Shown: one piece after another, positions 1 through 64,000 of the stretch
Layout: the number at the start of each line of letters is the position of its first letter
Numbering within the stretch: the first letter of the stretch is position 1
Virus record (IMG/VR): IMGVR_UViG_3300025759_000064
Span: 1-64,000 of that record
Length of the DNA: 64,000 nt
Direction: 5' to 3' (one strand)
Origin: a virus
Position numbers and translations under genes: made by a program
The notes under the pieces: model-generated
Databases searched by the model: none
Seen by the model: the letters and a program-made list of their open reading frames with translations, nothing else
Told to the model about the DNA's origin: nothing

Positions 1-3000
1 CCTCTCCACGCTCATTGCCCCACCAATCTATCAGATAGTACTGAGAGGCCACAGATAGGCTTGTTATTCCTTTACCTTCTTCATCGCCCCACCAATCTCT
101 TTCAGTACGTGTTGGGTTTCGTATTGTGCGCACTGGTGTACCGAATGGTCTTGTCATCCTTCTACCGTCACTATATCTTACTTGCCAACCCTCTTGGTCT
201 TGATTTAACATACCTGTGAGATTAGTCTGACGTTCCATGATACCAACGTATGTCGTAGGTTTAGATGCGTTGCTACTACCATCGCTCCACGCATTGCTGT
301 ATGCCTCAGTCTGTACAAGTGGACCTGCATCGTAGTTCAGAGTGTTAGTACCAGCAGCGCTTGAAGCGTCTGCCTCGTATATCGCACGTACGCTATTAAT
401 GTCGTATCTCGGTCTGTTATAGGCTTGACGTACAGCGTTACGGTGTCCATACGGCCTTCTTCTATACTGGTCCATAGCCCCAGTTGATATACCTGATGAA
501 AATGTCAACAAACCGTTGGTTACAGCCCCTCCGGTAGTAGAAGCACTCAATTCAAAAGTAGTAGAGTTAGTTATACTTGAAATCGTTGCACCAGTCGGTA
601 TTCCCGTACCTACCACCATCATTCCGACAACTAGCAGACCAGTATTATCCATTGTTATTGTGGGGTCATTGTTATAATCACAAGTGTTATCTGAAAATAT
701 ATCATCTACCCATTCTAAGTTGCTATTAGATGCGAAATTAGCGCTGGTTGACGTATTATGTACATTCCAAGACGTAGAGGCCATACCGTACAAGTCTAGT
801 TTACTTGTATGTGGACCGCCGCGACTGCCACAAGGCCAATATCCACTAAGCATTAAATTAGTTCCACCAGCATCGTGTGTATTACTATTAGATATCACTT
901 CACCTGTTTTACTTACATTAGGTCTCTTAATTAAGAAATCAAATGGACCTGTACTCATTGCATGTGTGAAATCGTGATAATGTATAGTTTCAAAATGTTC
1001 AGGTAATGAATTATATGCTGCTTTGTTAACTGCATTACCTTTCCAACTACGAGATGTATTATCTGAGAAGTATGTATTAGGTCTACCAAGGTTAGGATGC
1101 CACATACATAGGAATGCATCAGGTACATGATTACTATATGTATCTTGATTACCATTAATTATATCAGGTAATATATTCGCAAATACACTCTTACGTTTAT
1201 TTGTAAGTATTTCACCTGCTGGTAATGTATTGTAACTATGTGTTAAAGTGAGTATTGCATTATCATATATGTTATCCCAAAAACCATCAGCGCCTGATTT
1301 AGCACCTAATGTCAATGTTTTGGGTATATTGATTGTTGCAGCCGTATCTCCGCTAACACTTGTTAGTTCTTTAGAATAGATAGTTCCATTCTTGCCCGTA
1401 TACTGCACTTCTTGTTTATAGTAAGGATACATTGGGAACGTATTTGCGTTATCTACAACTATTGTTCCGCTAGTATTGAAAGATACAACAGTACATTTTG
1501 GATTTAGACTTATACTTTTATTGTATTTATCGTATATGTCAAAGTACAAAGAAGTATATCCGTTAATTGTTAACTGACTTCCTATACTTCCGAAGGTACT
1601 TCTCATAAACATATAGTAATCTTCGGGACTATATTGAGATAGTTTTCTATAATTTGTTGCTTCTGAAACTGCTGACCCGTTATGTTTGATTGCATTCTTG
1701 TGTAATATGCTCCACCATGGTATATGCAAAGTGTGTGCGGGAGTCGCATCGCTAAACATTGTGCTATATGGAAAACCCTTTCTAGTAAATGCGGGGCTTT
1801 CTGTTAATTGTACGCCTACATGGTTATACAACATCAACGGTGGTATGTTCGTAAATTGACTACCTTGGTCATTACTAATATCTAATATCGCTTCATTGAT
1901 GAATACCTCACAACCTCGTACATCTGCTTGCGTTGCTTTCGCTAACACTAATGTCATACCTCCCTTAGTACGGTCTACATTACCATCACTATCCATTTTT
2001 ATGCCAATAACTGTGTTTATCTGTTGACTGGTTAATGCAGCGCCTGAATTATTATGGTAACCGACTAACTGATTATGGAACACGTTAGGTTGTATGACTA
2101 TTTGGTAAGCACCTACTTCCGCAGGGTCGGGGAAGTGTCTGCCTTGTGTATATTCACTAGCGGCCTCAAGTACAATACTGTGTCCTCCGGCTTTATTCAC
2201 TGTCGCTGCTAAAGTTGTGCTTGTACCGTCTGATGACGCTAAAACACCGTAACCGTCATATTTTACACCACTCTCGAACATAAGGGTGAATGCCCCTCCG
2301 TGAATATCGCTGGGCGGCGAAGGTGCGGCGTTTACACCACTAAAATTAATCTCTGCATCCATAGCATGAATGTTCTCTGTTATACCACCTGTGCCTATTG
2401 CTGTGGCTACTGCCGCTTTCTTATTCGTAGATGTTGTATTATCTGCAACTAAACTTGAATCAACAAAACCATTTGTCATTTGGTAATCAATCAAATGTCT
2501 TCTGTATAGGCTTTGGTAAGCAGGGTGCGCCCAGTGTCCGGGTAGCATCGGCATTGTTGGTGTGACGAAGTGATGTCCCATTCTTGGGAATGGCATAGGT
2601 GTCAACACAGGTTTGCTATATGCGTCGTATCCTATTGTCTGTCCTGATACATAGTACAACGTGTTAGCCATATCAGGTGAGTTGCCGCTAACCTCTGCAT
2701 GGTCACGTAATCGACGTGCTGCGAAGAACCTGTTGCTTCCAGCAGGTATGTAATAGGAAGGTACTACTTTTAGATTTGTAACAGTTTGACCTGCCATGAA
2801 TGTGGCAAAGTTGACATCTCCCACCACTGTGATTGTTACGTTATCAGGAACTCCGTCGTTATTAGTATCTTGACCAGCGTAAGTACATACAGCGCCTTCA
2901 TCAGTTGTTGGGTTGTACACACGTAGGAACTTTCGAGTATCTTCTTTAGTACCAAATCCAGCATCGAACACTTGTGGGTCTAATGTAGCGTCTACTGTCA

Positions 3001-6000
3001 ATACGTTAGTGCTAGAATCCCATGCATCGACAGATACTATGTCAGTCTCTACGCCACCTTCATGTGTATAGACAGTTGGATACCTGTGTGTATGTGTGTG
3101 CCCCATCTTTGTGACATGGAAAAATAATGTGCGGTCATGTAACTCATAACTAGTCTGCAATGGAGAGTTGTCATTCCATGCACCTAGTTCTGAATCAAAG
3201 GTTACTGGGTTGATGCGCTCCCAGTTGTGATTTTCATATGTAGGTGCTTGACGTGGGCTTGCTACACTGTTGTCGAATAGATGTCCTATGTGGCTCTCAC
3301 CCATGTCAGGGTGTATCATACCGCCTGTACCAATTGTCTCATGCTGATATGCTTGTATTGGGTCGAATCCTGAACGTACAACTATGTTGCCCGGTATACT
3401 GTTAGGGTCAGGTAACTGTACCTTCAAGTTAGGTATCTTACCACTGTTAGCAAGCGCAGGTGCGTTACCCTTCACACCTCTGTTCTCAGGTATACGGAAT
3501 CCACGTATGATAGTCCCCAGTGGGCTACCACCCTCTATCTTGTGTACTTGCCCTGTCTCATCTCTTACGGTGATGCTTTGGAACTGTATCTCTTCATTTG
3601 GTATGTTTAACACGTTACCAATCTTGTATGGGTGCTTACGCATAAGTTCAGGGTGTGCTAACTCTTGTGCTTGTAGTATAGGCATCATAGCGCTGTTTGT
3701 AGTCTCGAAAGAGAACCTTACGTTACCATATATCTTCTCACCTGTTTGGTATGCGGTGTTGCTCTTTACACGTGTCATCCATGGTACTGCACCAAGACCG
3801 CGAGCGTTGATTGCTGGCATACTGAGGTTACCACCATCCATTCTCTTCCACACTATGTTCTCTACTGAGAAGTTCTTTGCGGCAGAATCTTGATACATCT
3901 GTAATGCGTTTACATCACCCATCCAATAATTAATGGGGAAACCGCTACTATGTGCTGCTGCATATTTATCAGCAGATGTGTTACGTTCTGCATCGTCTGT
4001 ATGTAGTAATGCAGAACCAACAGAATGGTCTAAGTCGAATAGTAAATCACCTGTCTTATTTAGACCCGGTGTAGCGTTTTGCAACTTCAAATCAGTAGGT
4101 GTAGTGCTGTAAAAGTATGAGCCTGAGCCGCCTGAGAATAAAGTATCGGCCCAGTTCCCATTAGATGGTGTGCCGACAGGCACTGTTGTATCTTCAACGA
4201 TTAGAGCCTCTACATTCGGTCCAGCGTTTGCAGGTGCGATGAATCTATCTTGTCCGTGAAATCTTTCGTCCCATTGTGTAGTACCAGCATATGTGATTGG
4301 GTTACTACCTTGTCCTATGACTTGTAACCAGTCACCGTTTGCGGTTATTCCATCTCTATCGTACTTTGCAATTAATGAACTCTCACACTCGTAACTGACA
4401 ACTAGGAATGCGCTACTGTACAGCCCCTGTGGTGTTGTTAGTTCCTTAGGTAATGTAGTAGTATAGTTAGTAGGTGCGACCCATTGATTAGCGTTACCCG
4501 CTTCATCTGTATCATTGAAGTTGTAAGTGTAAGTATCCCAACCTAAACCAGCACTACTACCGCTTGTTAAATCTAATTTAGAATAAAAGCCTGATTTAAC
4601 TAAATGAGTACCTAACGCATTTCCTATACCGTCAATTGTAGGTGTGCTTTCGGGACTCCCTTGCATTGGTGCTACAACAGGTATGTTACTATGTACGTTC
4701 ATTACTGTACCAGCAGTTCCGTATGGTGAGAAGTTAAGCATCTCATGGTATGCGCCTAATCCAGCAGCATATCCTGTACCGCTTGTGTTCTTAGTTATCT
4801 TCAAACTATTCAGATAAGAGTATCTCTCACCATGCCAACCTATTGCACCTATTGGCTTTGTTCTATCAACAGCGTCTACAATACCTGAGAAGTGAACTTG
4901 CGTCATATGGTCACGTGCTGATACATTCTCGTTATTGAAACGCATTGTACCTGCTTTACTCCATACATAAAGAGTATAAGAACTAGAAATAGCCTCACTG
5001 AAAGACCCACTTCCATCTTTGAGTACTTCCCACGTTTCAGGCGCTTCTAGTTTATTTAGGCCGTTTAATCTATTAGGTGCGAGATAGAACCTGACTTTCC
5101 AATCGCTACTATCTGCTAATACTTCCCTAGAGTGATAGCAAGCGAATCTAGTATTAGTTCCTTGATGTAACCTAATCCAACCCGATGTGGGTAATTGTTC
5201 TAATGTTATTTGTGAACCGCTCGATGGGCTATCTATGTAATTGCCAGTAGCACTATTATTTACGTAAGTGGATGTGCCAGCAAGCGGTATCCACCCGTAT
5301 CTATCTTGACGCATCGCATTACCCATAGACGGCATGTGTGTGCCACCAAGAGACTTGAGTGCTCCAGCGCCGGGGAATGCGTTTATTGCAGCGCCTAGTA
5401 CAGTAGCGAGTTCTTCGCCGTTCTGACAACGTGTCGCATCTACTACGATGTATTCCATCTTTGCATCTGCTGTCGCTACGGCCTCGCTACCATTTCCTAT
5501 GTAATCTAGAATGCGCCCTGTAAGCACGCCCGAAGTTCTAAACGCAGTAGGGTGTATTTGGTTTGCACGTTCCCAATTGCTACTCAATACTCTAGCAGCA
5601 GATTTACCCGCGTGTGGTGGATTAAATGTAATTTGATTGTCTAACCATGAGCCGCCCGGATGGAAACCACCATCCATGTGCCATACTGTATCTGCCGCCA
5701 TAGTGATACCGAATCCGATAGTAGGCGTATGCATCTTAGGATGTATATGTGTCAAATCATATCCTATTTGTGCTGTGCCTGTAACGTCGTGTGGTGTGCT
5801 ATCATTGAACTGTTGACCATAATGCCTACCGTGTTCAGGTCTTTGTGAGAACTTACCCTTCCAACAGTAACCAGCAGGGCTTTCCCAATTTACCATCGCT
5901 CTCCAATGGAAACCCGCAGTAGCGTCATAGTATACCTTGCTCGGCGGCATGAAATTGTATTTCTCATTTACAATATGATTTGGGAATACATGTCTTGAAT

Positions 6001-9000
6001 TGGCTATTGATTCGTCTAACGGTATAGAAGCCCACGTGCTACCACTTACGATAACTCTACCCGGAAACGGCTCTTTGGTATTAGCAGCATTACCGCTATC
6101 CGCATCTGCTACTTCTTGTGTAAATGGGAACGCTTGACCCGGACCAAATATTAGGTACGTAGTTTTGTTCTCTACGCTAGTATCCACGTGGTCTTCATAT
6201 CGTGCAGTCGGATGAGCAAATCTCAATACAAGCGGTACGGGCTTTGCTTTTATCTCACCTGCGCTATATGTCACACCACCTTTAGATAAATCAGGTGCTA
6301 GTATGTTCTGTTGATTGAATGCAGGTGGAGTAATACTACCACGATGCTGATTACACAACGCAGCGCCGGGGAAGAAGGCAAACATTGCATTTCCGTCTAA
6401 CATAGCGTAACTCGTAGATATTTCATTTGCATTCTGTAATCCAGTTACACCAGTCGGTCCAGTAGAATATGGATGGGTGTAGAAAGTAGAATAGTCGTTT
6501 TGCGTACCATCGTTTACGTCGAGTGTTACACCGCTAAATCCACCACCAAAGAACAACGGCACGCTGTGGTCTTTGCTACTCTTACCACCACGGAAGTAGA
6601 CTATTGGTTCAGAGAATACGCTACCGAGTGAACGCAATCCGTCAAACTCCTTGTTATTATGGCGTTGCAATATATTTGCTTTAGCCATAGATTGTGGAAA
6701 GTCATCTCCCGCATCTGCTGTTAACCAACTTAATTCTTGTCGAGGGTCAGTACCTGTTTTACTTTCTGCTTCAATAGGATAGTCGCCTAACCATATAGTC
6801 GCTCTTTCACCAACTGGTAATATGACGTTACTTGCTGTCGCACCTGACGGTATAAGAAAGGGGTCTACCTCTCTAGCAGCAGATACTGTAACTTCGGTAG
6901 TCCAATTACTTTGAGAACTACCAAAGTGAACAACGGGGTTATCAATCATTGGTAGTATATGGTCGCCGGATGAACGTGTAAATTGTATACCCTTTAATCC
7001 TTCATTCCAAGTAGAAGTATCAATCGGAGTATTAGTTGAGTCAACTAGATTAGGTGACGCTGTGTTTGAGTTTGGACCTCTTGATACAGTGGTTATTTCA
7101 AGTAAGGTATAGGGTATGTAACCGCAATCGATACCTTGACTAGCATCTATATTTGTGTTAGTTACTGGTCTTGTTCCATGGCCTGTACTTGTACTTGTAT
7201 CAAAATCCCATTCGCCGTTTGTTACCCTATCAACTCTTCTCACTTCACCAAACTCTAAGTGTGACGCATGAATACCATAATCTCGCTTTACAACGCTACT
7301 ATAAGATTGATTAAGAGGAATTATCGGACTTTGGGTATTATACGCTCTAATTCGTATTGCATCATCTTTTACACCCCATTCACCAAAGGTTCTACCATCA
7401 GTGGTATACATCTCTCTGCAATCAAATACATGTCCTTCTTCCGTGTTTATCTCATTACCTGCGTTAATTGCAGCAGCAGTTACAGCAGCAATTAATTCAT
7501 CTGTTACAAGCGTAGTCCAATTTAATACAGAAGCGATTAGTACATCATCGGGTAGTGTTACTAGACCAGTGCAACCGTAGAATGTATCATGGTCTCTCGA
7601 TGCATAAGACACTGTAATTCCAACATCTGCTGCTGCATCATAATCTGTAATTTGTATAATACCATTTTTCTTTGGAAATCCTAAGTATCCTAAGAGGTCA
7701 CCTTTACCACTAAAAGCAGTGCTATATGGTGTTCCACCACCTTGATATGGTGAATTATCAAACGTAATCGCCAAAGTTCCAGCACTCGTATCTTCGACAG
7801 CGCTGACGTGCATTACAGCATTTGGGGCACTAACGCCTCTCCATCTAGCACCTTTCCAATACTGCAATGTTTTTGTGACACCGCTTGCATCTGTATCTAA
7901 TCTACCTGTCGCATCACCAACACCATGCATGTGTTTACCTATTGTAAATCCACCTTGTCCTACATCCCTGTCGTCGAAGAAAACACATACTTCATCCTCA
8001 ATAGTAGAAGGTAATGTGGTATTACTGTTTGCAAACGATTCACCTATCTTACGATAAATGTATCTAATACCGTTTTCTACACCTAAGTTGTCTTTGAATC
8101 TAAAACCGTATAATTGTCCGTTACCTATGTTATCAGAAATTATGTTCGATGTTGGTACGTGGCTTGAATAATCTGAACCAGTATGAGCAGTGCCTTGAGC
8201 GTTAAATGCGCCATACCTATTATTGAACTTAGTCTCACCTATTTTACCAAAACCCCAAGTTCCGACATCGGGCGCAAATCCCGGTACACCGCTTGCTACT
8301 AATCCGCCAAAGTTTATTCTTGAGATAGCCTTTTTACCGACTCTTAAACCCTTGACTAATGAAGATGATGAACCTTTAATGTCTAAAGATTCTGTATTTA
8401 TTGTATTGTGACTCTTTCCGCTTATTGAATCAGACACTGCTCTCAATACGCTACTATCTTCAAACTCAGCGACACTTTCTATTTCTTCACCACTTTCTAC
8501 CGATGTAACGTATTGTTGCAGTGTAGTAATGGGGGCAAACGGTCTACCATGCTTGTTTAATGGCATAGGCGCTGGATGCATATTTTCACCCTCTCTTTCG
8601 TCAGGTAACGCCCAAAAGTTACGCCATCTTCCACCGTGTCCTACTAAGAATTGTGGTTGATAGACACTTTGTCCTTTACTATTATCAAGCCACACACAGA
8701 AGTTTCTACCACTTGCGCCCGGCACTGTACTATGTATGACAATGGTGTACCCTGTATCTCCGTTTAGGTCTTGTACCTCTCTACCTATGTGAGCGCGTAT
8801 GTATCCCATGTGAGTACCCTTGTCACCATTATCTACATTCCAAAATGGTGAAGGGTCATGTGCTGAACCAGTTAGTAGTCTACCGTTTAACGCCGCATGT
8901 TGATTGATTAATCTAACAGCCTCTTCTGTTGCAGATAGCGTATCTACAACCCCATCTTTTTGACTAATCTCACCTAAATCTAATGTTAAACGTCTAACGA

Positions 9001-12000
9001 AGTCCATGTCTTTCCATTGTGGGAGGTGTTGCAATCTACTCTCAGTATGACTAGTCAAGTCTAAAGATGAACTTCTAATACCCTTTAGGCACAAAAATGC
9101 TGGTATAACTCTAGTACCATCAGGGGTATCAAAGAAAGTAGAGGGGTCTCTTAACGAACAATCATTTGTTGCTTCTCTATGTTCTATTAATTTCTTTACA
9201 AACGAGTTTGCATTGTCATTAGGTATTCTAGTGAATGAATGTTTTGCATTTGCTCTTTTATGTAAAACAACAGAATCATCAGTTCTAGGTGTAAGACTAT
9301 ATCCAATTCTAAATCCTGATGTAGTACCACCATAGGAATATCCGGTATGTATGTGATGACCGTGTGCTTTACCGTATAATCTAGCACCCTCTATTTTTCT
9401 ACCATCTGTCGGTAAAGCAGTAGCCAAACTAGCAATAGTACTGCTATCAATTAAATCACTAGTGTGTCTATTTGCTAAGTCGTGTGCATAAGCACTTTCA
9501 ATGAACTTAGATTGCTGTGTACTTCGTATGTATGGGTTCTGCGATAAGAAGCCATTTGTAACATCTATTTGTGTAGTCCACGGACTTGGACCAGCGCCAT
9601 TATATGCAGCGTTGACTTTGTGTAATTCACTTCTTCTTGAATTACCACTTTCTACCACTTCTTTAGGCCAGCCTATTTGTGTAGCCTGTGAACTAGTCTG
9701 CACTTGCATGTGTATATCTTGGAATGCGATGAACTCTTTGTCATGTGCCACGTTGTATAGTAATACACGCGCATGTTCGTCAGTAGACAAGTAAGGGTCG
9801 ATATAGGCTACAACGGGTGCTTGTGCAGATGTAAGTCCGAGTGCTAGATAATTTTCTTCAACTGTTCTGTTTACGTGTTGCACATAGTTTCTTGCAGTTT
9901 CTAAACAAGTATTACCAATCAAGAAGTTTTCTAGAGGAATACTATCTCTTGGGTTAGTTGTATCTAATTCACCCGCGCCATTATCAAACGCATTCCATAC
10001 TTGTGATTCGTTCAACACACCTCTACTCTTAGCAAACAAACCCTCAACCGCATGTGGGTTGTTATACGACATATTTGCCCATACGGTATCACCGTTGCGT
10101 AATCCACCTTGTGCGTATGGATTTAACCACGTAGCGTTTAGTACAGCGTCTTTATCTTCATAGTCGCCAGTCCATACTGCAAGTTTAGCATTAGATGGAA
10201 TAATTGGCCCAGTAGCAGTTAAAGTAACGGTTTGAGTGCCGTTTGCATCAGCACTACCGATACTACTAACTAACCCTATTCTTCGTATTTTGTCCGTTCC
10301 GGTATCTTCCCAATAGTAGAGCGTATCGTCTTTCTTGACGTTCATACCATGTAGGTCATTGACATTTTTACCACTAGCACCGTCAATAGTTATGGTAGAT
10401 GATGTGCTCCCATTTGCAGTGATTGTGACATCAGTAATATTTAGGCTGTTCTTCAATTCACGATAGTATTGAGAACCATCAGCAACTTCTGCTGTAATCG
10501 CTGTACCAAGAATACTTCTGCATTTTCTCGCTAATATTATTTTAGCACCCTCAGGCAAACCGTCTGTTTGTAAGTTTTCATCATCGCTAACGGTTCTTGC
10601 TGTTCCAGCGCCTATGGTTATGGTGGTCGCTGTTACCGCCGTTACCACCCCTACAATAACACCCCCATCATCGTAAAGATTACTACCTACTGAAAATACA
10701 GTAGTAGCATCCACCCCTTCAACGTCAAATGCTGAGGTAGTACCTCCGGTTGTTATGTTTTTCTTAATCACGCCCGTAGAGTATTTATTTGGGGTAAATC
10801 CTGTTGATGTATTGTAAACAAGCACAATACTGTTTTTAGGTACTGCTGTGATTGTCGCACCAGTTAGTGTTTTAATGTGACCGTGATATTGAAACTTATG
10901 GATAGTACCATTATCATCGTATTGTACTTCGTATCCTAAATCTCCAACAGCAGAAGGTGGTGGAGTGTCGTAACCTAAATCGGGAAACTTAGCAAAATCT
11001 TCGGGAGATAACGTTACAATTACTGCTTTATCTTCACCGGATAACGATACTGTTTTTGTAGATAAACTCGTACCACTAGCACGCCTAGATTGTATTTGTG
11101 CAGCGTGTGGATTACTTTCAGGTCCAGCCTTAAACTCAACTGCGCTAACATACTGACGTAATCCGTAATCCACATTACCCCCTTGTGTTTTTACACTAGC
11201 GGTATCATAGTAATATTCATCTCTATTCTCAAAGTCTGATGATGGGGTTATTTCATCAGATGCCATAGGTGTATTACCTTCTTCAAACCCTACACCTCCT
11301 AGATAGACTGGTTGCCCTGCGGCTAAGTCCTCAAAGAAACCCTCGCTATGACCATATGTCATGTCGTCATCTGCTAATGCTAGATACTTGTCAGTAGCAG
11401 GTGCATTTGTATAAAAAGCCCATTTTCCATTAGCCAACCAAACTTTTCTATATCGATAAACGTCATTAGCGAAGCCTTTGTATTCATCTACGTCTGTGTG
11501 AGATTCAGGAAATACGTTCGGGTCATTCACATAAAGTCTCTTATCTGTATTCGATACTCTTCTATATTCAGTGATAAATGTAGAATTAACATATTCTCTT
11601 TTTGCTAATGCAATAGAATAAGCGGAATGCGCTTCTCTATCTGCTGGCTCTGTGTCTATAAATCTTCTACCAACTGGGCTAGGATTGTAAGTATGCGCAG
11701 TATGTGTAGCATCTACATGTATTTTGAATGCGTTATCAGGACCAACAGATGGGGCAAAGAATTGTTTAGAGAAAAATGGTATTTCTGCAACTGCTCTAGT
11801 ACTAGCGTATTGAGTGCCTAGTTGGTAATCATGTTGTACATCGCTCATAGATTGATGCATTCTATCGTTTACAGTAGTGCCGTTTTCTAATTTACTTTCT
11901 TCTCCAAAATTAGGCTCATTATATATTGTAAAGTTAGCGTATATATCTACTCCCACACTACTATGCCCTTCCATCATACCGTTTGCGCGTAGCAAGTTTT

Positions 12001-15000
12001 GTACGGTGGTGTATTCAGTACCATCTGAGCCGATATAATATCCGCTACCTACACTTTGTAATGTAAATACGAATGTGTTACCTGTTTTACTACTATATCT
12101 AGCGTTACTACCGTCTACAAAGTACACTCTTCCATAGCGAGTAAACCCATACGTACCCCAACTTGCTAAATCTTCACTTTCATTATTAAGAGGTTTAACG
12201 TATAATGTTCCGACAGTATCGCCTACACTACTAGCACCCGTAGGCACATTCAACCTAGTCACACTTACAGCGTACGACCTGCGTGTAGAGTATGCTTCGT
12301 GTGCTAACATACTGCGCTGGAATACTGGTCTAGTATCCATAGCACCTTGACCCGGACCACCAAGTGTAACAGTAACAACAGGTGCGTTAGGTTCTATCTC
12401 CTTGACTATATGCGAGTCAGGGCTACCTTTGCCAGTAAAATCAATTGAACGAGATACTAAACTATCTCCTACACCAATGCAACTTAATGTAGTGTAGCCG
12501 CCTTCATTACCTTCGCTTTCTTCTATCGACCTCACCTTTGCTCTACTCATTAAGTAAAGTATAGTTGCCCTATTGAATCTAGTAGACAAATTAACATTAG
12601 CAAGTTGCATACTTCTTCTTCGGTCAGTAGGCTGAATGAAGATTCTGAAATCAGCATTGTTCGTGTCTGCTAAGATATGGTTGTCTATTATATCGTATGT
12701 TTCGTGTATAGGCGATGAAGAAGATACAGTTCCAGTATCAAATTGCCCAGCAGAACCACTATCTAACACTACATCAGGTGCTAGTCTAGAATAACTACCT
12801 TTATCGGTCAAGGTTTTAGTTTGGTCTATTTTGTTTAGATACAGTCTATTGAATGCAGAATTATGTAGACCGCTTGTGCTCACAGATTCAATTATGGCTT
12901 GCGGTGTACCGTTTTGTATAGAGTCTGCATTATTTCTTGGAGTATAATTAGCAGGTGTTAACGTCTCATCAACTTCTGTATCGGCAGAATATCCTTCCGA
13001 AGTATCACCTACTAAACCGTGTTCTTGTACTACTGGACTATCGATTCCTAAATCAGATGCATACACATCTATGTATCCGCCGGGCGCATGTAGTGTCATA
13101 CCTGAACCAATTGCATGAATTATAGAATCGTAAATATACTCTGCACCGCTTACCAATGTATCAGACGAAGGTACAGTTTTCTCTACCATTAGTAGAGGTT
13201 GAACAGTACCACTCATACTTGCACCAGTCAAATCAATCGCATTGTAATGTATTTCTACAAATGGGGAAAGAGATGGTGTTAAGTCTGTTAATCTAGGTAC
13301 GTGAAGTATAGCGACTCTACTTTCTTTAGAGGGGGTAACGTGATAATCTCTAATGTTACTATCGTGATGAGTTTCATCGTTATTCGCATCATACTTGTTG
13401 TATTGCGGTATCGGACCTTTTAGAGCAAATGGGGTGTAATCAAAATCAGGACCACCTATTGCAATCAGTTTTCTTTTACCAGCAGGTGGGCTACTAGTAC
13501 CGTTGTAAGAATTGAATGCTACGCTTACTGTGCTAGAACTAACAACGTTATCTATTACCACATCGCTAAAATCTCTATACACATCTACTAAACTATTTAC
13601 AGTAACTTGTTTTTCTATTCCTTTATGCATATCGCTATACATCACGTCAACAATATCTGCGTTACCGTTACCTTGTTGGTCTATTATTTCATCAATAGCC
13701 TTTGGTAACATGCGTAAGAAAGTGTGTCCTTCAACATGATTCTTAATGTGTCTACCGCTATGTCCTATTTGGAAATCTTCGCTCAGAGTAGTAGGCCACA
13801 CTACTGCAAATGGATTATTTGCATCAGATGTGGTTGTAGCAATAGCACTAGAATAAACAAATCCATGGTTTTCAAAATCACTTTCATCGATTATCATTTG
13901 CCCTGTTCTATCTATAATCTGAGAAGTATAATGAGGCGGTTGATATGGTTTAGATGTTCCACTATCAATCAATAAGTCTGCACCAACTACAACGAAGTGA
14001 TTATCTACATTAGCACTTCTAGAAGTATTCAGAACACCTATTAATCCGTTATTACTATTACTTGTATTAATAAAATCTAAATGGATACTAGATACAGTTA
14101 ATGTAGGGTTTGTATTTTCTAGATTATTTATAGAATGTAATCTTAATCTTTCAGGAGGTTTTTGATTAGGTTTACTTGTTGAAGGCGTTATACCATCAGG
14201 ATTAACTAATATATTGTATGGTACATGAGATATACTTCTAACAACAGTTGAGCCTGAGGAAGAATCTAACACCTCGTAATTACCTGAACTGTACGGTGAA
14301 GAAGTAAAATCAATAGTACCAGTAGTTACTGTATTGCCCGTAAGTTTTGATGCGAGTAACTGAGCATCTGTTTTTGTCATAGTTAATACTGATAACCCAC
14401 TACTACTTGTGTGTGCACTGTAAGTAAAAACATCTTCAATAGGAGCGATAGGCTCTTCAAATCTGTATAGAAGTAAAGTATCACTATCCGATAACGGAGA
14501 GTTACCTTCTATCATTGAAGTCTTGAATGATGCATTAAGATGAATGCCTTCCATCGTACCTCTAAACTTACCACCTTTACCTCCGATGTATGTTTGCTTG
14601 GTAGAGGGCTTTAGCGCTAAGTCTCTGTCTTTGATTGATTGTCTTACAACTAACTCCCCGTTAATGTATAATTCTATGGCTGTGGTTCTTACAGTCGCTA
14701 TTACATGAATCAAAGGTCTATGGTTTTTGTTTAGTTCTGTTGCATCATCTCTGCTACTAACGAATCTATTGTAAGAATCTTGTAAACCTTGATACTCAAT
14801 ATGCGGATATACAGTACCTTCGTATCTATCTGTTGCTAAGGTTGCTGTGGTTAGATAATATCTTTCTTCAATACCTCTACCTTCCATAAATACCTCAAAA
14901 GTTGCTGGACCGGGCGTGTCTATATTACCGAGTGAAAGTTTGTATTGACCTTCTTTCTCTATTATTGTACCGCCACAATCAGGCATTACCCACGCTTCTA

Positions 15001-15205
15001 TTGTTAGATACTTATTGAAAATACCTGATGTTGCTACACTGTCACGTGTAGATAATGGCGCATTCTCAGATAGGATAACTCGCACATCGTCAGTCCCTCT
15101 TGTGGTTCTGTGTCCTAATTCGCTAAAGTCACCTTCGGGCACTATGATACTGTCAGTAATACCATTGAAAAAGAAACCATGAGTCTTACGGCTAATTACT
15201 GTCAA
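1..15205 (-). CDS. Giant virion protein (>=5,068 aa, truncated at the left edge): N-terminal LamG/concanavalin-like domain; putative tail fibre/adhesin/baseplate component
   Basis: TTG start at 15205 after a GGGGGA RBS, directly downstream of the 378-aa gene. The same frame reads as protein wherever sampled, down to position 2 (...SVASQYYLIDWWGNERGE). It is missing from the ORF track, as expected for a frame with no stop in the window. LamG hallmarks: LTIEAWV...HVIATV...IELYINGELV...YIGG...FRGTMEGIHL...LLLYRFEE. Confidence 0.85.
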   Translation of the reverse strand, partial: MTVISRKTHGFFFNGITDSIIVPEGDFSELGHRTTRGTDDVRVILSENAPLSTRDSVATSGIFNKYLTIEAWVMPDCGGTIIEKEGQYKLSLGNIDTPGPATFEVFMEGRGIEERYYLTTATLATDRYEGTVYPHIEYQGLQDSYNRFVSSRDDATELNKNHRPLIHVIATVRTTAIELYINGELVVRQSIKDRDLALKPSTKQTYIGGKGGKFRGTMEGIHLNASFKTSMIEGNSPLSDSDTLLLYRFEEPIAPIEDVFTYSAHTSSSGLSVLTMTKTDAQLLASKLTGNTVTTGTIDFTSSPYSSGNYEVLDSSSGSTVVRSISHVPYNILVNPDGITPSTSKPNQKPPERLRLHSINNLENTNPTLTVSSIHLDFINTSNSNNGLIGVLNTSRSANVDNHFVVVGADLLIDSGTSKPYQPPHYTSQIIDRTGQMIIDESDFENHGFVYSSAIATTTSDANNPFAVVWPTTLSEDFQIGHSGRHIKNHVEGHTFLRMLPKAIDEIIDQQGNGNADIVDVMYSDMHKGIEKQVTVNSLVDVYRDFSDVVIDNVVSSSTVSVAFNSYNGTSSPPAGKRKLIAIGGPDFDYTPFALKGPIPQYNKYDANNDETHHDSNIRDYHVTPSKESRVAILHVPRLTDLTPSLSPFVEIHYNAIDLTGASMSGTVQPLLMVEKTVPSSDTLVSGAEYIYDSIIHAIGSGMTLHAPGGYIDVYASDLGIDSPVVQEHGLVGDTSEGYSADTEVDETLTPANYTPRNNADSIQNGTPQAIIESVSTSGLHNSAFNRLYLNKIDQTKTLTDKGSYSRLAPDVVLDSGSAGQFDTGTVSSSSPIHETYDIIDNHILADTNNADFRIFIQPTDRRRSMQLANVNLSTRFNRATILYLMSRAKVRSIEESEGNEGGYTTLSCIGVGDSLVSRSIDFTGKGSPDSHIVKEIEPNAPVVTVTLGGPGQGAMDTRPVFQRSMLAHEAYSTRRSYAVSVTRLNVPTGASSVGDTVGTLYVKPLNNESEDLASWGTYGFTRYGRVYFVDGSNARYSSKTGNTFVFTLQSVGSGYYIGSDGTEYTTVQNLLRANGMMEGHSSVGVDIYANFTIYNEPNFGEESKLENGTTVNDRMHQSMSDVQHDYQLGTQYASTRAVAEIPFFSKQFFAPSVGPDNAFKIHVDATHTAHTYNPSPVGRRFIDTEPADREAHSAYSIALAKREYVNSTFITEYRRVSNTDKRLYVNDPNVFPESHTDVDEYKGFANDVYRYRKVWLANGKWAFYTNAPATDKYLALADDDMTYGHSEGFFEDLAAGQPVYLGGVGFEEGNTPMASDEITPSSDFENRDEYYYDTASVKTQGGNVDYGLRQYVSAVEFKAGPESNPHAAQIQSRRASGTSLSTKTVSLSGEDKAVIVTLSPEDFAKFPDLGYDTPPPSAVGDLGYEVQYDDNGTIHKFQYHGHIKTLTGATITAVPKNSIVLVYNTSTGFTPNKYSTGVIKKNITTGGTTSAFDVEGVDATTVFSVGSNLYDDGGVIVGVVTAVTATTITIGAGTARTVSDDENLQTDGLPEGAKIILARKCRSILGTAITAEVADGSQYYRELKNSLNITDVTITANGSTSSTITIDGASGKNVNDLHGMNVKKDDTLYYWEDTGTDKIRRIGLVSSIGSADANGTQTVTLTATGPIIPSNAKLAVWTGDYEDKDAVLNATWLNPYAQGGLRNGDTVWANMSYNNPHAVEGLFAKSRGVLNESQVWNAFDNGAGELDTTNPRDSIPLENFLIGNTCLETARNYVQHVNRTVEENYLALGLTSAQAPVVAYIDPYLSTDEHARVLLYNVAHDKEFIAFQDIHMQVQTSSQATQIGWPKEVVESGNSRRSELHKVNAAYNGAGPSPWTTQIDVTNGFLSQNPYIRSTQQSKFIESAYAHDLANRHTSDLIDSSTIASLATALPTDGRKIEGARLYGKAHGHHIHTGYSYGGTTSGFRIGYSLTPRTDDSVVLHKRANAKHSFTRIPNDNANSFVKKLIEHREATNDCSLRDPSTFFDTPDGTRVIPAFLCLKGIRSSSLDLTSHTESRLQHLPQWKDMDFVRRLTLDLGEISQKDGVVDTLSATEEAVRLINQHAALNGRLLTGSAHDPSPFWNVDNGDKGTHMGYIRAHIGREVQDLNGDTGYTIVIHSTVPGASGRNFCVWLDNSKGQSVYQPQFLVGHGGRWRNFWALPDEREGENMHPAPMPLNKHGRPFAPITTLQQYVTSVESGEEIESVAEFEDSSVLRAVSDSISGKSHNTINTESLDIKGSSSSLVKGLRVGKKAISRINFGGLVASGVPGFAPDVGTWGFGKIGETKFNNRYGAFNAQGTAHTGSDYSSHVPTSNIISDNIGNGQLYGFRFKDNLGVENGIRYIYRKIGESFANSNTTLPSTIEDEVCVFFDDRDVGQGGFTIGKHMHGVGDATGRLDTDASGVTKTLQYWKGARWRGVSAPNAVMHVSAVEDTSAGTLAITFDNSPYQGGGTPYSTAFSGKGDLLGYLGFPKKNGIIQITDYDAAADVGITVSYASRDHDTFYGCTGLVTLPDDVLIASVLNWTTLVTDELIAAVTAAAINAGNEINTEEGHVFDCREMYTTDGRTFGEWGVKDDAIRIRAYNTQSPIIPLNQSYSSVVKRDYGIHASHLEFGEVRRVDRVTNGEWDFDTSTSTGHGTRPVTNTNIDASQGIDCGYIPYTLLEITTVSRGPNSNTASPNLVDSTNTPIDTSTWNEGLKGIQFTRSSGDHILPMIDNPVVHFGSSQSNWTTEVTVSAAREVDPFLIPSGATASNVILPVGERATIWLGDYPIEAESKTGTDPRQELSWLTADAGDDFPQSMAKANILQRHNNKEFDGLRSLGSVFSEPIVYFRGGKSSKDHSVPLFFGGGFSGVTLDVNDGTQNDYSTFYTHPYSTGPTGVTGLQNANEISTSYAMLDGNAMFAFFPGAALCNQHRGSITPPAFNQQNILAPDLSKGGVTYSAGEIKAKPVPLVLRFAHPTARYEDHVDTSVENKTTYLIFGPGQAFPFTQEVADADSGNAANTKEPFPGRVIVSGSTWASIPLDESIANSRHVFPNHIVNEKYNFMPPSKVYYDATAGFHWRAMVNWESPAGYCWKGKFSQRPEHGRHYGQQFNDSTPHDVTGTAQIGYDLTHIHPKMHTPTIGFGITMAADTVWHMDGGFHPGGSWLDNQITFNPPHAGKSAARVLSSNWERANQIHPTAFRTSGVLTGRILDYIGNGSEAVATADAKMEYIVVDATRCQNGEELATVLGAAINAFPGAGALKSLGGTHMPSMGNAMRQDRYGWIPLAGTSTYVNNSATGNYIDSPSSGSQITLEQLPTSGWIRLHQGTNTRFACYHSREVLADSSDWKVRFYLAPNRLNGLNKLEAPETWEVLKDGSGSFSEAISSSYTLYVWSKAGTMRFNNENVSARDHMTQVHFSGIVDAVDRTKPIGAIGWHGERYSYLNSLKITKNTSGTGYAAGLGAYHEMLNFSPYGTAGTVMNVHSNIPVVAPMQGSPESTPTIDGIGNALGTHLVKSGFYSKLDLTSGSSAGLGWDTYTYNFNDTDEAGNANQWVAPTNYTTTLPKELTTPQGLYSSAFLVVSYECESSLIAKYDRDGITANGDWLQVIGQGSNPITYAGTTQWDERFHGQDRFIAPANAGPNVEALIVEDTTVPVGTPSNGNWADTLFSGGSGSYFYSTTPTDLKLQNATPGLNKTGDLLFDLDHSVGSALLHTDDAERNTSADKYAAAHSSGFPINYWMGDVNALQMYQDSAAKNFSVENIVWKRMDGGNLSMPAINARGLGAVPWMTRVKSNTAYQTGEKIYGNVRFSFETTNSAMMPILQAQELAHPELMRKHPYKIGNVLNIPNEEIQFQSITVRDETGQVHKIEGGSPLGTIIRGFRIPENRGVKGNAPALANSGKIPNLKVQLPDPNSIPGNIVVRSGFDPIQAYQHETIGTGGMIHPDMGESHIGHLFDNSVASPRQAPTYENHNWERINPVTFDSELGAWNDNSPLQTSYELHDRTLFFHVTKMGHTHTHRYPTVYTHEGGVETDIVSVDAWDSSTNVLTVDATLDPQVFDAGFGTKEDTRKFLRVYNPTTDEGAVCTYAGQDTNNDGVPDNVTITVVGDVNFATFMAGQTVTNLKVVPSYYIPAGSNRFFAARRLRDHAEVSGNSPDMANTLYYVSGQTIGYDAYSKPVLTPMPFPRMGHHFVTPTMPMLPGHWAHPAYQSLYRRHLIDYQMTNGFVDSSLVADNTTSTNKKAAVATAIGTGGITENIHAMDAEINFSGVNAAPSPPSDIHGGAFTLMFESGVKYDGYGVLASSDGTSTTLAATVNKAGGHSIVLEAASEYTQGRHFPDPAEVGAYQIVIQPNVFHNQLVGYHNNSGAALTSQQINTVIGIKMDSDGNVDRTKGGMTLVLAKATQADVRGCEVFINEAILDISNDQGSQFTNIPPLMLYNHVGVQLTESPAFTRKGFPYSTMFSDATPAHTLHIPWWSILHKNAIKHNGSAVSEATNYRKLSQYSPEDYYMFMRSTFGSIGSQLTINGYTSLYFDIYDKYNKSISLNPKCTVVSFNTSGTIVVDNANTFPMYPYYKQEVQYTGKNGTIYSKELTSVSGDTAATINIPKTLTLGAKSGADGFWDNIYDNAILTLTHSYNTLPAGEILTNKRKSVFANILPDIINGNQDTYSNHVPDAFLCMWHPNLGRPNTYFSDNTSRSWKGNAVNKAAYNSLPEHFETIHYHDFTHAMSTGPFDFLIKRPNVSKTGEVISNSNTHDAGGTNLMLSGYWPCGSRGGPHTSKLDLYGMASTSWNVHNTSTSANFASNSNLEWVDDIFSDNTCDYNNDPTITMDNTGLLVVGMMVVGTGIPTGATISSITNSTTFELSASTTGGAVTNGLLTFSSGISTGAMDQYRRRPYGHRNAVRQAYNRPRYDINSVRAIYEADASSAAGTNTLNYDAGPLVQTEAYSNAWSDGSSNASKPTTYVGIMERQTNLTGMLNQDQEGWQVRYSDGRRMTRPFGTPVRTIRNPTRTERDWWGDEEGKGITSLSVASQYYLIDWWGNERGE

Positions 15206-15224
15206 TTGTCTTCCCCCAAGTTAT

Positions 15225-16361
15225 CTAAGATAGAATCAAATTATCTATCGGTGCGAATATCATATTAAAATTATAAACCGATTCTCCAGCATCGTATGTG
15301 ATATCAAACTTTTGCACTGACCCTTGTATACCAGTAGTTTCTTCTTTCATAGAAAAATCTACACTGGCTGGTAAATTATTTCCTTCCGATGTTTTGTCTA
15401 GTCCATCGTAGTTACCAGTAGGCATGAAAAAGTTTCTTGCAACGTATTGGTCGCCACCAGTTGCTTTCAAAGTAGAATTATACGGTATCTGTATACCAAC
15501 AATGTAATCTTTAAGTTCTTGCGCTCTACCGTTTCTTAACAGTGAATTGTTAATAAAATCGCTCACTCGACCTCTTCTCTTACTGTTGTTGATTATACCG
15601 TATAAATCCATAGTTTTGTCACCAGCAGATTTCTTTCCACCGTCTGACCCTCCGGCAAACTTAGTAACCGACGGTTCTTGTGCTGGTTTTACACCATGGG
15701 TGAAGTCAGGCGTGCTTATGCCCATGCCGCTATTTTTACCTAAACTAGTCATTGCAATGTTTACTATACAATTAAGCGATTCATTATTGTAGTTCACGCC
15801 CTCTTGTAATGTAGCAGTGAAGTCAGAAGAGTATTGTGCGTTTATGTAATCTCTGACAGCAGTTGCCAGTTGTACAGAAGTAGCATTACTTGCATTTACT
15901 AAAATAGTCGGTGTACCCCCTGTTCCGGCATTAGCATCATATTGAGTCGTATCGCTTGTGTTACCACCATCGGTTCTAGAAGCAACGTTTGTAAAACGAA
16001 TCTGTTTTTCATCAGCGCTTACTGCTGTATCAAAAGTCTGTAATTTTATAACACCAGTATGGGTATATAATTTTTCTAGATTTTTTGTTGTGGTGAATTG
16101 AAGGCCACTTTTTGTAGTACCAAAATTAATCGTACCACTGTATGCTGTACTCTTTGTGCCTTCTCTATCATCTGCAATAATACCTTGAATATTTATCATG
16201 GCTTTGTTTATGTTTAAGTCCATACCTACACGCTTACTACCAGTAAAAGGTAAAGCCATTCCACCCACTTTTCTAGAAGTAGAAAGAACCATAGTAGTAG
16301 CATCTAATTCGATGGTGTTACCGTTTTCTTGTATTAGTCTAATCGGAATGCCCCCAGCCAT
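15225..16361 (-). CDS. Putative distal tail/baseplate hub protein (378 aa)
   Basis: Directly follows the tape measure gene. N- and C-terminal beta-rich segments (INIQGII...; GSVQKFDITYDAGESVYNFNMIF) flank an inserted domain. Confidence 0.55.
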   Translation of the reverse strand: MAGGIPIRLIQENGNTIELDATTMVLSTSRKVGGMALPFTGSKRVGMDLNINKAMINIQGIIADDREGTKSTAYSGTINFGTTKSGLQFTTTKNLEKLYTHTGVIKLQTFDTAVSADEKQIRFTNVASRTDGGNTSDTTQYDANAGTGGTPTILVNASNATSVQLATAVRDYINAQYSSDFTATLQEGVNYNNESLNCIVNIAMTSLGKNSGMGISTPDFTHGVKPAQEPSVTKFAGGSDGGKKSAGDKTMDLYGIINNSKRRGRVSDFINNSLLRNGRAQELKDYIVGIQIPYNSTLKATGGDQYVARNFFMPTGNYDGLDKTSEGNNLPASVDFSMKEETTGIQGSVQKFDITYDAGESVYNFNMIFAPIDNLILS

Positions 16362-16365
16362 TCAA

Positions 16366-17211
16366 TCACCTACCTCTTCCTACACCACCGATGCTGCGTG
16401 ACATTTCTTGTTGCACTAAGTCGCTGATTTCTCTAGCCAATTCTCTTTTATCAGTACGGTCAGTAAGTCCACTTAGATTGAATGTCATATTGAAAGTGTG
16501 CCCTCCACCGCCACTAGGTGAATCTCCACCTCCACCGCCACCAGTGACAGCGTTTATGGCACTGCTTCCTAAATCTTTGACTCCACCAACTACTGATTTG
16601 CCAAAATTAAATATTCCCTTAAGAGCGCCACCAATTGCATCGAACATTCTACCTAATGTTTTATCGTATACAGTTTGCATTACACTTGCAACGGTATTCC
16701 AAGCACTGCTTATTGTATCAAATACACCTAACGCTGCTGTTTTTAGTCTATCAAATGGTTTTCCAATAATGGCTTCAAATGTAGCACTCATTCCATTAAA
16801 AATTAATGTACCAATAGTTCTGATTCCGTTAAAGGCTAAGGTAGCACCTGCTTTTAATCCCGACCATAGTTTACCAAAAGTACCATTCCATATAGTTTTG
16901 ACATTATCTAGGGCTTTACCCCACTCACCTTTGAATATGTTAACCCAAAACATCATTGCCTCTTTCATTAAGTTCCATATTGGTACAACGGTAGCGTTCC
17001 ATATCGTTACTATTGCATTTGTTAAAGGCTCAAAGGCTTCTTTAATTCCATCAAATACTTTTCTCGCTACTTTACCAGCAGCCCTGAATGCTTTACCGAG
17101 TGCCTTACCTATACTGCTGGCTACACTACCGAGTGTACTCATTGTACTACCTATGCCGCTAAGACTACTAGATACACTGGCTAAAGAATTGAGTAATGCT
17201 CCTAATGCCAT
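16366..17211 (-). CDS. Tape measure protein (short, 281 aa)
   Basis: Ala/Gly-rich amphipathic helices with W/F periodicity near 11 residues (IWNATVVPIWN, IWNGTFGKLWS). TMP-like C-terminus (TFNMTFNLSG...RELAREI). Lies right after the chaperone pair. Confidence 0.75.
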   Translation of the reverse strand: MALGALLNSLASVSSSLSGIGSTMSTLGSVASSIGKALGKAFRAAGKVARKVFDGIKEAFEPLTNAIVTIWNATVVPIWNLMKEAMMFWVNIFKGEWGKALDNVKTIWNGTFGKLWSGLKAGATLAFNGIRTIGTLIFNGMSATFEAIIGKPFDRLKTAALGVFDTISSAWNTVASVMQTVYDKTLGRMFDAIGGALKGIFNFGKSVVGGVKDLGSSAINAVTGGGGGGDSPSGGGGHTFNMTFNLSGLTDRTDKRELAREISDLVQQEMSRSIGGVGRGR

Positions 17212-17212
17212 A

Positions 17213-17506
17213 CTAATCTTCTCCTTCTAAAAATGAATAATCGAAATCTACCACGTCTGTGCTTTCTGTACTATTTTCTAGGTTTTGTTTTCTCTCTGCA
17301 ATACGCTCTTCTTCATTAATAGCAAGCGCCCAAGATAGGGATTGTTTGAATATCGCCTCGCTCATCTGATAAACCTCATGTAGTGATATGTTGTAATGTT
17401 TCGCCACGATGTATGCGAACAACTGCATCTGCATCTCTAAATCGCTAGGGTTTTTAATTACCTTTTTCTTTAGAAATTGCCGAACTCTCAGTTGTTCGCT
17501 TTCGTA
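17213..17506 (-). CDS. Tail assembly chaperone frameshift extension (lambda gpT equivalent)
   Basis: The -1 frame is open from the slippery site (YESEQLRVRQFLKKK...) into the listed 73-aa ORF 17213..17434. Confidence 0.75.
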   Translation of the reverse strand, partial: YESEQLRVRQFLKKKVIKNPSDLEMQMQLFAYIVAKHYNISLHEVYQMSEAIFKQSLSWALAINEEERIAERKQNLENSTESTDVVDFDYSFLEGED

Positions 17507-17850
17507 AAACCCCCTTGCATTGCCTCCGCCAGTTCATCGGGCTTTGGTAATAGAGAGGCTATTTGTTGACCGACATATGCATTTAGGTTCATCATGTCGT
17601 CTACGGTAAGGTCGGGGTTCGTTCTTACGACCCAGTTTGAAAATGCGTAACGCCAGTATCCTTCAAGATTCAGCGATATATCATCACCATCCATCTGAAA
17701 CATACTTTGTGCGGCTTGTTGTACATCAAAGAAAGTTAATTCTCTAATCCATACTTCCATCATTAAATCAGGATTTTCTTTGTCTACACGGATTTCGTGT
17801 CGCTGTTCATTCTTCTTCGCCAGTAAGTTCTGTTTGTCTACTATCGTCAT
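17488..17850 (-). CDS. Tail assembly chaperone (lambda gpG equivalent, 120 aa)
   Basis: Sits between tail tube and tape measure genes and ends in an in-frame slippery heptamer. Confidence 0.75.
   Translation of the reverse strand: MTIVDKQNLLAKKNEQRHEIRVDKENPDLMMEVWIRELTFFDVQQAAQSMFQMDGDDISLNLEGYWRYAFSNWVVRTNPDLTVDDMMNLNAYVGQQIASLLPKPDELAEAMQGGFTKANN
17506..17512 (-). other. -1 programmed ribosomal frameshift site G GGT TTT
   Basis: Codons caa ggG GGT TTT acg fit the X XXY YYZ pattern. A -1 shift joins the downstream ORF. Confidence 0.8.
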
Positions 17851-18556
17851 CTGTTGTCACTTCCTCGGTTGCAGCCTCTTGCGAGGGGGCATCCGGTGTT
17901 ACATTAGCAGACTCTTGCGAATGGGCTTCTGTTACACCTTGTGTCGGTTGCTCGACAATACCTGCGTCATCGTGTCGTAGCCTTAACACTACCTCAGATT
18001 TAGTACCGCGAATAGTGATTCCGCGTGCTTTACATTCTTTTTGGAGTTCTCTTACGGTGAAAGAGTTGTAATCAATTTCCCCACCAAACGGATTATCAAC
18101 TTCGGGGACTATCATCATTTCTTCATCATCTTTAGTATTATTTTTGACAGGTCTTTCAATAACAATTCCCACTGTATCTTCGATAGCGTTTTCAACAACT
18201 TCAACAACTTCTTCCACCTTCTCTTGTATCTCTTCTACCACGTCTTCTACTACTTCGCTTATTGCGCCCCTAGCAGCCTCTACCCATGAAGGTTCTTCTT
18301 CCTCTATTTTCTCGATAATTGTTTCAACAGGCGTGTCTTCTATCTCTCTAGCAATCGGCTCAAACACAGTTTCTTCGGTAATTGTCTTACCTTCGTTAAT
18401 CATTCTTAGAACCATAGAGTCTACTACGTTTCTAGAATTAGTTTTGAACAACTCTTCGTTGTACGGTATATCGACACTATTGATTAACCAATAAACATAC
18501 TTTTCGTGAGAATTACGAGAGTAGAATTGAACTCTTTTTACAGCAGTTGGTAACAC
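17807..18556 (-). CDS. Acidic protein with SAP domain (249 aa)
   Basis: DYNSFTVRELQKECKARGITIRGTKSEVVLRL matches the SAP consensus and is flanked by Glu-rich low-complexity sequence. Confidence 0.75.
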   Translation of the reverse strand: MLPTAVKRVQFYSRNSHEKYVYWLINSVDIPYNEELFKTNSRNVVDSMVLRMINEGKTITEETVFEPIAREIEDTPVETIIEKIEEEEPSWVEAARGAISEVVEDVVEEIQEKVEEVVEVVENAIEDTVGIVIERPVKNNTKDDEEMMIVPEVDNPFGGEIDYNSFTVRELQKECKARGITIRGTKSEVVLRLRHDDAGIVEQPTQGVTEAHSQESANVTPDAPSQEAATEEVTTDDDSRQTELTGEEE

Positions 18557-18565
18557 TATTTCACC

Positions 18566-20845
18566 TCAAGCATGTATGACTGTATCGACAGCAATAACCT
18601 TGACTGATTTAGGTAGAATCTTTAGTTTAGCCATTAGTGGTCCTTTATCCTCAGGCACAGGCAATGGTGCTTCGACAATGTAGTAGTCATCCATTAGTAT
18701 GTCAATAGATTCTGCCGTACCACTAGATACTTGTTTTGTAAATGACAAGCGTATCATGTCTGAATCAGTTTGTTCAGTCTCATCTGTATCATCAAAGTTT
18801 TCCACTGCTCTACGCATATTGTGGTAGAACAATGGGTCGTCTACGATTATCTCCATCTCAAGGTCATACTCTGTTTTACCCTCTACTGCTAGTGTAGGGT
18901 TACGAGTGCCAGCAAATGGAACTTGGTCAGTAGCACTGTTTGCTATATTAGCCGCACCAATAGTATAATACTGCTCTACACCAGTCTTACCGTTTAACGT
19001 GAATGAAACAACTTGACCCAGTGTTGTTCCTAACATAGATATAGAACCGTTGTAAAACATAAACGGTTTCTGTGTACCTTTGCCTATACCCGATATTTTT
19101 CTTTTCACTTCTGTATTAGCAGTATCTTCAAAGAGTCTGTGCGTATTGTATCTATCTCCCTTGTTACTTGCTTCTAATCTACCAGTATCTGTATAACATA
19201 ATGCTGAGTCAAAGTTTGCTGTCAATCTTAGAGCAGCGTCTGTGTCTGTGGTTAGTGAGAAATCTTTAACTTTACAGCCTCTAAAGACCCGTGTTAGTTG
19301 TTTTGAATCTCCTGTACCACCATCGGTAGTACCATCGTTACTGTCTATGTCTCTTCTTCTAACACTGACTTCCATAGCAAAAGAAGGCACAGTTGTACGA
19401 GAAAAGAAAAGATGGTTAACTGGATTAGTTAAAGCACCAGTTGTAGTATCTCTATGAGGACTACCATTGCTACTATCTGTTGCATATCTAGCAAACTCTA
19501 CTACTGTATTATCTTCATACGAAAATTGTAAAGGGTCGTCTAACCAAACTTTACCAGCACCACCAGTTACAGTAATGGCTACTATTCTTCTTGCTTCTTC
19601 TTTCATAGCCTTATCAATTATCTGTGTAGCATTTACATTCGGCCATGCAGAAATATCTCTTGGGTCAAAAGTTAGAGTGCCATTAGTTACGCTACCGCCT
19701 GTGGTGGATGCACTCAATTCAAAAGTAGTAGAGTTAGTTATACTAGATACTGTCGCACCACTAGGAATACCTGTACCGGACACAGACATACCAACAATTA
19801 ACTTAGCAGTACTATCCATTGTAATAGTTGGGTCATTGTTGTAGTCACAAGTAGCGTCTGTAAATACTTCTGCATTTACATTTGTATCTCTGTAACTCTG
19901 CACATCTACTTTGTCAACACCTTCTGTATTGTCGCCACCGAGTAAGAAAACATAGTCACCTACACCTATATCTGTTCCATCGATTGCTGGATTAGTGCTA
20001 CCACTACTATCAAATGCTATGTAAGAATCTCCTGAATAAACAGCAGAAGATAAAGAAAATGTATCACTAGCATGACCATCTTGTCTCACAGTCGCCGCAT
20101 TTACAACTTCGTGCCCTAGACAATAATAGAACCATCTGCCATTATGTATGTTACACTCAAATGAGCCACCAACATTAGTAAATCTACCCGGCACTTGAAC
20201 TGCTACATCTCTACCAAGCCCAACAACATGGTATCTCTTGAGGTCTACTTTAGTCTCAGGAAGTGCAACAGTGCTTACCAGTCCAACGAATTGGTCAGTC
20301 AATACACTCTCGGCAGATGCGTTTGCAGCATCAGCATGTTCCATACCTACATCAATTGCGGGTGTAGTAAAAGGTAAGATAGTCATTACGTCATTAGCCT
20401 TAGATGCTTGGTCTGCTGCTGTGTGATTTGTCTTTAATGCAGGTGTTACCGTAATCTCAGTTTTACCATCATTGTCATTATTAGCGTCATTACAAACTTC
20501 TTGTTTGATTATAGTATACATTCTACCCGATACTGCATAATCATCTTGTGTGTCCCAATTAGGACTAGAAGATGCTATTGTGAATATAACTTTGCTACCG
20601 ACTAACATACCATTTGGATATTCTAATATTCCAGCGTTTACAGGGGTATTAGCGCTACCACCACTTAATACGATTACACTAGTGTCTTTTACTAAATCTT
20701 GGTGCGGTGCGTTAGCGGCATTAGCCCCAGTATCAAAAGATGCTGTGAATGTAAAAGCGCTTGCGTATCCGTGTTCTAATCTCACTCCAGTTTCGTGTCC
20801 GAATGTAATCTCGGACAAATCACCCTTGTATACTGTCGATGGCAT
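18566..20845 (-). CDS. Major tail tube protein with inserted beta domains (759 aa)
   Basis: Tube-like segments (YKGDLSEITFGHE; GGSFECNIH; PSFAMEV; RVFRGCKVKDFSL; PFMFYNGSI; VVSFTL) are interrupted by Thr/Gly/Ser-rich inserts. Lies after the terminator-like gene. Confidence 0.7.
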   Translation of the reverse strand: MPSTVYKGDLSEITFGHETGVRLEHGYASAFTFTASFDTGANAANAPHQDLVKDTSVIVLSGGSANTPVNAGILEYPNGMLVGSKVIFTIASSSPNWDTQDDYAVSGRMYTIIKQEVCNDANNDNDGKTEITVTPALKTNHTAADQASKANDVMTILPFTTPAIDVGMEHADAANASAESVLTDQFVGLVSTVALPETKVDLKRYHVVGLGRDVAVQVPGRFTNVGGSFECNIHNGRWFYYCLGHEVVNAATVRQDGHASDTFSLSSAVYSGDSYIAFDSSGSTNPAIDGTDIGVGDYVFLLGGDNTEGVDKVDVQSYRDTNVNAEVFTDATCDYNNDPTITMDSTAKLIVGMSVSGTGIPSGATVSSITNSTTFELSASTTGGSVTNGTLTFDPRDISAWPNVNATQIIDKAMKEEARRIVAITVTGGAGKVWLDDPLQFSYEDNTVVEFARYATDSSNGSPHRDTTTGALTNPVNHLFFSRTTVPSFAMEVSVRRRDIDSNDGTTDGGTGDSKQLTRVFRGCKVKDFSLTTDTDAALRLTANFDSALCYTDTGRLEASNKGDRYNTHRLFEDTANTEVKRKISGIGKGTQKPFMFYNGSISMLGTTLGQVVSFTLNGKTGVEQYYTIGAANIANSATDQVPFAGTRNPTLAVEGKTEYDLEMEIIVDDPLFYHNMRRAVENFDDTDETEQTDSDMIRLSFTKQVSSGTAESIDILMDDYYIVEAPLPVPEDKGPLMAKLKILPKSVKVIAVDTVIHA

Positions 20846-20859
20846 GGCTCTCTCTCACC

Positions 20860-21309
20860 TCATGGGATTAACTCTGCAAAGATAACAACTTCTATCTGAA
20901 AGGTCATTCTATACAGTTTTTTGCTTCTATCTGATAAATCGGTACGTGTTTTGTACACAAGTCTATCGAAATTGACACCATCACCTTTTCTTTTAAGATG
21001 TACGCATCTTCTTAATTCGTTCTCCATCTTTTTTAGTTGGTCTCTACTTCTCGTAGTACGCATATCTACTGTGATGTTGATACGTGTAGTGACGAAATCA
21101 TACAGCATTTCAGGTAACTCTTCGTTATGTGCCGTTTCAAAGACCATTACATAATCCGTTCTATCAAGGTCAAGTCTCTTTCCACGCTCAGGTGTTTCAT
21201 CTGCTACATCAATAATAACGGGTTTGAAATTATTAGTATTGGCTCTATTCCAATTATTCTTTAGTACACCTAGTACTACATCAATACCTTCATCGAATGT
21301 TGCTACCAT
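20860..21309 (-). CDS. Putative tail terminator/completion protein (149 aa)
   Basis: Size, position upstream of the tube gene, and alternating strand/helix pattern (RINITVDMRT...YRMTFQIEV). Confidence 0.55.
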   Translation of the reverse strand: MVATFDEGIDVVLGVLKNNWNRANTNNFKPVIIDVADETPERGKRLDLDRTDYVMVFETAHNEELPEMLYDFVTTRINITVDMRTTRSRDQLKKMENELRRCVHLKRKGDGVNFDRLVYKTRTDLSDRSKKLYRMTFQIEVVIFAELIP

Positions 21310-21635
21310 TTCGCAAACTCCTTCTTACGCTTTTCACGCTCATGGGCTTTGAAATCGGGTACTAACTTGCCCCCATCGTTTTTGACTTTGTATTCCATCA
21401 GTCCCGGCGATTCGGTCATCATGCGTCTATTGACTCTATCTTTCAACGCTTTTTCTTGTTCAACTGTCATTTCTTCCGGCTCTAACTCTCTTTCTGAGCG
21501 CTCAACAGCCTTACGATATTCAGATGGCCCTTCTGTAATAGCCTTCTGTAAATCCGCTTGGTATTCTTTTTTACTTAGTTCTAAAGTTATGGCTTCTTTC
21601 CATTCTTTGTAAACTATTTTCTCTGTATCACTCAA
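21303..21635 (-). CDS. Hypothetical neck-region protein (110 aa)
   Basis: Overlapping start/stop coupling with neighbours; charged helical sequence. Confidence 0.55.
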   Translation of the reverse strand: MSDTEKIVYKEWKEAITLELSKKEYQADLQKAITEGPSEYRKAVERSERELEPEEMTVEQEKALKDRVNRRMMTESPGLMEYKVKNDGGKLVPDFKAHEREKRKKEFAKW

Positions 21636-23193
21636 AGGCTATCACCTCTATGTAACGTGGGAATGTCTTTTCTATATCCATTTTATAGAGTTGAATCTTG
21701 GATGCTAAGTCTACGTTTTGTGTACCTTCGGGTATCAATACGCTTCGGTCATCACTCATTAGTAAATCGATAGCAACCATCTTTGTGCAAATATCTTCTA
21801 TTGCTTTGTCTACGTATCTCTCACCGTATATGTATGATGTCTTAATCGCATTCCACTCAAAGAAAGGGTATGAATTATTGAAGTAGATAATACCCATTTC
21901 ATGGTCTATCCACCAATCTCGTAATCTACCTTGGTCGCCGCTCGCACTTCCGCCCTGTAAATCGACTTGTAAGGTATCCTGTTTTAGTGTCCCAGTAATA
22001 TCAGATAGAGCAGAGCCTACGACTATTGCGCAGCCAGTAAATGTAGTATCTGTTTTACCTGTATATCTAAACACATCTCCACTAGCATCTACTACAACAC
22101 CAGCGTTTGCAAATCCGGCAGTACTATCGACAGTAATTGTAGTGCTACTCAAACTAGAGAATGTCGCACTATTAGACTGCGTTTGACTCAATTCTATATT
22201 ACTATCAGTAACTACGATACTACATGATTCACCAGCAGTAGTTTGCCTCATACTACTAATCTTTACAATGCCTGTACCATAGTCAGAGTTAGCAGTAGCG
22301 AGAAACTCGTTATGCACTGCTACGTTACTAGTGCTACCTTCTAGTGTAAAGTTAGGAGAGAAGACAACATCGGTTTTACCGACTCTATCTTCTTTATTGA
22401 TTAAGTCAGCAAGATTCTGCGCAGTTGTTACCTTATCGAAGTCAGCACGCCAATTCGCAGTACCAGTGCCGATTGTCAACAAAGATGCGCTTCCATTGCC
22501 GGGTGAAATAACTATTGAACCTGTTAAAGCCCTCACATCATCGGGTAATTTTATTCTAGCCTCAGCAGCAGCGATTTCTCTGTAATCATCACCTTGCCAC
22601 AGTTCTAGTCTCAAGATTTGTTGCACGTTTCTAAATAACAAGGGACTAGTACCTACATAATCAGTATAGTATCTACGTCTATACGGTTTGTATGTATCGA
22701 AGTTGATGTATTCTGCTTGTACCAAATATGGTCTCCAAGCGTTGTGAGTTCTGTTGTCGATGTGGTCTTGCATACGAAGTATAACTTCATCAACTTTCTT
22801 TTTTGTAATACCTCTAACTCTACCATCGGTAAACGAGGCTTGATTCTGTACATAGGCGTTATCTGCAACTTCAAAATTAGCATGAGTGATTGAATCTGCA
22901 AAACCCAATCTAACACCATTAATTGTTGACGTTATTCCGTTGATGGTTCTTTCTAATCCTAATGGGTCTGCATCACTATAAATTAGTAAAGTATCACCGA
23001 CAGTAAATCCGATGTTTCTATAATCAGCACCAGTAACAAATATACCAGTCGCTTCGGAATCGGAACTAACTAGTATTGCTTCTTGTGGACCTATGTCTAG
23101 TAAGTCGGCTACTTTCTGTGCTGTGGTGTAGACAACTGCTGTTGGGTCGAGTGGTCTTGTTTCTCCTTCACCCGGACTAAACACTTGTGGCAT
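21628..23193 (-). CDS. Putative head-tail adaptor with inserted domains (521 aa)
   Basis: N-terminal YTTAQKVADLL and C-terminal YIYG...AIEDICTKMVAIDLL resemble SPP1 gp15/HK97 gp6-type adaptors. Position after the MCP cluster. Confidence 0.6.
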   Translation of the reverse strand: MPQVFSPGEGETRPLDPTAVVYTTAQKVADLLDIGPQEAILVSSDSEATGIFVTGADYRNIGFTVGDTLLIYSDADPLGLERTINGITSTINGVRLGFADSITHANFEVADNAYVQNQASFTDGRVRGITKKKVDEVILRMQDHIDNRTHNAWRPYLVQAEYINFDTYKPYRRRYYTDYVGTSPLLFRNVQQILRLELWQGDDYREIAAAEARIKLPDDVRALTGSIVISPGNGSASLLTIGTGTANWRADFDKVTTAQNLADLINKEDRVGKTDVVFSPNFTLEGSTSNVAVHNEFLATANSDYGTGIVKISSMRQTTAGESCSIVVTDSNIELSQTQSNSATFSSLSSTTITVDSTAGFANAGVVVDASGDVFRYTGKTDTTFTGCAIVVGSALSDITGTLKQDTLQVDLQGGSASGDQGRLRDWWIDHEMGIIYFNNSYPFFEWNAIKTSYIYGERYVDKAIEDICTKMVAIDLLMSDDRSVLIPEGTQNVDLASKIQLYKMDIEKTFPRYIEVIAFE

Positions 23194-23492
23194 TAAAGTC
23201 GCGCCTCCTCATTACGTGTACCGAGGTTATACTCCATAGGTTTACCGCATGAACCACAAGTTGCTCTCCATAAGAAGTGTAGTAATCCACAGTGTTTACA
23301 GCGCGTACCTGCTCCTATATCGAGTACATCTGCGATTTCACTAGTTCTAGCCCTCTGTTTAGAGGTAATACCAGCCAAAGGTGAGTCTGTATTCACAGTA
23401 TGAGCGTCGTATGTAACATCTGCGCGTACTGTTTGTTTTGCTGCTCTGCTAATGTCATCGATATCAAGCGTTTGTAACTCGAACCCTGACAT
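23193..23492 (-). CDS. Zn-ribbon protein (99 aa)
   Basis: CKHCG...CGSCG motif. Confidence 0.7.
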   Translation of the reverse strand: MSGFELQTLDIDDISRAAKQTVRADVTYDAHTVNTDSPLAGITSKQRARTSEIADVLDIGAGTRCKHCGLLHFLWRATCGSCGKPMEYNLGTRNEEARL

Positions 23493-23511
23493 TCACTCAC
23501 ACCACCTTCTA

Positions 23512-23706
23512 TTATGCTTTCTGATATACTACTAAGAATATATTACCCAATACTGTAATCGGCTCTACTGAAATTATTTTTGCACTAGCATAACCAGTTA
23601 ATGCTTCAATGTCAGTAGTCATAGCAGTGCTTAACGCACCGTCATTACCCGCACCTGAGAAGTCTCTAGGGCTGTAAGGTCCAATTACTTGTATTGCTTT
23701 AACCAT
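23512..23706 (-). CDS. Small hypothetical virion protein (64 aa)
   Basis: GGTGA RBS; fits the operon. Confidence 0.6.
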   Translation of the reverse strand: MVKAIQVIGPYSPRDFSGAGNDGALSTAMTTDIEALTGYASAKIISVEPITVLGNIFLVVYQKA

Positions 23707-23722
23707 CTAGGTCACCGCCTAA

Positions 23723-23998
23723 TCAGCGCTTTCCTAGTGCCCACCAACGACCAGTGTTACCGCTTACGCAATCTATTGTAAGAGAACCGGGTGCAGCAGT
23801 CGTAACGATAGCGAATGCTCCGTCTACTCCTCCACCTGAGTTATCTTCGGTATCACCGATTACGTCTGCTGCAAGTATTTGCGATAGTCCTGTGACTATT
23901 GTTCCGGTGTCTACGCTTGCTGCGTTCCATGTGCCAGTGACCATCATTAAGTCACCTAATACGTGCGTTCTGTTATCTTTTGTACTGCTAAATGCCAT
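23723..23998 (-). CDS. Small putative virion/decoration protein (91 aa)
   Basis: Gly/Thr-rich beta pattern; downstream of MCP. Confidence 0.6.
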   Translation of the reverse strand: MAFSSTKDNRTHVLGDLMMVTGTWNAASVDTGTIVTGLSQILAADVIGDTEDNSGGGVDGAFAIVTTAAPGSLTIDCVSGNTGRWWALGKR

Positions 23999-24002
23999 TT
24001 TC

Positions 24003-24443
24003 TTATTCCTCCGTTATTTCTGTTTCTACTGCTTCTTCAATTGCTTCTTCTACTGGAGTCTCTTCGACTACAATTTCTTCTACAATTTCAGGAGCGGCTT
24101 CGACTATGACTTCTTCGACAGGGGCTGGGCTTAAGACATCTTCCACCATTGCAAGCAATGAGGACTTTGTTTTGTATCCATTAGATACTTGTACGCCCTT
24201 ATCTCTTAACCATGAAGCAATGTCTGCTTTTACCCAGCCACTATCAGGTATTCCGTCGTTTAGTAAATCGTATGCCGCGCCTTCTATTACAAACAATGTT
24301 GGTTTTAGTTGCCTTTTATTAGCATCTAACCAATCTTGTGTAACCTCTACTACTTGACCCCTAATCCAGTCACCCATAGAAGTGTCTGCATTAGGTCTCA
24401 TGTAGAGATTACCAATGTATGTAACTGTTGGCAGTAAAACCAC
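24003..24443 (-). CDS. Hypothetical protein with HeH/LEM-like helical motif and acidic tail (146 aa)
   Basis: PDSGWVKADIASWLRDKGV...KTKSSLLAMV followed by an E/V-rich tail. Confidence 0.55.
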   Translation of the reverse strand: MVLLPTVTYIGNLYMRPNADTSMGDWIRGQVVEVTQDWLDANKRQLKPTLFVIEGAAYDLLNDGIPDSGWVKADIASWLRDKGVQVSNGYKTKSSLLAMVEDVLSPAPVEEVIVEAAPEIVEEIVVEETPVEEAIEEAVETEITEE

Positions 24444-24444
24444 C

Positions 24445-24843
24445 TCAGTTGTAGAATACTACAAGTTGTCCGCTAGTTACAGTTCCGGTTGTAGGTAATG
24501 TGACTACCAAACCGCTTATGGTTGCGCCGAGCGTTTGTGCGTTTGCGCTTGTTCCGCCAGTTGCTATTGCTGTGAGAATTGCACTTGCACCGCCGCTTAG
24601 TGTGACGGTTGCTCCGTTAGTTGTTGAACCTAATGTAATCAGTGCCATCTTAGGTGCTGGGTCGTATCCGTTTGCTCCATCGCTGTTTACTGCGCTGAAT
24701 GTGCCCGGACCTCCGCCCGGATATGATGTGTCTGCTGCTCCGTCTAACCACTCAGTAGTGCTGTGTGAACCCGCTCTGAGTTCCCATGCACCTACTAGTG
24801 TTGCCGTTGTACTGCTTCCTGTTACTGTCAATGTATCTGCCAT
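24445..24843 (-). CDS. Putative capsid decoration protein (132 aa)
   Basis: Immediately downstream of MCP; Thr/Gly/Ala-rich; GGAGG RBS. Confidence 0.55.
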   Translation of the reverse strand: MADTLTVTGSSTTATLVGAWELRAGSHSTTEWLDGAADTSYPGGGPGTFSAVNSDGANGYDPAPKMALITLGSTTNGATVTLSGGASAILTAIATGGTSANAQTLGATISGLVVTLPTTGTVTSGQLVVFYN

Positions 24844-24880
24844 ATCTTTTTCCTCCGTTTATATTATCTCCAAGACAACC

Positions 24881-26050
24881 TCACTTAAGGTCTCTTACGC
24901 TCCCTTGTGCTCCGAAGAAAGTGGTCCATAGTTCTCCCATGGTACGGTATAGTCCTTCTTGGCCTAGTCTGTTAATTGCGAATGGGTCACCAGTTTCGAT
25001 ACCACTCTCAAAGTATTGTGTTGGAATTGCTGTACTAAAGTGCAAGTAGTCTGTGTCTAGGTAGTAGATTCTTGATAGTGTATCTGCTGCCATGTTCTTT
25101 GTTGGGATGATTGGTACACCGTTGTATGTTGCTACGATGAAACCAGCCTCGATTCCGGGTACACCCTTTACACCGTTGTAGGTAGGGGTAACTCTCTTCT
25201 CTTCCATGAACCTCTGTTGTGATTGTAGAAGTTGTTGGATTCTCATTAGAGTATCGTATCCAGTTAGCATAACTTTCGGGTTTCCACCACGAATCCACAT
25301 CTTTTGGAACATCTCGTCTAGTAAGTCTAGAGATAGTGTTCTGTCAGTAGGTGTACCGCTAGAAGCGTTAACACTCATTTCTGCGTTTGACCATGAGTTT
25401 GCACTCCTGTCAATACTGTACATATCCATATCTCCGTCTGCACTTACGTGCCCTGATGCAGCGCTAACTCCTGTTGTTGCGTTTGCACTGTTTTGGAAAC
25501 CGGAAGTAACTCGGTCAAGAGACTCGAAGTTGTTACCTGCGACTGTATCTACGTCAGTACACATCATTTTGTTGATTACCTCAGCGTGATGTTTACCCAT
25601 TTCCTCTTTCATTACAGAGCGTATGTCTCCCATTCCGTCATCCTTGTCAGCAAGGAAGATTGCAGTTTCAGACATATCGAATGTGTGTGCGATAGTCTTT
25701 GGTTTTGCTGCTACATGTTGGAATGTAGGTTTGATTGTTTCAGGTAGTGTTGCGTTCTCTGCAACTCCGCTTCCAGTAATTGCACCAGCATTTGGTCTGC
25801 CAGTGATAACGCGCCATCCGCTTCTATCCCACGGTTTCTTTGGTAGTATAGAGAATGCATTGAACTCTTGGTTCAATTGTGACCATACTTTGCGACCATA
25901 GATTGCTTGGTATGTTCCACCTGTTGTTGACAGCATAGGGCTGTCGGCCTTGAGTAATTCACTACCGGAGTATGAGTAACCCATTGCGTTACCTGCTCCA
26001 TAGTAGTATCTTTCCATGTCAGTTATTGTTCGTACATAATTTCGTGCCAT
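24881..26050 (-). CDS. Major capsid protein, HK97 fold (389 aa)
   Basis: Follows the protease/scaffold gene. E-loop-like GVAENATLPET, KPKTIAHTFDMSE, long backbone helix and YNGVPII motif. Confidence 0.9.
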   Translation of the reverse strand: MARNYVRTITDMERYYYGAGNAMGYSYSGSELLKADSPMLSTTGGTYQAIYGRKVWSQLNQEFNAFSILPKKPWDRSGWRVITGRPNAGAITGSGVAENATLPETIKPTFQHVAAKPKTIAHTFDMSETAIFLADKDDGMGDIRSVMKEEMGKHHAEVINKMMCTDVDTVAGNNFESLDRVTSGFQNSANATTGVSAASGHVSADGDMDMYSIDRSANSWSNAEMSVNASSGTPTDRTLSLDLLDEMFQKMWIRGGNPKVMLTGYDTLMRIQQLLQSQQRFMEEKRVTPTYNGVKGVPGIEAGFIVATYNGVPIIPTKNMAADTLSRIYYLDTDYLHFSTAIPTQYFESGIETGDPFAINRLGQEGLYRTMGELWTTFFGAQGSVRDLK

Positions 26051-26085
26051 TTTCTTTATCTCCTTTTATTTTTTAATATCTAATC

Positions 26086-27465
26086 TCACTCGAATGCTTT
26101 GGATGCCAAGTTGTGAACTTCGTCCCATGACATGTTAGCCAAATCCTCCGTTGATGGAACTGTTAGTGCTGGTGCACTAGATTCCGATTTTGTGATTGCT
26201 TCTCCTGTTTCTGCTGGAGTAGTGATAGATTCAATGCGCTCTGAAAGTGCACTAATTGCTTTTGTTATCTCGTCTAGAGGACCACGTGCATCATATGCTG
26301 CTGCTTCCGCTTTTGCAATTTCTGCTGAACGCTCGGAAGCGTATCTGTTAGCAAAGTTGCTTTCTAGAGAGCCACGGAACTCTTCTTCAAGAGCAGCCGC
26401 TTTGTATACTTCGTATGCAGACTCGATGTCTGAATCTGATAATGTTGCAGGGTTAATGAAATCTGATTTCTTAACACTTCCACCGCTACCTGTTGTAGCA
26501 GCAATAGCCCCAGTTGAAGGATTTCCGCCTTCTTGTGTTCTACCCGGTGCTTGACCAGTTAGACCTTTGTGATTTGCTGAGATTTCCTCAGGTGTTGAAC
26601 CCATGTTTTGTTTTTCTAGGTTATCAAAGTGAACACGTGCCTCAGCAGTGTCAACTCCAGCACTCTTTAGAGTGTCTTCCATCCAGTTAAGATAGTCAGA
26701 TGTGATAACATCAGAATATTCTGACTTTTCTACATCAGCATCTTCTTTCTTTTTATCATCTTTCATATCTTCTTTCTTACCGTCTTTCTTGTCAGCGATA
26801 GCCTCTTTCAATGCTGGTGGCATTTCGCCTTTCTCCATATCGTCAAGCCTACCTTCTAAACGAGATAGTACGCTGCCAAGTTGTTTCATCATTTCATTAT
26901 CGTTTTCTGTTTCTGTCAATTTATTCACTTCCGTGTTATTTTTATCTTCTTTGAGTATGCTAAATGTTGCTTCGGGATTGATGCCTTTTTCACAAATCGT
27001 TATTTCGTGTAGTTCCAGTTTACTAATTTCTTGGTAATCTCCTCGTTTTGGGTCTGATTTTCTGACTCTCTTAAACGCTTGACCACCGATACTGAATCCT
27101 CTGAGAACGCCTTTTCTGATTTCTGCTGAAACCTCTTTTGCTTTCTCGATGTCGTCACGCAGTTTTACTACCACAAACATTCCGACATCATCGACTTCGC
27201 TTTTCCACAACCTCCCTTCGTTATCTGTATAATTCGGTACTACATCTCCAACTTGTATATTACTGTGAGCCAATTGAACGTTTCTGTATGACGGATTTTC
27301 CATGAACTTCCGAAATGCGTGTTTCAATGCCTCCTTTGTTATTACGTCGCCTTGCTTGTCTACAACTTCCACACTGGCATAGCCAGCGACGATGAGGTCA
27401 TTAGCACCCTTAAGGATACCAATTGTCTCTTCGCCAGTTCTGAATAGTTGTTTACTACCGAGCAC
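26086..27465 (-). CDS. Prohead serine protease fused to scaffold (459 aa)
   Basis: IVAGYASVEVVDKQGD, catalytic H (QLAHSN), GFSIGG (catalytic S) and LHEITICEKGINPEATF, followed by an acidic coiled-coil scaffold. Confidence 0.92.
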   Translation of the reverse strand: MLGSKQLFRTGEETIGILKGANDLIVAGYASVEVVDKQGDVITKEALKHAFRKFMENPSYRNVQLAHSNIQVGDVVPNYTDNEGRLWKSEVDDVGMFVVVKLRDDIEKAKEVSAEIRKGVLRGFSIGGQAFKRVRKSDPKRGDYQEISKLELHEITICEKGINPEATFSILKEDKNNTEVNKLTETENDNEMMKQLGSVLSRLEGRLDDMEKGEMPPALKEAIADKKDGKKEDMKDDKKKEDADVEKSEYSDVITSDYLNWMEDTLKSAGVDTAEARVHFDNLEKQNMGSTPEEISANHKGLTGQAPGRTQEGGNPSTGAIAATTGSGGSVKKSDFINPATLSDSDIESAYEVYKAAALEEEFRGSLESNFANRYASERSAEIAKAEAAAYDARGPLDEITKAISALSERIESITTPAETGEAITKSESSAPALTVPSTEDLANMSWDEVHNLASKAFE

Positions 27466-27510
27466 ACTAACCCTTGTTACGTAATGCCTTACTACATATA
27501 TGCTGCGGGA

Positions 27511-30500
27511 CTACTCATCAAGGTTTTTATCATCAAAAACGCTAGACTGCGAGGCTGTTTGTTTCTTTTTCTGTTTTCTACCCGGATAATCTTCGGGTTT
27601 CTCCAAGTCCTCAGTAGGTCGTTTCTTCATATCCCAATCGGGTAAAGACTGCTCTGCTGTCAAAGAAGTAGGCCCGCGTGGGCTTTCTACGCCCCCACCA
27701 ACATCTATCCCTAAACCACGTCCGGCCATGTTACTATGTCCTTTTTCCATCTTATCTAATGCTCTTTCAATAAGTAAAAGCGCTTTTGCCATTTCATTAG
27801 GCTTCATAATTAAATTGCTATCTTTCTTTGGTTTTAGAATGCCAGCGCTTTGTTCTTCTATTTTATCAGAATCAATGTGATTAACAGCAACCTCGCTGTC
27901 TCCCTTTACTTCTAACTCTTCTTTTAACAATTCAGTTAATCCTTCTTGCCAATAAGACTCAAGACTCTTTGCTAACTTTAACGAGTAATCTGAGGCAGTA
28001 ATTTCTCCTATCGCAGCAACAGGGTTGACTGCTTGATTATCTACAATATCATATTTCACGACATCTTCGGGCAATCTAATAATAAAGTGACTATCATCAA
28101 TCTCCATAGTAAATGGAACATGGTAAGTAATATCAGATTTAGCAAGCATAACCCACTTCGGGTGTTTCTCTTCACCTTTCATGTATGTAGACTTAGCATC
28201 ACGTAGTAATAATTTATCAGAATCTTTGCCTAATTCTTTTACAGCATCTTCTAATCCAACTTCATCTGTGATTCTAATGTCGGATGGACTAGGTACAAAG
28301 ACAGGATGATAACTTTCAAATTGTCCTCTTAAGATTTTGATTCTCTCGCGTGTAGTTAGTTCGGTTACATCATCCGTGTCGTATAGCAGAATATCATTAA
28401 TGTAAAACTCACCATCATTTAATATCCCATCAATAACAAAGTTTTTCTTACAGGCTGCTCTAAACGATGCTCTCATTTCATCTTCACAAGATTGCTTTAC
28501 GCCATTTTCATCTTCTAATTCAACACGCCCATTCTTTTTACTAACCTTACATCTCTTTCCGTCTTTCTGTATAGAAACTACCCATTCTCCTGTAAAGCCT
28601 CTTAATTCGGACATATCTTTAATATCAAATATTCTATGTAAAGGTTCTATCAAAGGTATTTCCTTTGGTAAATCTGCTTTTGAAATATTTGTGAAACTGT
28701 CACTAGGCGTTTGACCAGTATCGTTTTGAGTTAACTGAGTAGGATTTTGTTGAAATGGCTCTGCGTTTGTTAACATAGATTCAACGTGTTGAGGTGAATG
28801 TGTATCTTTGTGTAAAGATTGTAAATATGTTAACGGTAGAGAATGAAACTTTTCTTCTGAGGTATTTGTACCAACACTAATATTTCCATTGTAATCATGT
28901 TCTGCACCTATTTCGGCTTGGCCGCTCCATCCCCAATCCATCAAACCGCTAGTAAAGTGGTCTTGCGGTACAGCCCCTTCTAAACTTCTAAGAGGTTTTA
29001 CTGGCGCTGTCATCCAACCTATTTCTTTCTTAGTTGCAACGGGTACATTTGGTTTCAAATCGATATCGGGGCTAGTATCAAAAGAAAGAATATTACTTGC
29101 AATATCTTTTCTTCTTGCGTGATGGTATTCTAATGATGAGTGTCCTCTTTGACTTTGATGTAATAGCGTCCCTTCATTACTTTTATTATGAGCATTATGG
29201 AGTTTGCTAAGTTTAGTCAATGGTGACGGTGCTTGATGGTATTGTAATCCATATCCTCCTAACTTCATTTCATTTCTTGCATTTTGATGTAAAAAGTTTA
29301 ATCCTTTGTATGAAGGATTTCTTTTGAATAACCCACGCGCTCTATCAGCATCCCTATTAGTGGTTGTAGAGATTTGTCCTTCTTTCGGATGTCCTTTAGG
29401 ATATACGTTGCCTGTATCCTTTCTATCGGGCGGAAAACCAGCCTTTGCTTCTCTGTATAAATTATCTAAGTGAGTGTGAACATCACCGTGTCCTTTACCA
29501 TCAAACAATTTTTTATCATCGGGATGCCATTGCAACGGCTTACCATCAACACTCATTGTAGCAAGTTGACCTATGCTGTAAGCATGTACTGGACCGGATA
29601 AAGTTTGTAAATATCTTTGCGCATGTTCTTTATGAGCATCGTCGTTAGGTAAATCTAACATTTCTAATACATCTTGTACCCCATGTTTACTTGGGTCAAT
29701 TACGTTATTTGTTAATGGGCCTAAAGTTTTCATTTGATTTGCTAAATTATAATGAGTATCAGATGTCATATCTTCTTCTTTCTTAGTATAATGATGAGCG
29801 CGAATAGATATATTATGGTCGCCATCCATGTAAAGACCTCGCTGTGCATCTTTTACCCCTCTTAATGTATTGAGTAATGCTTTTGGATTATCAGGGTGAA
29901 ACGCATTAGGATGTTCTTTTTCAATCGCGGGTTTTATTTTTGTTCTAAAATATTCAGCAACCGCTTGTCTATCGTCGGTATGAGCCTCTTCCATATTTTT
30001 TCTCACATTACCCCTATCGCCCTGTTTTTTAGACCCTGTACTAGTATACTCTCTTTTTCTTTTTTCTTTCATTCCCATATCAGACTTAATTTCTTTTATT
30101 TTGTCTCGCAAAGAAGTTATGATTTCAGAGTCCTTCGCCCCACGTTGTTCTATGTCTAATTCGTTTTGCAACATCTCTAAATGTTCTATGTCTTTTCCAC
30201 TTACTACATCCCCTACGGTTTTTATCGATGCGGAAGGAAGATTAGTCATTACTGTATCTAAATCATCTGTGGTAGAAAGATAATTACGGTTGTTTTCTAT
30301 ATCTGACCATTTAATAAAATTATTAGCAGGTGAATTAGGTGGTGAGGCTCTACGATTTATAGTAGAAAGTAAATGCGAATGACCTGCTAACATATTGATT
30401 GAAGTTTCGTCTTTACCTGCTTTACTTCTTGCTGTATACGGATTATATGAAAAAATATTGTTTTTATCTAATTCTCTAGTAGTACGGCTTTTCCCATCAT

Positions 30501-32925
30501 AACCGACCCAGCCATTTTCTTCTTCATCTCCATATTCTAATATTGGTGCTAGACCCGGTGAACGGGTATGGTCGTGGTCGGAACTGTTAGTCTTGTTGGT
30601 TCTACCTTTACCTCTTTTACTCCCAGTTTTATATTGAGAATGTACAGTAGCATCTGTTTTTGATAATATACCTAGAGCGCTTGTATGATTAGGTACACCA
30701 TATTCTAAGTAATCAGAATGTAAATGTCCGTATGCACCTACTGTTTTAGGATTGGCTTCTATCTTTCCCCCTTCTACTTTTTCTCCTAAAGCAGATATAT
30801 TTCCTTCAAAATCATGCGCTTTGAAATCATGTAAGATTTCTGCTAGTGTGGTGATAGGTCTACCGTGACCCCCAACGTTTGCAAAAGCGTGTGAGAAAGG
30901 ATACGCTAAGGTTCTATACTTTCCGTCATGGTCATAAAAATGTTTTTCGTCACCTTCTTTCAATAAAGGATTATCTTTTCGTGGACCATTTGGAGTTCTA
31001 AACGTAGTTAATGCGTTTCTTATAGGTTTAGCCATTTCAGAAATACCCATGTGTGTTTGTAATTCTTTTTTTACGGCTTTCATTACGTCTTTCGATAAGA
31101 AAGGCTCTTTTTGCCCCTTAAACATAGAATGCATAGACGGTGATAAATCATCTTGATTGTAACCCACAAGTTTGTGTAAGCCGTCGGGACTCAAGAGAAT
31201 ATGACTTCCATCTGATAATTTTTTAGCAAAAGCCTCTTTTAGAGTACCGCCTTCTTTCAAAACTTTCTCATACTCTTTAATATCACTTGGGCTAAAAGGT
31301 GGTAAGTTTCTTTGTGCTGGTCCATGTTCACCCGCTTCAAAATATTCTAATAATTTATCACCTTCATAGTGGTCTTCTATATTGTCTATGAGATGTTGGT
31401 AAGCGGTTTTGTCAAACATTTTTTTCTTTGTATCATTTTCATCGTACGAATAAGGCTCACCTTCGTGTACGAAACCATCTTTTAGATAGACACCTTTTAG
31501 CGCTTTGGCTACCATTCCTTCTGTTCCGAGTCTAGTATTATCAGTATCTGCTTCTATATGTTTAGCCTTATTAGCGCCCGGATGCTTTTGACTTCTAGTC
31601 CAATGGTCTACCTCTGCATTATTTCTCATTTGCATATTGGCTTTTATTCTATGCATGTGTATTCTTTGACCATCGGGTAAAGTAACAGACTGATGCGCTG
31701 GGTTGTCTGTACCGTATTTATCTATATGTTCTATAACTAAACTTCTTTCTTTTGGGGATAAAAACTCTAAACCTTTATTCCATGTATCCCAACCCATACT
31801 ATGACCATGAGGTATTTTTTCTGTATCGGCTAAAGTAGACCTACCCCTTGCATCTAAATCATCATAAGGATTATCACTAATTTTAGGTTCTATCGTTTCC
31901 GTGAAAATATCATTACTATCTAATTTTTTCATTCTATCGTTAAAATGGGCTTCTTCTAAATCCATACCCTGACTTTCTAACTCTTTTACAAGTTTAGGGT
32001 TTTCTTTTTGCCATCTTTTGAAATCTCTTAACCTTAGAGTATGTTGGTGTTTAGTGTCACTTTCATGCCCATCATTACCACCTAAGAAAGATAGTTGTCT
32101 TGATTTTCTGTTTTTGTTTACACCATGATAAACACCATGGTCTTTATTTCTATCTCTTTCATTGTAGTCTAACTTGTGGGCGTTTTCTATCTCCATACCC
32201 TTTTCCGCCCACTTGTTATCCGAAAGATAGTATTCTCTCAACATGTTTTCCCACTCAGGCATTCCGGTATCGACTCTTCTTTTACGAACTGGATGATGTT
32301 TTTCATCAAACGGGTTAGCATCTAAGTAGTGCTTTTCTGTAAATGCCGTAGGTTCAATAGATGCTGGTATATTACTACGTAAATTATCTCGCCCTTCTTT
32401 CCCACCATCGAAGGCAATTCTAAAAGGATTAAATTGAGGCCACATAGAGTGTTTCATAGTATGTGGAATCATATTTCTTGCACGATATGGACCATATTTT
32501 TCACCGTCTTTTTGTGGGCTGTGTAACGGATAATTATACTTTTTATTATCGTTTTCATCCCAAGTCCGTTTTGCTCTTCCAATCGTTTTTATTCTTCTTG
32601 GTTCTTTTCCTTCTTCTTGTATGTGTCTAAATACAGTATCTCGCCAATTATGGTCTGTGCCATACGATTTAGCCATCGCTGGTCTAAAGTTGTGCATTGT
32701 GCCAAACTCTGTTTTTTTCTCTTTAGCCTTAGATAGAATATATTCACTGAAAGAATCGCACACAACGTCAACATCTATTTTCTCATATGTGATGTTATGA
32801 TTCTCTAAGTTCATCTTAGAAATTAGATAATCTCCAACCTCTTGTTCCGGTGGAGTATTATCGTAAATTGCTTTTAGCAATTCAGTACGGTGTCTGATGT
32901 AAACTTGTATCGCATCTTCTTCCAT
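27511..32925 (-). CDS. Large putative internal head protein (~1,804 aa) with C-terminal ATP-dependent DNA-ligase-like domain
   Basis: Ligase-fold motifs EWVVSIQKDGKR, FVIDGIL, FYINDILLYD, RERIKIL, LLLRDAKSTY and KWV. Start placed at ATG 32925 (GAGGGA RBS) because a small ORF occupies 32937-33083. Confidence 0.75.
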   Translation of the reverse strand: MEEDAIQVYIRHRTELLKAIYDNTPPEQEVGDYLISKMNLENHNITYEKIDVDVVCDSFSEYILSKAKEKKTEFGTMHNFRPAMAKSYGTDHNWRDTVFRHIQEEGKEPRRIKTIGRAKRTWDENDNKKYNYPLHSPQKDGEKYGPYRARNMIPHTMKHSMWPQFNPFRIAFDGGKEGRDNLRSNIPASIEPTAFTEKHYLDANPFDEKHHPVRKRRVDTGMPEWENMLREYYLSDNKWAEKGMEIENAHKLDYNERDRNKDHGVYHGVNKNRKSRQLSFLGGNDGHESDTKHQHTLRLRDFKRWQKENPKLVKELESQGMDLEEAHFNDRMKKLDSNDIFTETIEPKISDNPYDDLDARGRSTLADTEKIPHGHSMGWDTWNKGLEFLSPKERSLVIEHIDKYGTDNPAHQSVTLPDGQRIHMHRIKANMQMRNNAEVDHWTRSQKHPGANKAKHIEADTDNTRLGTEGMVAKALKGVYLKDGFVHEGEPYSYDENDTKKKMFDKTAYQHLIDNIEDHYEGDKLLEYFEAGEHGPAQRNLPPFSPSDIKEYEKVLKEGGTLKEAFAKKLSDGSHILLSPDGLHKLVGYNQDDLSPSMHSMFKGQKEPFLSKDVMKAVKKELQTHMGISEMAKPIRNALTTFRTPNGPRKDNPLLKEGDEKHFYDHDGKYRTLAYPFSHAFANVGGHGRPITTLAEILHDFKAHDFEGNISALGEKVEGGKIEANPKTVGAYGHLHSDYLEYGVPNHTSALGILSKTDATVHSQYKTGSKRGKGRTNKTNSSDHDHTRSPGLAPILEYGDEEENGWVGYDGKSRTTRELDKNNIFSYNPYTARSKAGKDETSINMLAGHSHLLSTINRRASPPNSPANNFIKWSDIENNRNYLSTTDDLDTVMTNLPSASIKTVGDVVSGKDIEHLEMLQNELDIEQRGAKDSEIITSLRDKIKEIKSDMGMKEKRKREYTSTGSKKQGDRGNVRKNMEEAHTDDRQAVAEYFRTKIKPAIEKEHPNAFHPDNPKALLNTLRGVKDAQRGLYMDGDHNISIRAHHYTKKEEDMTSDTHYNLANQMKTLGPLTNNVIDPSKHGVQDVLEMLDLPNDDAHKEHAQRYLQTLSGPVHAYSIGQLATMSVDGKPLQWHPDDKKLFDGKGHGDVHTHLDNLYREAKAGFPPDRKDTGNVYPKGHPKEGQISTTTNRDADRARGLFKRNPSYKGLNFLHQNARNEMKLGGYGLQYHQAPSPLTKLSKLHNAHNKSNEGTLLHQSQRGHSSLEYHHARRKDIASNILSFDTSPDIDLKPNVPVATKKEIGWMTAPVKPLRSLEGAVPQDHFTSGLMDWGWSGQAEIGAEHDYNGNISVGTNTSEEKFHSLPLTYLQSLHKDTHSPQHVESMLTNAEPFQQNPTQLTQNDTGQTPSDSFTNISKADLPKEIPLIEPLHRIFDIKDMSELRGFTGEWVVSIQKDGKRCKVSKKNGRVELEDENGVKQSCEDEMRASFRAACKKNFVIDGILNDGEFYINDILLYDTDDVTELTTRERIKILRGQFESYHPVFVPSPSDIRITDEVGLEDAVKELGKDSDKLLLRDAKSTYMKGEEKHPKWVMLAKSDITYHVPFTMEIDDSHFIIRLPEDVVKYDIVDNQAVNPVAAIGEITASDYSLKLAKSLESYWQEGLTELLKEELEVKGDSEVAVNHIDSDKIEEQSAGILKPKKDSNLIMKPNEMAKALLLIERALDKMEKGHSNMAGRGLGIDVGGGVESPRGPTSLTAEQSLPDWDMKKRPTEDLEKPEDYPGRKQKKKQTASQSSVFDDKNLDE

Positions 32926-32936
32926 GACATTCCCTC

Positions 32937-33083
32937 TCAGCCTCCGGTATTGTACCTTTGGTAATAAGGACAATCTCTGAGTGAAAGCCCCCTTGCTTGT
33001 TTACAACCTTCGTATGCGGTTGCACCACACATTTTACATGGGTCCATTTGTGCAACGCCTTTCTTGACGTACACTTTATTCAA
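32937..33083 (-). CDS. Small Cys-rich protein (48 aa; not in ORF track)
   Basis: TTG start; MNKVYVKKGVAQMDPCKMCGATAYEGCKQARGLSLRDCPYYQRYNTGG fills the gap exactly. Confidence 0.65.
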   Translation of the reverse strand: MNKVYVKKGVAQMDPCKMCGATAYEGCKQARGLSLRDCPYYQRYNTGG

Positions 33084-33085
33084 TC

Positions 33086-33472
33086 TTATCCCTCAACAAG
33101 ACGGTCTACTGTATCGTGAGTGTTAACTTTCAAAGTGTCTAAATTAACACTTTCACTAGATGCACCTTTGTTAGCAATATCTTCTGAATCTAAAAGACTT
33201 TGATTTGTGTGATAGAAAGCGTTGTATGTTTGACCGCCAGTTTCTATGTTAAATTGTACACCTTCCGGCTGTGTACCAAAACTTGTTTCTTTGTGATGAG
33301 TGCCTTTCTTCATAGAGGTGCATCCCGTTTTCATCATACAATCCATTTTTTTCATACCACAAGAAGGGCACTTTGCTTCTTTTTCAAGAGTATCTAGTCT
33401 CTCTGCTATTTCTTCTGCTTTTCTTAACATCTCGTATGCCTTAGGTGAGGCCGCTTCATATCTAGGTTTCAT
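33086..33472 (-). CDS. Hypothetical head-module protein (128 aa)
   Basis: Translationally coupled; CPSC...C...C motif. Confidence 0.65.
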   Translation of the reverse strand: MKPRYEAASPKAYEMLRKAEEIAERLDTLEKEAKCPSCGMKKMDCMMKTGCTSMKKGTHHKETSFGTQPEGVQFNIETGGQTYNAFYHTNQSLLDSEDIANKGASSESVNLDTLKVNTHDTVDRLVEG

Positions 33473-33819
33473 TAATACATCTCCTTTACTTCTCTATGCT
33501 GGTCTGCCATTTCATGTATATCGTCCCAACTCATTTCGTGAATCTGTTCGTTAGAATATTTATCAGGGTTATTTTCATCTTGTTTGAGTATAGTACCTGA
33601 TGATGTTTCCATATCTGCTCTAAAGGCATCAACAGTAACATCTTCCGACAATGGTGTAGAATAAGGCACGTAACCTGCTTTTCTCAAAATTATTTGCGGA
33701 TTATCCATTGCTTTTCGTAGCATGGCATTTTCAGCACGAACAGATTGAATATCTCTATCCATGGTTTCCATTTTAGAAATTAGAGCATTCATTAAACGCT
33801 CAGTTACATCTTCTTCCAT
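33472..33819 (-). CDS. Putative auxiliary scaffold protein (115 aa)
   Basis: Coiled-coil N-terminus. C-terminal MSWDDIHEMA matches the protease-scaffold end MSWDEVHNLA. Confidence 0.6.
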   Translation of the reverse strand: MEEDVTERLMNALISKMETMDRDIQSVRAENAMLRKAMDNPQIILRKAGYVPYSTPLSEDVTVDAFRADMETSSGTILKQDENNPDKYSNEQIHEMSWDDIHEMADQHREVKEMY

Positions 33820-33828
33820 TCTAAAGCC

Positions 33829-34206
33829 TCAGTTACCGGGAGAATAACGTCCGTATGTGCCTCTTGCTGGCTTCATTTGTGAATTAGTTCTTGAGGACAT
33901 AATTGTTCCATTTAATTGTCTATCTCTCATTGAAGGGTCGAAGTTAGAACCAGTTTTGTTAAACTTTAGAACTGGGCTTCTGTGTTCCCATCCATTGTCG
34001 GGAGTAACTACTTCTGTTTCTGCTTTCTTTATTGCAAACTCTAAGTCTGTTTCCATGTTAGTTGCATACTTTAATAATTCATTTAGATGTTGGCGTGCGT
34101 CGTCTGCATTACCGTCTTCTAGAGCCTTAGTAAAAGCCTCATTATGTGCGGTCATTTTTCTAGCCATTGGATGCATTTTCAATAAGTCCATGTGGTTCAC
34201 TACCAT
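33829..34206 (-). CDS. Hypothetical head-module protein (125 aa)
   Basis: Lies between portal and the large internal protein; helical N-half. Confidence 0.65.
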   Translation of the reverse strand: MVVNHMDLLKMHPMARKMTAHNEAFTKALEDGNADDARQHLNELLKYATNMETDLEFAIKKAETEVVTPDNGWEHRSPVLKFNKTGSNFDPSMRDRQLNGTIMSSRTNSQMKPARGTYGRYSPGN

Positions 34207-34231
34207 TTGCGTGTATGCGATGCTACTTTAA

Positions 34232-35962
34232 TTATGCGCCTTTTATCCGTCTAGAGTTCATTAAAGCGCGAGAATTGTTCTGCGCAACTGAATTAGGAGG
34301 ACCGCGTTGTTGAACACTGGTTACTGGTGACCCAATACCCGGACTTCCTCTATTTTGAGGAGAGGCTGGTCCTCTTGGAGTACGGATACCCATACCCTCA
34401 CCACCGGGCTGTGATGGTGGCATCGCATTAGCCAACAAACCCGGAGGACTTGCGCCCATTTGTTGAGCCATTGGGCCACCGCTTCCGGGTGACATTCCTT
34501 GAGGCGGTTGCATTCCCGGCGGCATCGGAGGTGCGCCATCTTGTTGCTCATTCATCTGTCGATAAGTAAATCGTATATCTCTATCTCCCTGTTCCATTAA
34601 TTCAGGCTTGTATCCAAGCATCATCATTCTTTGTGCAAGGTTAACTTCCATCTCATCTCTTCGTAATCGAGTAATCTCATCTTCTTCTTCATTCGGATAA
34701 AGAGTCAACTTCCAATCTGTTACTTCCATTTGTCTTAACATTCTAGGAAATAGAACTTGCGTGTAGACTTTCTGACCAAACTCAACAGCCCTGTTAGTTA
34801 CAAGTATTTGCATACCTTCGTTATTTAATCCGCCGGATTTTCCGCTATCAATCATAAAGATACTACTTACACCAAAGAATGCTGCTATTCTATTACGCAT
34901 CTCATCTCTAACAGGAATATATTGCATCTCTTCTAACGTATCCATGAACTTTACCCAATTCACACCACCTCTACCAGTTTGGCTTTCAATACCAATTTTA
35001 GGTATGTAGTGTGGGTCTCTTTCCATTTTTTCGTCTACACTTTTCCAAAATGATTTCATTGATTCTAGATTATCTGTGGTCACAGAGATAATTCCTTTTG
35101 GACTTCTTCTCTTCTGATATGAGGTATACATGTAATTATCCATTGCAGTAAGTGTCATAGCCTGTCTCCACATTGTGTTCACAGGACTTCTACCATACAA
35201 TTTAGATGGGTTGTATTTACTAATGTGTATTACTTCTCCTTCTAAGTAATACTGTGTTTTACCACTACCAGCCATATTTGCATAGTGCGCTTCTTGCATA
35301 TTATTGCCGCAAACTTCACACTTGTCATCTTGACCGGGATAGGAGATTTGGTCTCTATGAAGAGGACATACTTTGTATCTTCCACCTCGCACACCGCGCT
35401 TATCAGATATAATTCTCATAAAGATAGGGTCGCCTCTAATCAATTCTTTAACCCTGTAAAACTTAATGTCCGATGTTTCGGGGTCTACGAAATATTCTTT
35501 TACACAGATTAAGAAAGCATCATCTACTATTTCTAAATCTCTTTCTATTTCTTGCAACACGTGCATGAAATCTTGTTCCATAGAGTTTTGTTGCTCTAGT
35601 AACCACTTAGGGTAGATTAGTTGTTGTACGTCAGGCTGTTTTACTTCCCCTCCACATAACTTACAACTATCTACTTCGTGAGTATATTCTTCACCGCAGT
35701 CCTTGCACTTGTGCTGAAACTTCTTTTCCCAATAATAACCTCTTCTAAATATCTCTTGTCCTAGTTTAGAAATTACAGTTCTAAGAATCAAGTTTTCTTG
35801 TGATACTGCATAAAGCGCTGGAATAGTAATACCTTGTGCTAATACAGGCTCTTGAATACCAGTTGTGTATAACGGCATTTGCGGCTCAGGAGTTGTTCTA
35901 CTTCTAAACGGACTACCTAATGCAGAGATTAATCGACCTATTCTTCCTTGTTCTTCTGCCAT
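34232..35962 (-). CDS. Portal protein with Zn-ribbon insertions (576 aa)
   Basis: IERDLEIVDDAFL, EVIHI...LYGRSP, PKGII and RNRIAAFFGVS are portal motifs. CKDC/CKLC and CPLH/CEVC inserts; Pro/Gly/Gln-rich tail. Confidence 0.88.
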   Translation of the reverse strand: MAEEQGRIGRLISALGSPFRSRTTPEPQMPLYTTGIQEPVLAQGITIPALYAVSQENLILRTVISKLGQEIFRRGYYWEKKFQHKCKDCGEEYTHEVDSCKLCGGEVKQPDVQQLIYPKWLLEQQNSMEQDFMHVLQEIERDLEIVDDAFLICVKEYFVDPETSDIKFYRVKELIRGDPIFMRIISDKRGVRGGRYKVCPLHRDQISYPGQDDKCEVCGNNMQEAHYANMAGSGKTQYYLEGEVIHISKYNPSKLYGRSPVNTMWRQAMTLTAMDNYMYTSYQKRRSPKGIISVTTDNLESMKSFWKSVDEKMERDPHYIPKIGIESQTGRGGVNWVKFMDTLEEMQYIPVRDEMRNRIAAFFGVSSIFMIDSGKSGGLNNEGMQILVTNRAVEFGQKVYTQVLFPRMLRQMEVTDWKLTLYPNEEEDEITRLRRDEMEVNLAQRMMMLGYKPELMEQGDRDIRFTYRQMNEQQDGAPPMPPGMQPPQGMSPGSGGPMAQQMGASPPGLLANAMPPSQPGGEGMGIRTPRGPASPQNRGSPGIGSPVTSVQQRGPPNSVAQNNSRALMNSRRIKGA

Positions 35963-35963
35963 A

Positions 35964-37106
35964 TTATATCGCCTCCGCCCATTTTGTTATATCGTCGGCT
36001 TGCACTCCCCATTCCGAAAGGAGCGCATTCGACTTATTGGTATCATCGCTCCAATTGTAGTATCTTACGACTTTCTTTAATTCTTCTTTCTTTAATCCAT
36101 CGTTTTCTTCTATGTATGCTAAAACCGCTTTTGCTTGAGTTTTCTTCATTTCTAAAAACGGTAATATACCTTTCAATAGTTTACTAATATCTGCCTTAGA
36201 ATAAAATTGTAATCTGTGTTGACTTCTTTGATTATCTTTGTATATTTTTTGGTCTAATTGTAAAACACCGCAATCTAAAGTTTTTTGCAATTGTTCACAA
36301 TGTACTTTACCTCTTGAACCAGTAGCGATAAATCCGGCTCTAGGTTCACCTCTCCCTGTAATTGTAATATACCCATCTGCATCTAAGAAACCCGCAGCAT
36401 ACGCCCATGGGTCTTTTATGATTAATCCAGTTCTATCCATTTTTACAAATGTGCCTCTAGATGCCCCGGCCATAATATCTACTTCTTCCCCATACATACT
36501 GAGTAATTTTGCTAATTTCATAGATGTCATACTTTTGTGTAATATATTTCTATCGTAAAGATTAGCAAATAACGTTCTACCGCTCATAGTACCTTTTTCT
36601 AAAAGTATTTCAGCACTTTTTACTAACGCCTCTCGGTCTTTTTCATTTAGTCTATCCATTTGATGAAGTGTACTTTTCCATACTTTCCTTGCATCTCTTT
36701 TACCGTCCATTGCAGCCACCCATGCTTTTTTCTGTTCGTCTTGCCACACATCTTCATATTCTTCAAGCATTTTCAAAGCGTCGTCTGATTTCTGCCATTG
36801 GTGACAGGCTCTTTGTAAACTAACTCTACGAGAGTCGCCAAACTTTCTCAAGGCTTTCATATTATTATCAGACATTCCTAATTCTTTTATCACATCAGAG
36901 TATTGCTCACACCAACTATGCATTTTTAGAGTAGCATCTAATTCCATACTTTTCATAGCCCGTATATCTTCTATGGCTTTATCAATAAACTCTTTTTCAT
37001 CTTTGTTGCTTCTTCTAGCCTTTCTAAGTCGATGTACTAACTCTGTCGCAGAATAACCTAAATTGGCTTCAAACCAACCATCGTTATTCTTAGAAAAAGT
37101 ATTCAT
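35964..37106 (-). CDS. Protein with C-terminal LAGLIDADG domain (380 aa)
   Basis: WAYAAGFLDADGYI motif and ILPFLEMKKTQA downstream signature; ~230-aa helical N-terminal extension. Confidence 0.8.
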   Translation of the reverse strand: MNTFSKNNDGWFEANLGYSATELVHRLRKARRSNKDEKEFIDKAIEDIRAMKSMELDATLKMHSWCEQYSDVIKELGMSDNNMKALRKFGDSRRVSLQRACHQWQKSDDALKMLEEYEDVWQDEQKKAWVAAMDGKRDARKVWKSTLHQMDRLNEKDREALVKSAEILLEKGTMSGRTLFANLYDRNILHKSMTSMKLAKLLSMYGEEVDIMAGASRGTFVKMDRTGLIIKDPWAYAAGFLDADGYITITGRGEPRAGFIATGSRGKVHCEQLQKTLDCGVLQLDQKIYKDNQRSQHRLQFYSKADISKLLKGILPFLEMKKTQAKAVLAYIEENDGLKKEELKKVVRYYNWSDDTNKSNALLSEWGVQADDITKWAEAI

Positions 37107-37194
37107 TTTAAGAACTCCAGTACACCCAATTCTCTATCCAAAAAGTATTATTTTCCCATTCATCTTTCATTATTGTATCATTCATCTTCTTCAC

Positions 37195-38676
37195 CTATGG
37201 TATCATTATCGAGTCATTTTTGCTTTCGCCCTTAAACCACTCATCAAATCCGGGCATGTAATCATCTAAGAGTGTAATGCTTCCCTTGAACTCCTTAGAT
37301 GCCCAATTTGCTAGTGCTAAACTCATCGCCAAGTCATCATGTACGCCTACACTTTCTAGTTTACCATTTTTCTGCATTCCGAATCTATTCAACTCTTGCT
37401 CAACTTTGTGAGTGTAGGTTCTACTTCTTTCATCACCATATGGTAATTTGATGTGGCCTTGTTCAAATGCGAGTAATAAACTCATAAACAACGACTCTTT
37501 ACGAGTACGAGTAGTCATAAATACTCTAATTGGCATATCTGCTCTCAACTCTCTCATTTCTTGTTCTAACATACGCTGAAAATTATTACCTTCAAGTTGA
37601 ATTAAATCAGGACTAAATCGACTATTTAGTAATACCATCATTCTTTTCTGAGCCATAGAAGACATACCTCTCTCATGTACCACGTGAACTATTTCTTTTG
37701 TTGCTTCACCGGGCTTTTGTCGCATCACAGTTATAGCGGTAAAATCGGCATTTTTATCAGATGATATAGCGGGGTCGTGTCCCACAAAATGTTGACCAAA
37801 GACTCCGTTTGCTTCACCTTCTTCGTTATAGAAAGTTTCAGCCCTGTCAATCAAAACAAGTTTAGGGTCTCTACATTTTTCTAATAATGGGCCGGGGAAC
37901 ATACTCGCCACGTCGTGAATCGGCTCACATAGGTATTCACGGCTAAACTGTATTGCTGGCATAGACATTCTTCTTTTCTCTAAAGATTCTAAATCCCATC
38001 TTTCAGGCCATAAGGCAACTCCTTCTTGGTTTATTGCTGGATAAGTTTCTACTCTAAAAGTTTCTTTTTGTTCTAATTCAGCGTATAAATCGTTGTAACT
38101 GAAAGGAGTTCCTACCATCATTAACTTACTACTGTGGTGAAGCACAGGTAACAAAACACCGTAAAACCAATCTGCTGTTTTAGCAAGTTCACTTGCAGTA
38201 GTACCCCATAGAATATCGTCACATACAACAATGTCAGGGTGGAAACCACGTGTAGCACCTCCAACTGACTTTGCCATCATACGGCTACCATTGGAAAACT
38301 CGAAGTAAGATTTAGCCCAAGGTTTACCCTGTGGCTTCAAATCTCTAAGTATATCGTGCCCTTCTATTGTATTACGTACAAAGCGCATGTGTTCAAGAGT
38401 TTGTTCAAGGGAGTGTGAGAATATCATAACGTGGGTATTAGGTTTGAATGCCGCTAACCATAACGCATACATCATAAAGAAAACTGATTTTCCGTGGTCT
38501 CTTGACGCTTTAACACAAAAATACTGAGATTCTTCTAATCCTTCTTTCCAAGATTCGTGATGGTGATTGTACATGAAACCTAGCATATCTACAAAAAAGT
38601 ACTTGAAAGATTTCTTAGACATCTCCGTATCCATATTAAGAATAAAGGCATCCATTTCTTCCTTATTCTTACTCAT
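37195..38676 (-). CDS. terL: Terminase large subunit (493 aa)
   Basis: Walker A ASRDHGKS, Walker B IVVCDD, coupling motif VGTP, nuclease GHDPA...DFTAI...HDDLAMSLALA. Confidence 0.95.
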   Translation of the reverse strand: MSKNKEEMDAFILNMDTEMSKKSFKYFFVDMLGFMYNHHHESWKEGLEESQYFCVKASRDHGKSVFFMMYALWLAAFKPNTHVMIFSHSLEQTLEHMRFVRNTIEGHDILRDLKPQGKPWAKSYFEFSNGSRMMAKSVGGATRGFHPDIVVCDDILWGTTASELAKTADWFYGVLLPVLHHSSKLMMVGTPFSYNDLYAELEQKETFRVETYPAINQEGVALWPERWDLESLEKRRMSMPAIQFSREYLCEPIHDVASMFPGPLLEKCRDPKLVLIDRAETFYNEEGEANGVFGQHFVGHDPAISSDKNADFTAITVMRQKPGEATKEIVHVVHERGMSSMAQKRMMVLLNSRFSPDLIQLEGNNFQRMLEQEMRELRADMPIRVFMTTRTRKESLFMSLLLAFEQGHIKLPYGDERSRTYTHKVEQELNRFGMQKNGKLESVGVHDDLAMSLALANWASKEFKGSITLLDDYMPGFDEWFKGESKNDSIMIP

Positions 38677-39338
38677 AAATACTCCTGTCGTAAAGCATTC
38701 ATTGGATGGTAATTATTACTATCATTAAACCAATTTTGGTCTTTACTCTCCTGTCGTAGAGATTGCATAGCAGCATTAGTCGGTGACGGTGACTCTTCTT
38801 CTGTAAACTCATCGTCTACTATCTGACGAGGAGGTGGTAATTGTTTTGGAGATGCGATTGTAGATACAGTAGTATTATTCTCAGGTGTACCCATTCCTTT
38901 CCCTCTTCTTACCCCGATTTGTGCTCCTAAAGTAGTAGAATACGGTTGTGCGGTTCGCCCCCCAGTATAAGCAGCAGTACCTATATTCGCCATCCCACTA
39001 AAGTCAAGCGGTTCACCACTAGAACTCAAATTGTAAAATGTGCTAAGACCGCCTAACCCAGCACCTGCATATAGACCCGCTCTGCCTAATCTTTTAGCCC
39101 ATTTTTCTCCATGTTTACCTTGTTCGACAGTGGCAGTACCATCTGTGGGTAATGCTCCGGGCGATGTAACGTTGCCCTGTTTGTCATACGTTCCATAAAC
39201 TGCATCCTCAGGTGTAACCCAATTTGGTAGATTATACATGACATTACCAAAACCACCTCCCGATTGACCACCACCCATCATAAAGGCTGACGATGGATTA
39301 GCACCAGCGTCTTTTCTAATAACGTAAACTTTACCCAT
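38673..39338 (-). CDS. Gly-rich putative ejection/internal protein (221 aa)
   Basis: Gly-zipper segment AGLYAGAGLGGL; N-terminus MGKVYVIRK. Confidence 0.5.
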   Translation of the reverse strand: MGKVYVIRKDAGANPSSAFMMGGGQSGGGFGNVMYNLPNWVTPEDAVYGTYDKQGNVTSPGALPTDGTATVEQGKHGEKWAKRLGRAGLYAGAGLGGLSTFYNLSSSGEPLDFSGMANIGTAAYTGGRTAQPYSTTLGAQIGVRRGKGMGTPENNTTVSTIASPKQLPPPRQIVDDEFTEEESPSPTNAAMQSLRQESKDQNWFNDSNNYHPMNALRQEYL

Positions 39339-41765
39339 TTAGACACCCCCGAATGAAACCTTGACCACTTTAACTACTCTATCGGAATAGCCGTATGTCT
39401 TAGATATTCTCTCCCAATCGCCTTTAGTGTTTAATATTGTACTAACATCCATAGATGTGATGTCTAGCATTTTCGCTAAGTAAAGAATGTCTGTAATAGA
39501 ATCTACGCTTAAATTATTAGAAGGTAAATGCTTGATAATTTCATCATCTTTTCGAGCATCTTCTATTTGTAATATTTCTACTGCTTTAATTAGTCTATCC
39601 ATGGCGGCATTATGCCCATCTTTACTTTTAGTAGGATAGTCAGAAAGAAAACGTTGGTAGGGGTCACCCATATTTTGTTGAAACTCTCGTTGTCTCTGAG
39701 AAGATACTACACCAACTGGTGGTACTTGGGTTTCTCCGGGGTAAAGCACTTGCGCTTGCTGAGGATGGTATTGTGGTCGAGGTAATCTAGACATTACATT
39801 TTGTACTGTTTCAGGAGACGCATAACCAAACTTTGCTCTCATTTGTTGGTCAGGAGTTATTTTTTTATTTGCAACTAATTGACGAAAGTGTTCTGTATTT
39901 GGGTCTACTTGCAATTGTGCTCTTCTTGCAGCATCGCTTAGTGGTGGTGGCGCACCACTAGTTGCAGCCGGAGGTGCACCGCCGGAAACTGGAACAGGTG
40001 CACCGGATATACCTTTTTCTTTACCCGGTTGTGGTTTTAATGTGGTTTCTTCGGGTTGCATAGATGCGCCGACTGGTGACATAGATGATGTCATGTCTGA
40101 ATATCTAATGTGTTCTGGCACACCTAATTGCCCCCTATCTTCGTGTGTACCTCCTTGAAGTATATTGTCTACAATTGGTTGTAATTGCTGTAATTCTTCT
40201 TGTGAAGGTATTTCTTTTCTTTCATGTCCCCCCGCTATGGTGTGGCTATGAAACAAATGGTCTAGCATTATTTTTACATTAGGCGCAGCCGCTCTTGTTT
40301 CAGGAGTATCATACAATCTAATTTTTGCCGCTTTCAAATCTTCGGGCGATAAATCATCTTCTGCATGATTGATTCCCTGAGATGCTGCAAGCACAACATT
40401 ACTCCATGCGTCTTTTGCTCTATTATGATGACCTATACCTCCTCTTACTTGATGTTGCTTATACGCTTCAATTTTTTCAGTATGGCTCATAAAATGGTCA
40501 AGCCCTTTTCCTTCTTCTGCTGTATCTCCATATCTCTGCCCATATAGATGATTCATTTTTCCAACAGTTTGACCTGCTTGTTTTATACTCCCATCTTCAT
40601 TAAACTTAGGATTTCTATTTTCACCGTAAACTGCTTGAAACGCTGGAAACTGAGATAAATAATTAGCCGCTTCTAATTGTCCTTGAGGTGTTTGTAATAA
40701 TACTTTTAGCGGCTTACCGTTTATTTCACCGGGTATATTTGCTAAATGTTTCATAGCCCCTGCGCTATCAACTATCAAGTTATTAACAACCCCTTCTCTA
40801 TTTTTCCCAGTTACTAAAGCCATGTGATGAAGAAAACTATCTACTGTTTGTTTTCTTGTTTGTCTTTTTCCACCCGGTGCTGCATCAATTTGAGGTATGT
40901 AGTAAACGTTAGGATAATGATGGGCTATTCCCCAAGATGTAATATTTTGAAAGGCTCTACTATCAGGTATTCTACTACCCCATTTTAATCTTTGACTTCC
41001 GTGTAATCTATCACCATCTAATTTACCTGAGTCTATCGAATTAGCACCAAACTGCATCCCACCTTTTCCATCAGGAACTAAATGTAATCTATGTGGTTTT
41101 ACATAAGGTTTCTTTACCCAACTATGTTTTTGCGGATTAGGATGTCCCAGTTGTGCCATAACTTCTCCAAGTTGTTTATTGAAAGGTATAGCATAAGATT
41201 CTAGATAAGTGCCACTTCTATGATTATCGCCGTGTCTATTAGTATACGTTGTAATTAAATTACCATCTTGAGTATAATTACTTCTTACTCTATGGTCTTG
41301 TTCCGTTAATGGTGCTAAATGCATTTTTCTCCAACCAACGCTATCTACATTAGGTAAATGATTGTCTTCTTTATGGTTTTGATTATGCATATCTATGGCT
41401 TTTTGAATTACATCTTTTGCTGGCGCTTTTATTCCATGTTCTAACAAAGAGTCCCCAACTGCACGTATTATTCCGTCAATACCATGCATGTGTTCTCCGC
41501 CGGATTCATCAGCGTATATTTGTTCTCCATGCATACCTGTTTTCCAATCACCGGGAAAAACGTGACCCATTCCGGGCACCCCCGTTTCTTCTTCCGAGTG
41601 AGCGCCAGTGTGAGCAAACGCTGGAATATCAGGCATATTTGGGTCTCGGTTATGAGCCTCAGGCGGTGGGAATCTTAGAGGATTCATTTTACCTGCAAAT
41701 AAACTATAATTACCATCGCCCTTTCTAAGTAGAAGAGATTTCATAATTATAGAGGATTTAATCAT
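39339..41765 (-). CDS. Putative internal head protein (808 aa)
   Basis: His/Gly/Pro-rich composition like the 1,804-aa protein; C-terminal helical/HTH-like segment. Confidence 0.6.
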   Translation of the reverse strand: MIKSSIIMKSLLLRKGDGNYSLFAGKMNPLRFPPPEAHNRDPNMPDIPAFAHTGAHSEEETGVPGMGHVFPGDWKTGMHGEQIYADESGGEHMHGIDGIIRAVGDSLLEHGIKAPAKDVIQKAIDMHNQNHKEDNHLPNVDSVGWRKMHLAPLTEQDHRVRSNYTQDGNLITTYTNRHGDNHRSGTYLESYAIPFNKQLGEVMAQLGHPNPQKHSWVKKPYVKPHRLHLVPDGKGGMQFGANSIDSGKLDGDRLHGSQRLKWGSRIPDSRAFQNITSWGIAHHYPNVYYIPQIDAAPGGKRQTRKQTVDSFLHHMALVTGKNREGVVNNLIVDSAGAMKHLANIPGEINGKPLKVLLQTPQGQLEAANYLSQFPAFQAVYGENRNPKFNEDGSIKQAGQTVGKMNHLYGQRYGDTAEEGKGLDHFMSHTEKIEAYKQHQVRGGIGHHNRAKDAWSNVVLAASQGINHAEDDLSPEDLKAAKIRLYDTPETRAAAPNVKIMLDHLFHSHTIAGGHERKEIPSQEELQQLQPIVDNILQGGTHEDRGQLGVPEHIRYSDMTSSMSPVGASMQPEETTLKPQPGKEKGISGAPVPVSGGAPPAATSGAPPPLSDAARRAQLQVDPNTEHFRQLVANKKITPDQQMRAKFGYASPETVQNVMSRLPRPQYHPQQAQVLYPGETQVPPVGVVSSQRQREFQQNMGDPYQRFLSDYPTKSKDGHNAAMDRLIKAVEILQIEDARKDDEIIKHLPSNNLSVDSITDILYLAKMLDITSMDVSTILNTKGDWERISKTYGYSDRVVKVVKVSFGGV

Positions 41766-43642
41766 GGAGTTCTACCGCCTCGACTTGTTAAGTGGTCTAA
41801 AGGGTTGATTCCAAAAGTACGAGGGTCATTAGTTGCATCTTCCGTTGCACCTTCCGGCCTAGTAGTTTCTTTAGTGGGCGCATTATTATGCGCTGGTAAA
41901 TTACTAGCAGAACCTACGTTTGAATCACCTTTACCTTTTTTCTTGGTTTCTTTTCTTTTCATCGCTCTTCGAGCGTCGTTAACGAGTTGGCGAAGTTCGG
42001 CCATGTCATAGTATGATAGTCCCCGCTTTTGTAATTCGCTACCTTCTCCAACTTCACTAGTCATCACAGGTGCACCTTGTATAGCAGAACTAGGTAATCT
42101 AGGTCTGTAAGTTGGACTCTGACCGGACATACCCTGAACACCAACGCCCATTCTTGGTTGCGACATTACAGGTGGACTAGGTATACTAGGCGATGGTAAT
42201 GTAGCCCTGCGCGGTGAAGATGGGGGCATTAGTGGTGGTGGTCTAATAGACCTAAGTGCAGGTCTTCTCATTTGTTGCGCTTGTCCGGGTAGTAAACTTT
42301 GCAATGTACCACCGCCAGTCAAACCTGCTTTGTAAGAACGTGCACCGAATCTTGACGGTGTAGATGAAACGGTTCGTATGTTACCTAAACGCTTTCGTGC
42401 CTCAGATTGACCGAGGTATTGTCTGTATCTTTGTACATCTTTAGACATAGGTTGTTTAGTTTTTACACCCCTGTGAGACATTTCGACAGCAAGATGCGCT
42501 CTACTTAATCCAGTTTTCTTCCCACCAGCAATACCACGCATTCTAGCCTTGGCTCTTCTAGATGTAGCACTGCCGGGTGTCATTCCGCCCGGTGGTCTCT
42601 TGAACTCACCAGTTGAAGGTCGCCATTTCTTCTGCCTTTCTTTATGTGCTTTTCTTGCTTTTGCCCCTTTCTTTCTTTTCGGCTTTTTACCTACAAAGCC
42701 CTGTCTCTCGCTTTTGAGTAATTGAAATGCTATTTCTATGGGATTACCTTTCAAATCACCCATCATTGACTGGTCAAAAGACGGTTGTGAGTTTTTATGT
42801 TTCAACGCTTTCAGAGTAGCCATGTACATACTCATATTAATCACTGCTAAATCTTCGTGATTCATGTCGTGATAATTAGTTTGATTTCTCATATTTTGTA
42901 AAAGGTTATTAGCAGGGTCTGACAATTGCCTTGGAGCACCTCGCGGAGAACGACTCATCACCATGTAATCATGTAATAGTTTCAAATCACTTTCAGTTTC
43001 ACGCAATTGAGGCTCAAATGCCGCAACACCTTCATTGCTTCTTGTCAACTCATTTACAGCATCGTCATGGTCTTGTACCATTGGATGATTTACATTCATG
43101 TGTAAGAGTGGATATCTGTTTTCATCAAATGAGTTACCAAACATACTCATCTCATTTATATCACCATCTAAATATGACTGTAAATGTTCATCTTTGTATG
43201 CTTTTAATAATTGGAATGCTATTTCCATAGGTTCTCCCATGGCAAAGTTCTGCCCTCCGGCAAAACCCGGCCCTCTAGCCTGATTTGCTAAACTTGTAAG
43301 TGCGCCGTAATTACCCGGAGTACCAGTCATCAAAGATGGCTCTAACTCATTATCAAACTTAGTAGGTTGTAAATCTTCATCTTCATCTTCAACGGCAGGT
43401 AAGTCAGCAGTTGTAATAGAAAGATGTTTTAATCGCTTCATTTCATTTGCTCTATCTTTACGTTCTTGTTTTTTACGGTCAATACGAGCATCACGATGTT
43501 CTGTATCTTCTCCGCCGTATGCACCTTCTTCTTCGTGATTTGCGCGGAACATGTGAGAAGATTCACTTCTCGGTCCATACATTCGCGTATCGCTACCCGT
43601 ACTTGTCATACCTGATTTTAGAATACGCACAGGTTTACTCAT
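41762..43642 (-). CDS. Putative internal polyprotein with two P[M/I]EIAFQLLK motifs
   Basis: Motifs PMEIAFQLLKA and PIEIAFQLLKS separate acidic and very basic segments. Probable start MSKPVRILK at 43642. Confidence 0.65.
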   Translation of the reverse strand: MSKPVRILKSGMTSTGSDTRMYGPRSESSHMFRANHEEEGAYGGEDTEHRDARIDRKKQERKDRANEMKRLKHLSITTADLPAVEDEDEDLQPTKFDNELEPSLMTGTPGNYGALTSLANQARGPGFAGGQNFAMGEPMEIAFQLLKAYKDEHLQSYLDGDINEMSMFGNSFDENRYPLLHMNVNHPMVQDHDDAVNELTRSNEGVAAFEPQLRETESDLKLLHDYMVMSRSPRGAPRQLSDPANNLLQNMRNQTNYHDMNHEDLAVINMSMYMATLKALKHKNSQPSFDQSMMGDLKGNPIEIAFQLLKSERQGFVGKKPKRKKGAKARKAHKERQKKWRPSTGEFKRPPGGMTPGSATSRRAKARMRGIAGGKKTGLSRAHLAVEMSHRGVKTKQPMSKDVQRYRQYLGQSEARKRLGNIRTVSSTPSRFGARSYKAGLTGGGTLQSLLPGQAQQMRRPALRSIRPPPLMPPSSPRRATLPSPSIPSPPVMSQPRMGVGVQGMSGQSPTYRPRLPSSAIQGAPVMTSEVGEGSELQKRGLSYYDMAELRQLVNDARRAMKRKETKKKGKGDSNVGSASNLPAHNNAPTKETTRPEGATEDATNDPRTFGINPLDHLTSRGGRTP

Positions 43643-44039
43643 GTTGAACCCCCGCAAAATTAAATGACGTTAACATAACAAGTTTTCCGATATTACGATA
43701 AAACAAAGGAACGGTAGATGGGGTAGTAAACTTTGTACCCATTTCTTCACAGTGTTCTAAATAATTATAGCAACTATGACGTATTTGTTCTCTTAACGGT
43801 AAAACAATTTCAGGTTCATCAGTATCATCTAATTGTTTCACACATTCTATAATATGCATTAAACTATCTTCATTAACTAGGACATTGGCTTCTTTGAATG
43901 CATGGTATCTAAAACGTTCTGTTACCTTGACACAATAATCAAAGAACAAAGGATATTGTGATTTTTCCATATTTTCACCCGATAAGAATGAAAGATAGCC
44001 CGGATGCTGTGTTTGCATTAAATCAACCACAGGTATCAC
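43635..44039 (-). CDS. Hypothetical protein (134 aa)
   Basis: Coupled ORF in the operon. Confidence 0.6.
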   Translation of the reverse strand: MIPVVDLMQTQHPGYLSFLSGENMEKSQYPLFFDYCVKVTERFRYHAFKEANVLVNEDSLMHIIECVKQLDDTDEPEIVLPLREQIRHSCYNYLEHCEEMGTKFTTPSTVPLFYRNIGKLVMLTSFNFAGVQHE

Positions 44040-44719
44040 AGCACTTCCTCCATCTCTGCTTGTAATTTACTTTTAATTCTCTTCCAACTATCAGGACTTT
44101 CTTTTGCAAGTTCAACTTTTAGAATATTGATAGTTTGATTAACTTGTGTACCATCTGTTTGTGTACCCCATTTATCTTGAAAGCCAGTTAAATCTTTTAT
44201 TGATTCTCTTACTTCTTTATGTAAAGTAACTGCATTTCTTACAAAGCCTTCTTCATGCACACTACCTTCTTCCATCAATTCAGACAACTTGTTGTTTAAT
44301 TTTTCAACATTGCTTCTTAAAACAGTTATTTCATTTCCAACCGTAATTGCGACCTCAGTTGCTGCTGACCTTTGAACCAACGGCTGAAAGTGATGTTTCA
44401 TGTGATGATACACAGTAGTCTCCTTAATACCTAGTTCTTCTGCAATTAATTCAGATTGAGTACCATCGGAAAAGAATCGATTTTCATATTCTGCTCTATT
44501 CTCACTTGAACAAATTACGCAAGAAGGGTTTGCGGCCATATGGTATTGACCCATGTGATTACGGTAATGTCGGTCAGCAGTATTAGCCCTCCAACCCATA
44601 TCTTTATCCAACTGTTCACAGGATATTTCGCCACTTTTGATGGCCTCCTCAAGCACACTTCTGTCGTCACTTTGACAGAACGCGCATGAACGTTTCATAA
44701 CTGGCTCTCGCTCAACCAT
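44036..44719 (-). CDS. Putative terminase small subunit (227 aa)
   Basis: Two tandem CxxC...HTH...HxxxH units, then a coiled coil and C-terminal strand (QVNQTINIL). Upstream of terL. Confidence 0.55.
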   Translation of the reverse strand: MVEREPVMKRSCAFCQSDDRSVLEEAIKSGEISCEQLDKDMGWRANTADRHYRNHMGQYHMAANPSCVICSSENRAEYENRFFSDGTQSELIAEELGIKETTVYHHMKHHFQPLVQRSAATEVAITVGNEITVLRSNVEKLNNKLSELMEEGSVHEEGFVRNAVTLHKEVRESIKDLTGFQDKWGTQTDGTQVNQTINILKVELAKESPDSWKRIKSKLQAEMEEVL

Positions 44720-44755
44720 GTGTGACCGGAATACTATGTGGTTAATCAGGGTTGC

Positions 44756-45016
44756 TTAGATAAACCGCGTTATTCTCTGATATATAGAGGTCAAGAGTAT
44801 AAAGGAAAAAAATACTCCCACCATATACATTGACATTTCTGATTGGCTAATATCAGCATTCTTGAATATTAAAATCCCCATGAACACAAGTATAGCACTA
44901 ATGAGTTGTACCATTACCATATCTACTATAACTTCTCTTTTTGGAGCAAGCATGTGCATTGACATATCTGCTATTTGTCTAGGTACTGGTACACCGAAAT
45001 TATTACTACCCATCAT
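44756..45016 (-). CDS. Small 2-TM membrane protein (86 aa)
   Basis: Two hydrophobic stretches: MVMVQLISAILVFMGILIF and MYMVGVFFSFILLTSIY. Confidence 0.75.
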   Translation of the reverse strand: MMGSNNFGVPVPRQIADMSMHMLAPKREVIVDMVMVQLISAILVFMGILIFKNADISQSEMSMYMVGVFFSFILLTSIYQRITRFI

Positions 45017-45660
45017 TATACTCTACCTCCTGTGAGGAAATTACGGAAGAAAGTACCACTACCTTGCGCTACGTTATTTATCAATCCGGGGTCTGCTAAT
45101 GCATTTGTTAATTGACTTTGTAGCATACTTTGTTGAGCATTTTGCAACGTTTGTTGTCTTTGATTATCTGCTTGTGCTATGGTTTGATTTACCATATTAG
45201 TCATAGAGTTCATTTGTGACATTACGTTTTCAGAACTCATAGTCTGTAACTCTGTTGGTAAACTAGCCACATCTAATTTGAATATTCCATTCTCTTCATC
45301 AAAAGTGTAATTAGCATTTTTTAACACATTTAGTAAAGAAAAAGTGTTTATCTGACTAATAACATCTAACAGCATAGGAAATAATTGTGATTGAAGAAAT
45401 CTCTCCACAGGGTAAGAAGTGTTTAACATCGTTAACAAAATCTCTGTATCACTAGGTGGTACAATGGCTTGTTGATTGTAAGGGTCTTGACCAGTAGCAC
45501 CCGCCCACGCTGCGCTTAGAGCACTCGGTTGCTGAGGTTGTTGATACCATTGTTGCGGTGGAGCGGTATATCCACTACCGTAATTTGTGTTAGGCGCTCC
45601 AGTTTGACTTAGATTAAGTGCGCTAGAAGCGGGTTGTTGATTATTCCAATTCATTGTCAT
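45016..45660 (-). CDS. Gln/Asn-rich protein with coiled coil and C-terminal amphipathic helix (214 aa)
   Basis: QQP-rich N-terminus, Q/M-rich helix, ends in GTFFRNFLTGG. Confidence 0.7.
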   Translation of the reverse strand: MTMNWNNQQPASSALNLSQTGAPNTNYGSGYTAPPQQWYQQPQQPSALSAAWAGATGQDPYNQQAIVPPSDTEILLTMLNTSYPVERFLQSQLFPMLLDVISQINTFSLLNVLKNANYTFDEENGIFKLDVASLPTELQTMSSENVMSQMNSMTNMVNQTIAQADNQRQQTLQNAQQSMLQSQLTNALADPGLINNVAQGSGTFFRNFLTGGRV

Positions 45661-46625
45661 TGCATACCCTCCAACACTGCTTCCGGTATCAACGGAGGGG
45701 GGTTTATGGTTTGAGCCTGTTGGTTTAGAATATCTTGGAATGCAATGTTAGGCGTAGTCATATCTCTAAGTTCTTTTTGAAACATTCTCATATCAAAAGT
45801 AATTGTCGTAATATCATTATCGCCGCTAACTGGATTAACGTAATGTTGCATTGTAATACCTTTACTTTTTCTTACATCTGCTGAAATCTCAGCAAAGAAA
45901 GGTTCGTATTTAGTAATCATAGGATGTATTGGACCTGTCTGCCCAGCAGTAATAGTAGAAACTGGTACAGTAACTATACTGACTCCTCTTTTTATCTTAT
46001 CACGAAATCGACTAGGTTTCATTTCATCTTCAACATCTTGCTGTTCTTCCCATTTACAAAGTAAATGATACAAATGTAAATGTTCAGGACAATAAGTTGC
46101 TCTCATTTTTCTACCACTTGTTACTCCTTCTCTTGCTATGAATGCTTCTGCCTCACCTGTAACTGGATTTTGCCAGTACATATCCCATAGAGTTTTACCA
46201 GTATCTTCATCACTTATTCTAGAATATAAATTATCATGTTGTATTAATTCTTTTACATTACATCCATCAACACAACAGACAGCAGTATCTTTGTTATACA
46301 TATATTTGCTGTGACGGAATAATCTACGAGGGTCAAATATGGAGCGTTTTGTTGGGCTTAATAATTTGTAAGCCTGACGAATATCTTGTTTTCTTGCTTT
46401 GTAAGGATTAGCGTGCCTCGATGGATAGAAGTTAACCTTAGGCACTTCTATGTTCTTTTCCATAGACATTCTTTGCATCTGTTGTTGTGCTGCTGCTTGT
46501 TCCATTAGAGCAGCATGACTAAAATTAGGATTACCTTGTTGTGATAAAGCCATTAATGTAGCATCATTCACTTGACCTAGATTCGGTTGCTGCTGAGAAT
46601 AAAACGGATTCATGTTCATTACCAT
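45657..46625 (-). CDS. Hypothetical protein with Gln-rich N-terminus and Cys/His ligands (~322 aa)
   Basis: CCVDGC...YCPEH. Start moved to ATG 46625 (GGAGTGA RBS), downstream of the AbrB ORF. Confidence 0.7.
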   Translation of the reverse strand: MVMNMNPFYSQQQPNLGQVNDATLMALSQQGNPNFSHAALMEQAAAQQQMQRMSMEKNIEVPKVNFYPSRHANPYKARKQDIRQAYKLLSPTKRSIFDPRRLFRHSKYMYNKDTAVCCVDGCNVKELIQHDNLYSRISDEDTGKTLWDMYWQNPVTGEAEAFIAREGVTSGRKMRATYCPEHLHLYHLLCKWEEQQDVEDEMKPSRFRDKIKRGVSIVTVPVSTITAGQTGPIHPMITKYEPFFAEISADVRKSKGITMQHYVNPVSGDNDITTITFDMRMFQKELRDMTTPNIAFQDILNQQAQTINPPPLIPEAVLEGMQ

Positions 46626-46630
46626 GCGTA

Positions 46631-46810
46631 TCACTCCTGTGGGCTTACTGAAATAGACATTTCGCCATCTTTTACTATTAATGACCACTCTATTTTAGAG
46701 CCAGCAGACAAACCAAATTGCTCTACTATCCACATAGGAATAGTAGTTCTAAGAGAATTACTAGAGCCTCCTGTGGAGACTAAGGCTGTTGTCGACGTGC
46801 CCTTACCCAT
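46631..46810 (-). CDS. AbrB/MazE/SpoVT-family DNA-binding protein (59 aa; not in ORF track)
   Basis: MGKGTSTTALVSTGGSSNSLRTTIPMWIVEQFGLSAGSKIEWSLIVKDGEMSISVSPQE; SLRTTIPxxIVxxFGLxxGxxIEW is the archaeal swapped-hairpin signature. Confidence 0.8.
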   Translation of the reverse strand: MGKGTSTTALVSTGGSSNSLRTTIPMWIVEQFGLSAGSKIEWSLIVKDGEMSISVSPQE

Positions 46811-46852
46811 GTCTCTCGCACACCCTACTCATCTAAAAGGTCACTGTTGAGG

Positions 46853-47578
46853 TCAGTAATCTACCATCTCTAATAATGTGTTTTCTACATTCCATCCTAT
46901 ACGTGTTGCCATGAAAGAACGTCTTGTTGGAATACCTGCTTTTTGTAATCTAATTAGGTCTTCTCTAAAAGGGTCAAATATCTTATGTTCTCCAATTCTA
47001 CCTTCTCTCCATAATTGAGCGGCCTTGTTATCAAAATATCTATCCGCTTTATTAGCAACTAGAAGAATCATTTTTGGTGCATACTTTTTCCCTTTTCTCC
47101 AACTTTTCCAATTTCTATATCTATAATTTCTTTCTATTATATTATCTACTAAAAATCTAAATCCACCTATTTGGGTTAAAGCATCGTCGCCACCTTTGAA
47201 AGCCCTATCATCAAACATAAATATCGCATATTCGCATTGTCTAGCGACCATATCATCTATCCAAAGATTCCAATATCTTTCTTCTCCACCTAAATCAGCA
47301 GAGTGAATAACTCTTCTCTCTCCTTCCCAACGCACTCTTTTACGTGTAGGTTTAGGTAAAATATAGCGAGTTATTAATTTGAAATGTTTAGTCCTTTCGT
47401 GTTCAGGTATTTCTTCCATTTCACCGGGCGTAGTCATATATTTGTCTAAAGTAGTTTTACCAACCATAGACGCGCCATATATTCCCACTCTTCTAGATTT
47501 CCAATTATTGTAGGCTTGTTTACCGTATAAGGCTACACCCACTAATATACTGCCGCTTGCCGCAACCATATCAATCAA
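46853..47578 (-). CDS. Arf/Sar-like small GTPase with N-terminal hydrophobic helix (241 aa)
   Basis: G1 GASMVGKTT, G2 candidate T (HERT), G3 DLGGE followed by RYWNLW, AIFMFD strand, G4 LVANKAD, G5-like MATRIGWNV. Confidence 0.85.
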   Translation of the reverse strand: MIDMVAASGSILVGVALYGKQAYNNWKSRRVGIYGASMVGKTTLDKYMTTPGEMEEIPEHERTKHFKLITRYILPKPTRKRVRWEGERRVIHSADLGGEERYWNLWIDDMVARQCEYAIFMFDDRAFKGGDDALTQIGGFRFLVDNIIERNYRYRNWKSWRKGKKYAPKMILLVANKADRYFDNKAAQLWREGRIGEHKIFDPFREDLIRLQKAGIPTRRSFMATRIGWNVENTLLEMVDY

Positions 47579-47862
47579 CTAAACTTATTTGTTAACCATG
47601 TTCCAAAGTCTGCTACTTTTTGATATACCCATTCAACTGTCATTTCCCATAAGTTCCAATCTGTATTGGCTTCCATTGCAGAAACAGCCATTGCTGCACC
47701 GACAGAACATAATATTGTTCTAATCCAACCCAGTCCCCATTCGTAGGTATTATCTACTGTATTTGCTAAATGCATAGCACGCAGTGTTTCTTCAACTGAA
47801 TCATCACCAACATTGCGAAAAATACGCAATGGAGAAGGAATTAACTGTCCGGGTAGTACCAT
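47575..47862 (-). CDS. Small membrane-associated protein (95 aa)
   Basis: Hydrophobic WIRTILCSVGAAMAVSAM plus Trp-rich amphipathic C-terminus; ATGA overlap with the GTPase. Confidence 0.7.
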   Translation of the reverse strand: MVLPGQLIPSPLRIFRNVGDDSVEETLRAMHLANTVDNTYEWGLGWIRTILCSVGAAMAVSAMEANTDWNLWEMTVEWVYQKVADFGTWLTNKFS

Positions 47863-47873
47863 ACTGCTTTACC

Positions 47874-48539
47874 TCAGGAGGCTTTGTATCTTAAATCCGG
47901 CGTACCGTCTTTCTTTAATCGCTGATTTGTTGGTTGCCCATCTCTTGGTGGTATAGGTAATGTTCGTGGAGGTAAGTTAGACTGGCTTGTCATTGCATCT
48001 ACTGCTCTTTGTGTATTCGACAAACCTAGATTCATCGGTGCTTCTTTTTGTGCAGAATGAGTAGGTACTCCAAATGGATTAGCGGTGTTATGATAATCAC
48101 CAGCGACACCATCGGATATATTACTACCATTAAAGAACTGACTATTTTGCATTATTCTACTAGGGTCTTCTTGCATTAAACGTAATTCATGTTCTAATTG
48201 TAATTCCATTTGTCTTAATTCTAAGTCTGCTCTACGTTGGTCAAAACCCATTTGTTGCTGTCTATACATGTTTTGTCTATTTCTTTGCATTTCAGCAACT
48301 TCTACTTTTTCTTTCATAGATTGTTCAAAGAACATTTTGAATAAGTAATAGGCTATTGTTTGTACTGCGAGCGCACCCATAGCATACGTCATTCCATTAA
48401 TAGTGGAATTAGCATTAGCCCCTGTTGGTAACCATAACCCTGAACTATACACTCCTACTGCTACTCCTACTAACGCAGATTGGGACAAAATTAGCCCTGT
48501 CATTTTCATTTCATTTGTATCTCCGATGTCTCTACTCAT
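47874..48539 (-). CDS. 2-TM membrane protein with coiled coil (221 aa)
   Basis: Two N-terminal TM segments, Q/E/R coiled coil, C-terminal RLKKDGTPDLRYK motif. Confidence 0.75.
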   Translation of the reverse strand: MSRDIGDTNEMKMTGLILSQSALVGVAVGVYSSGLWLPTGANANSTINGMTYAMGALAVQTIAYYLFKMFFEQSMKEKVEVAEMQRNRQNMYRQQQMGFDQRRADLELRQMELQLEHELRLMQEDPSRIMQNSQFFNGSNISDGVAGDYHNTANPFGVPTHSAQKEAPMNLGLSNTQRAVDAMTSQSNLPPRTLPIPPRDGQPTNQRLKKDGTPDLRYKAS

Positions 48540-48659
48540 ACTGTGACCTCGCTCTAGCCCACGGTGGGGGTCATCTTAAGCCTTATCTGTCCGAATATTC
48601 TAATGTCTTGTATATACATAAAGAATAATATGTACTATTGTATAGATAGACAATCGGAA

Positions 48660-49136
48660 TCATCGGACAGGCCATATACCTTCAGGTGCATATTTTTGCC
48701 ACATAGATTGAGCCTCAGGTGATTGGTCATTATCAGGGGTTAATGTTTGGTCATAATTAGATAACACTTCTGCCATAGTATCATAGAGATTTTTAGCATA
48801 TCCTCTTTGTCGATAAGGTTGTTCTGTTCTCGCATTCATAACACTGGTAGTGTTTCTATCGCCTAAAGTTCTAGCATTCATTCTATTCCTATCACTAATA
48901 TTCCCAGCGATATTTAATCTAGGTCGTGTTCTTTTCAAAGGTTTACCAAAATAAGTTCCACCGTTTTCTCGCCTTCTAACATCTATGTCTGTTTGTAATA
49001 TTTCATTAGTAACAGGGTCTTGAAAATCAGCAGCCCACGTATCGTGTTCGCCTGATGGTTCAGATGTTACTCTTCTTAATGAATCGGGAATCATAGGCGC
49101 TTTGAGCACAATCCACGCTTGGTCGAAGGCGGTCAT
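48660..49136 (-). CDS. Leader-bearing GNAT-like acetyltransferase (158 aa)
   Basis: MTAFDQAWIVLK leader; motif A TEQPYRQRGYAKNLY; DQSPEAQSMW. Confidence 0.7.
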   Translation of the reverse strand: MTAFDQAWIVLKAPMIPDSLRRVTSEPSGEHDTWAADFQDPVTNEILQTDIDVRRRENGGTYFGKPLKRTRPRLNIAGNISDRNRMNARTLGDRNTTSVMNARTEQPYRQRGYAKNLYDTMAEVLSNYDQTLTPDNDQSPEAQSMWQKYAPEGIWPVR

Positions 49137-49351
49137 TGATTATCACTCCACCAAGTATCTACTTCAGGGTCATTCATCAAATCTTCATTAAAATAATAGA
49201 AATGCTTCTTGTAACAATCATCACATAACATTCTTGGAAAATCAACGCCATCATCAAGTGTATGATTCTGACTGTTTAACAAAGCACCACAATGTGAACA
49301 AGCGCCCACTTCTAATTTTAGCAAAGCCCACGCTTGGTCGAAGGGGTTCAT
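49133..49351 (-). CDS. Leader-bearing Zn-finger protein (72 aa)
   Basis: MNPFDQAWALLK leader; CSHC...CDDC. Confidence 0.7.
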   Translation of the reverse strand: MNPFDQAWALLKLEVGACSHCGALLNSQNHTLDDGVDFPRMLCDDCYKKHFYYFNEDLMNDPEVDTWWSDNQ

Positions 49352-49710
49352 CAGCAGTTCCACCGTTTGAGCGCTGCGCCCTTCGGTGTTAGTTTTCCAC
49401 CTTTACTGGTCGGTCCTTTGCTCCCACCCATTCTAGCACAGAATGACTTTCTTCTGTTTGCCGCTTTACTACCGGGTTTTAGTGAACTTGGTTTTTTAGT
49501 AACAGGTCTTTTCAAGTTTGCACCTGTCTCTCGCTTGAACTTTGCACGCCCTTTTGCATTTAGACCACCACTTCTGCTATGCCTGTTTGGATTGTAACCG
49601 TGAAATGGTTTTGATTTCTTTTTTGCTTTTTCAAACACAGAATCTAACAGTGCTACTGATGCTTGTTGCATAGGTGTGCAACAGTCACATGTGTCAAATC
49701 CCATAGTCAC
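49351..49710 (-). CDS. Small basic protein (119 aa; recalled as DUF6321-like)
   Basis: GGLNAKGRAKFKRETGANLKRPV...RRKSFCARMGG resembles a widespread marine-virus family. Family name from memory, not searched. Confidence 0.65.
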   Translation of the reverse strand: MTMGFDTCDCCTPMQQASVALLDSVFEKAKKKSKPFHGYNPNRHSRSGGLNAKGRAKFKRETGANLKRPVTKKPSSLKPGSKAANRRKSFCARMGGSKGPTSKGGKLTPKGAALKRWNC

Positions 49711-50015
49711 CGTAACACACCCACCATCTTAACAATTGTTGGCTTTCCGCCCACACCTTGCTTTTTTGCACGTTTTCTTTTTGTTGCTGCTTGCTTCTGA
49801 CCTGATGACATAGAACCTGATGTTTTTGGCGTTTTGCTTGAAACCTTGATTGATGGTCTGCATTTAGGATAACCTTTACTAGATTTATTTGCTTTACTTC
49901 TACCACACGGAGGATGCTTACCATCTTTAGTACGCGACACATCTACCCATTTTTCTTTGAACCAGCGATTTAGGTTCTTAACTACAAGAGTATCATGGCA
50001 AGTACATCGTGTCAT
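49707..50015 (-). CDS. Small basic protein (102 aa; recalled as DUF5872-like)
   Basis: LNRWFKEKWVDV...CGR...YPKCRP motif. Family name from memory, not searched. Confidence 0.65.
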   Translation of the reverse strand: MTRCTCHDTLVVKNLNRWFKEKWVDVSRTKDGKHPPCGRSKANKSSKGYPKCRPSIKVSSKTPKTSGSMSSGQKQAATKRKRAKKQGVGGKPTIVKMVGVLR

Positions 50016-50173
50016 ACTACTCCTACCATTTTCTTAATACTCTTTTGTTTATCCATCAATGCGTAACAAGGACATTTAGGAGCGGATGCTGAACATTGAT
50101 TACCCTCAATCATACAAACGCAAGGCGTTTTACTAGTAGCCCCGCAACAACATTTGTCTTTCTTAAGTTTCAT
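50012..50173 (-). CDS. Cys-rich small protein (53 aa; not in ORF track)
   Basis: MKLKKDKCCCGATSKTPCVCMIEGNQCSASAPKCPCYALMDKQKSIKKMVGVV; ATGA overlaps on both sides. Confidence 0.65.
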   Translation of the reverse strand: MKLKKDKCCCGATSKTPCVCMIEGNQCSASAPKCPCYALMDKQKSIKKMVGVV

Positions 50174-50340
50174 TTTTTCTTTTTCCCCTTAAACTTACCA
50201 CGACAATATTGAACAGCCCACCCGTTTGCATACGCAGATGGGTAAACATCGAACTTTTTCTTTGCGGCTGCTTTTCCAGCAGGGCATAGTTTTTTCCAAA
50301 CCGCATCCATACCAACACAATGACCGCATTCGCAACTCAT
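50170..50340 (-). CDS. Small basic protein with YPSAYA motif (56 aa; not in ORF track)
   Basis: MSCECGHCVGMDAVWKKLCPAGKAAAKKKFDVYPSAYANGWAVQYCRGKFKGKKKK; ATGA overlaps. Confidence 0.7.
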   Translation of the reverse strand: MSCECGHCVGMDAVWKKLCPAGKAAAKKKFDVYPSAYANGWAVQYCRGKFKGKKKK

Positions 50341-51902
50341 TTTTTCACCTTAACCCTGCGAAGTGTACCTTTATTTTTGAAATGCCTTGCTCTATTTGAG
50401 TGTGCACTCTCTAAAGTTAATTTTCCACCTTGCGTGTGGCTGACATCTTTACCACCTTTTCCGTATATGCCCCGCTTCCTACGCTCTGTGTTTAATTGCT
50501 CACGATACTTTACACGCTTAGGTGTCTTTTGATATTGCTTGTCATACTCTAATTTGTGAGCAAATGCTGCTGGCGACTTGCGCTCTTTGAGCAACTGATA
50601 GGCTATGTCCATTGGTTCGCTGGCTAGTTTCCGATTTTTCCACTCAAAACGGGTAGTATATTCAGGATGGTCTTCGGGAAGCAACGACATTGGAGGACGT
50701 TCTTTACTTGGCTCAAGCCGTCTATATTCATTTTCAAAATGTCGTCTGTTCTCCCTTTTTTGTTTTTCATAATACCTATTGAACTCCTTTATTGAATCCC
50801 AATAGTCTTGTTCATTATAATCTTTTATATTTCCATATCCGTATAATCTTTCAGAGCCTTCATCTCGCTCGTATGGTTGGATATTGCTGAAATAATCATA
50901 TAACATATTTTCATCCATATCTTCGTCTTCCTGAATATTTTTAAGCAACTGGAGGGCTATGTCCATTGGACTACCTTTAGTCAATTCGTAGATTTCATCT
51001 TTAGTTTTACCATAAAATAAATTATGTAACTCATCTGCATCCATATCTTCTATCTTTTTTCGTTTAATCGGCTTACCCCAAGGTAAAGGTTTGTCGCTCC
51101 ATCTACTAATTCGGCCACTTGGCCTTCTGTCTGTATTACTAATATTACGACCTAAATTGGGAGTGCCCATCTCTAGTGTTTCGTCTTTATAATGTCGTCG
51201 CAATGGTACTTCAACTAAACTTTCACGTGGAATATTTTCATCATGCTCAATAAACGCTTCTGCTAAATCTTCTTTTGCTTCGTCACTATCTCTTCTGTGC
51301 ACTTTTCCGTATTTATCAAGATTTCCACGTACATAAACTAACTTATCGGGGGCATTATGGGTGTATAAATTATTAATATCTCCCATTGTATTATTTGAAA
51401 CCCAAGTTCCAGCCTTTGCATTTTTTAATCCAGCGAAAAGTTTTCGCGCGCGGGGATGATACTTACCATCTCTATGCGCACCTGCCATATAATACGGTAC
51501 ATTTGATATAGGGTCTTTCCTCCATCTCGAATTAGGGTCTTCCCAAACAGGGTCATTATCATGGGGTATTTCAGGAATCAGTGGTGGAAGTCTTGGGTCA
51601 CCTTCTTCATAGTTTATATTAGAGCCATCTTGCGGTACAGGTTCTCCCGCAGGTCTATGCGCCCCTTGTACACGAACAGCCCTAACGGGGTCCCATCCTT
51701 CCCAACCAGTTGTGTAATCTAATCTAGGGTCATGCATTGGCAACTTTGTTTGATAATTATTTTCAATTGTGTACTCCGGGTGATTTGGAAACAATTGCGC
51801 TCTTCTCGCTTGTTCCATCATATCCATATATTCTTTCGATTCTTTAATAGCCTCTTCATCTTCTAACGATTTTAGAAAAGCCCAAGATTTGTTAAACACC
51901 AT
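50337..51902 (-). CDS. Leader-punctuated polyprotein (~521 aa): possible ART-like domain, acidic segment, HNH-like basic domain
   Basis: Start MVFNKSWAFLK; internal PMDIALQLLK and PMDIAYQLLK; C-terminal GKDVSH...ESAHSNRARH. Confidence 0.65.
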   Translation of the reverse strand: MVFNKSWAFLKSLEDEEAIKESKEYMDMMEQARRAQLFPNHPEYTIENNYQTKLPMHDPRLDYTTGWEGWDPVRAVRVQGAHRPAGEPVPQDGSNINYEEGDPRLPPLIPEIPHDNDPVWEDPNSRWRKDPISNVPYYMAGAHRDGKYHPRARKLFAGLKNAKAGTWVSNNTMGDINNLYTHNAPDKLVYVRGNLDKYGKVHRRDSDEAKEDLAEAFIEHDENIPRESLVEVPLRRHYKDETLEMGTPNLGRNISNTDRRPSGRISRWSDKPLPWGKPIKRKKIEDMDADELHNLFYGKTKDEIYELTKGSPMDIALQLLKNIQEDEDMDENMLYDYFSNIQPYERDEGSERLYGYGNIKDYNEQDYWDSIKEFNRYYEKQKRENRRHFENEYRRLEPSKERPPMSLLPEDHPEYTTRFEWKNRKLASEPMDIAYQLLKERKSPAAFAHKLEYDKQYQKTPKRVKYREQLNTERRKRGIYGKGGKDVSHTQGGKLTLESAHSNRARHFKNKGTLRRVKVKK

Positions 51903-51903
51903 T

Positions 51904-52122
51904 CTAAATCCATCCTGATGTCCTCTTTGATTGTTGTGTCTTAGGTTGTGACGTAGGTTGAGGCGGATTGGCTTGCATATTTCTTTTAGCATCTGCGTTT
52001 TTAGCCATTATCATGTCTTGTAGAGACATAAAGCGACCTGAGCCGGGAGGATATTCGTGCATATCAATGGGGTCTGCTTTGAGAAATTGCCAAGCCTCAT
52101 TGAATGCGGTCAACCCAATCAC
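51904..52122 (-). CDS. Leader-bearing small protein (72 aa)
   Basis: TAFNEAWQFLK leader. Confidence 0.65.
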   Translation of the reverse strand: MIGLTAFNEAWQFLKADPIDMHEYPPGSGRFMSLQDMIMAKNADAKRNMQANPPQPTSQPKTQQSKRTSGWI

Positions 52123-53264
52123 CTATTTGCAAAAACATCTTTTGGCATACGAGGTCTTGGTTTGTTAGGGTCTGCAAATCGTGGGTCACCCGGTCTAGGC
52201 GCACCACGTGGTTTTCGCATTTCAGGCATACCTTCCGCCATTATTGCAGCCCGTTCCGCTTCATTCATTTCCGCTTGGCGTGCATCTTCATCACCAAACT
52301 CAGGTTTACCGTATGGCGGTCCTAAATCTTCCCCATCATATTCAGGAAAACCTTCATCATCGTATCTACTTGGACCGGGCATACTATCTCTAGTGTAATT
52401 ATTCGCCCCTTTTCTATGTAAATCTTCGTCTATAAAACGTTGAGGAGACATATCAGGAAGATTTCGTGCTCTGACGTGTTCGGGTAAATTAGATATTCTA
52501 AAGTTTTGCTTCAACATTTCAAATGCTTTTTGCATAGGTTTACCCCTGCCGGGGATTCGATGTAGCATTTTTGAATTGATAAGTTCTTGTAATTTTGCCT
52601 CACTTGCTGCTCTTTTACCAAGTTTAGTGTTTTTTAACGCTTCTTGCAAAAATGGGGCATAATCATCCTTAAAATCCCGCACCTCTTTATTAGTTGGGTG
52701 TGTTTGTTGGTATGAGTAAGATTGTGGTGCTTTGGTTCTTCTTTGGTTATCTTTGTTAGCATAAGCATTCATTTGGTCCATAGGGTCATCTACACTTCCA
52801 TATGGCATACTATCGGCGTAGTACTCAGGGTGCATATCTAACGTTGGGGTTTTACCATCACGGTAATCTAATGCACTTTCATTTGCACGAAGATTCAGAT
52901 TTGGCAAGTCTGCATTTTCGTCATTATAACTACCTGATGTCAAATGGGGGTTTTCTTTCATGCGCCTCTGCATCATCCCATATATCGCAGGGTGTATAGT
53001 ACCCGCACCCTCTTGCCTCTCTCCGACATCAGGGCCTTCTCCTTGGTAAGTGATTTCTGCTAGATTGGCTCTGTCATAAGCAGGTTCAAACATTTGATGC
53101 TCAGGTAGCGCTTTCAAGGTCTGCCACGATTTCTTCATAGGCATAGAGCCGTATTTCTTCATGTTCGGTGTAGCGGCATCGGTGGGCTTAGTTTTCATTT
53201 TTGGCCCAATGCTGATAATTACAGCAACGCCCTTTTTCTTTTTCTTGTCTTTCATTTTAATCAC
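52119..53264 (-). CDS. Leader-punctuated low-complexity protein (381 aa)
   Basis: Internal PMKKSWQTLK and PMQKAFEMLK. Confidence 0.65.
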   Translation of the reverse strand: MIKMKDKKKKKGVAVIISIGPKMKTKPTDAATPNMKKYGSMPMKKSWQTLKALPEHQMFEPAYDRANLAEITYQGEGPDVGERQEGAGTIHPAIYGMMQRRMKENPHLTSGSYNDENADLPNLNLRANESALDYRDGKTPTLDMHPEYYADSMPYGSVDDPMDQMNAYANKDNQRRTKAPQSYSYQQTHPTNKEVRDFKDDYAPFLQEALKNTKLGKRAASEAKLQELINSKMLHRIPGRGKPMQKAFEMLKQNFRISNLPEHVRARNLPDMSPQRFIDEDLHRKGANNYTRDSMPGPSRYDDEGFPEYDGEDLGPPYGKPEFGDEDARQAEMNEAERAAIMAEGMPEMRKPRGAPRPGDPRFADPNKPRPRMPKDVFANR

Positions 53265-53266
53265 TT

Positions 53267-53614
53267 TTAATTTTGATATTGTGGATTATTTTGCTGGTAC
53301 GGTGGCCTTTCATGCTCAAATGGGTTTCTTTTAGCCTCAAATGGTTTGGGTTGATGAGGTTGGTAAGGGTTGTAAGGTAGGTTGTTATCATTTGGATTAC
53401 CTTGTCCGTATGGCGCATTTTGCTTCATTCTCTCCATGTACTCGTCCAAAGTTCGCTGTTTACCTTCTTTTGATGGAGAGGGGGCGTAAGGGTTAGGTTG
53501 AGGATTATTTCGGTAAGGTTGGTTAGATGGATTGGAAGGCATTGCTCGGTGGTATAAATAATTCGGGTTAGGTGCGCTTTTCAAAAACGTCCACGCTGTT
53601 TCAAATGCTGTCAT
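53267..53614 (-). CDS. Leader-bearing Pro/Asn/Gln/Tyr-rich protein (115 aa)
   Basis: MTAFETAWTFLK leader; NPY/QPY repeats. Confidence 0.65.
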   Translation of the reverse strand: MTAFETAWTFLKSAPNPNYLYHRAMPSNPSNQPYRNNPQPNPYAPSPSKEGKQRTLDEYMERMKQNAPYGQGNPNDNNLPYNPYQPHQPKPFEAKRNPFEHERPPYQQNNPQYQN

Positions 53615-53883
53615 TCTCCTTGACCCCCTCTAAATGACTCAAACCATTCGGGATGGTTCTGTCTGTAAAAATCAATTATTTTAGCATCTTCTTCGTGGTC
53701 ATCTATTTTTTCACGTAATTTTGAAGCCTTTTGCTTCTTTTTACGGCTATCAGACCTTGTTTTACCAGTTTGATTCAGTGCCTCTTCCATGTAACTTGGC
53801 ATATCGTGCTGCATAGCAACTTGAGAGGAGGGGGACATTTTTAGCACATTTATTGCTGCATCTATTGGATTCATTTTATTCAC
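53611..53883 (-). CDS. Leader-variant small protein (90 aa)
   Basis: MNPIDAAINVLK. Confidence 0.6.
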   Translation of the reverse strand: MNKMNPIDAAINVLKMSPSSQVAMQHDMPSYMEEALNQTGKTRSDSRKKKQKASKLREKIDDHEEDAKIIDFYRQNHPEWFESFRGGQGE

Positions 53884-54055
53884 CTTTTACGCATCGGCGT
53901 GGTAACTACGTGCACCGCTAGTAATGCGATATGTCTAATATGTTACGCTCTATCCTGAGGGCGTGGTGGCTTCCATTCCGCAGGGTCAAGTTGTTGTAAG
54001 TTCTTCTTCTTTCCACATTCATTACCTCAAAAAAAATAAGCAGACTGGTGGGAAT

Positions 54056-54679
54056 ATGGAAGTCACCGCACCTGTTTTGGTTACTAAAGGCGTAGGAGAA
54101 ACAGCGCTAAACTTGGGCGCTCTTGCACTTGCACCATTTACTGGTGGTATGTCGGCAGTTGCCTTAGGAGCAGCAAGAGGCGCACAGGCATTGAGAGCGG
54201 TAAAAGCAGCAAAAGGTGCAAAAACTGCCGTAGGAACTACTCAAGCCGCTAAAACTACTGCTGGTAAAGTTGCAGTTAAAGACCCAATGGCTATGGCAAA
54301 CGCAAGACATGCAGAGCAAATAGCAGAGGCTGGTGAAAGCGGAGGTAGATTAGGTCAATTGCGAAGTAGAGCAGTAACACCAACGGCGGCAGAAGAATTA
54401 GAGGCTGCAACTTCAAATCAAGCAAGAATGAAAGATATAGCAAGCACTACTGATGCAGCAGCAGAAGCGGAAAAAAATCTTGCCGAATTACATGAGCAAC
54501 AAAAAACTGCAACAGATACAGCAGGGGCTGCTGCTGTTGTGGGAGTACAAGGCACAAACGCTGCCGCACAACAAAAACAGGCACAACAAAAAGCCGAAAT
54601 GGAAAGAATAGAAGGATTAGCGGAAGATGCTAGGTCAAAAGCCAGCACCGGAACTGGTGGGAAGGTAGCGGTGGCATGA
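54056..54679 (+). CDS. Ala-rich protein with hydrophobic LALAPFTGG segment (~207 aa); putative ejection/pilot protein
   Basis: Probable start ATG 54056 (GGTGGG RBS); hydrophobic Gly/Ala helix followed by a coiled coil; opposite strand to neighbours. Confidence 0.65.
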   Translation: MEVTAPVLVTKGVGETALNLGALALAPFTGGMSAVALGAARGAQALRAVKAAKGAKTAVGTTQAAKTTAGKVAVKDPMAMANARHAEQIAEAGESGGRLGQLRSRAVTPTAAEELEAATSNQARMKDIASTTDAAAEAEKNLAELHEQQKTATDTAGAAAVVGVQGTNAAAQQKQAQQKAEMERIEGLAEDARSKASTGTGGKVAVA

Positions 54680-54789
54680 TTGCCATGGCTCTAAAAGGCT
54701 ACATTAAACTGCAATTAGCCCAAATGATACAGCATTTGATTGTCGGCTTAGGACTTGTAGTTGTAGTTACTGTTATACTTTTATCTTAG
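54676..54789 (+). CDS. Small single-TM peptide (37 aa; not in ORF track)
   Basis: ATGA overlap; MIAMALKGYIKLQLAQMIQHLIVGLGLVVVVTVILLS; overlaps the 3' end of the lyase gene by 17 nt. Confidence 0.4.
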   Translation: MIAMALKGYIKLQLAQMIQHLIVGLGLVVVVTVILLS

Positions 54790-55621
54790 TATTTACAAAC
54801 TTGACTAGCGGTTCTAAGTCTTTAAGCGTAACACCACAATCAAGATTCTCTCTATCAGCCCAGTGTACTAACTGTTCTGTGGCTAAATTGCCCCCTGAGC
54901 CGGGTACAAACGGGCAACCGCCCATTCCTCCAATGCTAGAATCGAACTGTGTGATGCCGCAATCGAAGCCAGCAGACAGATTATCGTACATTCTGCCCTC
55001 TCTTACACCGTGATGTAGGTGCAATGCGATATTTGCATCTATCTTTCTGTCAGTTAAACGCATTACTTTGCGTATCATCGATGGGTTAGCATTACCTATG
55101 GTGTCAGACAAAACTATTGTATCGCCTAAGGTATTTGCCCATTCCATGGTTTTTAGCATGTCTTTTGGCGGTATTTCGCCCATAATCGGGCATCCAAAAG
55201 ATGTAGAAAGGTAAACTCTGACGTTTTTGGTCGGTATTCTGTCTAATGCGCCACTGTATTCAGCAAAAATTGTGTTTAGGTTTTTACCTAAGTTATTGAC
55301 ATTGAAGTAGTTTGACGGTGAGAAAAAAATATTATATTTTTCTACACCAACAGACTTTGCCCTTTCAACACCCACACGGTTTGGCACTAACATACCCAAG
55401 TTGTGCGTAGAGGCTAAATCTTGCACTTTGAGGAATACTACTTCGCTATCAGCCATATTTGGAACTCTGTCAGGATTGACCATTGAGCCAATTTCAATAT
55501 TTTTGATACCCGTATTTGCAATTTTACGTATCAAAGTCACCTTATCGTGCGTAGATGTGATTGTATCTGCGCTCTGCAACCCATCGCGTGGTCCTACTTC
55601 GTAGATTGAAAAGTCGCTCAT
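54773..55621 (-). CDS. hmgL: Hydroxymethylglutaryl-CoA lyase (DRE-TIM metallolyase), auxiliary metabolic gene
   Basis: EVGPRDGLQ, FGCP, DTIG, metal-binding HLH, DSSIGGMGGCPF and GNLATE. Start MSDF at 55621 (TAATG overlap). Confidence 0.9.
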   Translation of the reverse strand: MSDFSIYEVGPRDGLQSADTITSTHDKVTLIRKIANTGIKNIEIGSMVNPDRVPNMADSEVVFLKVQDLASTHNLGMLVPNRVGVERAKSVGVEKYNIFFSPSNYFNVNNLGKNLNTIFAEYSGALDRIPTKNVRVYLSTSFGCPIMGEIPPKDMLKTMEWANTLGDTIVLSDTIGNANPSMIRKVMRLTDRKIDANIALHLHHGVREGRMYDNLSAGFDCGITQFDSSIGGMGGCPFVPGSGGNLATEQLVHWADRENLDCGVTLKDLEPLVKFVNTKIKV

Positions 55622-56280
55622 TATTCTGTCTCCCAATCCCACATATCGGGTCTTTCAGTTTCACCAACACCCCCACCGTAAGCCAAATCTTTAATGTCTC
55701 TCGGCACATTGCCCCAAGTAGATTCATCATGCCAATTCATTGGCTGCCCTACGTTTTTACCCTGTCTCATCATAACTAATCGGTGCGGGTCAATCGCCTC
55801 ATGGATAAGCCCTTCAGGAAATCCTTCAGGACTTTGTTTTGCGTTCCTCCACTGCGCATCGAGATTTTTCGCGCCCTCAGGTGTCATACGAATCCCAACC
55901 ATTGAATGTCCCATTCCTTTTCCACTAGGCGTAGCACCAGCGTATGCGGGTGTAACATTACGAAAATCGGGTTTAGTCACCCAAAATCCTTTACCCCCAC
56001 CACGTGTAGTATCAAACTTTTTGTCATTTTTACCAGCCATTACATCTTCCCATTGCGAATTATCTTCTCCATAACCACGGTTTGCGTTTTGCGGCAAAGG
56101 CTGCAAACCTCGATTATCAATATCTTGCATATATTCGCTCGGTACAACACGCATCATCGACATCGGCCCAGCCCGACTAGGAAAATCTGCATGGTATTGA
56201 CCCAAGGTAGTTTGGTCAGGGTGCAATTCAGGATACAAAGGTGACTTTAGAACAGCCCATGCTTGGTCAAAGGGGTTCAT
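55621..56280 (-). CDS. Leader-bearing protein with possible ADP-ribosyltransferase-like fold (~219 aa)
   Basis: MNPFDQAWAVLK leader; MMRVV...IDNRGLQP...GFWVT...EGLIHEAIDPHRL pattern recalls Tpt1/ART-type domains. Confidence 0.5.
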   Translation of the reverse strand: MNPFDQAWAVLKSPLYPELHPDQTTLGQYHADFPSRAGPMSMMRVVPSEYMQDIDNRGLQPLPQNANRGYGEDNSQWEDVMAGKNDKKFDTTRGGGKGFWVTKPDFRNVTPAYAGATPSGKGMGHSMVGIRMTPEGAKNLDAQWRNAKQSPEGFPEGLIHEAIDPHRLVMMRQGKNVGQPMNWHDESTWGNVPRDIKDLAYGGGVGETERPDMWDWETE

Positions 56281-56648
56281 TGTTGACCCTCCCGATTCGC
56301 CCAAAAACCCTCAGCATCCTCGCTCTGCATGTGATTAGTGTTCTGCACAGTAAGTCCAGTAATTTTCTCAGCGTGGTTGTACATGTCCGTGGCTATACCC
56401 CCTCTCCGAAAACTCGGATGCGTGTAACTAGCCAAAGGAATCAAGTTACCGTCAGCCACTGAAAACTTTGCATAACCATATTTTATGGGCTTTTGGTCGT
56501 ATTTATCCAAACCCTGTATGGCCGCAACCTGTAAATTACCATGTTTATCGTATTCATGCTGCAACGAGAAATCTTCGGGGTCTCCGTAGTAAGGGAAATC
56601 CGGTTTAGGCATTTTGAGTACAGCCCACGCTCGGTCGAAGGCAGTCAT
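56277..56648 (-). CDS. Leader-bearing GNAT-like acetyltransferase (123 aa)
   Basis: MTAFDRAWAVLK leader; THPSFRRGGIATDMY; QSEDAEGFW. Confidence 0.75.
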   Translation of the reverse strand: MTAFDRAWAVLKMPKPDFPYYGDPEDFSLQHEYDKHGNLQVAAIQGLDKYDQKPIKYGYAKFSVADGNLIPLASYTHPSFRRGGIATDMYNHAEKITGLTVQNTNHMQSEDAEGFWANREGQQ

Positions 56649-57178
56649 TCATGCACCCCATCATACGGCCAACGTAGTCTTATCCCTCTATAATCATCTT
56701 GAAACTTAGTGTGAGCAGAACGCCTCTCATCTCCCTCATACGGCAATTCCATGTGTTTTGCCCAAAATGGGGCTGAGGATGCGCTTAACTGACTCGGAAA
56801 TGTCGTTAGCCTAGCATTTTTCTTCTTCGCCATCTCATTCGCCAAATTATAAACACCCGTCATCAAACCTCTTCTTCTGTAACCCTCTCTAGTTTTTGCA
56901 TGAGAAGTTTTCCATTCAGGGCCATAATGCTCGCTAATATGATTAACAGCAAGCGGTTTTCCATCATTATCCATAATTCTTGTATTTAGCCCATACATAT
57001 CATATTCCGACACCATTGGATAGATTTTGTTTGTTTGAGGGTCTTGAAATTGTGCTTCCATCCCACCGTCTTGTACGTCAGCCTCCTTAATGGGGTCCCA
57101 CCCTTCTATTTCTTTAATTGAGCCGGGGATTATCGGCATCTTGAGTATAGCCCACGCAATGTCGAATGCGTTTACCAT
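56645..57178 (-). CDS. Leader-bearing GNAT-like acetyltransferase (~177 aa)
   Basis: MVNAFDIAWAILK leader; TREGYRRRGLMTGVY; shares PxIPxS...AxFQDPxTNxI with 48660..49136. Confidence 0.7.
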   Translation of the reverse strand: MVNAFDIAWAILKMPIIPGSIKEIEGWDPIKEADVQDGGMEAQFQDPQTNKIYPMVSEYDMYGLNTRIMDNDGKPLAVNHISEHYGPEWKTSHAKTREGYRRRGLMTGVYNLANEMAKKKNARLTTFPSQLSASSAPFWAKHMELPYEGDERRSAHTKFQDDYRGIRLRWPYDGVHE

Positions 57179-57222
57179 GCGCCTCACACAGCGTTACTCT
57201 ATATCGAACTACCGCTAAATTA

Positions 57223-57673
57223 GCGTAATGTTAAAACCTTGACCCTTAAACATATGAGACCCGAAGGGGTTTTTTTACCAAAAATATTTTTTTTATTCGA
57301 GCGCTGTATGCGACTATAAGAGCGTAATGCTATTGGCGTAATGCTATCTCTCCGGCTAAGGCAGCGTAATGCTTTGGCGTAATGGGGTACTGCAAGCCTG
57401 TTTCAGACATTACGCCTTGGCGTAATGCCCTGTTGTTGTGGCGTAATGCTTTGTAGTGGGCGTTACGCGGTTGCGTAACGCTTGTACATGTGCCTATGTA
57501 GCAAAGCACGTAAGTCGCGGCTTACAAACGCATCACTGCTCTATGCTTTTCGCCTCACACTTAGCGTGATTATAACGCCAGCCCTTGCACCGCTTTGGAT
57601 TCCCCACCCGTATGGTTGGTGCATTAACAGTGCATCTTCTTCATACTAGGGCGTATTGCTGTTGAGCGTAATG
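57223..57673. repeat. Cluster of GCGTAATG repeats in the divergent intergenic region
   Basis: Direct copies at 57223, 57322, 57336, 57364, 57377, 57420, 57441 and 57666; inverted copy at 57408; GCGTTACGC/GCGTAACGC palindrome at 57460-57481. Confidence 0.9.
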
Positions 57674-57731
57674 CTTGTGTGCTGCCTGTATTCTTACTCA
57701 TCTCATCTCTTTCAGTCTAACGTTTATCAGT

Positions 57732-57757
57732 CTTGACTATATAAACCGAGATTGAAA
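57732..57757 (+). promoter_or_regulatory. Early promoter copy 1 (TATA box TATATAAA)
   Basis: CTTGACTATATAAACCGAGATTGAAA, identical to 59141-59166, upstream of the first rightward gene. Confidence 0.8.
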
Positions 57758-57778
57758 GGGTAGGTGGAGGAATCTGAA

Positions 57779-58534
57779 ATGGTAAACGATTTGAAAAACG
57801 ATACCCAAATAACGATGATTGAGCGAATTGCTACGCTCTTGCAGTCACTTGTGACTGTAAGCAAAGCAAAAGGTCGAGGTAAGGTCGACATAGGTAGGTG
57901 GGATGTATCCAAAGGATACCCTGACCCTCTGTATGATGATGAAGCACCTAACACCACATTGACAGCCAAGCAAGCAAGCACTGTACTTGCACGCTTCTGT
58001 CAATCTGTGATTGATAGTGGTTGGAAACCTGCAAGCGAATTGACTGTTAGTCAACATGCACTTGCAGAGACACATACTCTTTCCACAGGAAAGAACAAAG
58101 GCAACGAAGTTCCTGTCTTTGCATACGGCCTGAACAAAGTCCGTGGAAATGCACGTACAGCAATTAGGAAAGCAAAGTTGGCAGCATCACTTGTGACTGC
58201 TCAGGAGAATGGTGGTGCATGGTTTGCTGTTGGTGTAACCAACAAAGATGGCACAGGTAAGGCGTTCCCAAGTGAGAAGAAAGCGAGAAATGCTTATGCA
58301 AACATGACCTATGGTAAGGATTGGTACGACCATCCTGACAAAGAGGCTAGGAAAGCGGAGGCATCAATCCACCGTGGCACATACATAGCCTTCGATGAGA
58401 ATACCATCATCACAAGTGACACAGTGTTCACGACTGATGAAGCCTTGATTGCTGCTGCTAAATCATTAGGCAGCAAAGCAAGCACAGCACGCGGTGCTAA
58501 GACATTCATGAAGAAGCACTTCGCTAAGGCCTGA
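57779..58534 (+). CDS. First early protein, basic and Ala-rich (~251 aa), unknown function
   Basis: GGAGG RBS at 57766-57770, own promoter, downstream hairpins. Confidence 0.75.
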   Translation: MVNDLKNDTQITMIERIATLLQSLVTVSKAKGRGKVDIGRWDVSKGYPDPLYDDEAPNTTLTAKQASTVLARFCQSVIDSGWKPASELTVSQHALAETHTLSTGKNKGNEVPVFAYGLNKVRGNARTAIRKAKLAASLVTAQENGGAWFAVGVTNKDGTGKAFPSEKKARNAYANMTYGKDWYDHPDKEARKAEASIHRGTYIAFDENTIITSDTVFTTDEALIAAAKSLGSKASTARGAKTFMKKHFAKA

Positions 58535-58644
58535 GTCTGAGACAGACTAGACGGACATACGCAAGCCCTCTGCGGGGATACTCGCAGGGGGTAGCCCTCA
58601 TACTCTTGGGGGTGCAGGTTTTTCATTCATCCCTGTACCCCCAC

Positions 58645-58676
58645 CCCCCCCGCCGCGAGGCAGGGGGTTTTTTTTT
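58645..58676 (+). terminator. GC-rich hairpin followed by T9
   Basis: ccccccc gcc gcga ggc aggggg ttttttttt. Confidence 0.7.
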
Positions 58677-59140
58677 GGCCTAGCCTCACGCATTACGCGG
58701 GCTTGGATTCTGATTCTCTTACGCTCGTCTACGCTATGCGTATCCTTCGCAGAATCCTCTCCAACCATACGGGTGGTAGTCACGCCCGTATCTTGAAAAA
58801 TAATCTCATCTTCTGCGAGAGCGAGACACACCCTGTTGACGCTATCTTAAACTCGCACCCTCATTTCGGTGTGTCCTCAGCACACCCGTTAATCTGCACA
58901 GTTTGTATGGATTCTGCTCATGTGCACATACGCACGTGAGGACAGAGCGGATTCACATAGAAAGAGGGTAATATTCCGACTTGTCTAATGTACTATCTAA
59001 ACATTATACAGTAATATATAGAAGAGAGACTACAAGAATAATACAATTGTCAATCATACAAATGAATAATCGGAAACCTCGGACAATTATCTTTAACACA
59101 CTAGCATATCTATGCTCGAAGTTGACATCAGTTTAGTAGC

Positions 59141-59166
59141 CTTGACTATATAAACCGAGATTGAAA
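59141..59166 (+). promoter_or_regulatory. Early promoter copy 2
   Basis: 26-bp identity to copy 1. The ATG at 59175 is ~20 nt past the TATA box, consistent with a leaderless mRNA. Confidence 0.8.
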
Positions 59167-59174
59167 CTAATGCC

Positions 59175-59408
59175 ATGAAAGAGTTGATTACCTCTGACTT
59201 TGCTTTGACAACGAATGACATCTTGAGTAGTGTGAGTATACACTGCTTGACTTGCTGTGTCCCAATACAAGTGGACATGGATGCTTTTCTTTACAGAGAG
59301 TGTGTGGATGGGGAGATGACTGAGAACTACAACATACAATGTGACTGTGATGCTGACGAACAACCTTGCCTTGTGCTACGCACTCATGTACTAGAGGTGG
59401 AAGAATGA
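59175..59408 (+). CDS. Small acidic Cys-rich early protein (77 aa)
   Basis: Follows promoter 2; CLTCC...CDC. Confidence 0.6.
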   Translation: MKELITSDFALTTNDILSSVSIHCLTCCVPIQVDMDAFLYRECVDGEMTENYNIQCDCDADEQPCLVLRTHVLEVEE

Positions 59409-59548
59409 GTTTAACTTACTGCCCTAACTGTGGTTTGAATCCAAATCACCATCAGCCCGACGAACAACAAATATGGGAGAGCGACTATGTGAAAGAACAT
59501 GGTCTGTGCCACTATTGCGTTAATGTAGGAACAGGTGATGATGAATGA
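59405..59548 (+). CDS. Small Zn-finger protein (47 aa)
   Basis: MSLTYCPNCG...LCHYC; ATGA overlap. Confidence 0.6.
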   Translation: MSLTYCPNCGLNPNHHQPDEQQIWESDYVKEHGLCHYCVNVGTGDDE

Positions 59549-59691
59549 GTAGTACACACACTAGTAATACTCTTGGCTACATGCGTGGGTACTTTAGATT
59601 GAAGAGAGAGAATGCTGAGTTACTCAAACAGGTTACACAACTACAAGTTTTATGTCGTACACTTGCAGATGAAATAGAAGGTGATTGTTAA
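59545..59691 (+). CDS. Small coiled-coil protein (48 aa; not in ORF track)
   Basis: GGTGA RBS; ATGA and TAATG overlaps on both sides. Confidence 0.55.
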   Translation: MSSTHTSNTLGYMRGYFRLKRENAELLKQVTQLQVLCRTLADEIEGDC

Positions 59692-60266
59692 TGGGTACAC
59701 GCTGTAACATACGTGTTGTTCAAGACACAGGTGATGAGTTGTGGTTCTATCGTCACAATGATGGTTACCCACAGGAAGTTATACCTAGCCTCACACCCTT
59801 GATGGAGAGATTGATAGACGGTACTGTTAGACCTAACGTGAGTCAGTTTTCAGGTTGGTTAATTGTATTAGGACATGAACAACGCACACCTTCATCACAC
59901 TATGGCGGTGGTAATGCTGAACTTGATTGGAAGGTAGGACACTACGAGCCTACCACATGTATGCATGGTGATATAGCATACCTATACACCATTGACCTAG
60001 ATTCAAAGTCAATACGTGTCACATGTGCGTTTGGTAATATGCCGGATGAGGATATAGATTACATTGAACGCACAAAGACAGAGATATGGCAGAAGTACAG
60101 GCAAGCGGGACTAACAGGCGATGACCTCCTAGATTCTAATTGGATACACTATGACACATATGAATGGTATCTAGGAGAATACGAAGTGGAGAGGTTTTTC
60201 TCATTGAAACAAGTAATCAACTTTATGCAAGATTGCGACATACCTGAGTTAGGTGATGATGAATGA
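59691..60266 (+). CDS. Hypothetical early protein (~191 aa)
   Basis: MGTRCNI...YRHNDGYP...HGDIAYLYTID, a pattern recalled from small phage early proteins. Confidence 0.7.
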   Translation: MGTRCNIRVVQDTGDELWFYRHNDGYPQEVIPSLTPLMERLIDGTVRPNVSQFSGWLIVLGHEQRTPSSHYGGGNAELDWKVGHYEPTTCMHGDIAYLYTIDLDSKSIRVTCAFGNMPDEDIDYIERTKTEIWQKYRQAGLTGDDLLDSNWIHYDTYEWYLGEYEVERFFSLKQVINFMQDCDIPELGDDE

Positions 60267-60574
60267 GTTACGAGTTTGTGATGATAACTTACGTTGTGCG
60301 TGATGGAGACAAGGAACACATAAACCACTACATAATGACGAAGAACAATGCAGAGAAGCACGATGTTGATTTGATACACATGATGTATTACTTGGATGGT
60401 TTTGATACAGATGAGGATGATGAGGTCAATGCAGAGCACATACTGTTACACATGTTAGAACATGAGGAAACACGTGGTTGGGTGACTACGGACTGGGGCA
60501 TGGTAAAGGTTGTTAGAAAAGAACCAATGAGCCGTGAGACTAAGGAACTGTTCAACAGTTACGGGGTGTACTGA
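60263..60574 (+). CDS. Hypothetical acidic early protein (103 aa)
   Basis: Coupled ORF with GGTGA RBS. Confidence 0.65.
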   Translation: MSYEFVMITYVVRDGDKEHINHYIMTKNNAEKHDVDLIHMMYYLDGFDTDEDDEVNAEHILLHMLEHEETRGWVTTDWGMVKVVRKEPMSRETKELFNSYGVY

Positions 60575-60639
60575 ATGAGTATACACAACGAGATAATGAT
60601 GTGGAGAAAACACATAGCAAAATGCAGAGAGCAAGATGC

Positions 60640-60661
60640 TGACTATATAAACCGAGATTGA
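60640..60661 (+). promoter_or_regulatory. Early promoter copy 3
   Basis: TGACTATATAAACCGAGATTGA (22-bp core) upstream of the ArdC-like gene. Confidence 0.8.
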
Positions 60662-60682
60662 TAAGATAAGGGAGAGATTAAG

Positions 60683-61630
60683 ATGGCTATGAATAAAGAA
60701 CAGAAAAGAGCATACGGTGAAATGAAACAGAAAGAGAATAGTGAGCGTTGGTTCGATAACCTTAGTGCTGCTATCATTGACAACAAGATACCATGGCGTA
60801 AACCATGGAGAGGAGGCACTGCAAGTATGCCGCGTAATTTAGTAAGTAAGAAAGCATATCGTGGTGGTAATGTGATACAATTATGGGTAGCAGGTATGAC
60901 TAATGGTTGGTCTGACTTACGATTTGCTACACGCAAACAGTTGTTAGCAAAGGGTTACTCAATAGAAGGATTGACTAATGACAACGCGGTAAACATACAG
61001 TTCTTCAAGCGTAGTAAGTTCACTGTTGAGAACGAAGATACAGGAGAGGAAGAGACACGCAGCAGATGGTTAGTACGTTGGTACTCTGTATTCTGTGTTG
61101 AACAGTGTGTAGATTACGTAGCACCTGAGACTGATGAAGAAGTGGTAGTAGTGCCTGAGTCTGAGATGATGGTTCACTTCCAAGAGTATATTGATTCACA
61201 AGATACACTAGACTTACACCGTAAAGGTGTACGTGCATACTACAACCTAAGTAAAGATGAGATTGTTATGCCTCCACATGAGTCATTCATATCACCTATT
61301 GGTGAAGTGATGACTGCATTCCATGAGGCTATTCATAGTACGGGTCATGTCAAGAGAGTTGAACGACCACTCAAGTCTAAGTTTGGTTCACCTGAGTATG
61401 CCTTTGAAGAATTGATTGCTGAAATGGGGCAGTTAATCGTGACACTCACACTAGGTGGTGAGTTCAAACCTGATTCAGTGGTTGAAGATAATGCTAACAG
61501 TCAGGCTTACCTTAAGTCATGGTTGGCTGCGTGTAAAGATAAAGATAAGGCTCTCAGTCAAGCGTTTAGCAGTGCTCAAAATGCGGCTGACTATATAATA
61601 AACAGTATACAAAAGGAGGAAGAAGAATGA
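60683..61630 (+). CDS. ardC: ArdC-like protein: ssDNA-binding N-domain (DUF1738) plus zincin-like MPTase domain (315 aa)
   Basis: PWRKPW...PRNLVSKKAYRGGN...FATRKQ; AYY...DEIVMP; HEAIHSTGH; YAFEELIAE; YLKSW. Confidence 0.9.
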   Translation: MAMNKEQKRAYGEMKQKENSERWFDNLSAAIIDNKIPWRKPWRGGTASMPRNLVSKKAYRGGNVIQLWVAGMTNGWSDLRFATRKQLLAKGYSIEGLTNDNAVNIQFFKRSKFTVENEDTGEEETRSRWLVRWYSVFCVEQCVDYVAPETDEEVVVVPESEMMVHFQEYIDSQDTLDLHRKGVRAYYNLSKDEIVMPPHESFISPIGEVMTAFHEAIHSTGHVKRVERPLKSKFGSPEYAFEELIAEMGQLIVTLTLGGEFKPDSVVEDNANSQAYLKSWLAACKDKDKALSQAFSSAQNAADYIINSIQKEEEE

Positions 61631-61977
61631 ATGATGAAACAATGAATGATGAAACAATGAATGTTGAAATATATGGGATGGGTGATGAACCACCTAGAGT
61701 GATTGATAAAGAACCTGAGTCAAAGATAGAAAACTTGAATGTGCATGATAATCCTATGGAAACAGCACAGCATATCATTAGAGCGATTGCTGATTATGAT
61801 GAGGACTTGTATGAATTAGTCATGTGCAAACCCGCATCATATCCTGATGAAGAGGATGACAAGTACCACGATGGTACTGCTGACTACGATAACGATGTGG
61901 ATTGGGCTGAGTTACACTCACTGATTGGGGCGTTACAATATATGTCAGAAAGATATTACAAGGAGGAAGAAGAATGA
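61627..61977 (+). CDS. Highly acidic early protein (116 aa)
   Basis: D/E-rich; GGAGG RBS; ATGA overlaps. Confidence 0.65.
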   Translation: MNDETMNDETMNVEIYGMGDEPPRVIDKEPESKIENLNVHDNPMETAQHIIRAIADYDEDLYELVMCKPASYPDEEDDKYHDGTADYDNDVDWAELHSLIGALQYMSERYYKEEEE

Positions 61978-64000
61978 TTGATACAACTAGATTTATACCG
62001 AGCAACGAAGATATGCACAAACTAATCAAAGCCTTTGCGTCAGTTCACGTAGAGAATGAGAAAGATGACATCGGGCCTAACAGACCTGACGCACCATTCT
62101 TTGAGAGAGTAGCACGCATGGATAGTATTGATGAAGAAGATTACATCGAGATGGCTGATAGATTCTATAAATACATTAACACACAACTACCAACTATTCA
62201 ACACATCGCTGGCTACCCACCTGAAACAGATTGGTCTCAAGCACTTATTGTATTGAAAGAGAAAGGTGAGAAGGCTAGGGCTGCTAGACTAGAACGTGAA
62301 AAGATACTTGCACAATTTGAAAGAGATAGAGGAGATATACGCCGTTTGTTTATGGATGCGGTGAAGAAGTTACAATGTGAATCAAGCATTAATGCTTTTA
62401 ATGTATCTTTTGTTAGAGTATTACCTGAAACAAACATGATTAGTTTTGCTACGCAGTTGGAGGAAATAGGTATGACATCAGCCGAGGCTCTAGCCGAAGT
62501 TGCTACATGGATGCGTAAGTATGCACAGATGATAGTCTCCAATAATCAGTCAAAAATAGTCCAAATTGAGGAATATGAAGAGGTTTGGTACAGCAGAAAC
62601 GACCCTCACCAACGTTATCCGCGTAAAAGTAAGAGGTTAGCATTGGATTGGGGTACACGTGACTCAGACCTGTATAGGACTCTAAAGAACAAGATACCCT
62701 TCCCCTCATTCAAATGGGATGGGGAGAAAATGTCAGTAGCACTTGATGTTATGGTGATTAATACTGCTGTTAAAATACTACAAGAAATGGGCTATTTTAC
62801 CCATGTAATAGAAGTTTTTGCATCAAAACTTGAAGCAAGTCAACCCACACCTACTAACAGTAGTGGTTATAGTGCCACCTTAAAATCAGATGCTATAATA
62901 CTCAAAGTTCCATTCGATGATACTAATTCAAGGGCTGTAATTAAAAATGTAAATGGTAGGAAATGGTTAGCAGACATCAAAGCATGGTCTGTTCCTCTAT
63001 CGGAAGCAAATGTGTTGATTAAAAAACTAGGTGAGAAAGATGTGTTTGGTGAACAATCAAGTCAGAAACAGAAACTACTCGCTGAGGTAAATAAGATAGA
63101 AGAAGTCAAAACATACCTCATGGGTAAGGCTGAGAGAATAGCAATCAGTGATGCTACCGCTTTACATGACGATGATTTAGTCAAGGACATGAAAGACAGA
63201 CTAGCAGCAATGTTTCCCGCAGGTCGCGAGTTATATCCTTTCCAATACGCTGGTGTTAGGTTTGCTGAGTTAGCAGATGGGAGATGTCTCATTGGTGATG
63301 ACATGGGTGTAGGTAAGACCATCCAAGCAATTGCATACTCAGCCTTACATCAGGAACATTGGCCTGTAATTGTGGTATGCCCTGCTAATCTAAAGTATAA
63401 TTGGGGCAGAGAAATTAGCACTTGGCTACCTAACTCAACTGTTCAAGTGGTAAAGAATGGGAAGGTGGATTTAGAAGGCTGTGACTTTACCGTTATCAAC
63501 TACGACTTAGCAACTAGACAGAAGGATAACTTAGATGCTTTAGGTGCTAATCTAATCATCTTCGATGAATCACATTACTTGAAGAATAGTAAAGCCAAGA
63601 GAACTATTGCTTGTGTATCCGTAGCAGAGAATGCTAACTCAGTTATATGTCTCAGTGGTACACCGATTACTAACAGACCAATTGAACTATTCACTACGCT
63701 TGAGATGATTAAACCTGCTGAATACAAGGGCAACTTCTTCCCTTATGCTAAAAGATATTGTAATGCTCATAACAATGGTTGGGGTTGGGACTTCAACGGT
63801 TCATCCAATGTTGAAGAGTTGCATGAGAAACTAAGAGATATTATGATACGCAGAATGAAGAACGATGTGCTTGAAGAGTTGCCTGATAAGATTAGACAGT
63901 TCATTCCAATAGTACCTAGTACAAAGTATCTAGCAGATTATAGAAGGCTTGCTAGACAATGGCTCAGTGAGTATGACTACTACAAGACAGCAGGTGGTAT
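61974..64000 (+). CDS. SNF2-family (SMARCAL1/HARP-like) helicase, truncated at the right edge (not in ORF track)
   Basis: Open from ATG 61974. LYPFQ, GDDMGVGKT, VVCPA, IFDESH, LSGTPITNRP, MIRRMK; upstream HARP-like segment KVPFD...IKNVNGRKW...KAWSVP. Confidence 0.9.
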   Translation, partial: MIDTTRFIPSNEDMHKLIKAFASVHVENEKDDIGPNRPDAPFFERVARMDSIDEEDYIEMADRFYKYINTQLPTIQHIAGYPPETDWSQALIVLKEKGEKARAARLEREKILAQFERDRGDIRRLFMDAVKKLQCESSINAFNVSFVRVLPETNMISFATQLEEIGMTSAEALAEVATWMRKYAQMIVSNNQSKIVQIEEYEEVWYSRNDPHQRYPRKSKRLALDWGTRDSDLYRTLKNKIPFPSFKWDGEKMSVALDVMVINTAVKILQEMGYFTHVIEVFASKLEASQPTPTNSSGYSATLKSDAIILKVPFDDTNSRAVIKNVNGRKWLADIKAWSVPLSEANVLIKKLGEKDVFGEQSSQKQKLLAEVNKIEEVKTYLMGKAERIAISDATALHDDDLVKDMKDRLAAMFPAGRELYPFQYAGVRFAELADGRCLIGDDMGVGKTIQAIAYSALHQEHWPVIVVCPANLKYNWGREISTWLPNSTVQVVKNGKVDLEGCDFTVINYDLATRQKDNLDALGANLIIFDESHYLKNSKAKRTIACVSVAENANSVICLSGTPITNRPIELFTTLEMIKPAEYKGNFFPYAKRYCNAHNNGWGWDFNGSSNVEELHEKLRDIMIRRMKNDVLEELPDKIRQFIPIVPSTKYLADYRRLARQWLSEYDYYKTAGG

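Follow-up and report, generated by a model that had tools for sequence, protein, structure and literature searches.

A short peptide tag shared by unrelated magrovirus proteins, very likely an address for one common partner and perhaps for the virus head

A set of mostly unrelated magrovirus proteins carries copies of one short peptide, which is selected at the protein level, moves with its cargo in modular fashion, is restricted to viruses in the form scanned, changes in concert in a second clade and is encoded close to the head genes. It is very likely that this peptide is an address tag for one common partner, and its destination is perhaps the virus head. Magroviruses belong to the archaeal viruses that are most abundant in the surface ocean, and no description of such a shared-tag set in archaeal viruses was found in the literature. 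The window analysed is a stretch of 64,000 nucleotides (IMG/VR record IMGVR_UViG_3300025759_000064, positions 1 to 64,000) of a 110,919-bp genome.

A strict regular expression for the core, [F/M]-[D/E]-x-A-[W/F/Y]-x-[L/V]-L-K, matched 15 times in the whole 110,919-bp genome, compared with 0.77 matches expected from shuffles. All 15 copies lie on the minus strand, within 42,739-57,166, and are in frame with real ORFs. Nine are N-terminal, each with its own ribosome-binding site, and six are internal, two each in ORFs of 631 aa (41762-43657), 521 aa (50337-51902) and 381 aa (52119-53264). A 16th copy, MTIHDAWALLK, starts K222, a 222-aa kinase-like ORF in the replication block (genome 81154-81822, outside the window) that is flanked by copies of an early-type promoter element. 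Approximately 10% of the genes in this genome, which encodes about 116 proteins, are tag carriers; profile matches below 10 bits, which is decoy level here, were rejected. The tagged genes and their relevant neighbours are as follows.

56645-57178, minus strand: A177, tagged protein MVNAFDIAWAILK, core 57140-57166; paralogue of N158, helix at residues 4-13 in the AF2 model
56277-56648, minus strand: B123, tagged protein MTAFDRAWAVLK, core 56613-56639; weak GNAT-like matches
55621-56280, minus strand: C219, tagged orphan protein MNPFDQAWAVLK, core 56245-56271
53611-53874, minus strand: D87, tagged protein with an atypical tag MNPIDAAINVLK, core 53839-53865; canonical tags in orthologues
53267-53614, minus strand: E115, tagged low-complexity protein MTAFETAWTFLK, core 53579-53605
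52119-53264, minus strand: F381, two internal tags, MPMKKSWQTLK (core 53112-53138) and KPMQKAFEMLK (core 52509-52535)
51904-52113, minus strand: G69, tagged disordered protein with a TTG start MTAFNEAWQFLK, core 52078-52104
50337-51902, minus strand: H521, three tag + module units in a string, cores 51870-51896, 50940-50966 and 50586-50612
49351-50340, minus strand: I56, J53, K102 (DUF5872) and L119 (DUF6321), four small basic or Cys-rich genes
49133-49351, minus strand: M72, tagged Zn-ribbon-like protein MNPFDQAWALLK, core 49316-49342
48660-49136, minus strand: N158, tagged protein MTAFDQAWIVLK, core 49101-49127; paralogue of A177
46853-48539: two membrane proteins and a small Arf-like GTPase, neighbours of the tagged genes
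41762-43657, minus strand: W631, long basic disordered protein with two internal tags, cores 43202-43228 and 42713-42739
38673-39338, minus strand: Y221, Gly-rich protein immediately upstream of the terminase
26086-27465, minus strand: S78 prohead serine protease with the scaffold fused to it; a candidate both for the processing enzyme and for the receptor
24881-26050, minus strand: major capsid protein (MCP), SU10-type, PF17236, with ...ELLK-ADSP at residues 31-38 as candidate cleavage site; also a candidate receptor

A preliminary description of this DNA had listed nine N-terminal peptides, all of which were recovered at the positions given there; it had missed the six internal copies. Most of its gene starts also hold, although the gene placed at 52122 begins with a TTG at 52113 (M-TAFNEAWQFLK) and the ORF placed at 53883 with an ATG at 53874. 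Its view that the cargo behind the peptide is mostly unrelated stands, except that A177 and N158 are paralogues (29% identity). In the AF2 model of A177, tag residues 4-13 are predicted to be helical with moderate confidence (pLDDT ~71-77), the rest of the model being of low confidence.

Across ~240 related loci, a motif profile gave 420 matches, compared with 1 in a decoy search. The 291 unique copies in relatives include 165 N-terminal, 110 internal and 13 C-terminal ones, and the 266 tagged proteins of relatives fall into 93 cargo clusters, the variable cargo that the preliminary description had expected of such a scan. Identical residue pairs are encoded by different codons in 81 of 194 cases (42%), and selection therefore acts at the protein level. 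There is hardly any variation at Ala3, Leu7, Lys8 or the aromatic position 4, and the internal copies (G/S-E-P-M-D-I-A-F-Q-L-L-K) are better conserved than the N-terminal ones. Of the classified unique copies in relatives, 260 of 266 (~98%) lie on the structural-gene strand.

The tag and the module behind it behave as a unit. In 33 cases, the module behind an internal tag matches a separate gene that has the tag at its N-terminus, the alignment starting directly after the K, and the first internal tag of F381 (MPMKKSWQTLK) is N-terminal in a relative. One relative (L218) shows a string of the form X-tag-A177-like module-tag-basic module. The last module of H521 is a basic domain (phrog_6437), which relatives encode as a tagged gene of its own and cyanophages encode without the tag. 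The tag is an add-on to its cargo: in cyanophage Syn5 gp50 and its relatives, the basic module exists untagged. The flanks of the tag loci are conserved but the loci themselves are hypervariable, only 7-53% being alignable even in the closest relative. A DNA pattern for PFDQAWxxLK gave 38 matches on 24 IMG/VR contigs and 2 in 596 Gb of prokaryote genomes, both in ORF-less stretches, so that no tag of the canonical N-terminal form scanned was found in cellular genomes. The tag therefore seems not to have been copied from a host motif, as judged from a scan that covered that form only.

A second clade, with a terminase 46% identical to that of this genome, has retained the tag in altered form: position 7 is L in 94% of 231 clade 1 copies, and V in 51% and A in 29% of 85 clade 2 copies. 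Position independence, protein-level conservation and such concerted change across carriers are the marks of a docking motif and, together with the 93 clusters and the virus restriction, strongly support the earlier proposal of a modular tag on unrelated cargo.

We propose that the tag is a portable, virus-encoded short linear motif that forms a single amphipathic helix and would bind one common partner through its hydrophobic face (positions 0, 3, 4 and 7). It may function at the N-terminus, internally or at the C-terminus, and tag and cargo would move together as 'tag + module' units, which would be shuffled, fused to strings and quickly replaced. The most likely partner would be a component of the procapsid interior, either the scaffold-protease or the MCP. 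Tagged cargo (enzymes as well as basic disordered and Gly-rich proteins) would thereby be incorporated into the head, much as the capsid-targeting sequence of T4 incorporates the internal proteins of that phage. Cutting by the S78 prohead protease behind the terminal Lys may then release tags from N-termini and separate the units of a string. To this explanation as a whole we assign an even chance; which partner the tag binds, and whether its carriers are cleaved, packaged and injected, is inferred. A more far-reaching version falls short of that and is advanced tentatively: a nine-residue, position-independent code would load dozens of rapidly exchanged modules into the capsid, among them polyprotein-like strings that the head protease cuts, and these would be delivered along with the DNA into Poseidoniales cells; code and capsid receptor would co-evolve between clades.

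The evidence for loading into the head, as suggested in the preliminary description, is indirect. The tagged genes are tightly packed on the same strand as, and upstream of, the terminase-portal-protease-MCP block, and in clade 2 they are located between the portal and prohead-protease genes. A 23-bp promoter-like element of the replication block (TTGACTATATAAACCGAGATTGA) has 11 copies, none of them in the tagged block, and the hypervariable loci recall those of T4; K222, in the replication block, does not fit. Complex prediction for the MCP, the protease-scaffold and the first 40 residues of G69, with an alignment for each, gave no usable answer (score 0.00, in a run without controls) and bears on binding in neither direction. 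Contigs from four metatranscriptome runs span parts of the tag cluster and of the replication block; being contigs, they are silent on the timing and level of tag-cluster expression. The literature searched contained no virion proteome of magroviruses.

K222 also bears on a different reading, in which carriers are recruited through the tag to a non-capsid hub, namely the viral thermosome (client recruitment) or a host hub protein, and act inside the infected cell. A divergent thermosome is present in 10 of 10 complete genomes examined, from both clades, and that of clade 2 is only 35-40% identical to that of this genome, in parallel with the tag change. A helical F...W..L face is, moreover, a generic protein-docking device, as in the binding of the p53 peptide to MDM2. 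However, tiny Zn-ribbons and long disordered basic and Gly-rich proteins are unlikely chaperonin clients, whereas the MCP, a classical client, has no tag. The clustering of tagged genes with the head-morphogenesis module, and inside it in clade 2, argues against any non-capsid hub, and the lack of canonical N-terminal tags in the prokaryote genomes against a host one. We consider such a hub unlikely, although it is the alternative that best withstands the evidence.

Cleavage after the Lys, likewise proposed earlier, is plausible. The S78 protease (PF04586, E=2.8e-9, residues 23-178 of the ORF at 26086-27465) is the only head protease found and is encoded beside scaffold and MCP; its domain is flanked by ...GILK-G and ...FSILK-E. 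The hydrophobic-x-K-[S/A/G] sites noticed previously are enriched in the protease-scaffold protein (13 observed, 3.5 expected), and the reported SELLK-A of the MCP N-arm is present as SELLK-ADSP, invariant in 70 relatives, with K-ADxP conserved. Module homology, too, begins right after the K. On the other hand, the C-terminal copies have just 2-10 residues past the K, the residue after it is variable (E being commonest among internal copies), and the MCP still reads LLK in clade 2, whereas the tags there read VVK or VAK. Co-variation of this MCP site with the tag was compared between the clades, and the MCP site is unchanged. Searches of solved structures with the MCP and the protease returned cyanophage Mic1 MCP (6j3q) as the sole match; its sequence is without the first ~35 residues, a weak hint at a propeptide there. 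The SU10 paper makes no mention of MCP cleavage.

Processing could even be the main role of the motif, with a viral or host protease cutting strings and removing leaders and no function in packaging. Such a signal would agree with the exact start of fused and stand-alone module homology after the K, with the superior conservation of internal copies and with the presence of the S78 protease and a K-rich scaffold pattern, but not with the ~165 unique copies at the extreme N-terminus, where cutting would remove merely 11-13 residues. Nor does it account for the C-terminal copies, the unconstrained residue after the K, or nine conserved positions that form a helical face beyond usual protease recognition. 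A purely processing role is therefore improbable.

Somewhat more improbable still is an amphipathic helix that takes its carriers to the membrane of the host, perhaps in concert with the adjoining Arf-like GTPase and membrane proteins. The peptide is short, amphipathic and contains Trp or Phe, and two membrane proteins and a small GTPase are encoded nearby; nevertheless, the near-invariance of Ala3, the position 4 aromatic, Leu7 and Lys8 and the clade-wide change at position 7 point to a specific protein pocket rather than to lipid. The tag also contains an acidic residue and just one basic residue, a charge make-up that differs from that of known membrane-targeting helices. Finally, duplication leftovers or a chance pattern with no common function can be virtually dismissed: A177 and N158 are true paralogues, but counts far above chance already contradict this view, the bodies behind the tag are unrelated, the tag is retained at 46% terminase identity and synonymous codons vary.

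In T4, the capsid-targeting sequence of IPI, IPII, IPIII and Alt guides these proteins to the scaffolding core before the prohead protease takes it off, and the internal-protein loci of T-even phages are hypervariable (PMC3012670). The magrovirus tag is similar in being a short conserved N-terminal peptide (nine copies here, ~165 in relatives) on unrelated, fast-evolving proteins from hypervariable loci, but its sequence is unrelated and ends in Lys (F-D-x-A-W-x-L-L-K), and it belongs to an archaeal virus with an S78 protease. The T4 prohead protease is of a different type and cuts after Glu. The magrovirus tag also differs in occurring internally and C-terminally and in marking module borders in polyprotein-like strings. 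In the giant phages phiKZ and SPN3US, the prohead protease acts on many head-internal proteins, propeptide-bearing ejection and inner-body proteins, at a short consensus and in some of them at multiple sites (PMC7411985, PMC10052503). Those sites represent a cleavage consensus after Glu in paralogous families, whereas the magrovirus motif is a nine-residue helical one on unrelated cargo. Duda et al. (2013, cited in PMC12749128) are reported to have described a C-terminal encapsidation signal on the HK97 maturation protease, a short terminal segment that leads a protein inside an HK97-fold procapsid. That protease belongs to the S78 family, as in the magrovirus, but the signal is on the protease itself instead of a cargo repertoire, and the sequences are dissimilar. 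Encapsulins, cellular nanocompartments without DNA, load diverse cargo through short, conserved peptides at either end that bind the inner face of the HK97-fold shell and have a Gly/Ser-rich, ...LTVGSLK-like motif. The magrovirus tag shares the short conserved peptide on diverse cargo at either end; its motif differs.

If virion addressing is correct, the tag would label injected 'first-strike' proteins of uncultured, globally abundant archaeal viruses and would permit a culture-free, sequence-based listing of candidate host-takeover and anti-defence proteins, to which the relatives add >90 cargo clusters. As far as the literature found shows, it would be the first cargo-addressing system in an archaeal tailed virus and would carry the T4/encapsulin principle over to a further branch of particles with the HK97 fold. 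For engineering, both the tag, with its freedom of position, and the tag + module strings could serve as handles for packaging. Should the partner lie outside the capsid, a docking code that is virus-wide and has clade-specific variants would still constitute a tractable, testable interaction.

Regarding the cargo itself, the tagged proteins had next to no matches in Pfam and PHROG. For the 'three GNATs' of the preliminary description, the only support was sub-threshold Pfam matches for the 123-aa B123, and the A177 model (weak, pLDDT 58) had no match in the PDB at E<0.1 with Foldseek. For the 'ART-like' domains of that description there was a weak Atlas lead, and the C219 model was unusable (pLDDT 30). 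Both labels are thus unconfirmed, and 'effector' is a guess because most cargo functions lack assignment. A homologue search with C219 returned only two near-identical proteins. I56 and L119 have degenerate tags in this genome and full tags in relatives; similarly, relatives of Y221 carry a C-terminal tag (...EPMELAFRLLKSVMR), which is degenerate in the Y221 of this genome.

The window comprises the first 64 kb of a single virus contig of 110,919 bp, the plus strand of which encodes a thermosome subunit, an SNF2 helicase, a family-B DNA polymerase and an RFC-like clamp loader. The head-tail module is encoded as follows:

24881-26050, minus strand, SU10-type major capsid protein (MCP)
26086-27465, minus strand, S78 prohead protease fused to scaffold
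34232-35962, minus strand, portal
37195-38676, minus strand, terminase

The gene set agrees with that published for group A magroviruses (PMC5434244), which have been assigned to archaea of Marine Group II (Poseidoniales), and from gene content we infer membership of this group. An 1820-aa ORF (27511-32973), encoded between protease and portal region, has a long N-terminal part rich in His and, towards the C-terminus, a weak match to an ATP-dependent DNA-ligase domain; its gene position suggests a head-internal protein. A 380-aa ORF between terminase and portal (35964-37106) contains a LAGLIDADG-like motif (FLDADGYI) and is possibly a homing endonuclease inserted into the head module. A giant ORF of >5068 aa (2-15205), which runs off the window start, and a 759-aa ORF adjoining the MCP gene (18566-20845) have a segment of ~65 aa in common (...CDYNNDPTITMD...SSITNSTTFELSASTTGG...).

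The leader that the preliminary description reported on adjacent late genes was confirmed and extended, by internal copies, by a 16th copy and by copies in relatives. All nine N-terminal peptides are there, and most of the listed gene starts stand, but two were corrected, to a TTG at 52113 and an ATG at 53874. Across the whole genome, a strict pattern for this tag (core [F/M]-[D/E]-x-A-[W/F/Y]-x-[L/V]-L-K, positions 0-8) yielded 15 copies, compared with 0.77 in shuffled sequences, all on the minus strand at 42,739-57,166 and in frame with real ORFs. Nine are N-terminal and six internal, the latter two apiece in proteins of 631 aa (W631), 521 aa (H521) and 381 aa (F381). The 16th is at the start of a kinase-like ORF of 222 aa (K222, genome 81154-81822) in the replication block, and motif-bearing genes account for 12 of the ~116 in the genome. 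Conservation as a DNA repeat or recombination site was ruled out, because the nine N-terminal copies use different codons in 81 of 194 identical residue pairs and each follows its own Shine-Dalgarno-like sequence.

The tag occurs in an N-terminal flavour, M-[N/T/S]-[P/A]-F-D-x-A-W-x-[L/V/F]-L-K, and an internal or C-terminal flavour, [G/S]-E-P-M-[D/E]-I-A-[F/W/Y]-[Q/R]-L-L-K. Ala3, the aromatic residue at position 4, Leu7 and Lys8 are near-invariant, and in an alpha-helix positions 0, 3, 4 and 7 share a face. For the N-terminally tagged protein A177 (56645-57178), the AF2 model has residues 4-13 in a helix (pLDDT about 71-77). The residue following Lys8 varies (A, M, S or E at N-termini; E, A or D internally). 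This pattern typifies a helical short linear motif predicted to dock in a hydrophobic groove, and we are highly confident that the sequence serves as a dedicated docking tag.

With the terminase, the MCP and the GTPase at 46853-47578 as anchors, 240 IMG/VR loci were retrieved and, together with this genome, scanned with a 13-position profile made from its 16 copies (cut-off at least 8 bits), giving 420 matches against 1 in reversed sequences. Deduplication left 291 copies, including the 16 of this genome: 165 N-terminal, 110 internal, 13 C-terminal and the remainder in tiny ORFs. In five relatives 94-100% complete, a minimal DNA pattern for A-W-x-x-L-K gave 34 matches and none in the reversed control; most cluster upstream of the terminase, and one or two lie far away from it. 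The anchor GTPase is a small P-loop protein with a weak Roc/Arf-like Pfam match, encoded behind two membrane proteins (47575-48539); at 63-98% identity across 179 related contigs, it is a good anchor gene.

What follows the tag is diverse, as had been proposed: with the tag masked, single-linkage clustering divided 266 tagged proteins into 93 clusters, which on brief reading include an HD-hydrolase-like protein, Zn-ribbons, Gly-rich proteins, DUF6321/DUF5872-like small basic proteins and many orphans. The expectation that a motif profile would find variable cargo confined to late genes held for cargo and for strand, ~98% of the relatives' classified copies (260/266) lying on the structural-gene strand, but not for K222. 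Of three GNATs claimed, only B123 (56277-56648) gave GNAT matches, and these were sub-threshold. A177 and N158 (48660-49136) are paralogues, and a fold search with the A177 model returned no match; C219 (55621-56280) has near-identical relatives only and yielded no usable structure model.

There are 33 cases in which the sequence following an internal tag aligns, from the first residue past the lysine, with a stand-alone gene of another genome, where it follows an N-terminal tag; examples of such tagged modules are the basic module at the C-terminus of H521 (phrog_6437), F381's first module and the W631-type module. One relative, L218, encodes the string X - tag - A177-like module - tag - basic module. 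These alignments indicate that tag and cargo move as one unit. Cyanophages (Syn5 gp50 and others) encode the basic module (phrog_6437) without any tag, the match starting just behind it, so the tag is a lineage-specific add-on.

A third short motif, H-P-A-I-x-G-[L/M]-M-x-R, recurs in several tagged proteins that otherwise differ (52119-53264 and relatives). Positions 49351-50340 encode four small proteins, basic or rich in Cys; two belong to DUF5872 and DUF6321, and DUF6321 also makes up the C-terminus of PHROG families that are much longer and have no assigned function. An untagged HMG-CoA-lyase-like metabolic gene (HMGL-like, E=8e-27) lies amid the tag cluster (54773-55642).

One contig matching P-F-D-Q-A-W-x-x-L-K has a terminase just 46% identical to that of this virus, and its 80 relatives constitute a second clade. 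There a relaxed pattern found 85 copies against 0 in the decoy and a narrower one 56 against 0, all of the latter on the terminase strand. At position 7, clade 2 copies mostly have V (51%) or A (29%), with L in 7%; under the same relaxed pattern, the residue is L in 94% of 231 copies from clade 1, to which this virus belongs. Because the difference is clade-wide, dozens of unrelated genes changed position 7 together, as would be expected if all tags fit one partner that differs between clades. Mimicry of a host motif is unlikely for the canonical tag, given its near-absence from prokaryote genomes: P-F-D-Q-A-W-x-x-L-K matched only twice in 596 Gb, about the chance level by our own rough estimate, both times in ORF-less bacterial stretches. 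In IMG/VR the corresponding DNA pattern gave 38 matches on 24 contigs, with a related terminase on all those checked.

Four findings tie the tagged genes to head assembly. In this genome they lie upstream of the terminase and head genes and share their strand, tightly packed and in many cases overlapping by 4 bp. A 23-bp element with a TATA-like core occurs in 11 copies (0-1 mismatch), each just upstream of a replication-block gene at 57.7-94.9 kb:

window 57733, 59142 and 60639, and genome 64674-94874, plus strand, 23-bp element TTGACTATATAAACCGAGATTGA

The element probably serves as a TATA-type archaeal promoter for one temporal class. A genome scan found no copy in the minus-strand structural/tag block, which assigns the tag cluster and the replication genes to separate regulatory classes. 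Tagged genes of clade 2 are found at two places: immediately upstream of the terminase, and between the portal and protease-scaffold genes, within the core of the head module. Against the closest relative (flanks ~91% identical in DNA), only 7-53% of three tag blocks align, and adjoining blocks align in full. By this comparison the tag loci are hypervariable, as described likewise for T-even internal-protein loci (PMC3012670).

The T4 capsid-targeting sequence is the nearest known system in mode of working. Since sequence, protease type and cleavage residue all differ, the magrovirus-type tag falls outside the T4 family; unlike the T4 sequence, it is also position-independent and marks module borders. 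We did not find such a tag described in the literature on magroviruses or archaeal tailed viruses. The proposed head-loading tag is upheld as a modular docking tag whose genes sit with head genes, but one tagged gene, K222, lies in the replication block, and we give the capsid an even chance of being the destination. The chaperonin or another non-capsid hub is a candidate partner instead: a thermosome is encoded in all ten complete genomes of both clades, that of clade 2 being 35-40% identical to this virus's, and the location of K222 also favours this alternative.

Cleavage after the lysine, the other part of the head-loading proposal, is possible but somewhat doubtful. In its favour, the head protease belongs to the S78 family and module homology starts exactly past the lysine. 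The hydrophobic-x-K-[S/A/G] sites noted in the scaffold number 13 in the protease-scaffold protein against 3.5 expected, and the MCP site, ...ELLK-ADSP, is invariant in 70 relatives, with K-A-D-x-P conserved over 126 diverse SU10-type MCPs. Moreover, ...GILK-G and ...FSILK-E flank the protease domain, and clade 2 retains hydrophobic-hydrophobic-K at the first of these places. Against cleavage, just 2-10 residues remain past the lysine of C-terminal tags, the following residue is under no constraint, and the clade 2 MCP retains LLK though the clade 2 tags changed.

A second shared peptide, M-S-W-[D/E]-[D/E]-[I/V]-H-x-[L/M]-A, ends the protease-scaffold (26086-26130) and a 115-aa protein (33472-33520; ORF 33472-33819, between portal and the 1820-aa ORF). 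Its 117 copies in relatives are C-terminal without exception, and the peptide may be the end by which two scaffold-like proteins bind the capsid. Clade 2 scaffolds end in another motif (...DGW[K/R]A.E[D/E]LARRA). Finally, an imperfect palindromic element of ~70 nt (TTCCGAT...TATCTATACA...AATATTCGGA) occupies two intergenic regions in opposite blocks (48540-48659 and genome ~94900-94990).

Follow-up and report, generated by a model that had tools for sequence, protein, structure and literature searches.

A conserved gene cassette centred on a divergent Arf-type small GTPase in a magrovirus-like archaeal virus genome

Described systems and the viral locus

ArvA-ArvB-ArvC (OapABC) is a GTPase operon for vesicle formation in Haloferax and other Euryarchaeota, and its GTPase ArvA has an N-terminal amphipathic helix and an experimentally shown membrane-deforming role (PMC10927574). 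Structures are also available for the Asgard ArfR protein GerdArfR1 (PDB 8OUM/8OUN; PMC11914678). The 64,000-nt stretch of viral DNA analysed here (the window) carries on its minus strand, at 44756-48660, what we regard as a self-contained late-gene cassette centred on a divergent Arf-type small GTPase. Its layout is like that of ArvABC, in that a small GTPase with an N-terminal helix has a zinc-type protein and a further small partner encoded after it in the operon, whereas the viral partners are orphan proteins and integral membrane proteins. Profiles of OapB (PF09846) and OapC (PF09845), which were positive in Haloferax controls, found nothing in a six-frame search of the whole 110.9-kb genome at E values up to 0.01. 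Because of this, the parallel with ArvA/OapA drawn in a preliminary description of this DNA would extend to architecture only, and not to the partner genes.

With the Arf family the viral GTPase shares a DxGG motif followed by x6-W-x2-W, which resembles Arf DVGGQ..R.LW, an NKxD motif, a G5 “AT” resembling Arf CAT, and an N-terminal helix directly ahead of strand 1. It differs in having ~18 extra residues between G1 and the switch-I Thr and ~24 before G4, in lacking both Gly2 (the myristoylation site of Arf proper) and a Pfam Arf match, and in its viral context with unrelated partners. SRbeta likewise places an Arf-like G domain behind an N-terminal hydrophobic membrane segment, and its structures match the viral fold with Z scores of 14.2, 13.8 and 13.4; however, the hydrophobic stretch of the viral protein does not reach the length of a classical TM anchor, an SRX/SRalpha-like partner was not recognised, and the window protein has no SRPRB match.

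Phage lysis cassettes are similar in containing several small 1-2-TM proteins with charged cytoplasmic tails among late genes. Unlike them, the viral cassette has no holin, spanin or endolysin match and belongs to a virus whose host presumably has no murein, and we know of no GTPase counterpart in known lysis cassettes. Giant eukaryotic viruses also encode Ras-superfamily GTPases, such as the mimivirus Rab (PDB 5XC5), and these are the only viral structures in BFVD and in the PDB (Z 12.7) that resemble our model. They are recent captures of eukaryotic Rab, Ran or Ras, whereas the magrovirus family is isolated and found in archaeal tailed viruses.

The GTPase and its relatives

The GTPase gene (46853-47569, minus strand) encodes 238 residues. 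The listed ORF, 46853-47578, extends to a TTG at 47578; the true start is most probably the ATG at 47569, since every homologue starts at this position. The small-GTPase motifs previously noted in this frame are present: G1 GASMVGKTT, G3 DLGGE followed by RYWNLW, G4 NKAD and G5 FMATRIGWNV occur in the order that defines Ras-superfamily small GTPases of the TRAFAC class (G1 GxxxxGK[ST], G3 DxxG, G4 NKxD, SA-type G5, in a fold of ~170-240 residues). G1 (GKTT) and G4 (NKxD) are invariant across 124 sequences, 70 from virus group A, to which the window belongs, and 54 from group B. The family consensus at switch II, D-x-G-G-Q-E-R-F-W-N-L-W, has the Arf-type form with the interswitch Trp (DxGGQ; Arf WDVGGQ..R.LW). 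The window protein has Glu instead of Gln after DxGG, a position at which Q, E, H and D alternate within groups.

The AlphaFold2 model of the GTPase has a pLDDT of 71 and a pTM of 0.73. Its N-terminal ~25 residues are predicted to be helical, with the helix at residues 4-23 modelled at low confidence (pLDDT 44-53). This helix, noted earlier as hydrophobic, has both hydrophobic and amphipathic character: a short hydrophobic half, with a stretch of only ~12 residues, and an aromatic/basic amphipathic half occur in all branches of the family, and the helix-then-G-domain layout is found family-wide among the viral GTPases. The helix is thus a candidate for the membrane-binding type.

By sequence the family is nearly isolated, with 83 clusters among 1.8 billion representatives and no relatives found among 50,697 phage records. 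The only Pfam match of the window protein is Roc, at 17.1 bits. Across 19 family members, Arf gives weak matches (E up to 1) in 11, level with Roc as the joint commonest, and has the best E-value, and SRPRB matches weakly in seven. The outermost relative, P0203, which carries the JGI name SRbeta, passes both the Arf cut-off (36.2 bits against a gathering threshold of 22.3 bits for PF00025) and that of SRPRB; it is the only one of the 19 above the Arf threshold. A profile built from the viral family alone finds Asgard Arf in the PDB at 7e-7, followed by Arl8 (5e-4) and Rab33B (8e-4).

Structure comparison gives the same neighbourhood. All top fold matches are small GTPases, the closest solved structures being of Arf/Arl/Sar type: Foldseek places Asgard GerdArfR1 at the top, and Z scores are 14.6 for Arf6, 14.2 for SRbeta and Sar1, 13.7 for Arl2 and 13.4 for Arl13B. 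Rab structures score below Arf6, SRbeta and Sar1, at 11-12.7, but level with the Arf-type matches are also a Loki RagA-like protein (14.2) and G-alpha (13.5). In a tree of the viral family with 20 small GTPases of one Asgard genome, which contained no eukaryotic sequences, the viral family is monophyletic (97/90), and constraining it to group with Arf/ArfR (AU p 0.19-0.30) or with the Rab/Ras-like set (0.31) gives similar values. The nearest known relatives are Arf-type GTPases (Asgard ArfR1, Arl8, Arf6, Sar1 and SRbeta) by profile and fold. The earlier assignment to the Arf/Sar type therefore stands in that sense, though not as a Pfam Arf match for the window protein.

Genome setting and conserved gene order

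Magroviruses are tailed viruses of Marine Group II / Poseidoniales. We took as defining features a genome of ~65-110 kb with HK97-type morphogenesis genes, its own PolB, a clamp loader and a chaperonin, from marine samples; the present genome has the corresponding size and gene set, and its GTPase homologues originate from marine metagenomes, those of Tara among them. The window represents the morphogenesis arm of this 110.9-kb magrovirus-like archaeal tailed virus genome, and terminase, portal, prohead protease, SU10-type MCP and tail tube share the strand of the cassette; the other arm carries PolB, an RFC-like AAA protein, an ERCC4 nuclease and a chaperonin. Relatives of the MCP in the phage collection come from archaeal tailed viruses only, and we infer marine archaea as the host. 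The gene set agrees with the magrovirus descriptions in PMC5434244 and PMC10768690.

The block is preceded by a 120-nt intergenic leader (48540-48660), which contains an imperfect palindrome, TCTATAC..GTATATAC within TCCGA..TCGGA, a TATA-like box, CTTAAGAT, and a GAGGT ribosome-binding site ahead of the ATG. It is the largest gap of the block, with a median of 136 nt in 76 related loci versus ≤9 nt inside the cassette. The palindrome occurs once in the window versus 0.03 times expected, the leader motifs are shared by the closer group-A loci listed (L002-L019), and the fold z-score is only -1.9. We infer that the leader is a promoter or operator.

The first gene (47874-48539, minus strand) encodes a 221-residue membrane protein with two TM segments and a charged, cytoplasmic coiled-coil-like stretch; its tail is disordered, and a KKDGTPDLRYK motif is conserved at the C-terminus. 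It is followed by a 95-residue Trp-rich protein with one TM segment (47575-47862), whose acidic N-terminal region, DDSVEETLRAMH..NTVDN..YEWG.GW, is strongly conserved and whose stop sits 5 nt ahead of the GTPase ATG. Downstream of the GTPase, a 59-residue AbrB/SpoVT/MazE-type swapped-hairpin protein (46631-46810), probably a DNA-binding regulator, matches Pfam PF04014 just under the cut-off (E 2.5e-5; 24.5 bits versus 24.7). The next protein has 322 residues and a Gln-rich N-terminus (45657-46625, with the ATG at 46625 as the start; the listed ORF runs on to a GTG at 46688). Its invariant C117, C122, C179 and H182 (C-x4-C ... C-x2-H) form a putative zinc site; it is an orphan with no relatives in Pfam, PHROG, the PDB or the Atlas, and its AlphaFold2 model is poor (pLDDT 55). 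A 214-residue Gln-rich protein (45016-45660) combines a disordered Gln/Asn/Gly/Met-rich N-terminus with a conserved, mostly helical C-terminal domain of ~130 residues, and an 86-residue 2-TM protein (44756-45016) is encoded by the last gene of the tightly packed block. Three of the seven cassette proteins are thus predicted membrane proteins, and the neighbours of the GTPase are as first described. Outside the conserved core, 36 nt downstream of the cassette, lies a gene (44036-44719, minus strand) for a 227-residue protein that combines Cys pairs with an HTH and a coiled coil, has weak Pfam HTH_20 and GerE matches and reaches PHROG DNA-binding families at 1.5e-4; it is a candidate late regulator or small terminase.

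Synteny bears out the grouping of these genes. All 80 group-A loci agree in gene order and strand, and a five-gene core (2-TM coiled-coil protein, Trp-rich TM protein, GTPase, Cys/His protein and Gln-rich protein) is retained in the same order across four diverged virus groups, A, B, C and D, always on the strand of the structural genes, at GTPase identities of ~31-39% in B, C and D. The coiled-coil protein is present in 77 of the 80 group-A loci, and its group-A profile matches the counterpart genes of groups C (E 4e-15) and D (E 1e-7); group B has at this position a 165-residue 2-TM protein with no detectable sequence similarity. The Trp-rich protein (79/80) is matched by profile in group D (E 4e-5), while groups B and C have a Trp-rich protein of 72-79 residues in its place, with a TM segment called in one of two group-C loci. 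The Cys/His protein occurs in every group-A locus at a median identity of 61%; its group-A profile matches groups C (3e-25, 6e-48) and D (1e-46), the L171 protein is matched by both the A and B profiles, and hhalign joins A and B at E 4e-5. The Gln-rich protein, also in 80/80, is linked from A to D (2e-22) and from B to C (2e-10) by profile, and from A to B by hhalign (E 3.6e-4).

The remaining genes are less widespread. The 86-residue 2-TM protein, in 80/80 group-A loci, is matched in one of three group-D loci examined (1e-8) and was not detected in B or C, and the HTH/Cys-pair gene is conserved beside the cassette in A and D (A profile to D, 1e-45) and missing from B and C. AbrB, counted as a cassette member at first, is present in 73 of the 80 group-A loci and absent between the GTPase and Cys/His genes of the other three groups: as an accessory gene it is restricted to the window's virus group and lies outside the conserved core. 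In group C the cassette adjoins the viral chaperonin gene. In group B it lies between the MCP and tail-tube genes, and late expression is therefore very likely.

Possible functions of the cassette

We consider it possible, with a probability of roughly 0.35, that the cassette is a GTP-switched device directed at the host membrane in late infection, probably serving release. Once GTP-bound, the GTPase would free its N-terminal helix, which would insert into the host membrane from the cytoplasmic side, like that of Arf or Sar1. The membrane-bound GTPase would there contact the Trp-rich 1-TM protein and the coiled-coil 2-TM protein, joined in the window's group by the second 2-TM protein, with the Cys/His and Gln-rich proteins as its regulator and/or effector. 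Together, the cassette proteins could remodel or permeabilise the membrane late, most likely timing or driving virion release. In favour of a role in release, no other lysis function was recognised: the lack of a holin/endolysin pair reported before is in line with a Pfam scan that recognised no lysis enzyme among the 40 window ORFs it covered. Several observations count against it, however. The hydrophobic stretch of the helix is short, the GTPase falls below the Pfam Arf cut-off and the tree gives it no Arf placement, and with Glu for Gln after DxGG in the window's clade GTP hydrolysis is only presumed. The cassette membrane proteins match no holin, spanin or archaeal egress family in Pfam, NCBIfam or PHROGs. 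Moreover, a late membrane protein could equally serve superinfection exclusion or assembly, and the shared-leader-motif genes flanking the cassette are also compatible with virion cargo.

The same Arf-like fold and N-terminal helix would suit a membrane-attached platform (an assembly or replication site, a vesicle or an invagination) without release, on which the GTPase recruits viral or host factors in the way that coats are recruited by Arf and Sar1. Low-complexity Gln-rich regions of the type that drives condensates occur in two partners, the group-C cassette adjoins the chaperonin gene, and archaeal ArvA drives vesicle formation in Haloferax (PMC10927574). Nevertheless, we hold this to be unlikely: the genome has no match to the OapB and OapC profiles, no coat-like protein was recognised and compartments are not known from tailed archaeal virus infections. 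It is more improbable still that the proteins are virion-borne in the head or neck and ejected at entry, forming or controlling an envelope channel like the T7 and P22 ejection proteins. Both flanks of the cassette are genes with a leader of F-D-x-A-W-x-x-L-K type or internal copies of it (12 matches between 41.7 and 57.2 kb), the group-B cassette lies between head and tail genes, and the Cys/His protein has the genome's only near-miss to the leader. That near-miss is, however, at chance level (1 seen versus an estimated ~1.4 expected), no cassette protein starts with the leader, and a nucleotide switch carrying a membrane helix has no precedent as capsid cargo.

The GTPase might instead be a soluble regulatory switch, for example in late transcription with AbrB and the HTH protein or in DNA packaging, next to membrane genes with a separate role such as superinfection exclusion. 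The AbrB and HTH/Zn proteins within or beside the block in the window's group, the conserved palindrome ahead of it and the low model confidence of the helix all accord with this. Yet groups B, C and D lack AbrB, B and C also lack the HTH gene, both upstream membrane genes stay beside the GTPase in all four groups, and the hydrophobic helix is conserved family-wide; we give this explanation little credence.

The cassette is real and, as our searches found no description of it, undescribed in the searchable literature. The fullest form of the GTP-switched, membrane-acting reading, that the cassette is the magrovirus release machine, disrupting the membrane at a time set by GTP through an Arf-like switch, is tentative and somewhat doubtful. 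If true, it would give tailed archaeal viruses their first defined egress mechanism, and it would mean that a prokaryotic virus uses Arf-type membrane chemistry whose origin is independent of eukaryotic trafficking.

The virus and the setting of the cassette

The IMG/VR record is 110,919 bp long and rated 98% complete, and the window covers its first 64 kb. Nearly all genes between positions 2 and 57,187 of the window lie on the minus strand, in an arm that encodes the large terminase, portal, prohead protease, SU10-type major capsid protein and a tail-tube-like protein. Genes of the other arm specify a family-B DNA polymerase, an RFC-like AAA protein, PD-(D/E)XK and ERCC4/Hef-type nucleases and a Cpn60/TCP1 chaperonin. 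Two giant ORFs belong to the structural arm on the minus strand (2-15205, >5068 aa and running off the window, and 27511-32973, 1820 aa), and their sole Pfam match is a weak laminin-G/concanavalin-like one in the scanned part of the first. A gene for a SAP-domain (DNA-binding) protein (17807-18556, minus strand; Pfam E 4.5e-10) sits amid the head and tail genes, and a more distant virus (locus L092, group B below) has in a similar position a 164-aa protein (6487-6981) whose C-terminal motif looks alike by eye. The start of the replication arm carries a protein with ArdC-N and zincin metallopeptidase domains (60683-61630, plus strand) and a SNF2-family helicase (61974-63998, plus strand).

Among 50,697 phage records searched, only archaeal tailed viruses have relatives of the capsid protein: HVTV-1, HCTV-1, HCTV-5 and viruses assigned to Methanofastidiosa and Methanomassiliicoccales. 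The GTPase studied here has homologues in marine metagenomes, those of Tara included, and the contigs that carry them reach 125 kb. Magroviruses are tailed viruses of Marine Group II archaea, and the gene set and habitat of the window's virus match their published description (PMC5434244, PMC10768690). Marine Group II archaea are thus the probable hosts.

The GTPase cassette (44756-48539, minus strand) lies between the terminase region and a set of genes that share a 9-residue leader motif of the type F-D-Q-A-W-x-x-L-K, which starts, or recurs within, eleven ORFs. The genome holds 14 exact matches to this pattern, 12 of them within a 15-kb stretch (41762-57187, minus strand) that brackets the cassette; the pattern is also exact in ORFs on the plus strand of the whole genome at 73236-73832 and 81154-81822. 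Amid the leader-bearing genes is an HMGL-like gene of the pyruvate carboxyltransferase/HMG-CoA lyase family (54773-55642, minus strand; Pfam E 8e-27), which may be an auxiliary metabolic gene. An invariant, family-conserved helix of the cassette's Cys/His protein, D-I-x-Q-A-Y-K-L-L-x-P (46363-46392, minus strand; residues ~100-109 of ORF 45657-46688), is the single near-miss to this motif in the genome and differs from it by the absence of the last Lys; with one such case seen and ~1.4 estimated by chance, we rejected it as evidence.

Gene order across four virus groups

Viruses with the cassette fall into four diverged groups, A to D. The window's virus belongs to group A, within which the GTPases are 63-98% identical, and all 80 of its closest viral loci keep one order on one strand: 221-aa protein, 95-aa protein, GTPase, AbrB protein, 343-aa ORF (45657-46688; a 322-aa Cys/His protein from its ATG), 214-aa protein, 86-aa protein and 227-aa protein. 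Intergenic gaps inside the block are at most 9 nt. It is preceded by a conserved leader (median 136 nt) with a palindrome, a TATA-like box and a GAGGT site. The imperfect palindrome, TCCGA..TCTATAC..GTATAKAC..TCGGA (48575-48660, minus strand), is conserved in the closer group-A loci and unique in the window, and its predicted fold scores low (z -1.9). It may serve the AbrB or HTH protein as an operator, or may terminate the gene upstream of the cassette.

Several of the products are predicted membrane proteins. The 221-aa protein has two transmembrane segments, of which a 19-residue hydropathy window flags the first and the alignment reveals the conserved second; by hydropathy, the 95-aa protein has one and the 86-aa protein two. 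The Cys/His protein has invariant Cys117, Cys122, Cys179 and His182, the 214-aa protein joins a low-complexity Gln-rich head to a conserved domain of ~130 aa, and the 59-aa ORF is an AbrB/SpoVT/MazE-type domain slightly below the Pfam cut-off. PHROGs, NCBIfam and PADLOC returned nothing useful for any cassette protein, and no defence-system profile matched. For the Cys/His protein, the predicted structure (pLDDT 55) was too poor for a fold search, a sequence search of the PDB found nothing and Atlas gave no usable match. The 227-aa protein (44036-44719, minus strand), directly past the cassette in groups A and D, combines an HTH with two Cys pairs and a coiled coil at its C-terminus, as might be expected of a late regulator or a small terminase.

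The same components recur in the other groups. Group B comprises at least 140 loci, with a GTPase ~33% identical to that of the window; groups C and D comprise loci L168-L171 and L172-L184. The group C Cys/His protein is matched by both the A and B profiles, and the A profile matches the 2-TM coiled-coil protein of groups C and D and the small Trp-rich protein of group D. For the Gln-rich protein, the B profile matches that of group C and the A profile that of group D. Aligned directly by hhalign, the A and B families meet in the Cys/His protein (E 4e-5) and the Gln-rich protein (E 3.6e-4). Pairwise BLAST and hhalign detect no A-B similarity for either of the two upstream membrane proteins, whose equivalence in group B is judged by position and architecture. 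Because profiles and hhalign tie these components together, we define the core as the 2-TM coiled-coil protein, the small Trp-rich TM protein, the GTPase, the Cys/His protein and the Gln-rich protein. Only group A has AbrB; the 86-aa protein is present there and in one of the three group-D loci examined, and groups A and D share the HTH protein. The association of the GTPase with its neighbours, on which the preliminary description had built its proposal of a functional module, is therefore borne out: order is kept in the close loci and the five-gene core in groups B, C and D.

The position of the cassette in the genome differs between groups, and its genes move together. In group B it has the prohead protease and major capsid protein genes on one side and the tail-tube gene on the other, and in group C it directly follows a chaperonin gene. 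This Cpn60/TCP1 gene (L168 5250-6785, L171 4820-6481) is immediately upstream of the cassette there and ~50 kb away, on the other arm, in the window's virus. A scan of genome contigs with the GTPase gave only three matches (L165, L166 and L167), 8-16-kb contigs with the cassette in MAGs labelled Maricaulis, Parvibaculum and an Asgard archaeon; they are most likely mis-binned viral contigs and not cellular copies.

The GTPase and its relatives

As listed, the GTPase ORF begins with a TTG at 47578; the ATG at 47569 is where every homologue begins, and from there the protein has 238 aa (46853-47569, minus strand). The small-GTPase motifs, hydrophobic N-terminal helix and flanking proteins listed in the preliminary description are each found in the window. 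Across an alignment of 33 homologues, the invariant or nearly invariant elements are G1 GKTT, a signature L-D-x-Y-M-T-T-P-G-E-M-E directly past the P-loop, G3 DxGG followed by W-x2-W, G4 NKAD and G5 F-M-A-T-R-x-G-W-N-V. DxGG is followed by Glu in the window protein and in about one third of groups A and B, by Gln in most others, by His in group C and occasionally by Asp.

In every branch, the first ~25 residues are predicted to form a helix directly before strand 1. One half of this helix is short and hydrophobic, with many small residues, and the other is aromatic/basic (consensus W-G-Q-x-L-Y-N-S-W-R-P-R-R). The hydrophobic run of ~12 residues is short for a transmembrane anchor, and the helix is closer in look to the in-plane helix of Sar1 or Arf than to the transmembrane segment of SRβ. 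We infer that the GTPase binds membrane through this helix. Complex prediction for the GTPase with the 95-aa Trp-rich protein scored 0.00, a value that is not evidence for or against contact.

The family is isolated in sequence. On its own, the window GTPase has a 17-bit Roc match in Pfam and nothing in the PDB, where single-sequence and narrow-profile searches gave nothing or noise and Arf emerged with a family-wide profile only. A profile search of 1.84 billion representative proteins returned only 83 clusters, mostly fragments of the GTPase's own family and with no canonical Ras, Rab or Arf proteins among them. The most distant match, P0203, is itself a Pfam-positive Arf/SRβ-type protein. 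Because an earlier profile had included this Arf-positive outlier, the PDB search was repeated without it, using 17 sequences of the viral family that span all branches: Asgard ArfR1 came first (8OUN, E 7e-7), followed by Arl8/Arl10 (5e-4), Rab33B (8e-4) and KRas (6e-3). In Pfam scans of single members, Arf and Roc were the commonest matches (11/19 each), and the lowest E-value was to Arf, from P0203.

The AlphaFold model (pLDDT 71, pTM 0.73) matches Arf6 with Z 14.6 and SRβ, Sar1 and a Lokiarchaeal RagA-like protein with 14.2 each; Arl2, G-alpha-s and Arl13B come next, and Rab, Ras and Rho score lower (Z 11-12.7). Foldseek ranks GerdArfR1 first. In Atlas, a language-model search, the nearest non-viral neighbours are bacterial clusters, in part Arf-annotated. 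Among viruses, a tblastn search of the phage collection with the GTPase gave no match, the family proteins P0129 and P0157 have no relatives among the viral contigs, and look-alikes in BFVD are limited to Rab, Ras and Ran genes that giant viruses of eukaryotes carry.

In a maximum-likelihood tree whose only reference sequences are 20 small GTPases of one Asgard genome, the viral sequences form a single clade (97/90), outside which P0202 and P0203 branch. By AU tests, both an Arf-like and a Rab/Ras-like attachment are compatible with the data. The preliminary assignment to the Arf/Sar style thus stands for the closest profile and fold relatives, which are Arf-type, whereas the window protein has no Pfam Arf match alone and the tree favours neither Arf nor Rab/Ras. 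We read the GTPase as a deep family of its own, with Arf, Sar and SRβ as the nearest relatives known, rather than as an established member of the Arf family.

A possible role late in infection

The cassette shares a strand with the morphogenesis genes and lies amid them in group B, which argues for late expression. Contigs from metatranscriptomes of at least two studies match the cassette, and the late arm throughout its length, in scattered pieces at 99-100% identity; such contigs carry no proof of transcription, strand or timing and may include DNA carry-over. Late non-structural membrane proteins of tailed viruses usually serve lysis or exclusion, and we know of no tailed archaeal virus whose exit route from the cell has been established. 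On exit, PMC11706807 discusses a holin-like candidate alone, which belongs to viruses of another order. Because of the late position, the usual role of such membrane proteins and the gap concerning archaeal exit, we tentatively place first, at a probability of about 0.35, a GTP-switched late membrane-acting device for release.

The Haloferax ArvABC operon, whose GTPase the preliminary description had cited for its part in vesicle formation, encodes a GTPase with an amphipathic helix and a zinc-type protein (PMC10927574). The cassette resembles it in this pairing, and ArvABC is, as an analogy, the best experimental one for the cassette. OapB and OapC profiles found nothing in this genome, so the two systems are not homologous at the level tested. 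A non-lytic membrane platform or vesiculation is a less probable reading than release. It is rather unlikely that the proteins are borne in the virion and function in entry, and we give similarly low odds to a soluble regulatory switch with unrelated membrane neighbours, an account to be set against the predicted N-terminal helix and the conserved gene order.

Our literature search, with supplementary tables outside it, found no paper that connects a GTPase with magroviruses or with viruses of Marine Group II. In public databases some members bear names given automatically, 'GTPase SAR1 family protein' and 'putative GTPase domain-containing protein' among them. Few archaeal viruses of the surface ocean are as abundant as magroviruses. 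The cassette is noteworthy for its strong conservation, its late-gene setting and its membrane proteins as components. With this GTPase, the Arf-like GTPases known from beyond eukaryotes and Asgard archaea gain a branch that stands isolated in sequence, and its orphan partners may be new kinds of GTPase regulators. As a whole, the cassette is a concrete, clonable candidate for the virus release step or another late membrane event.
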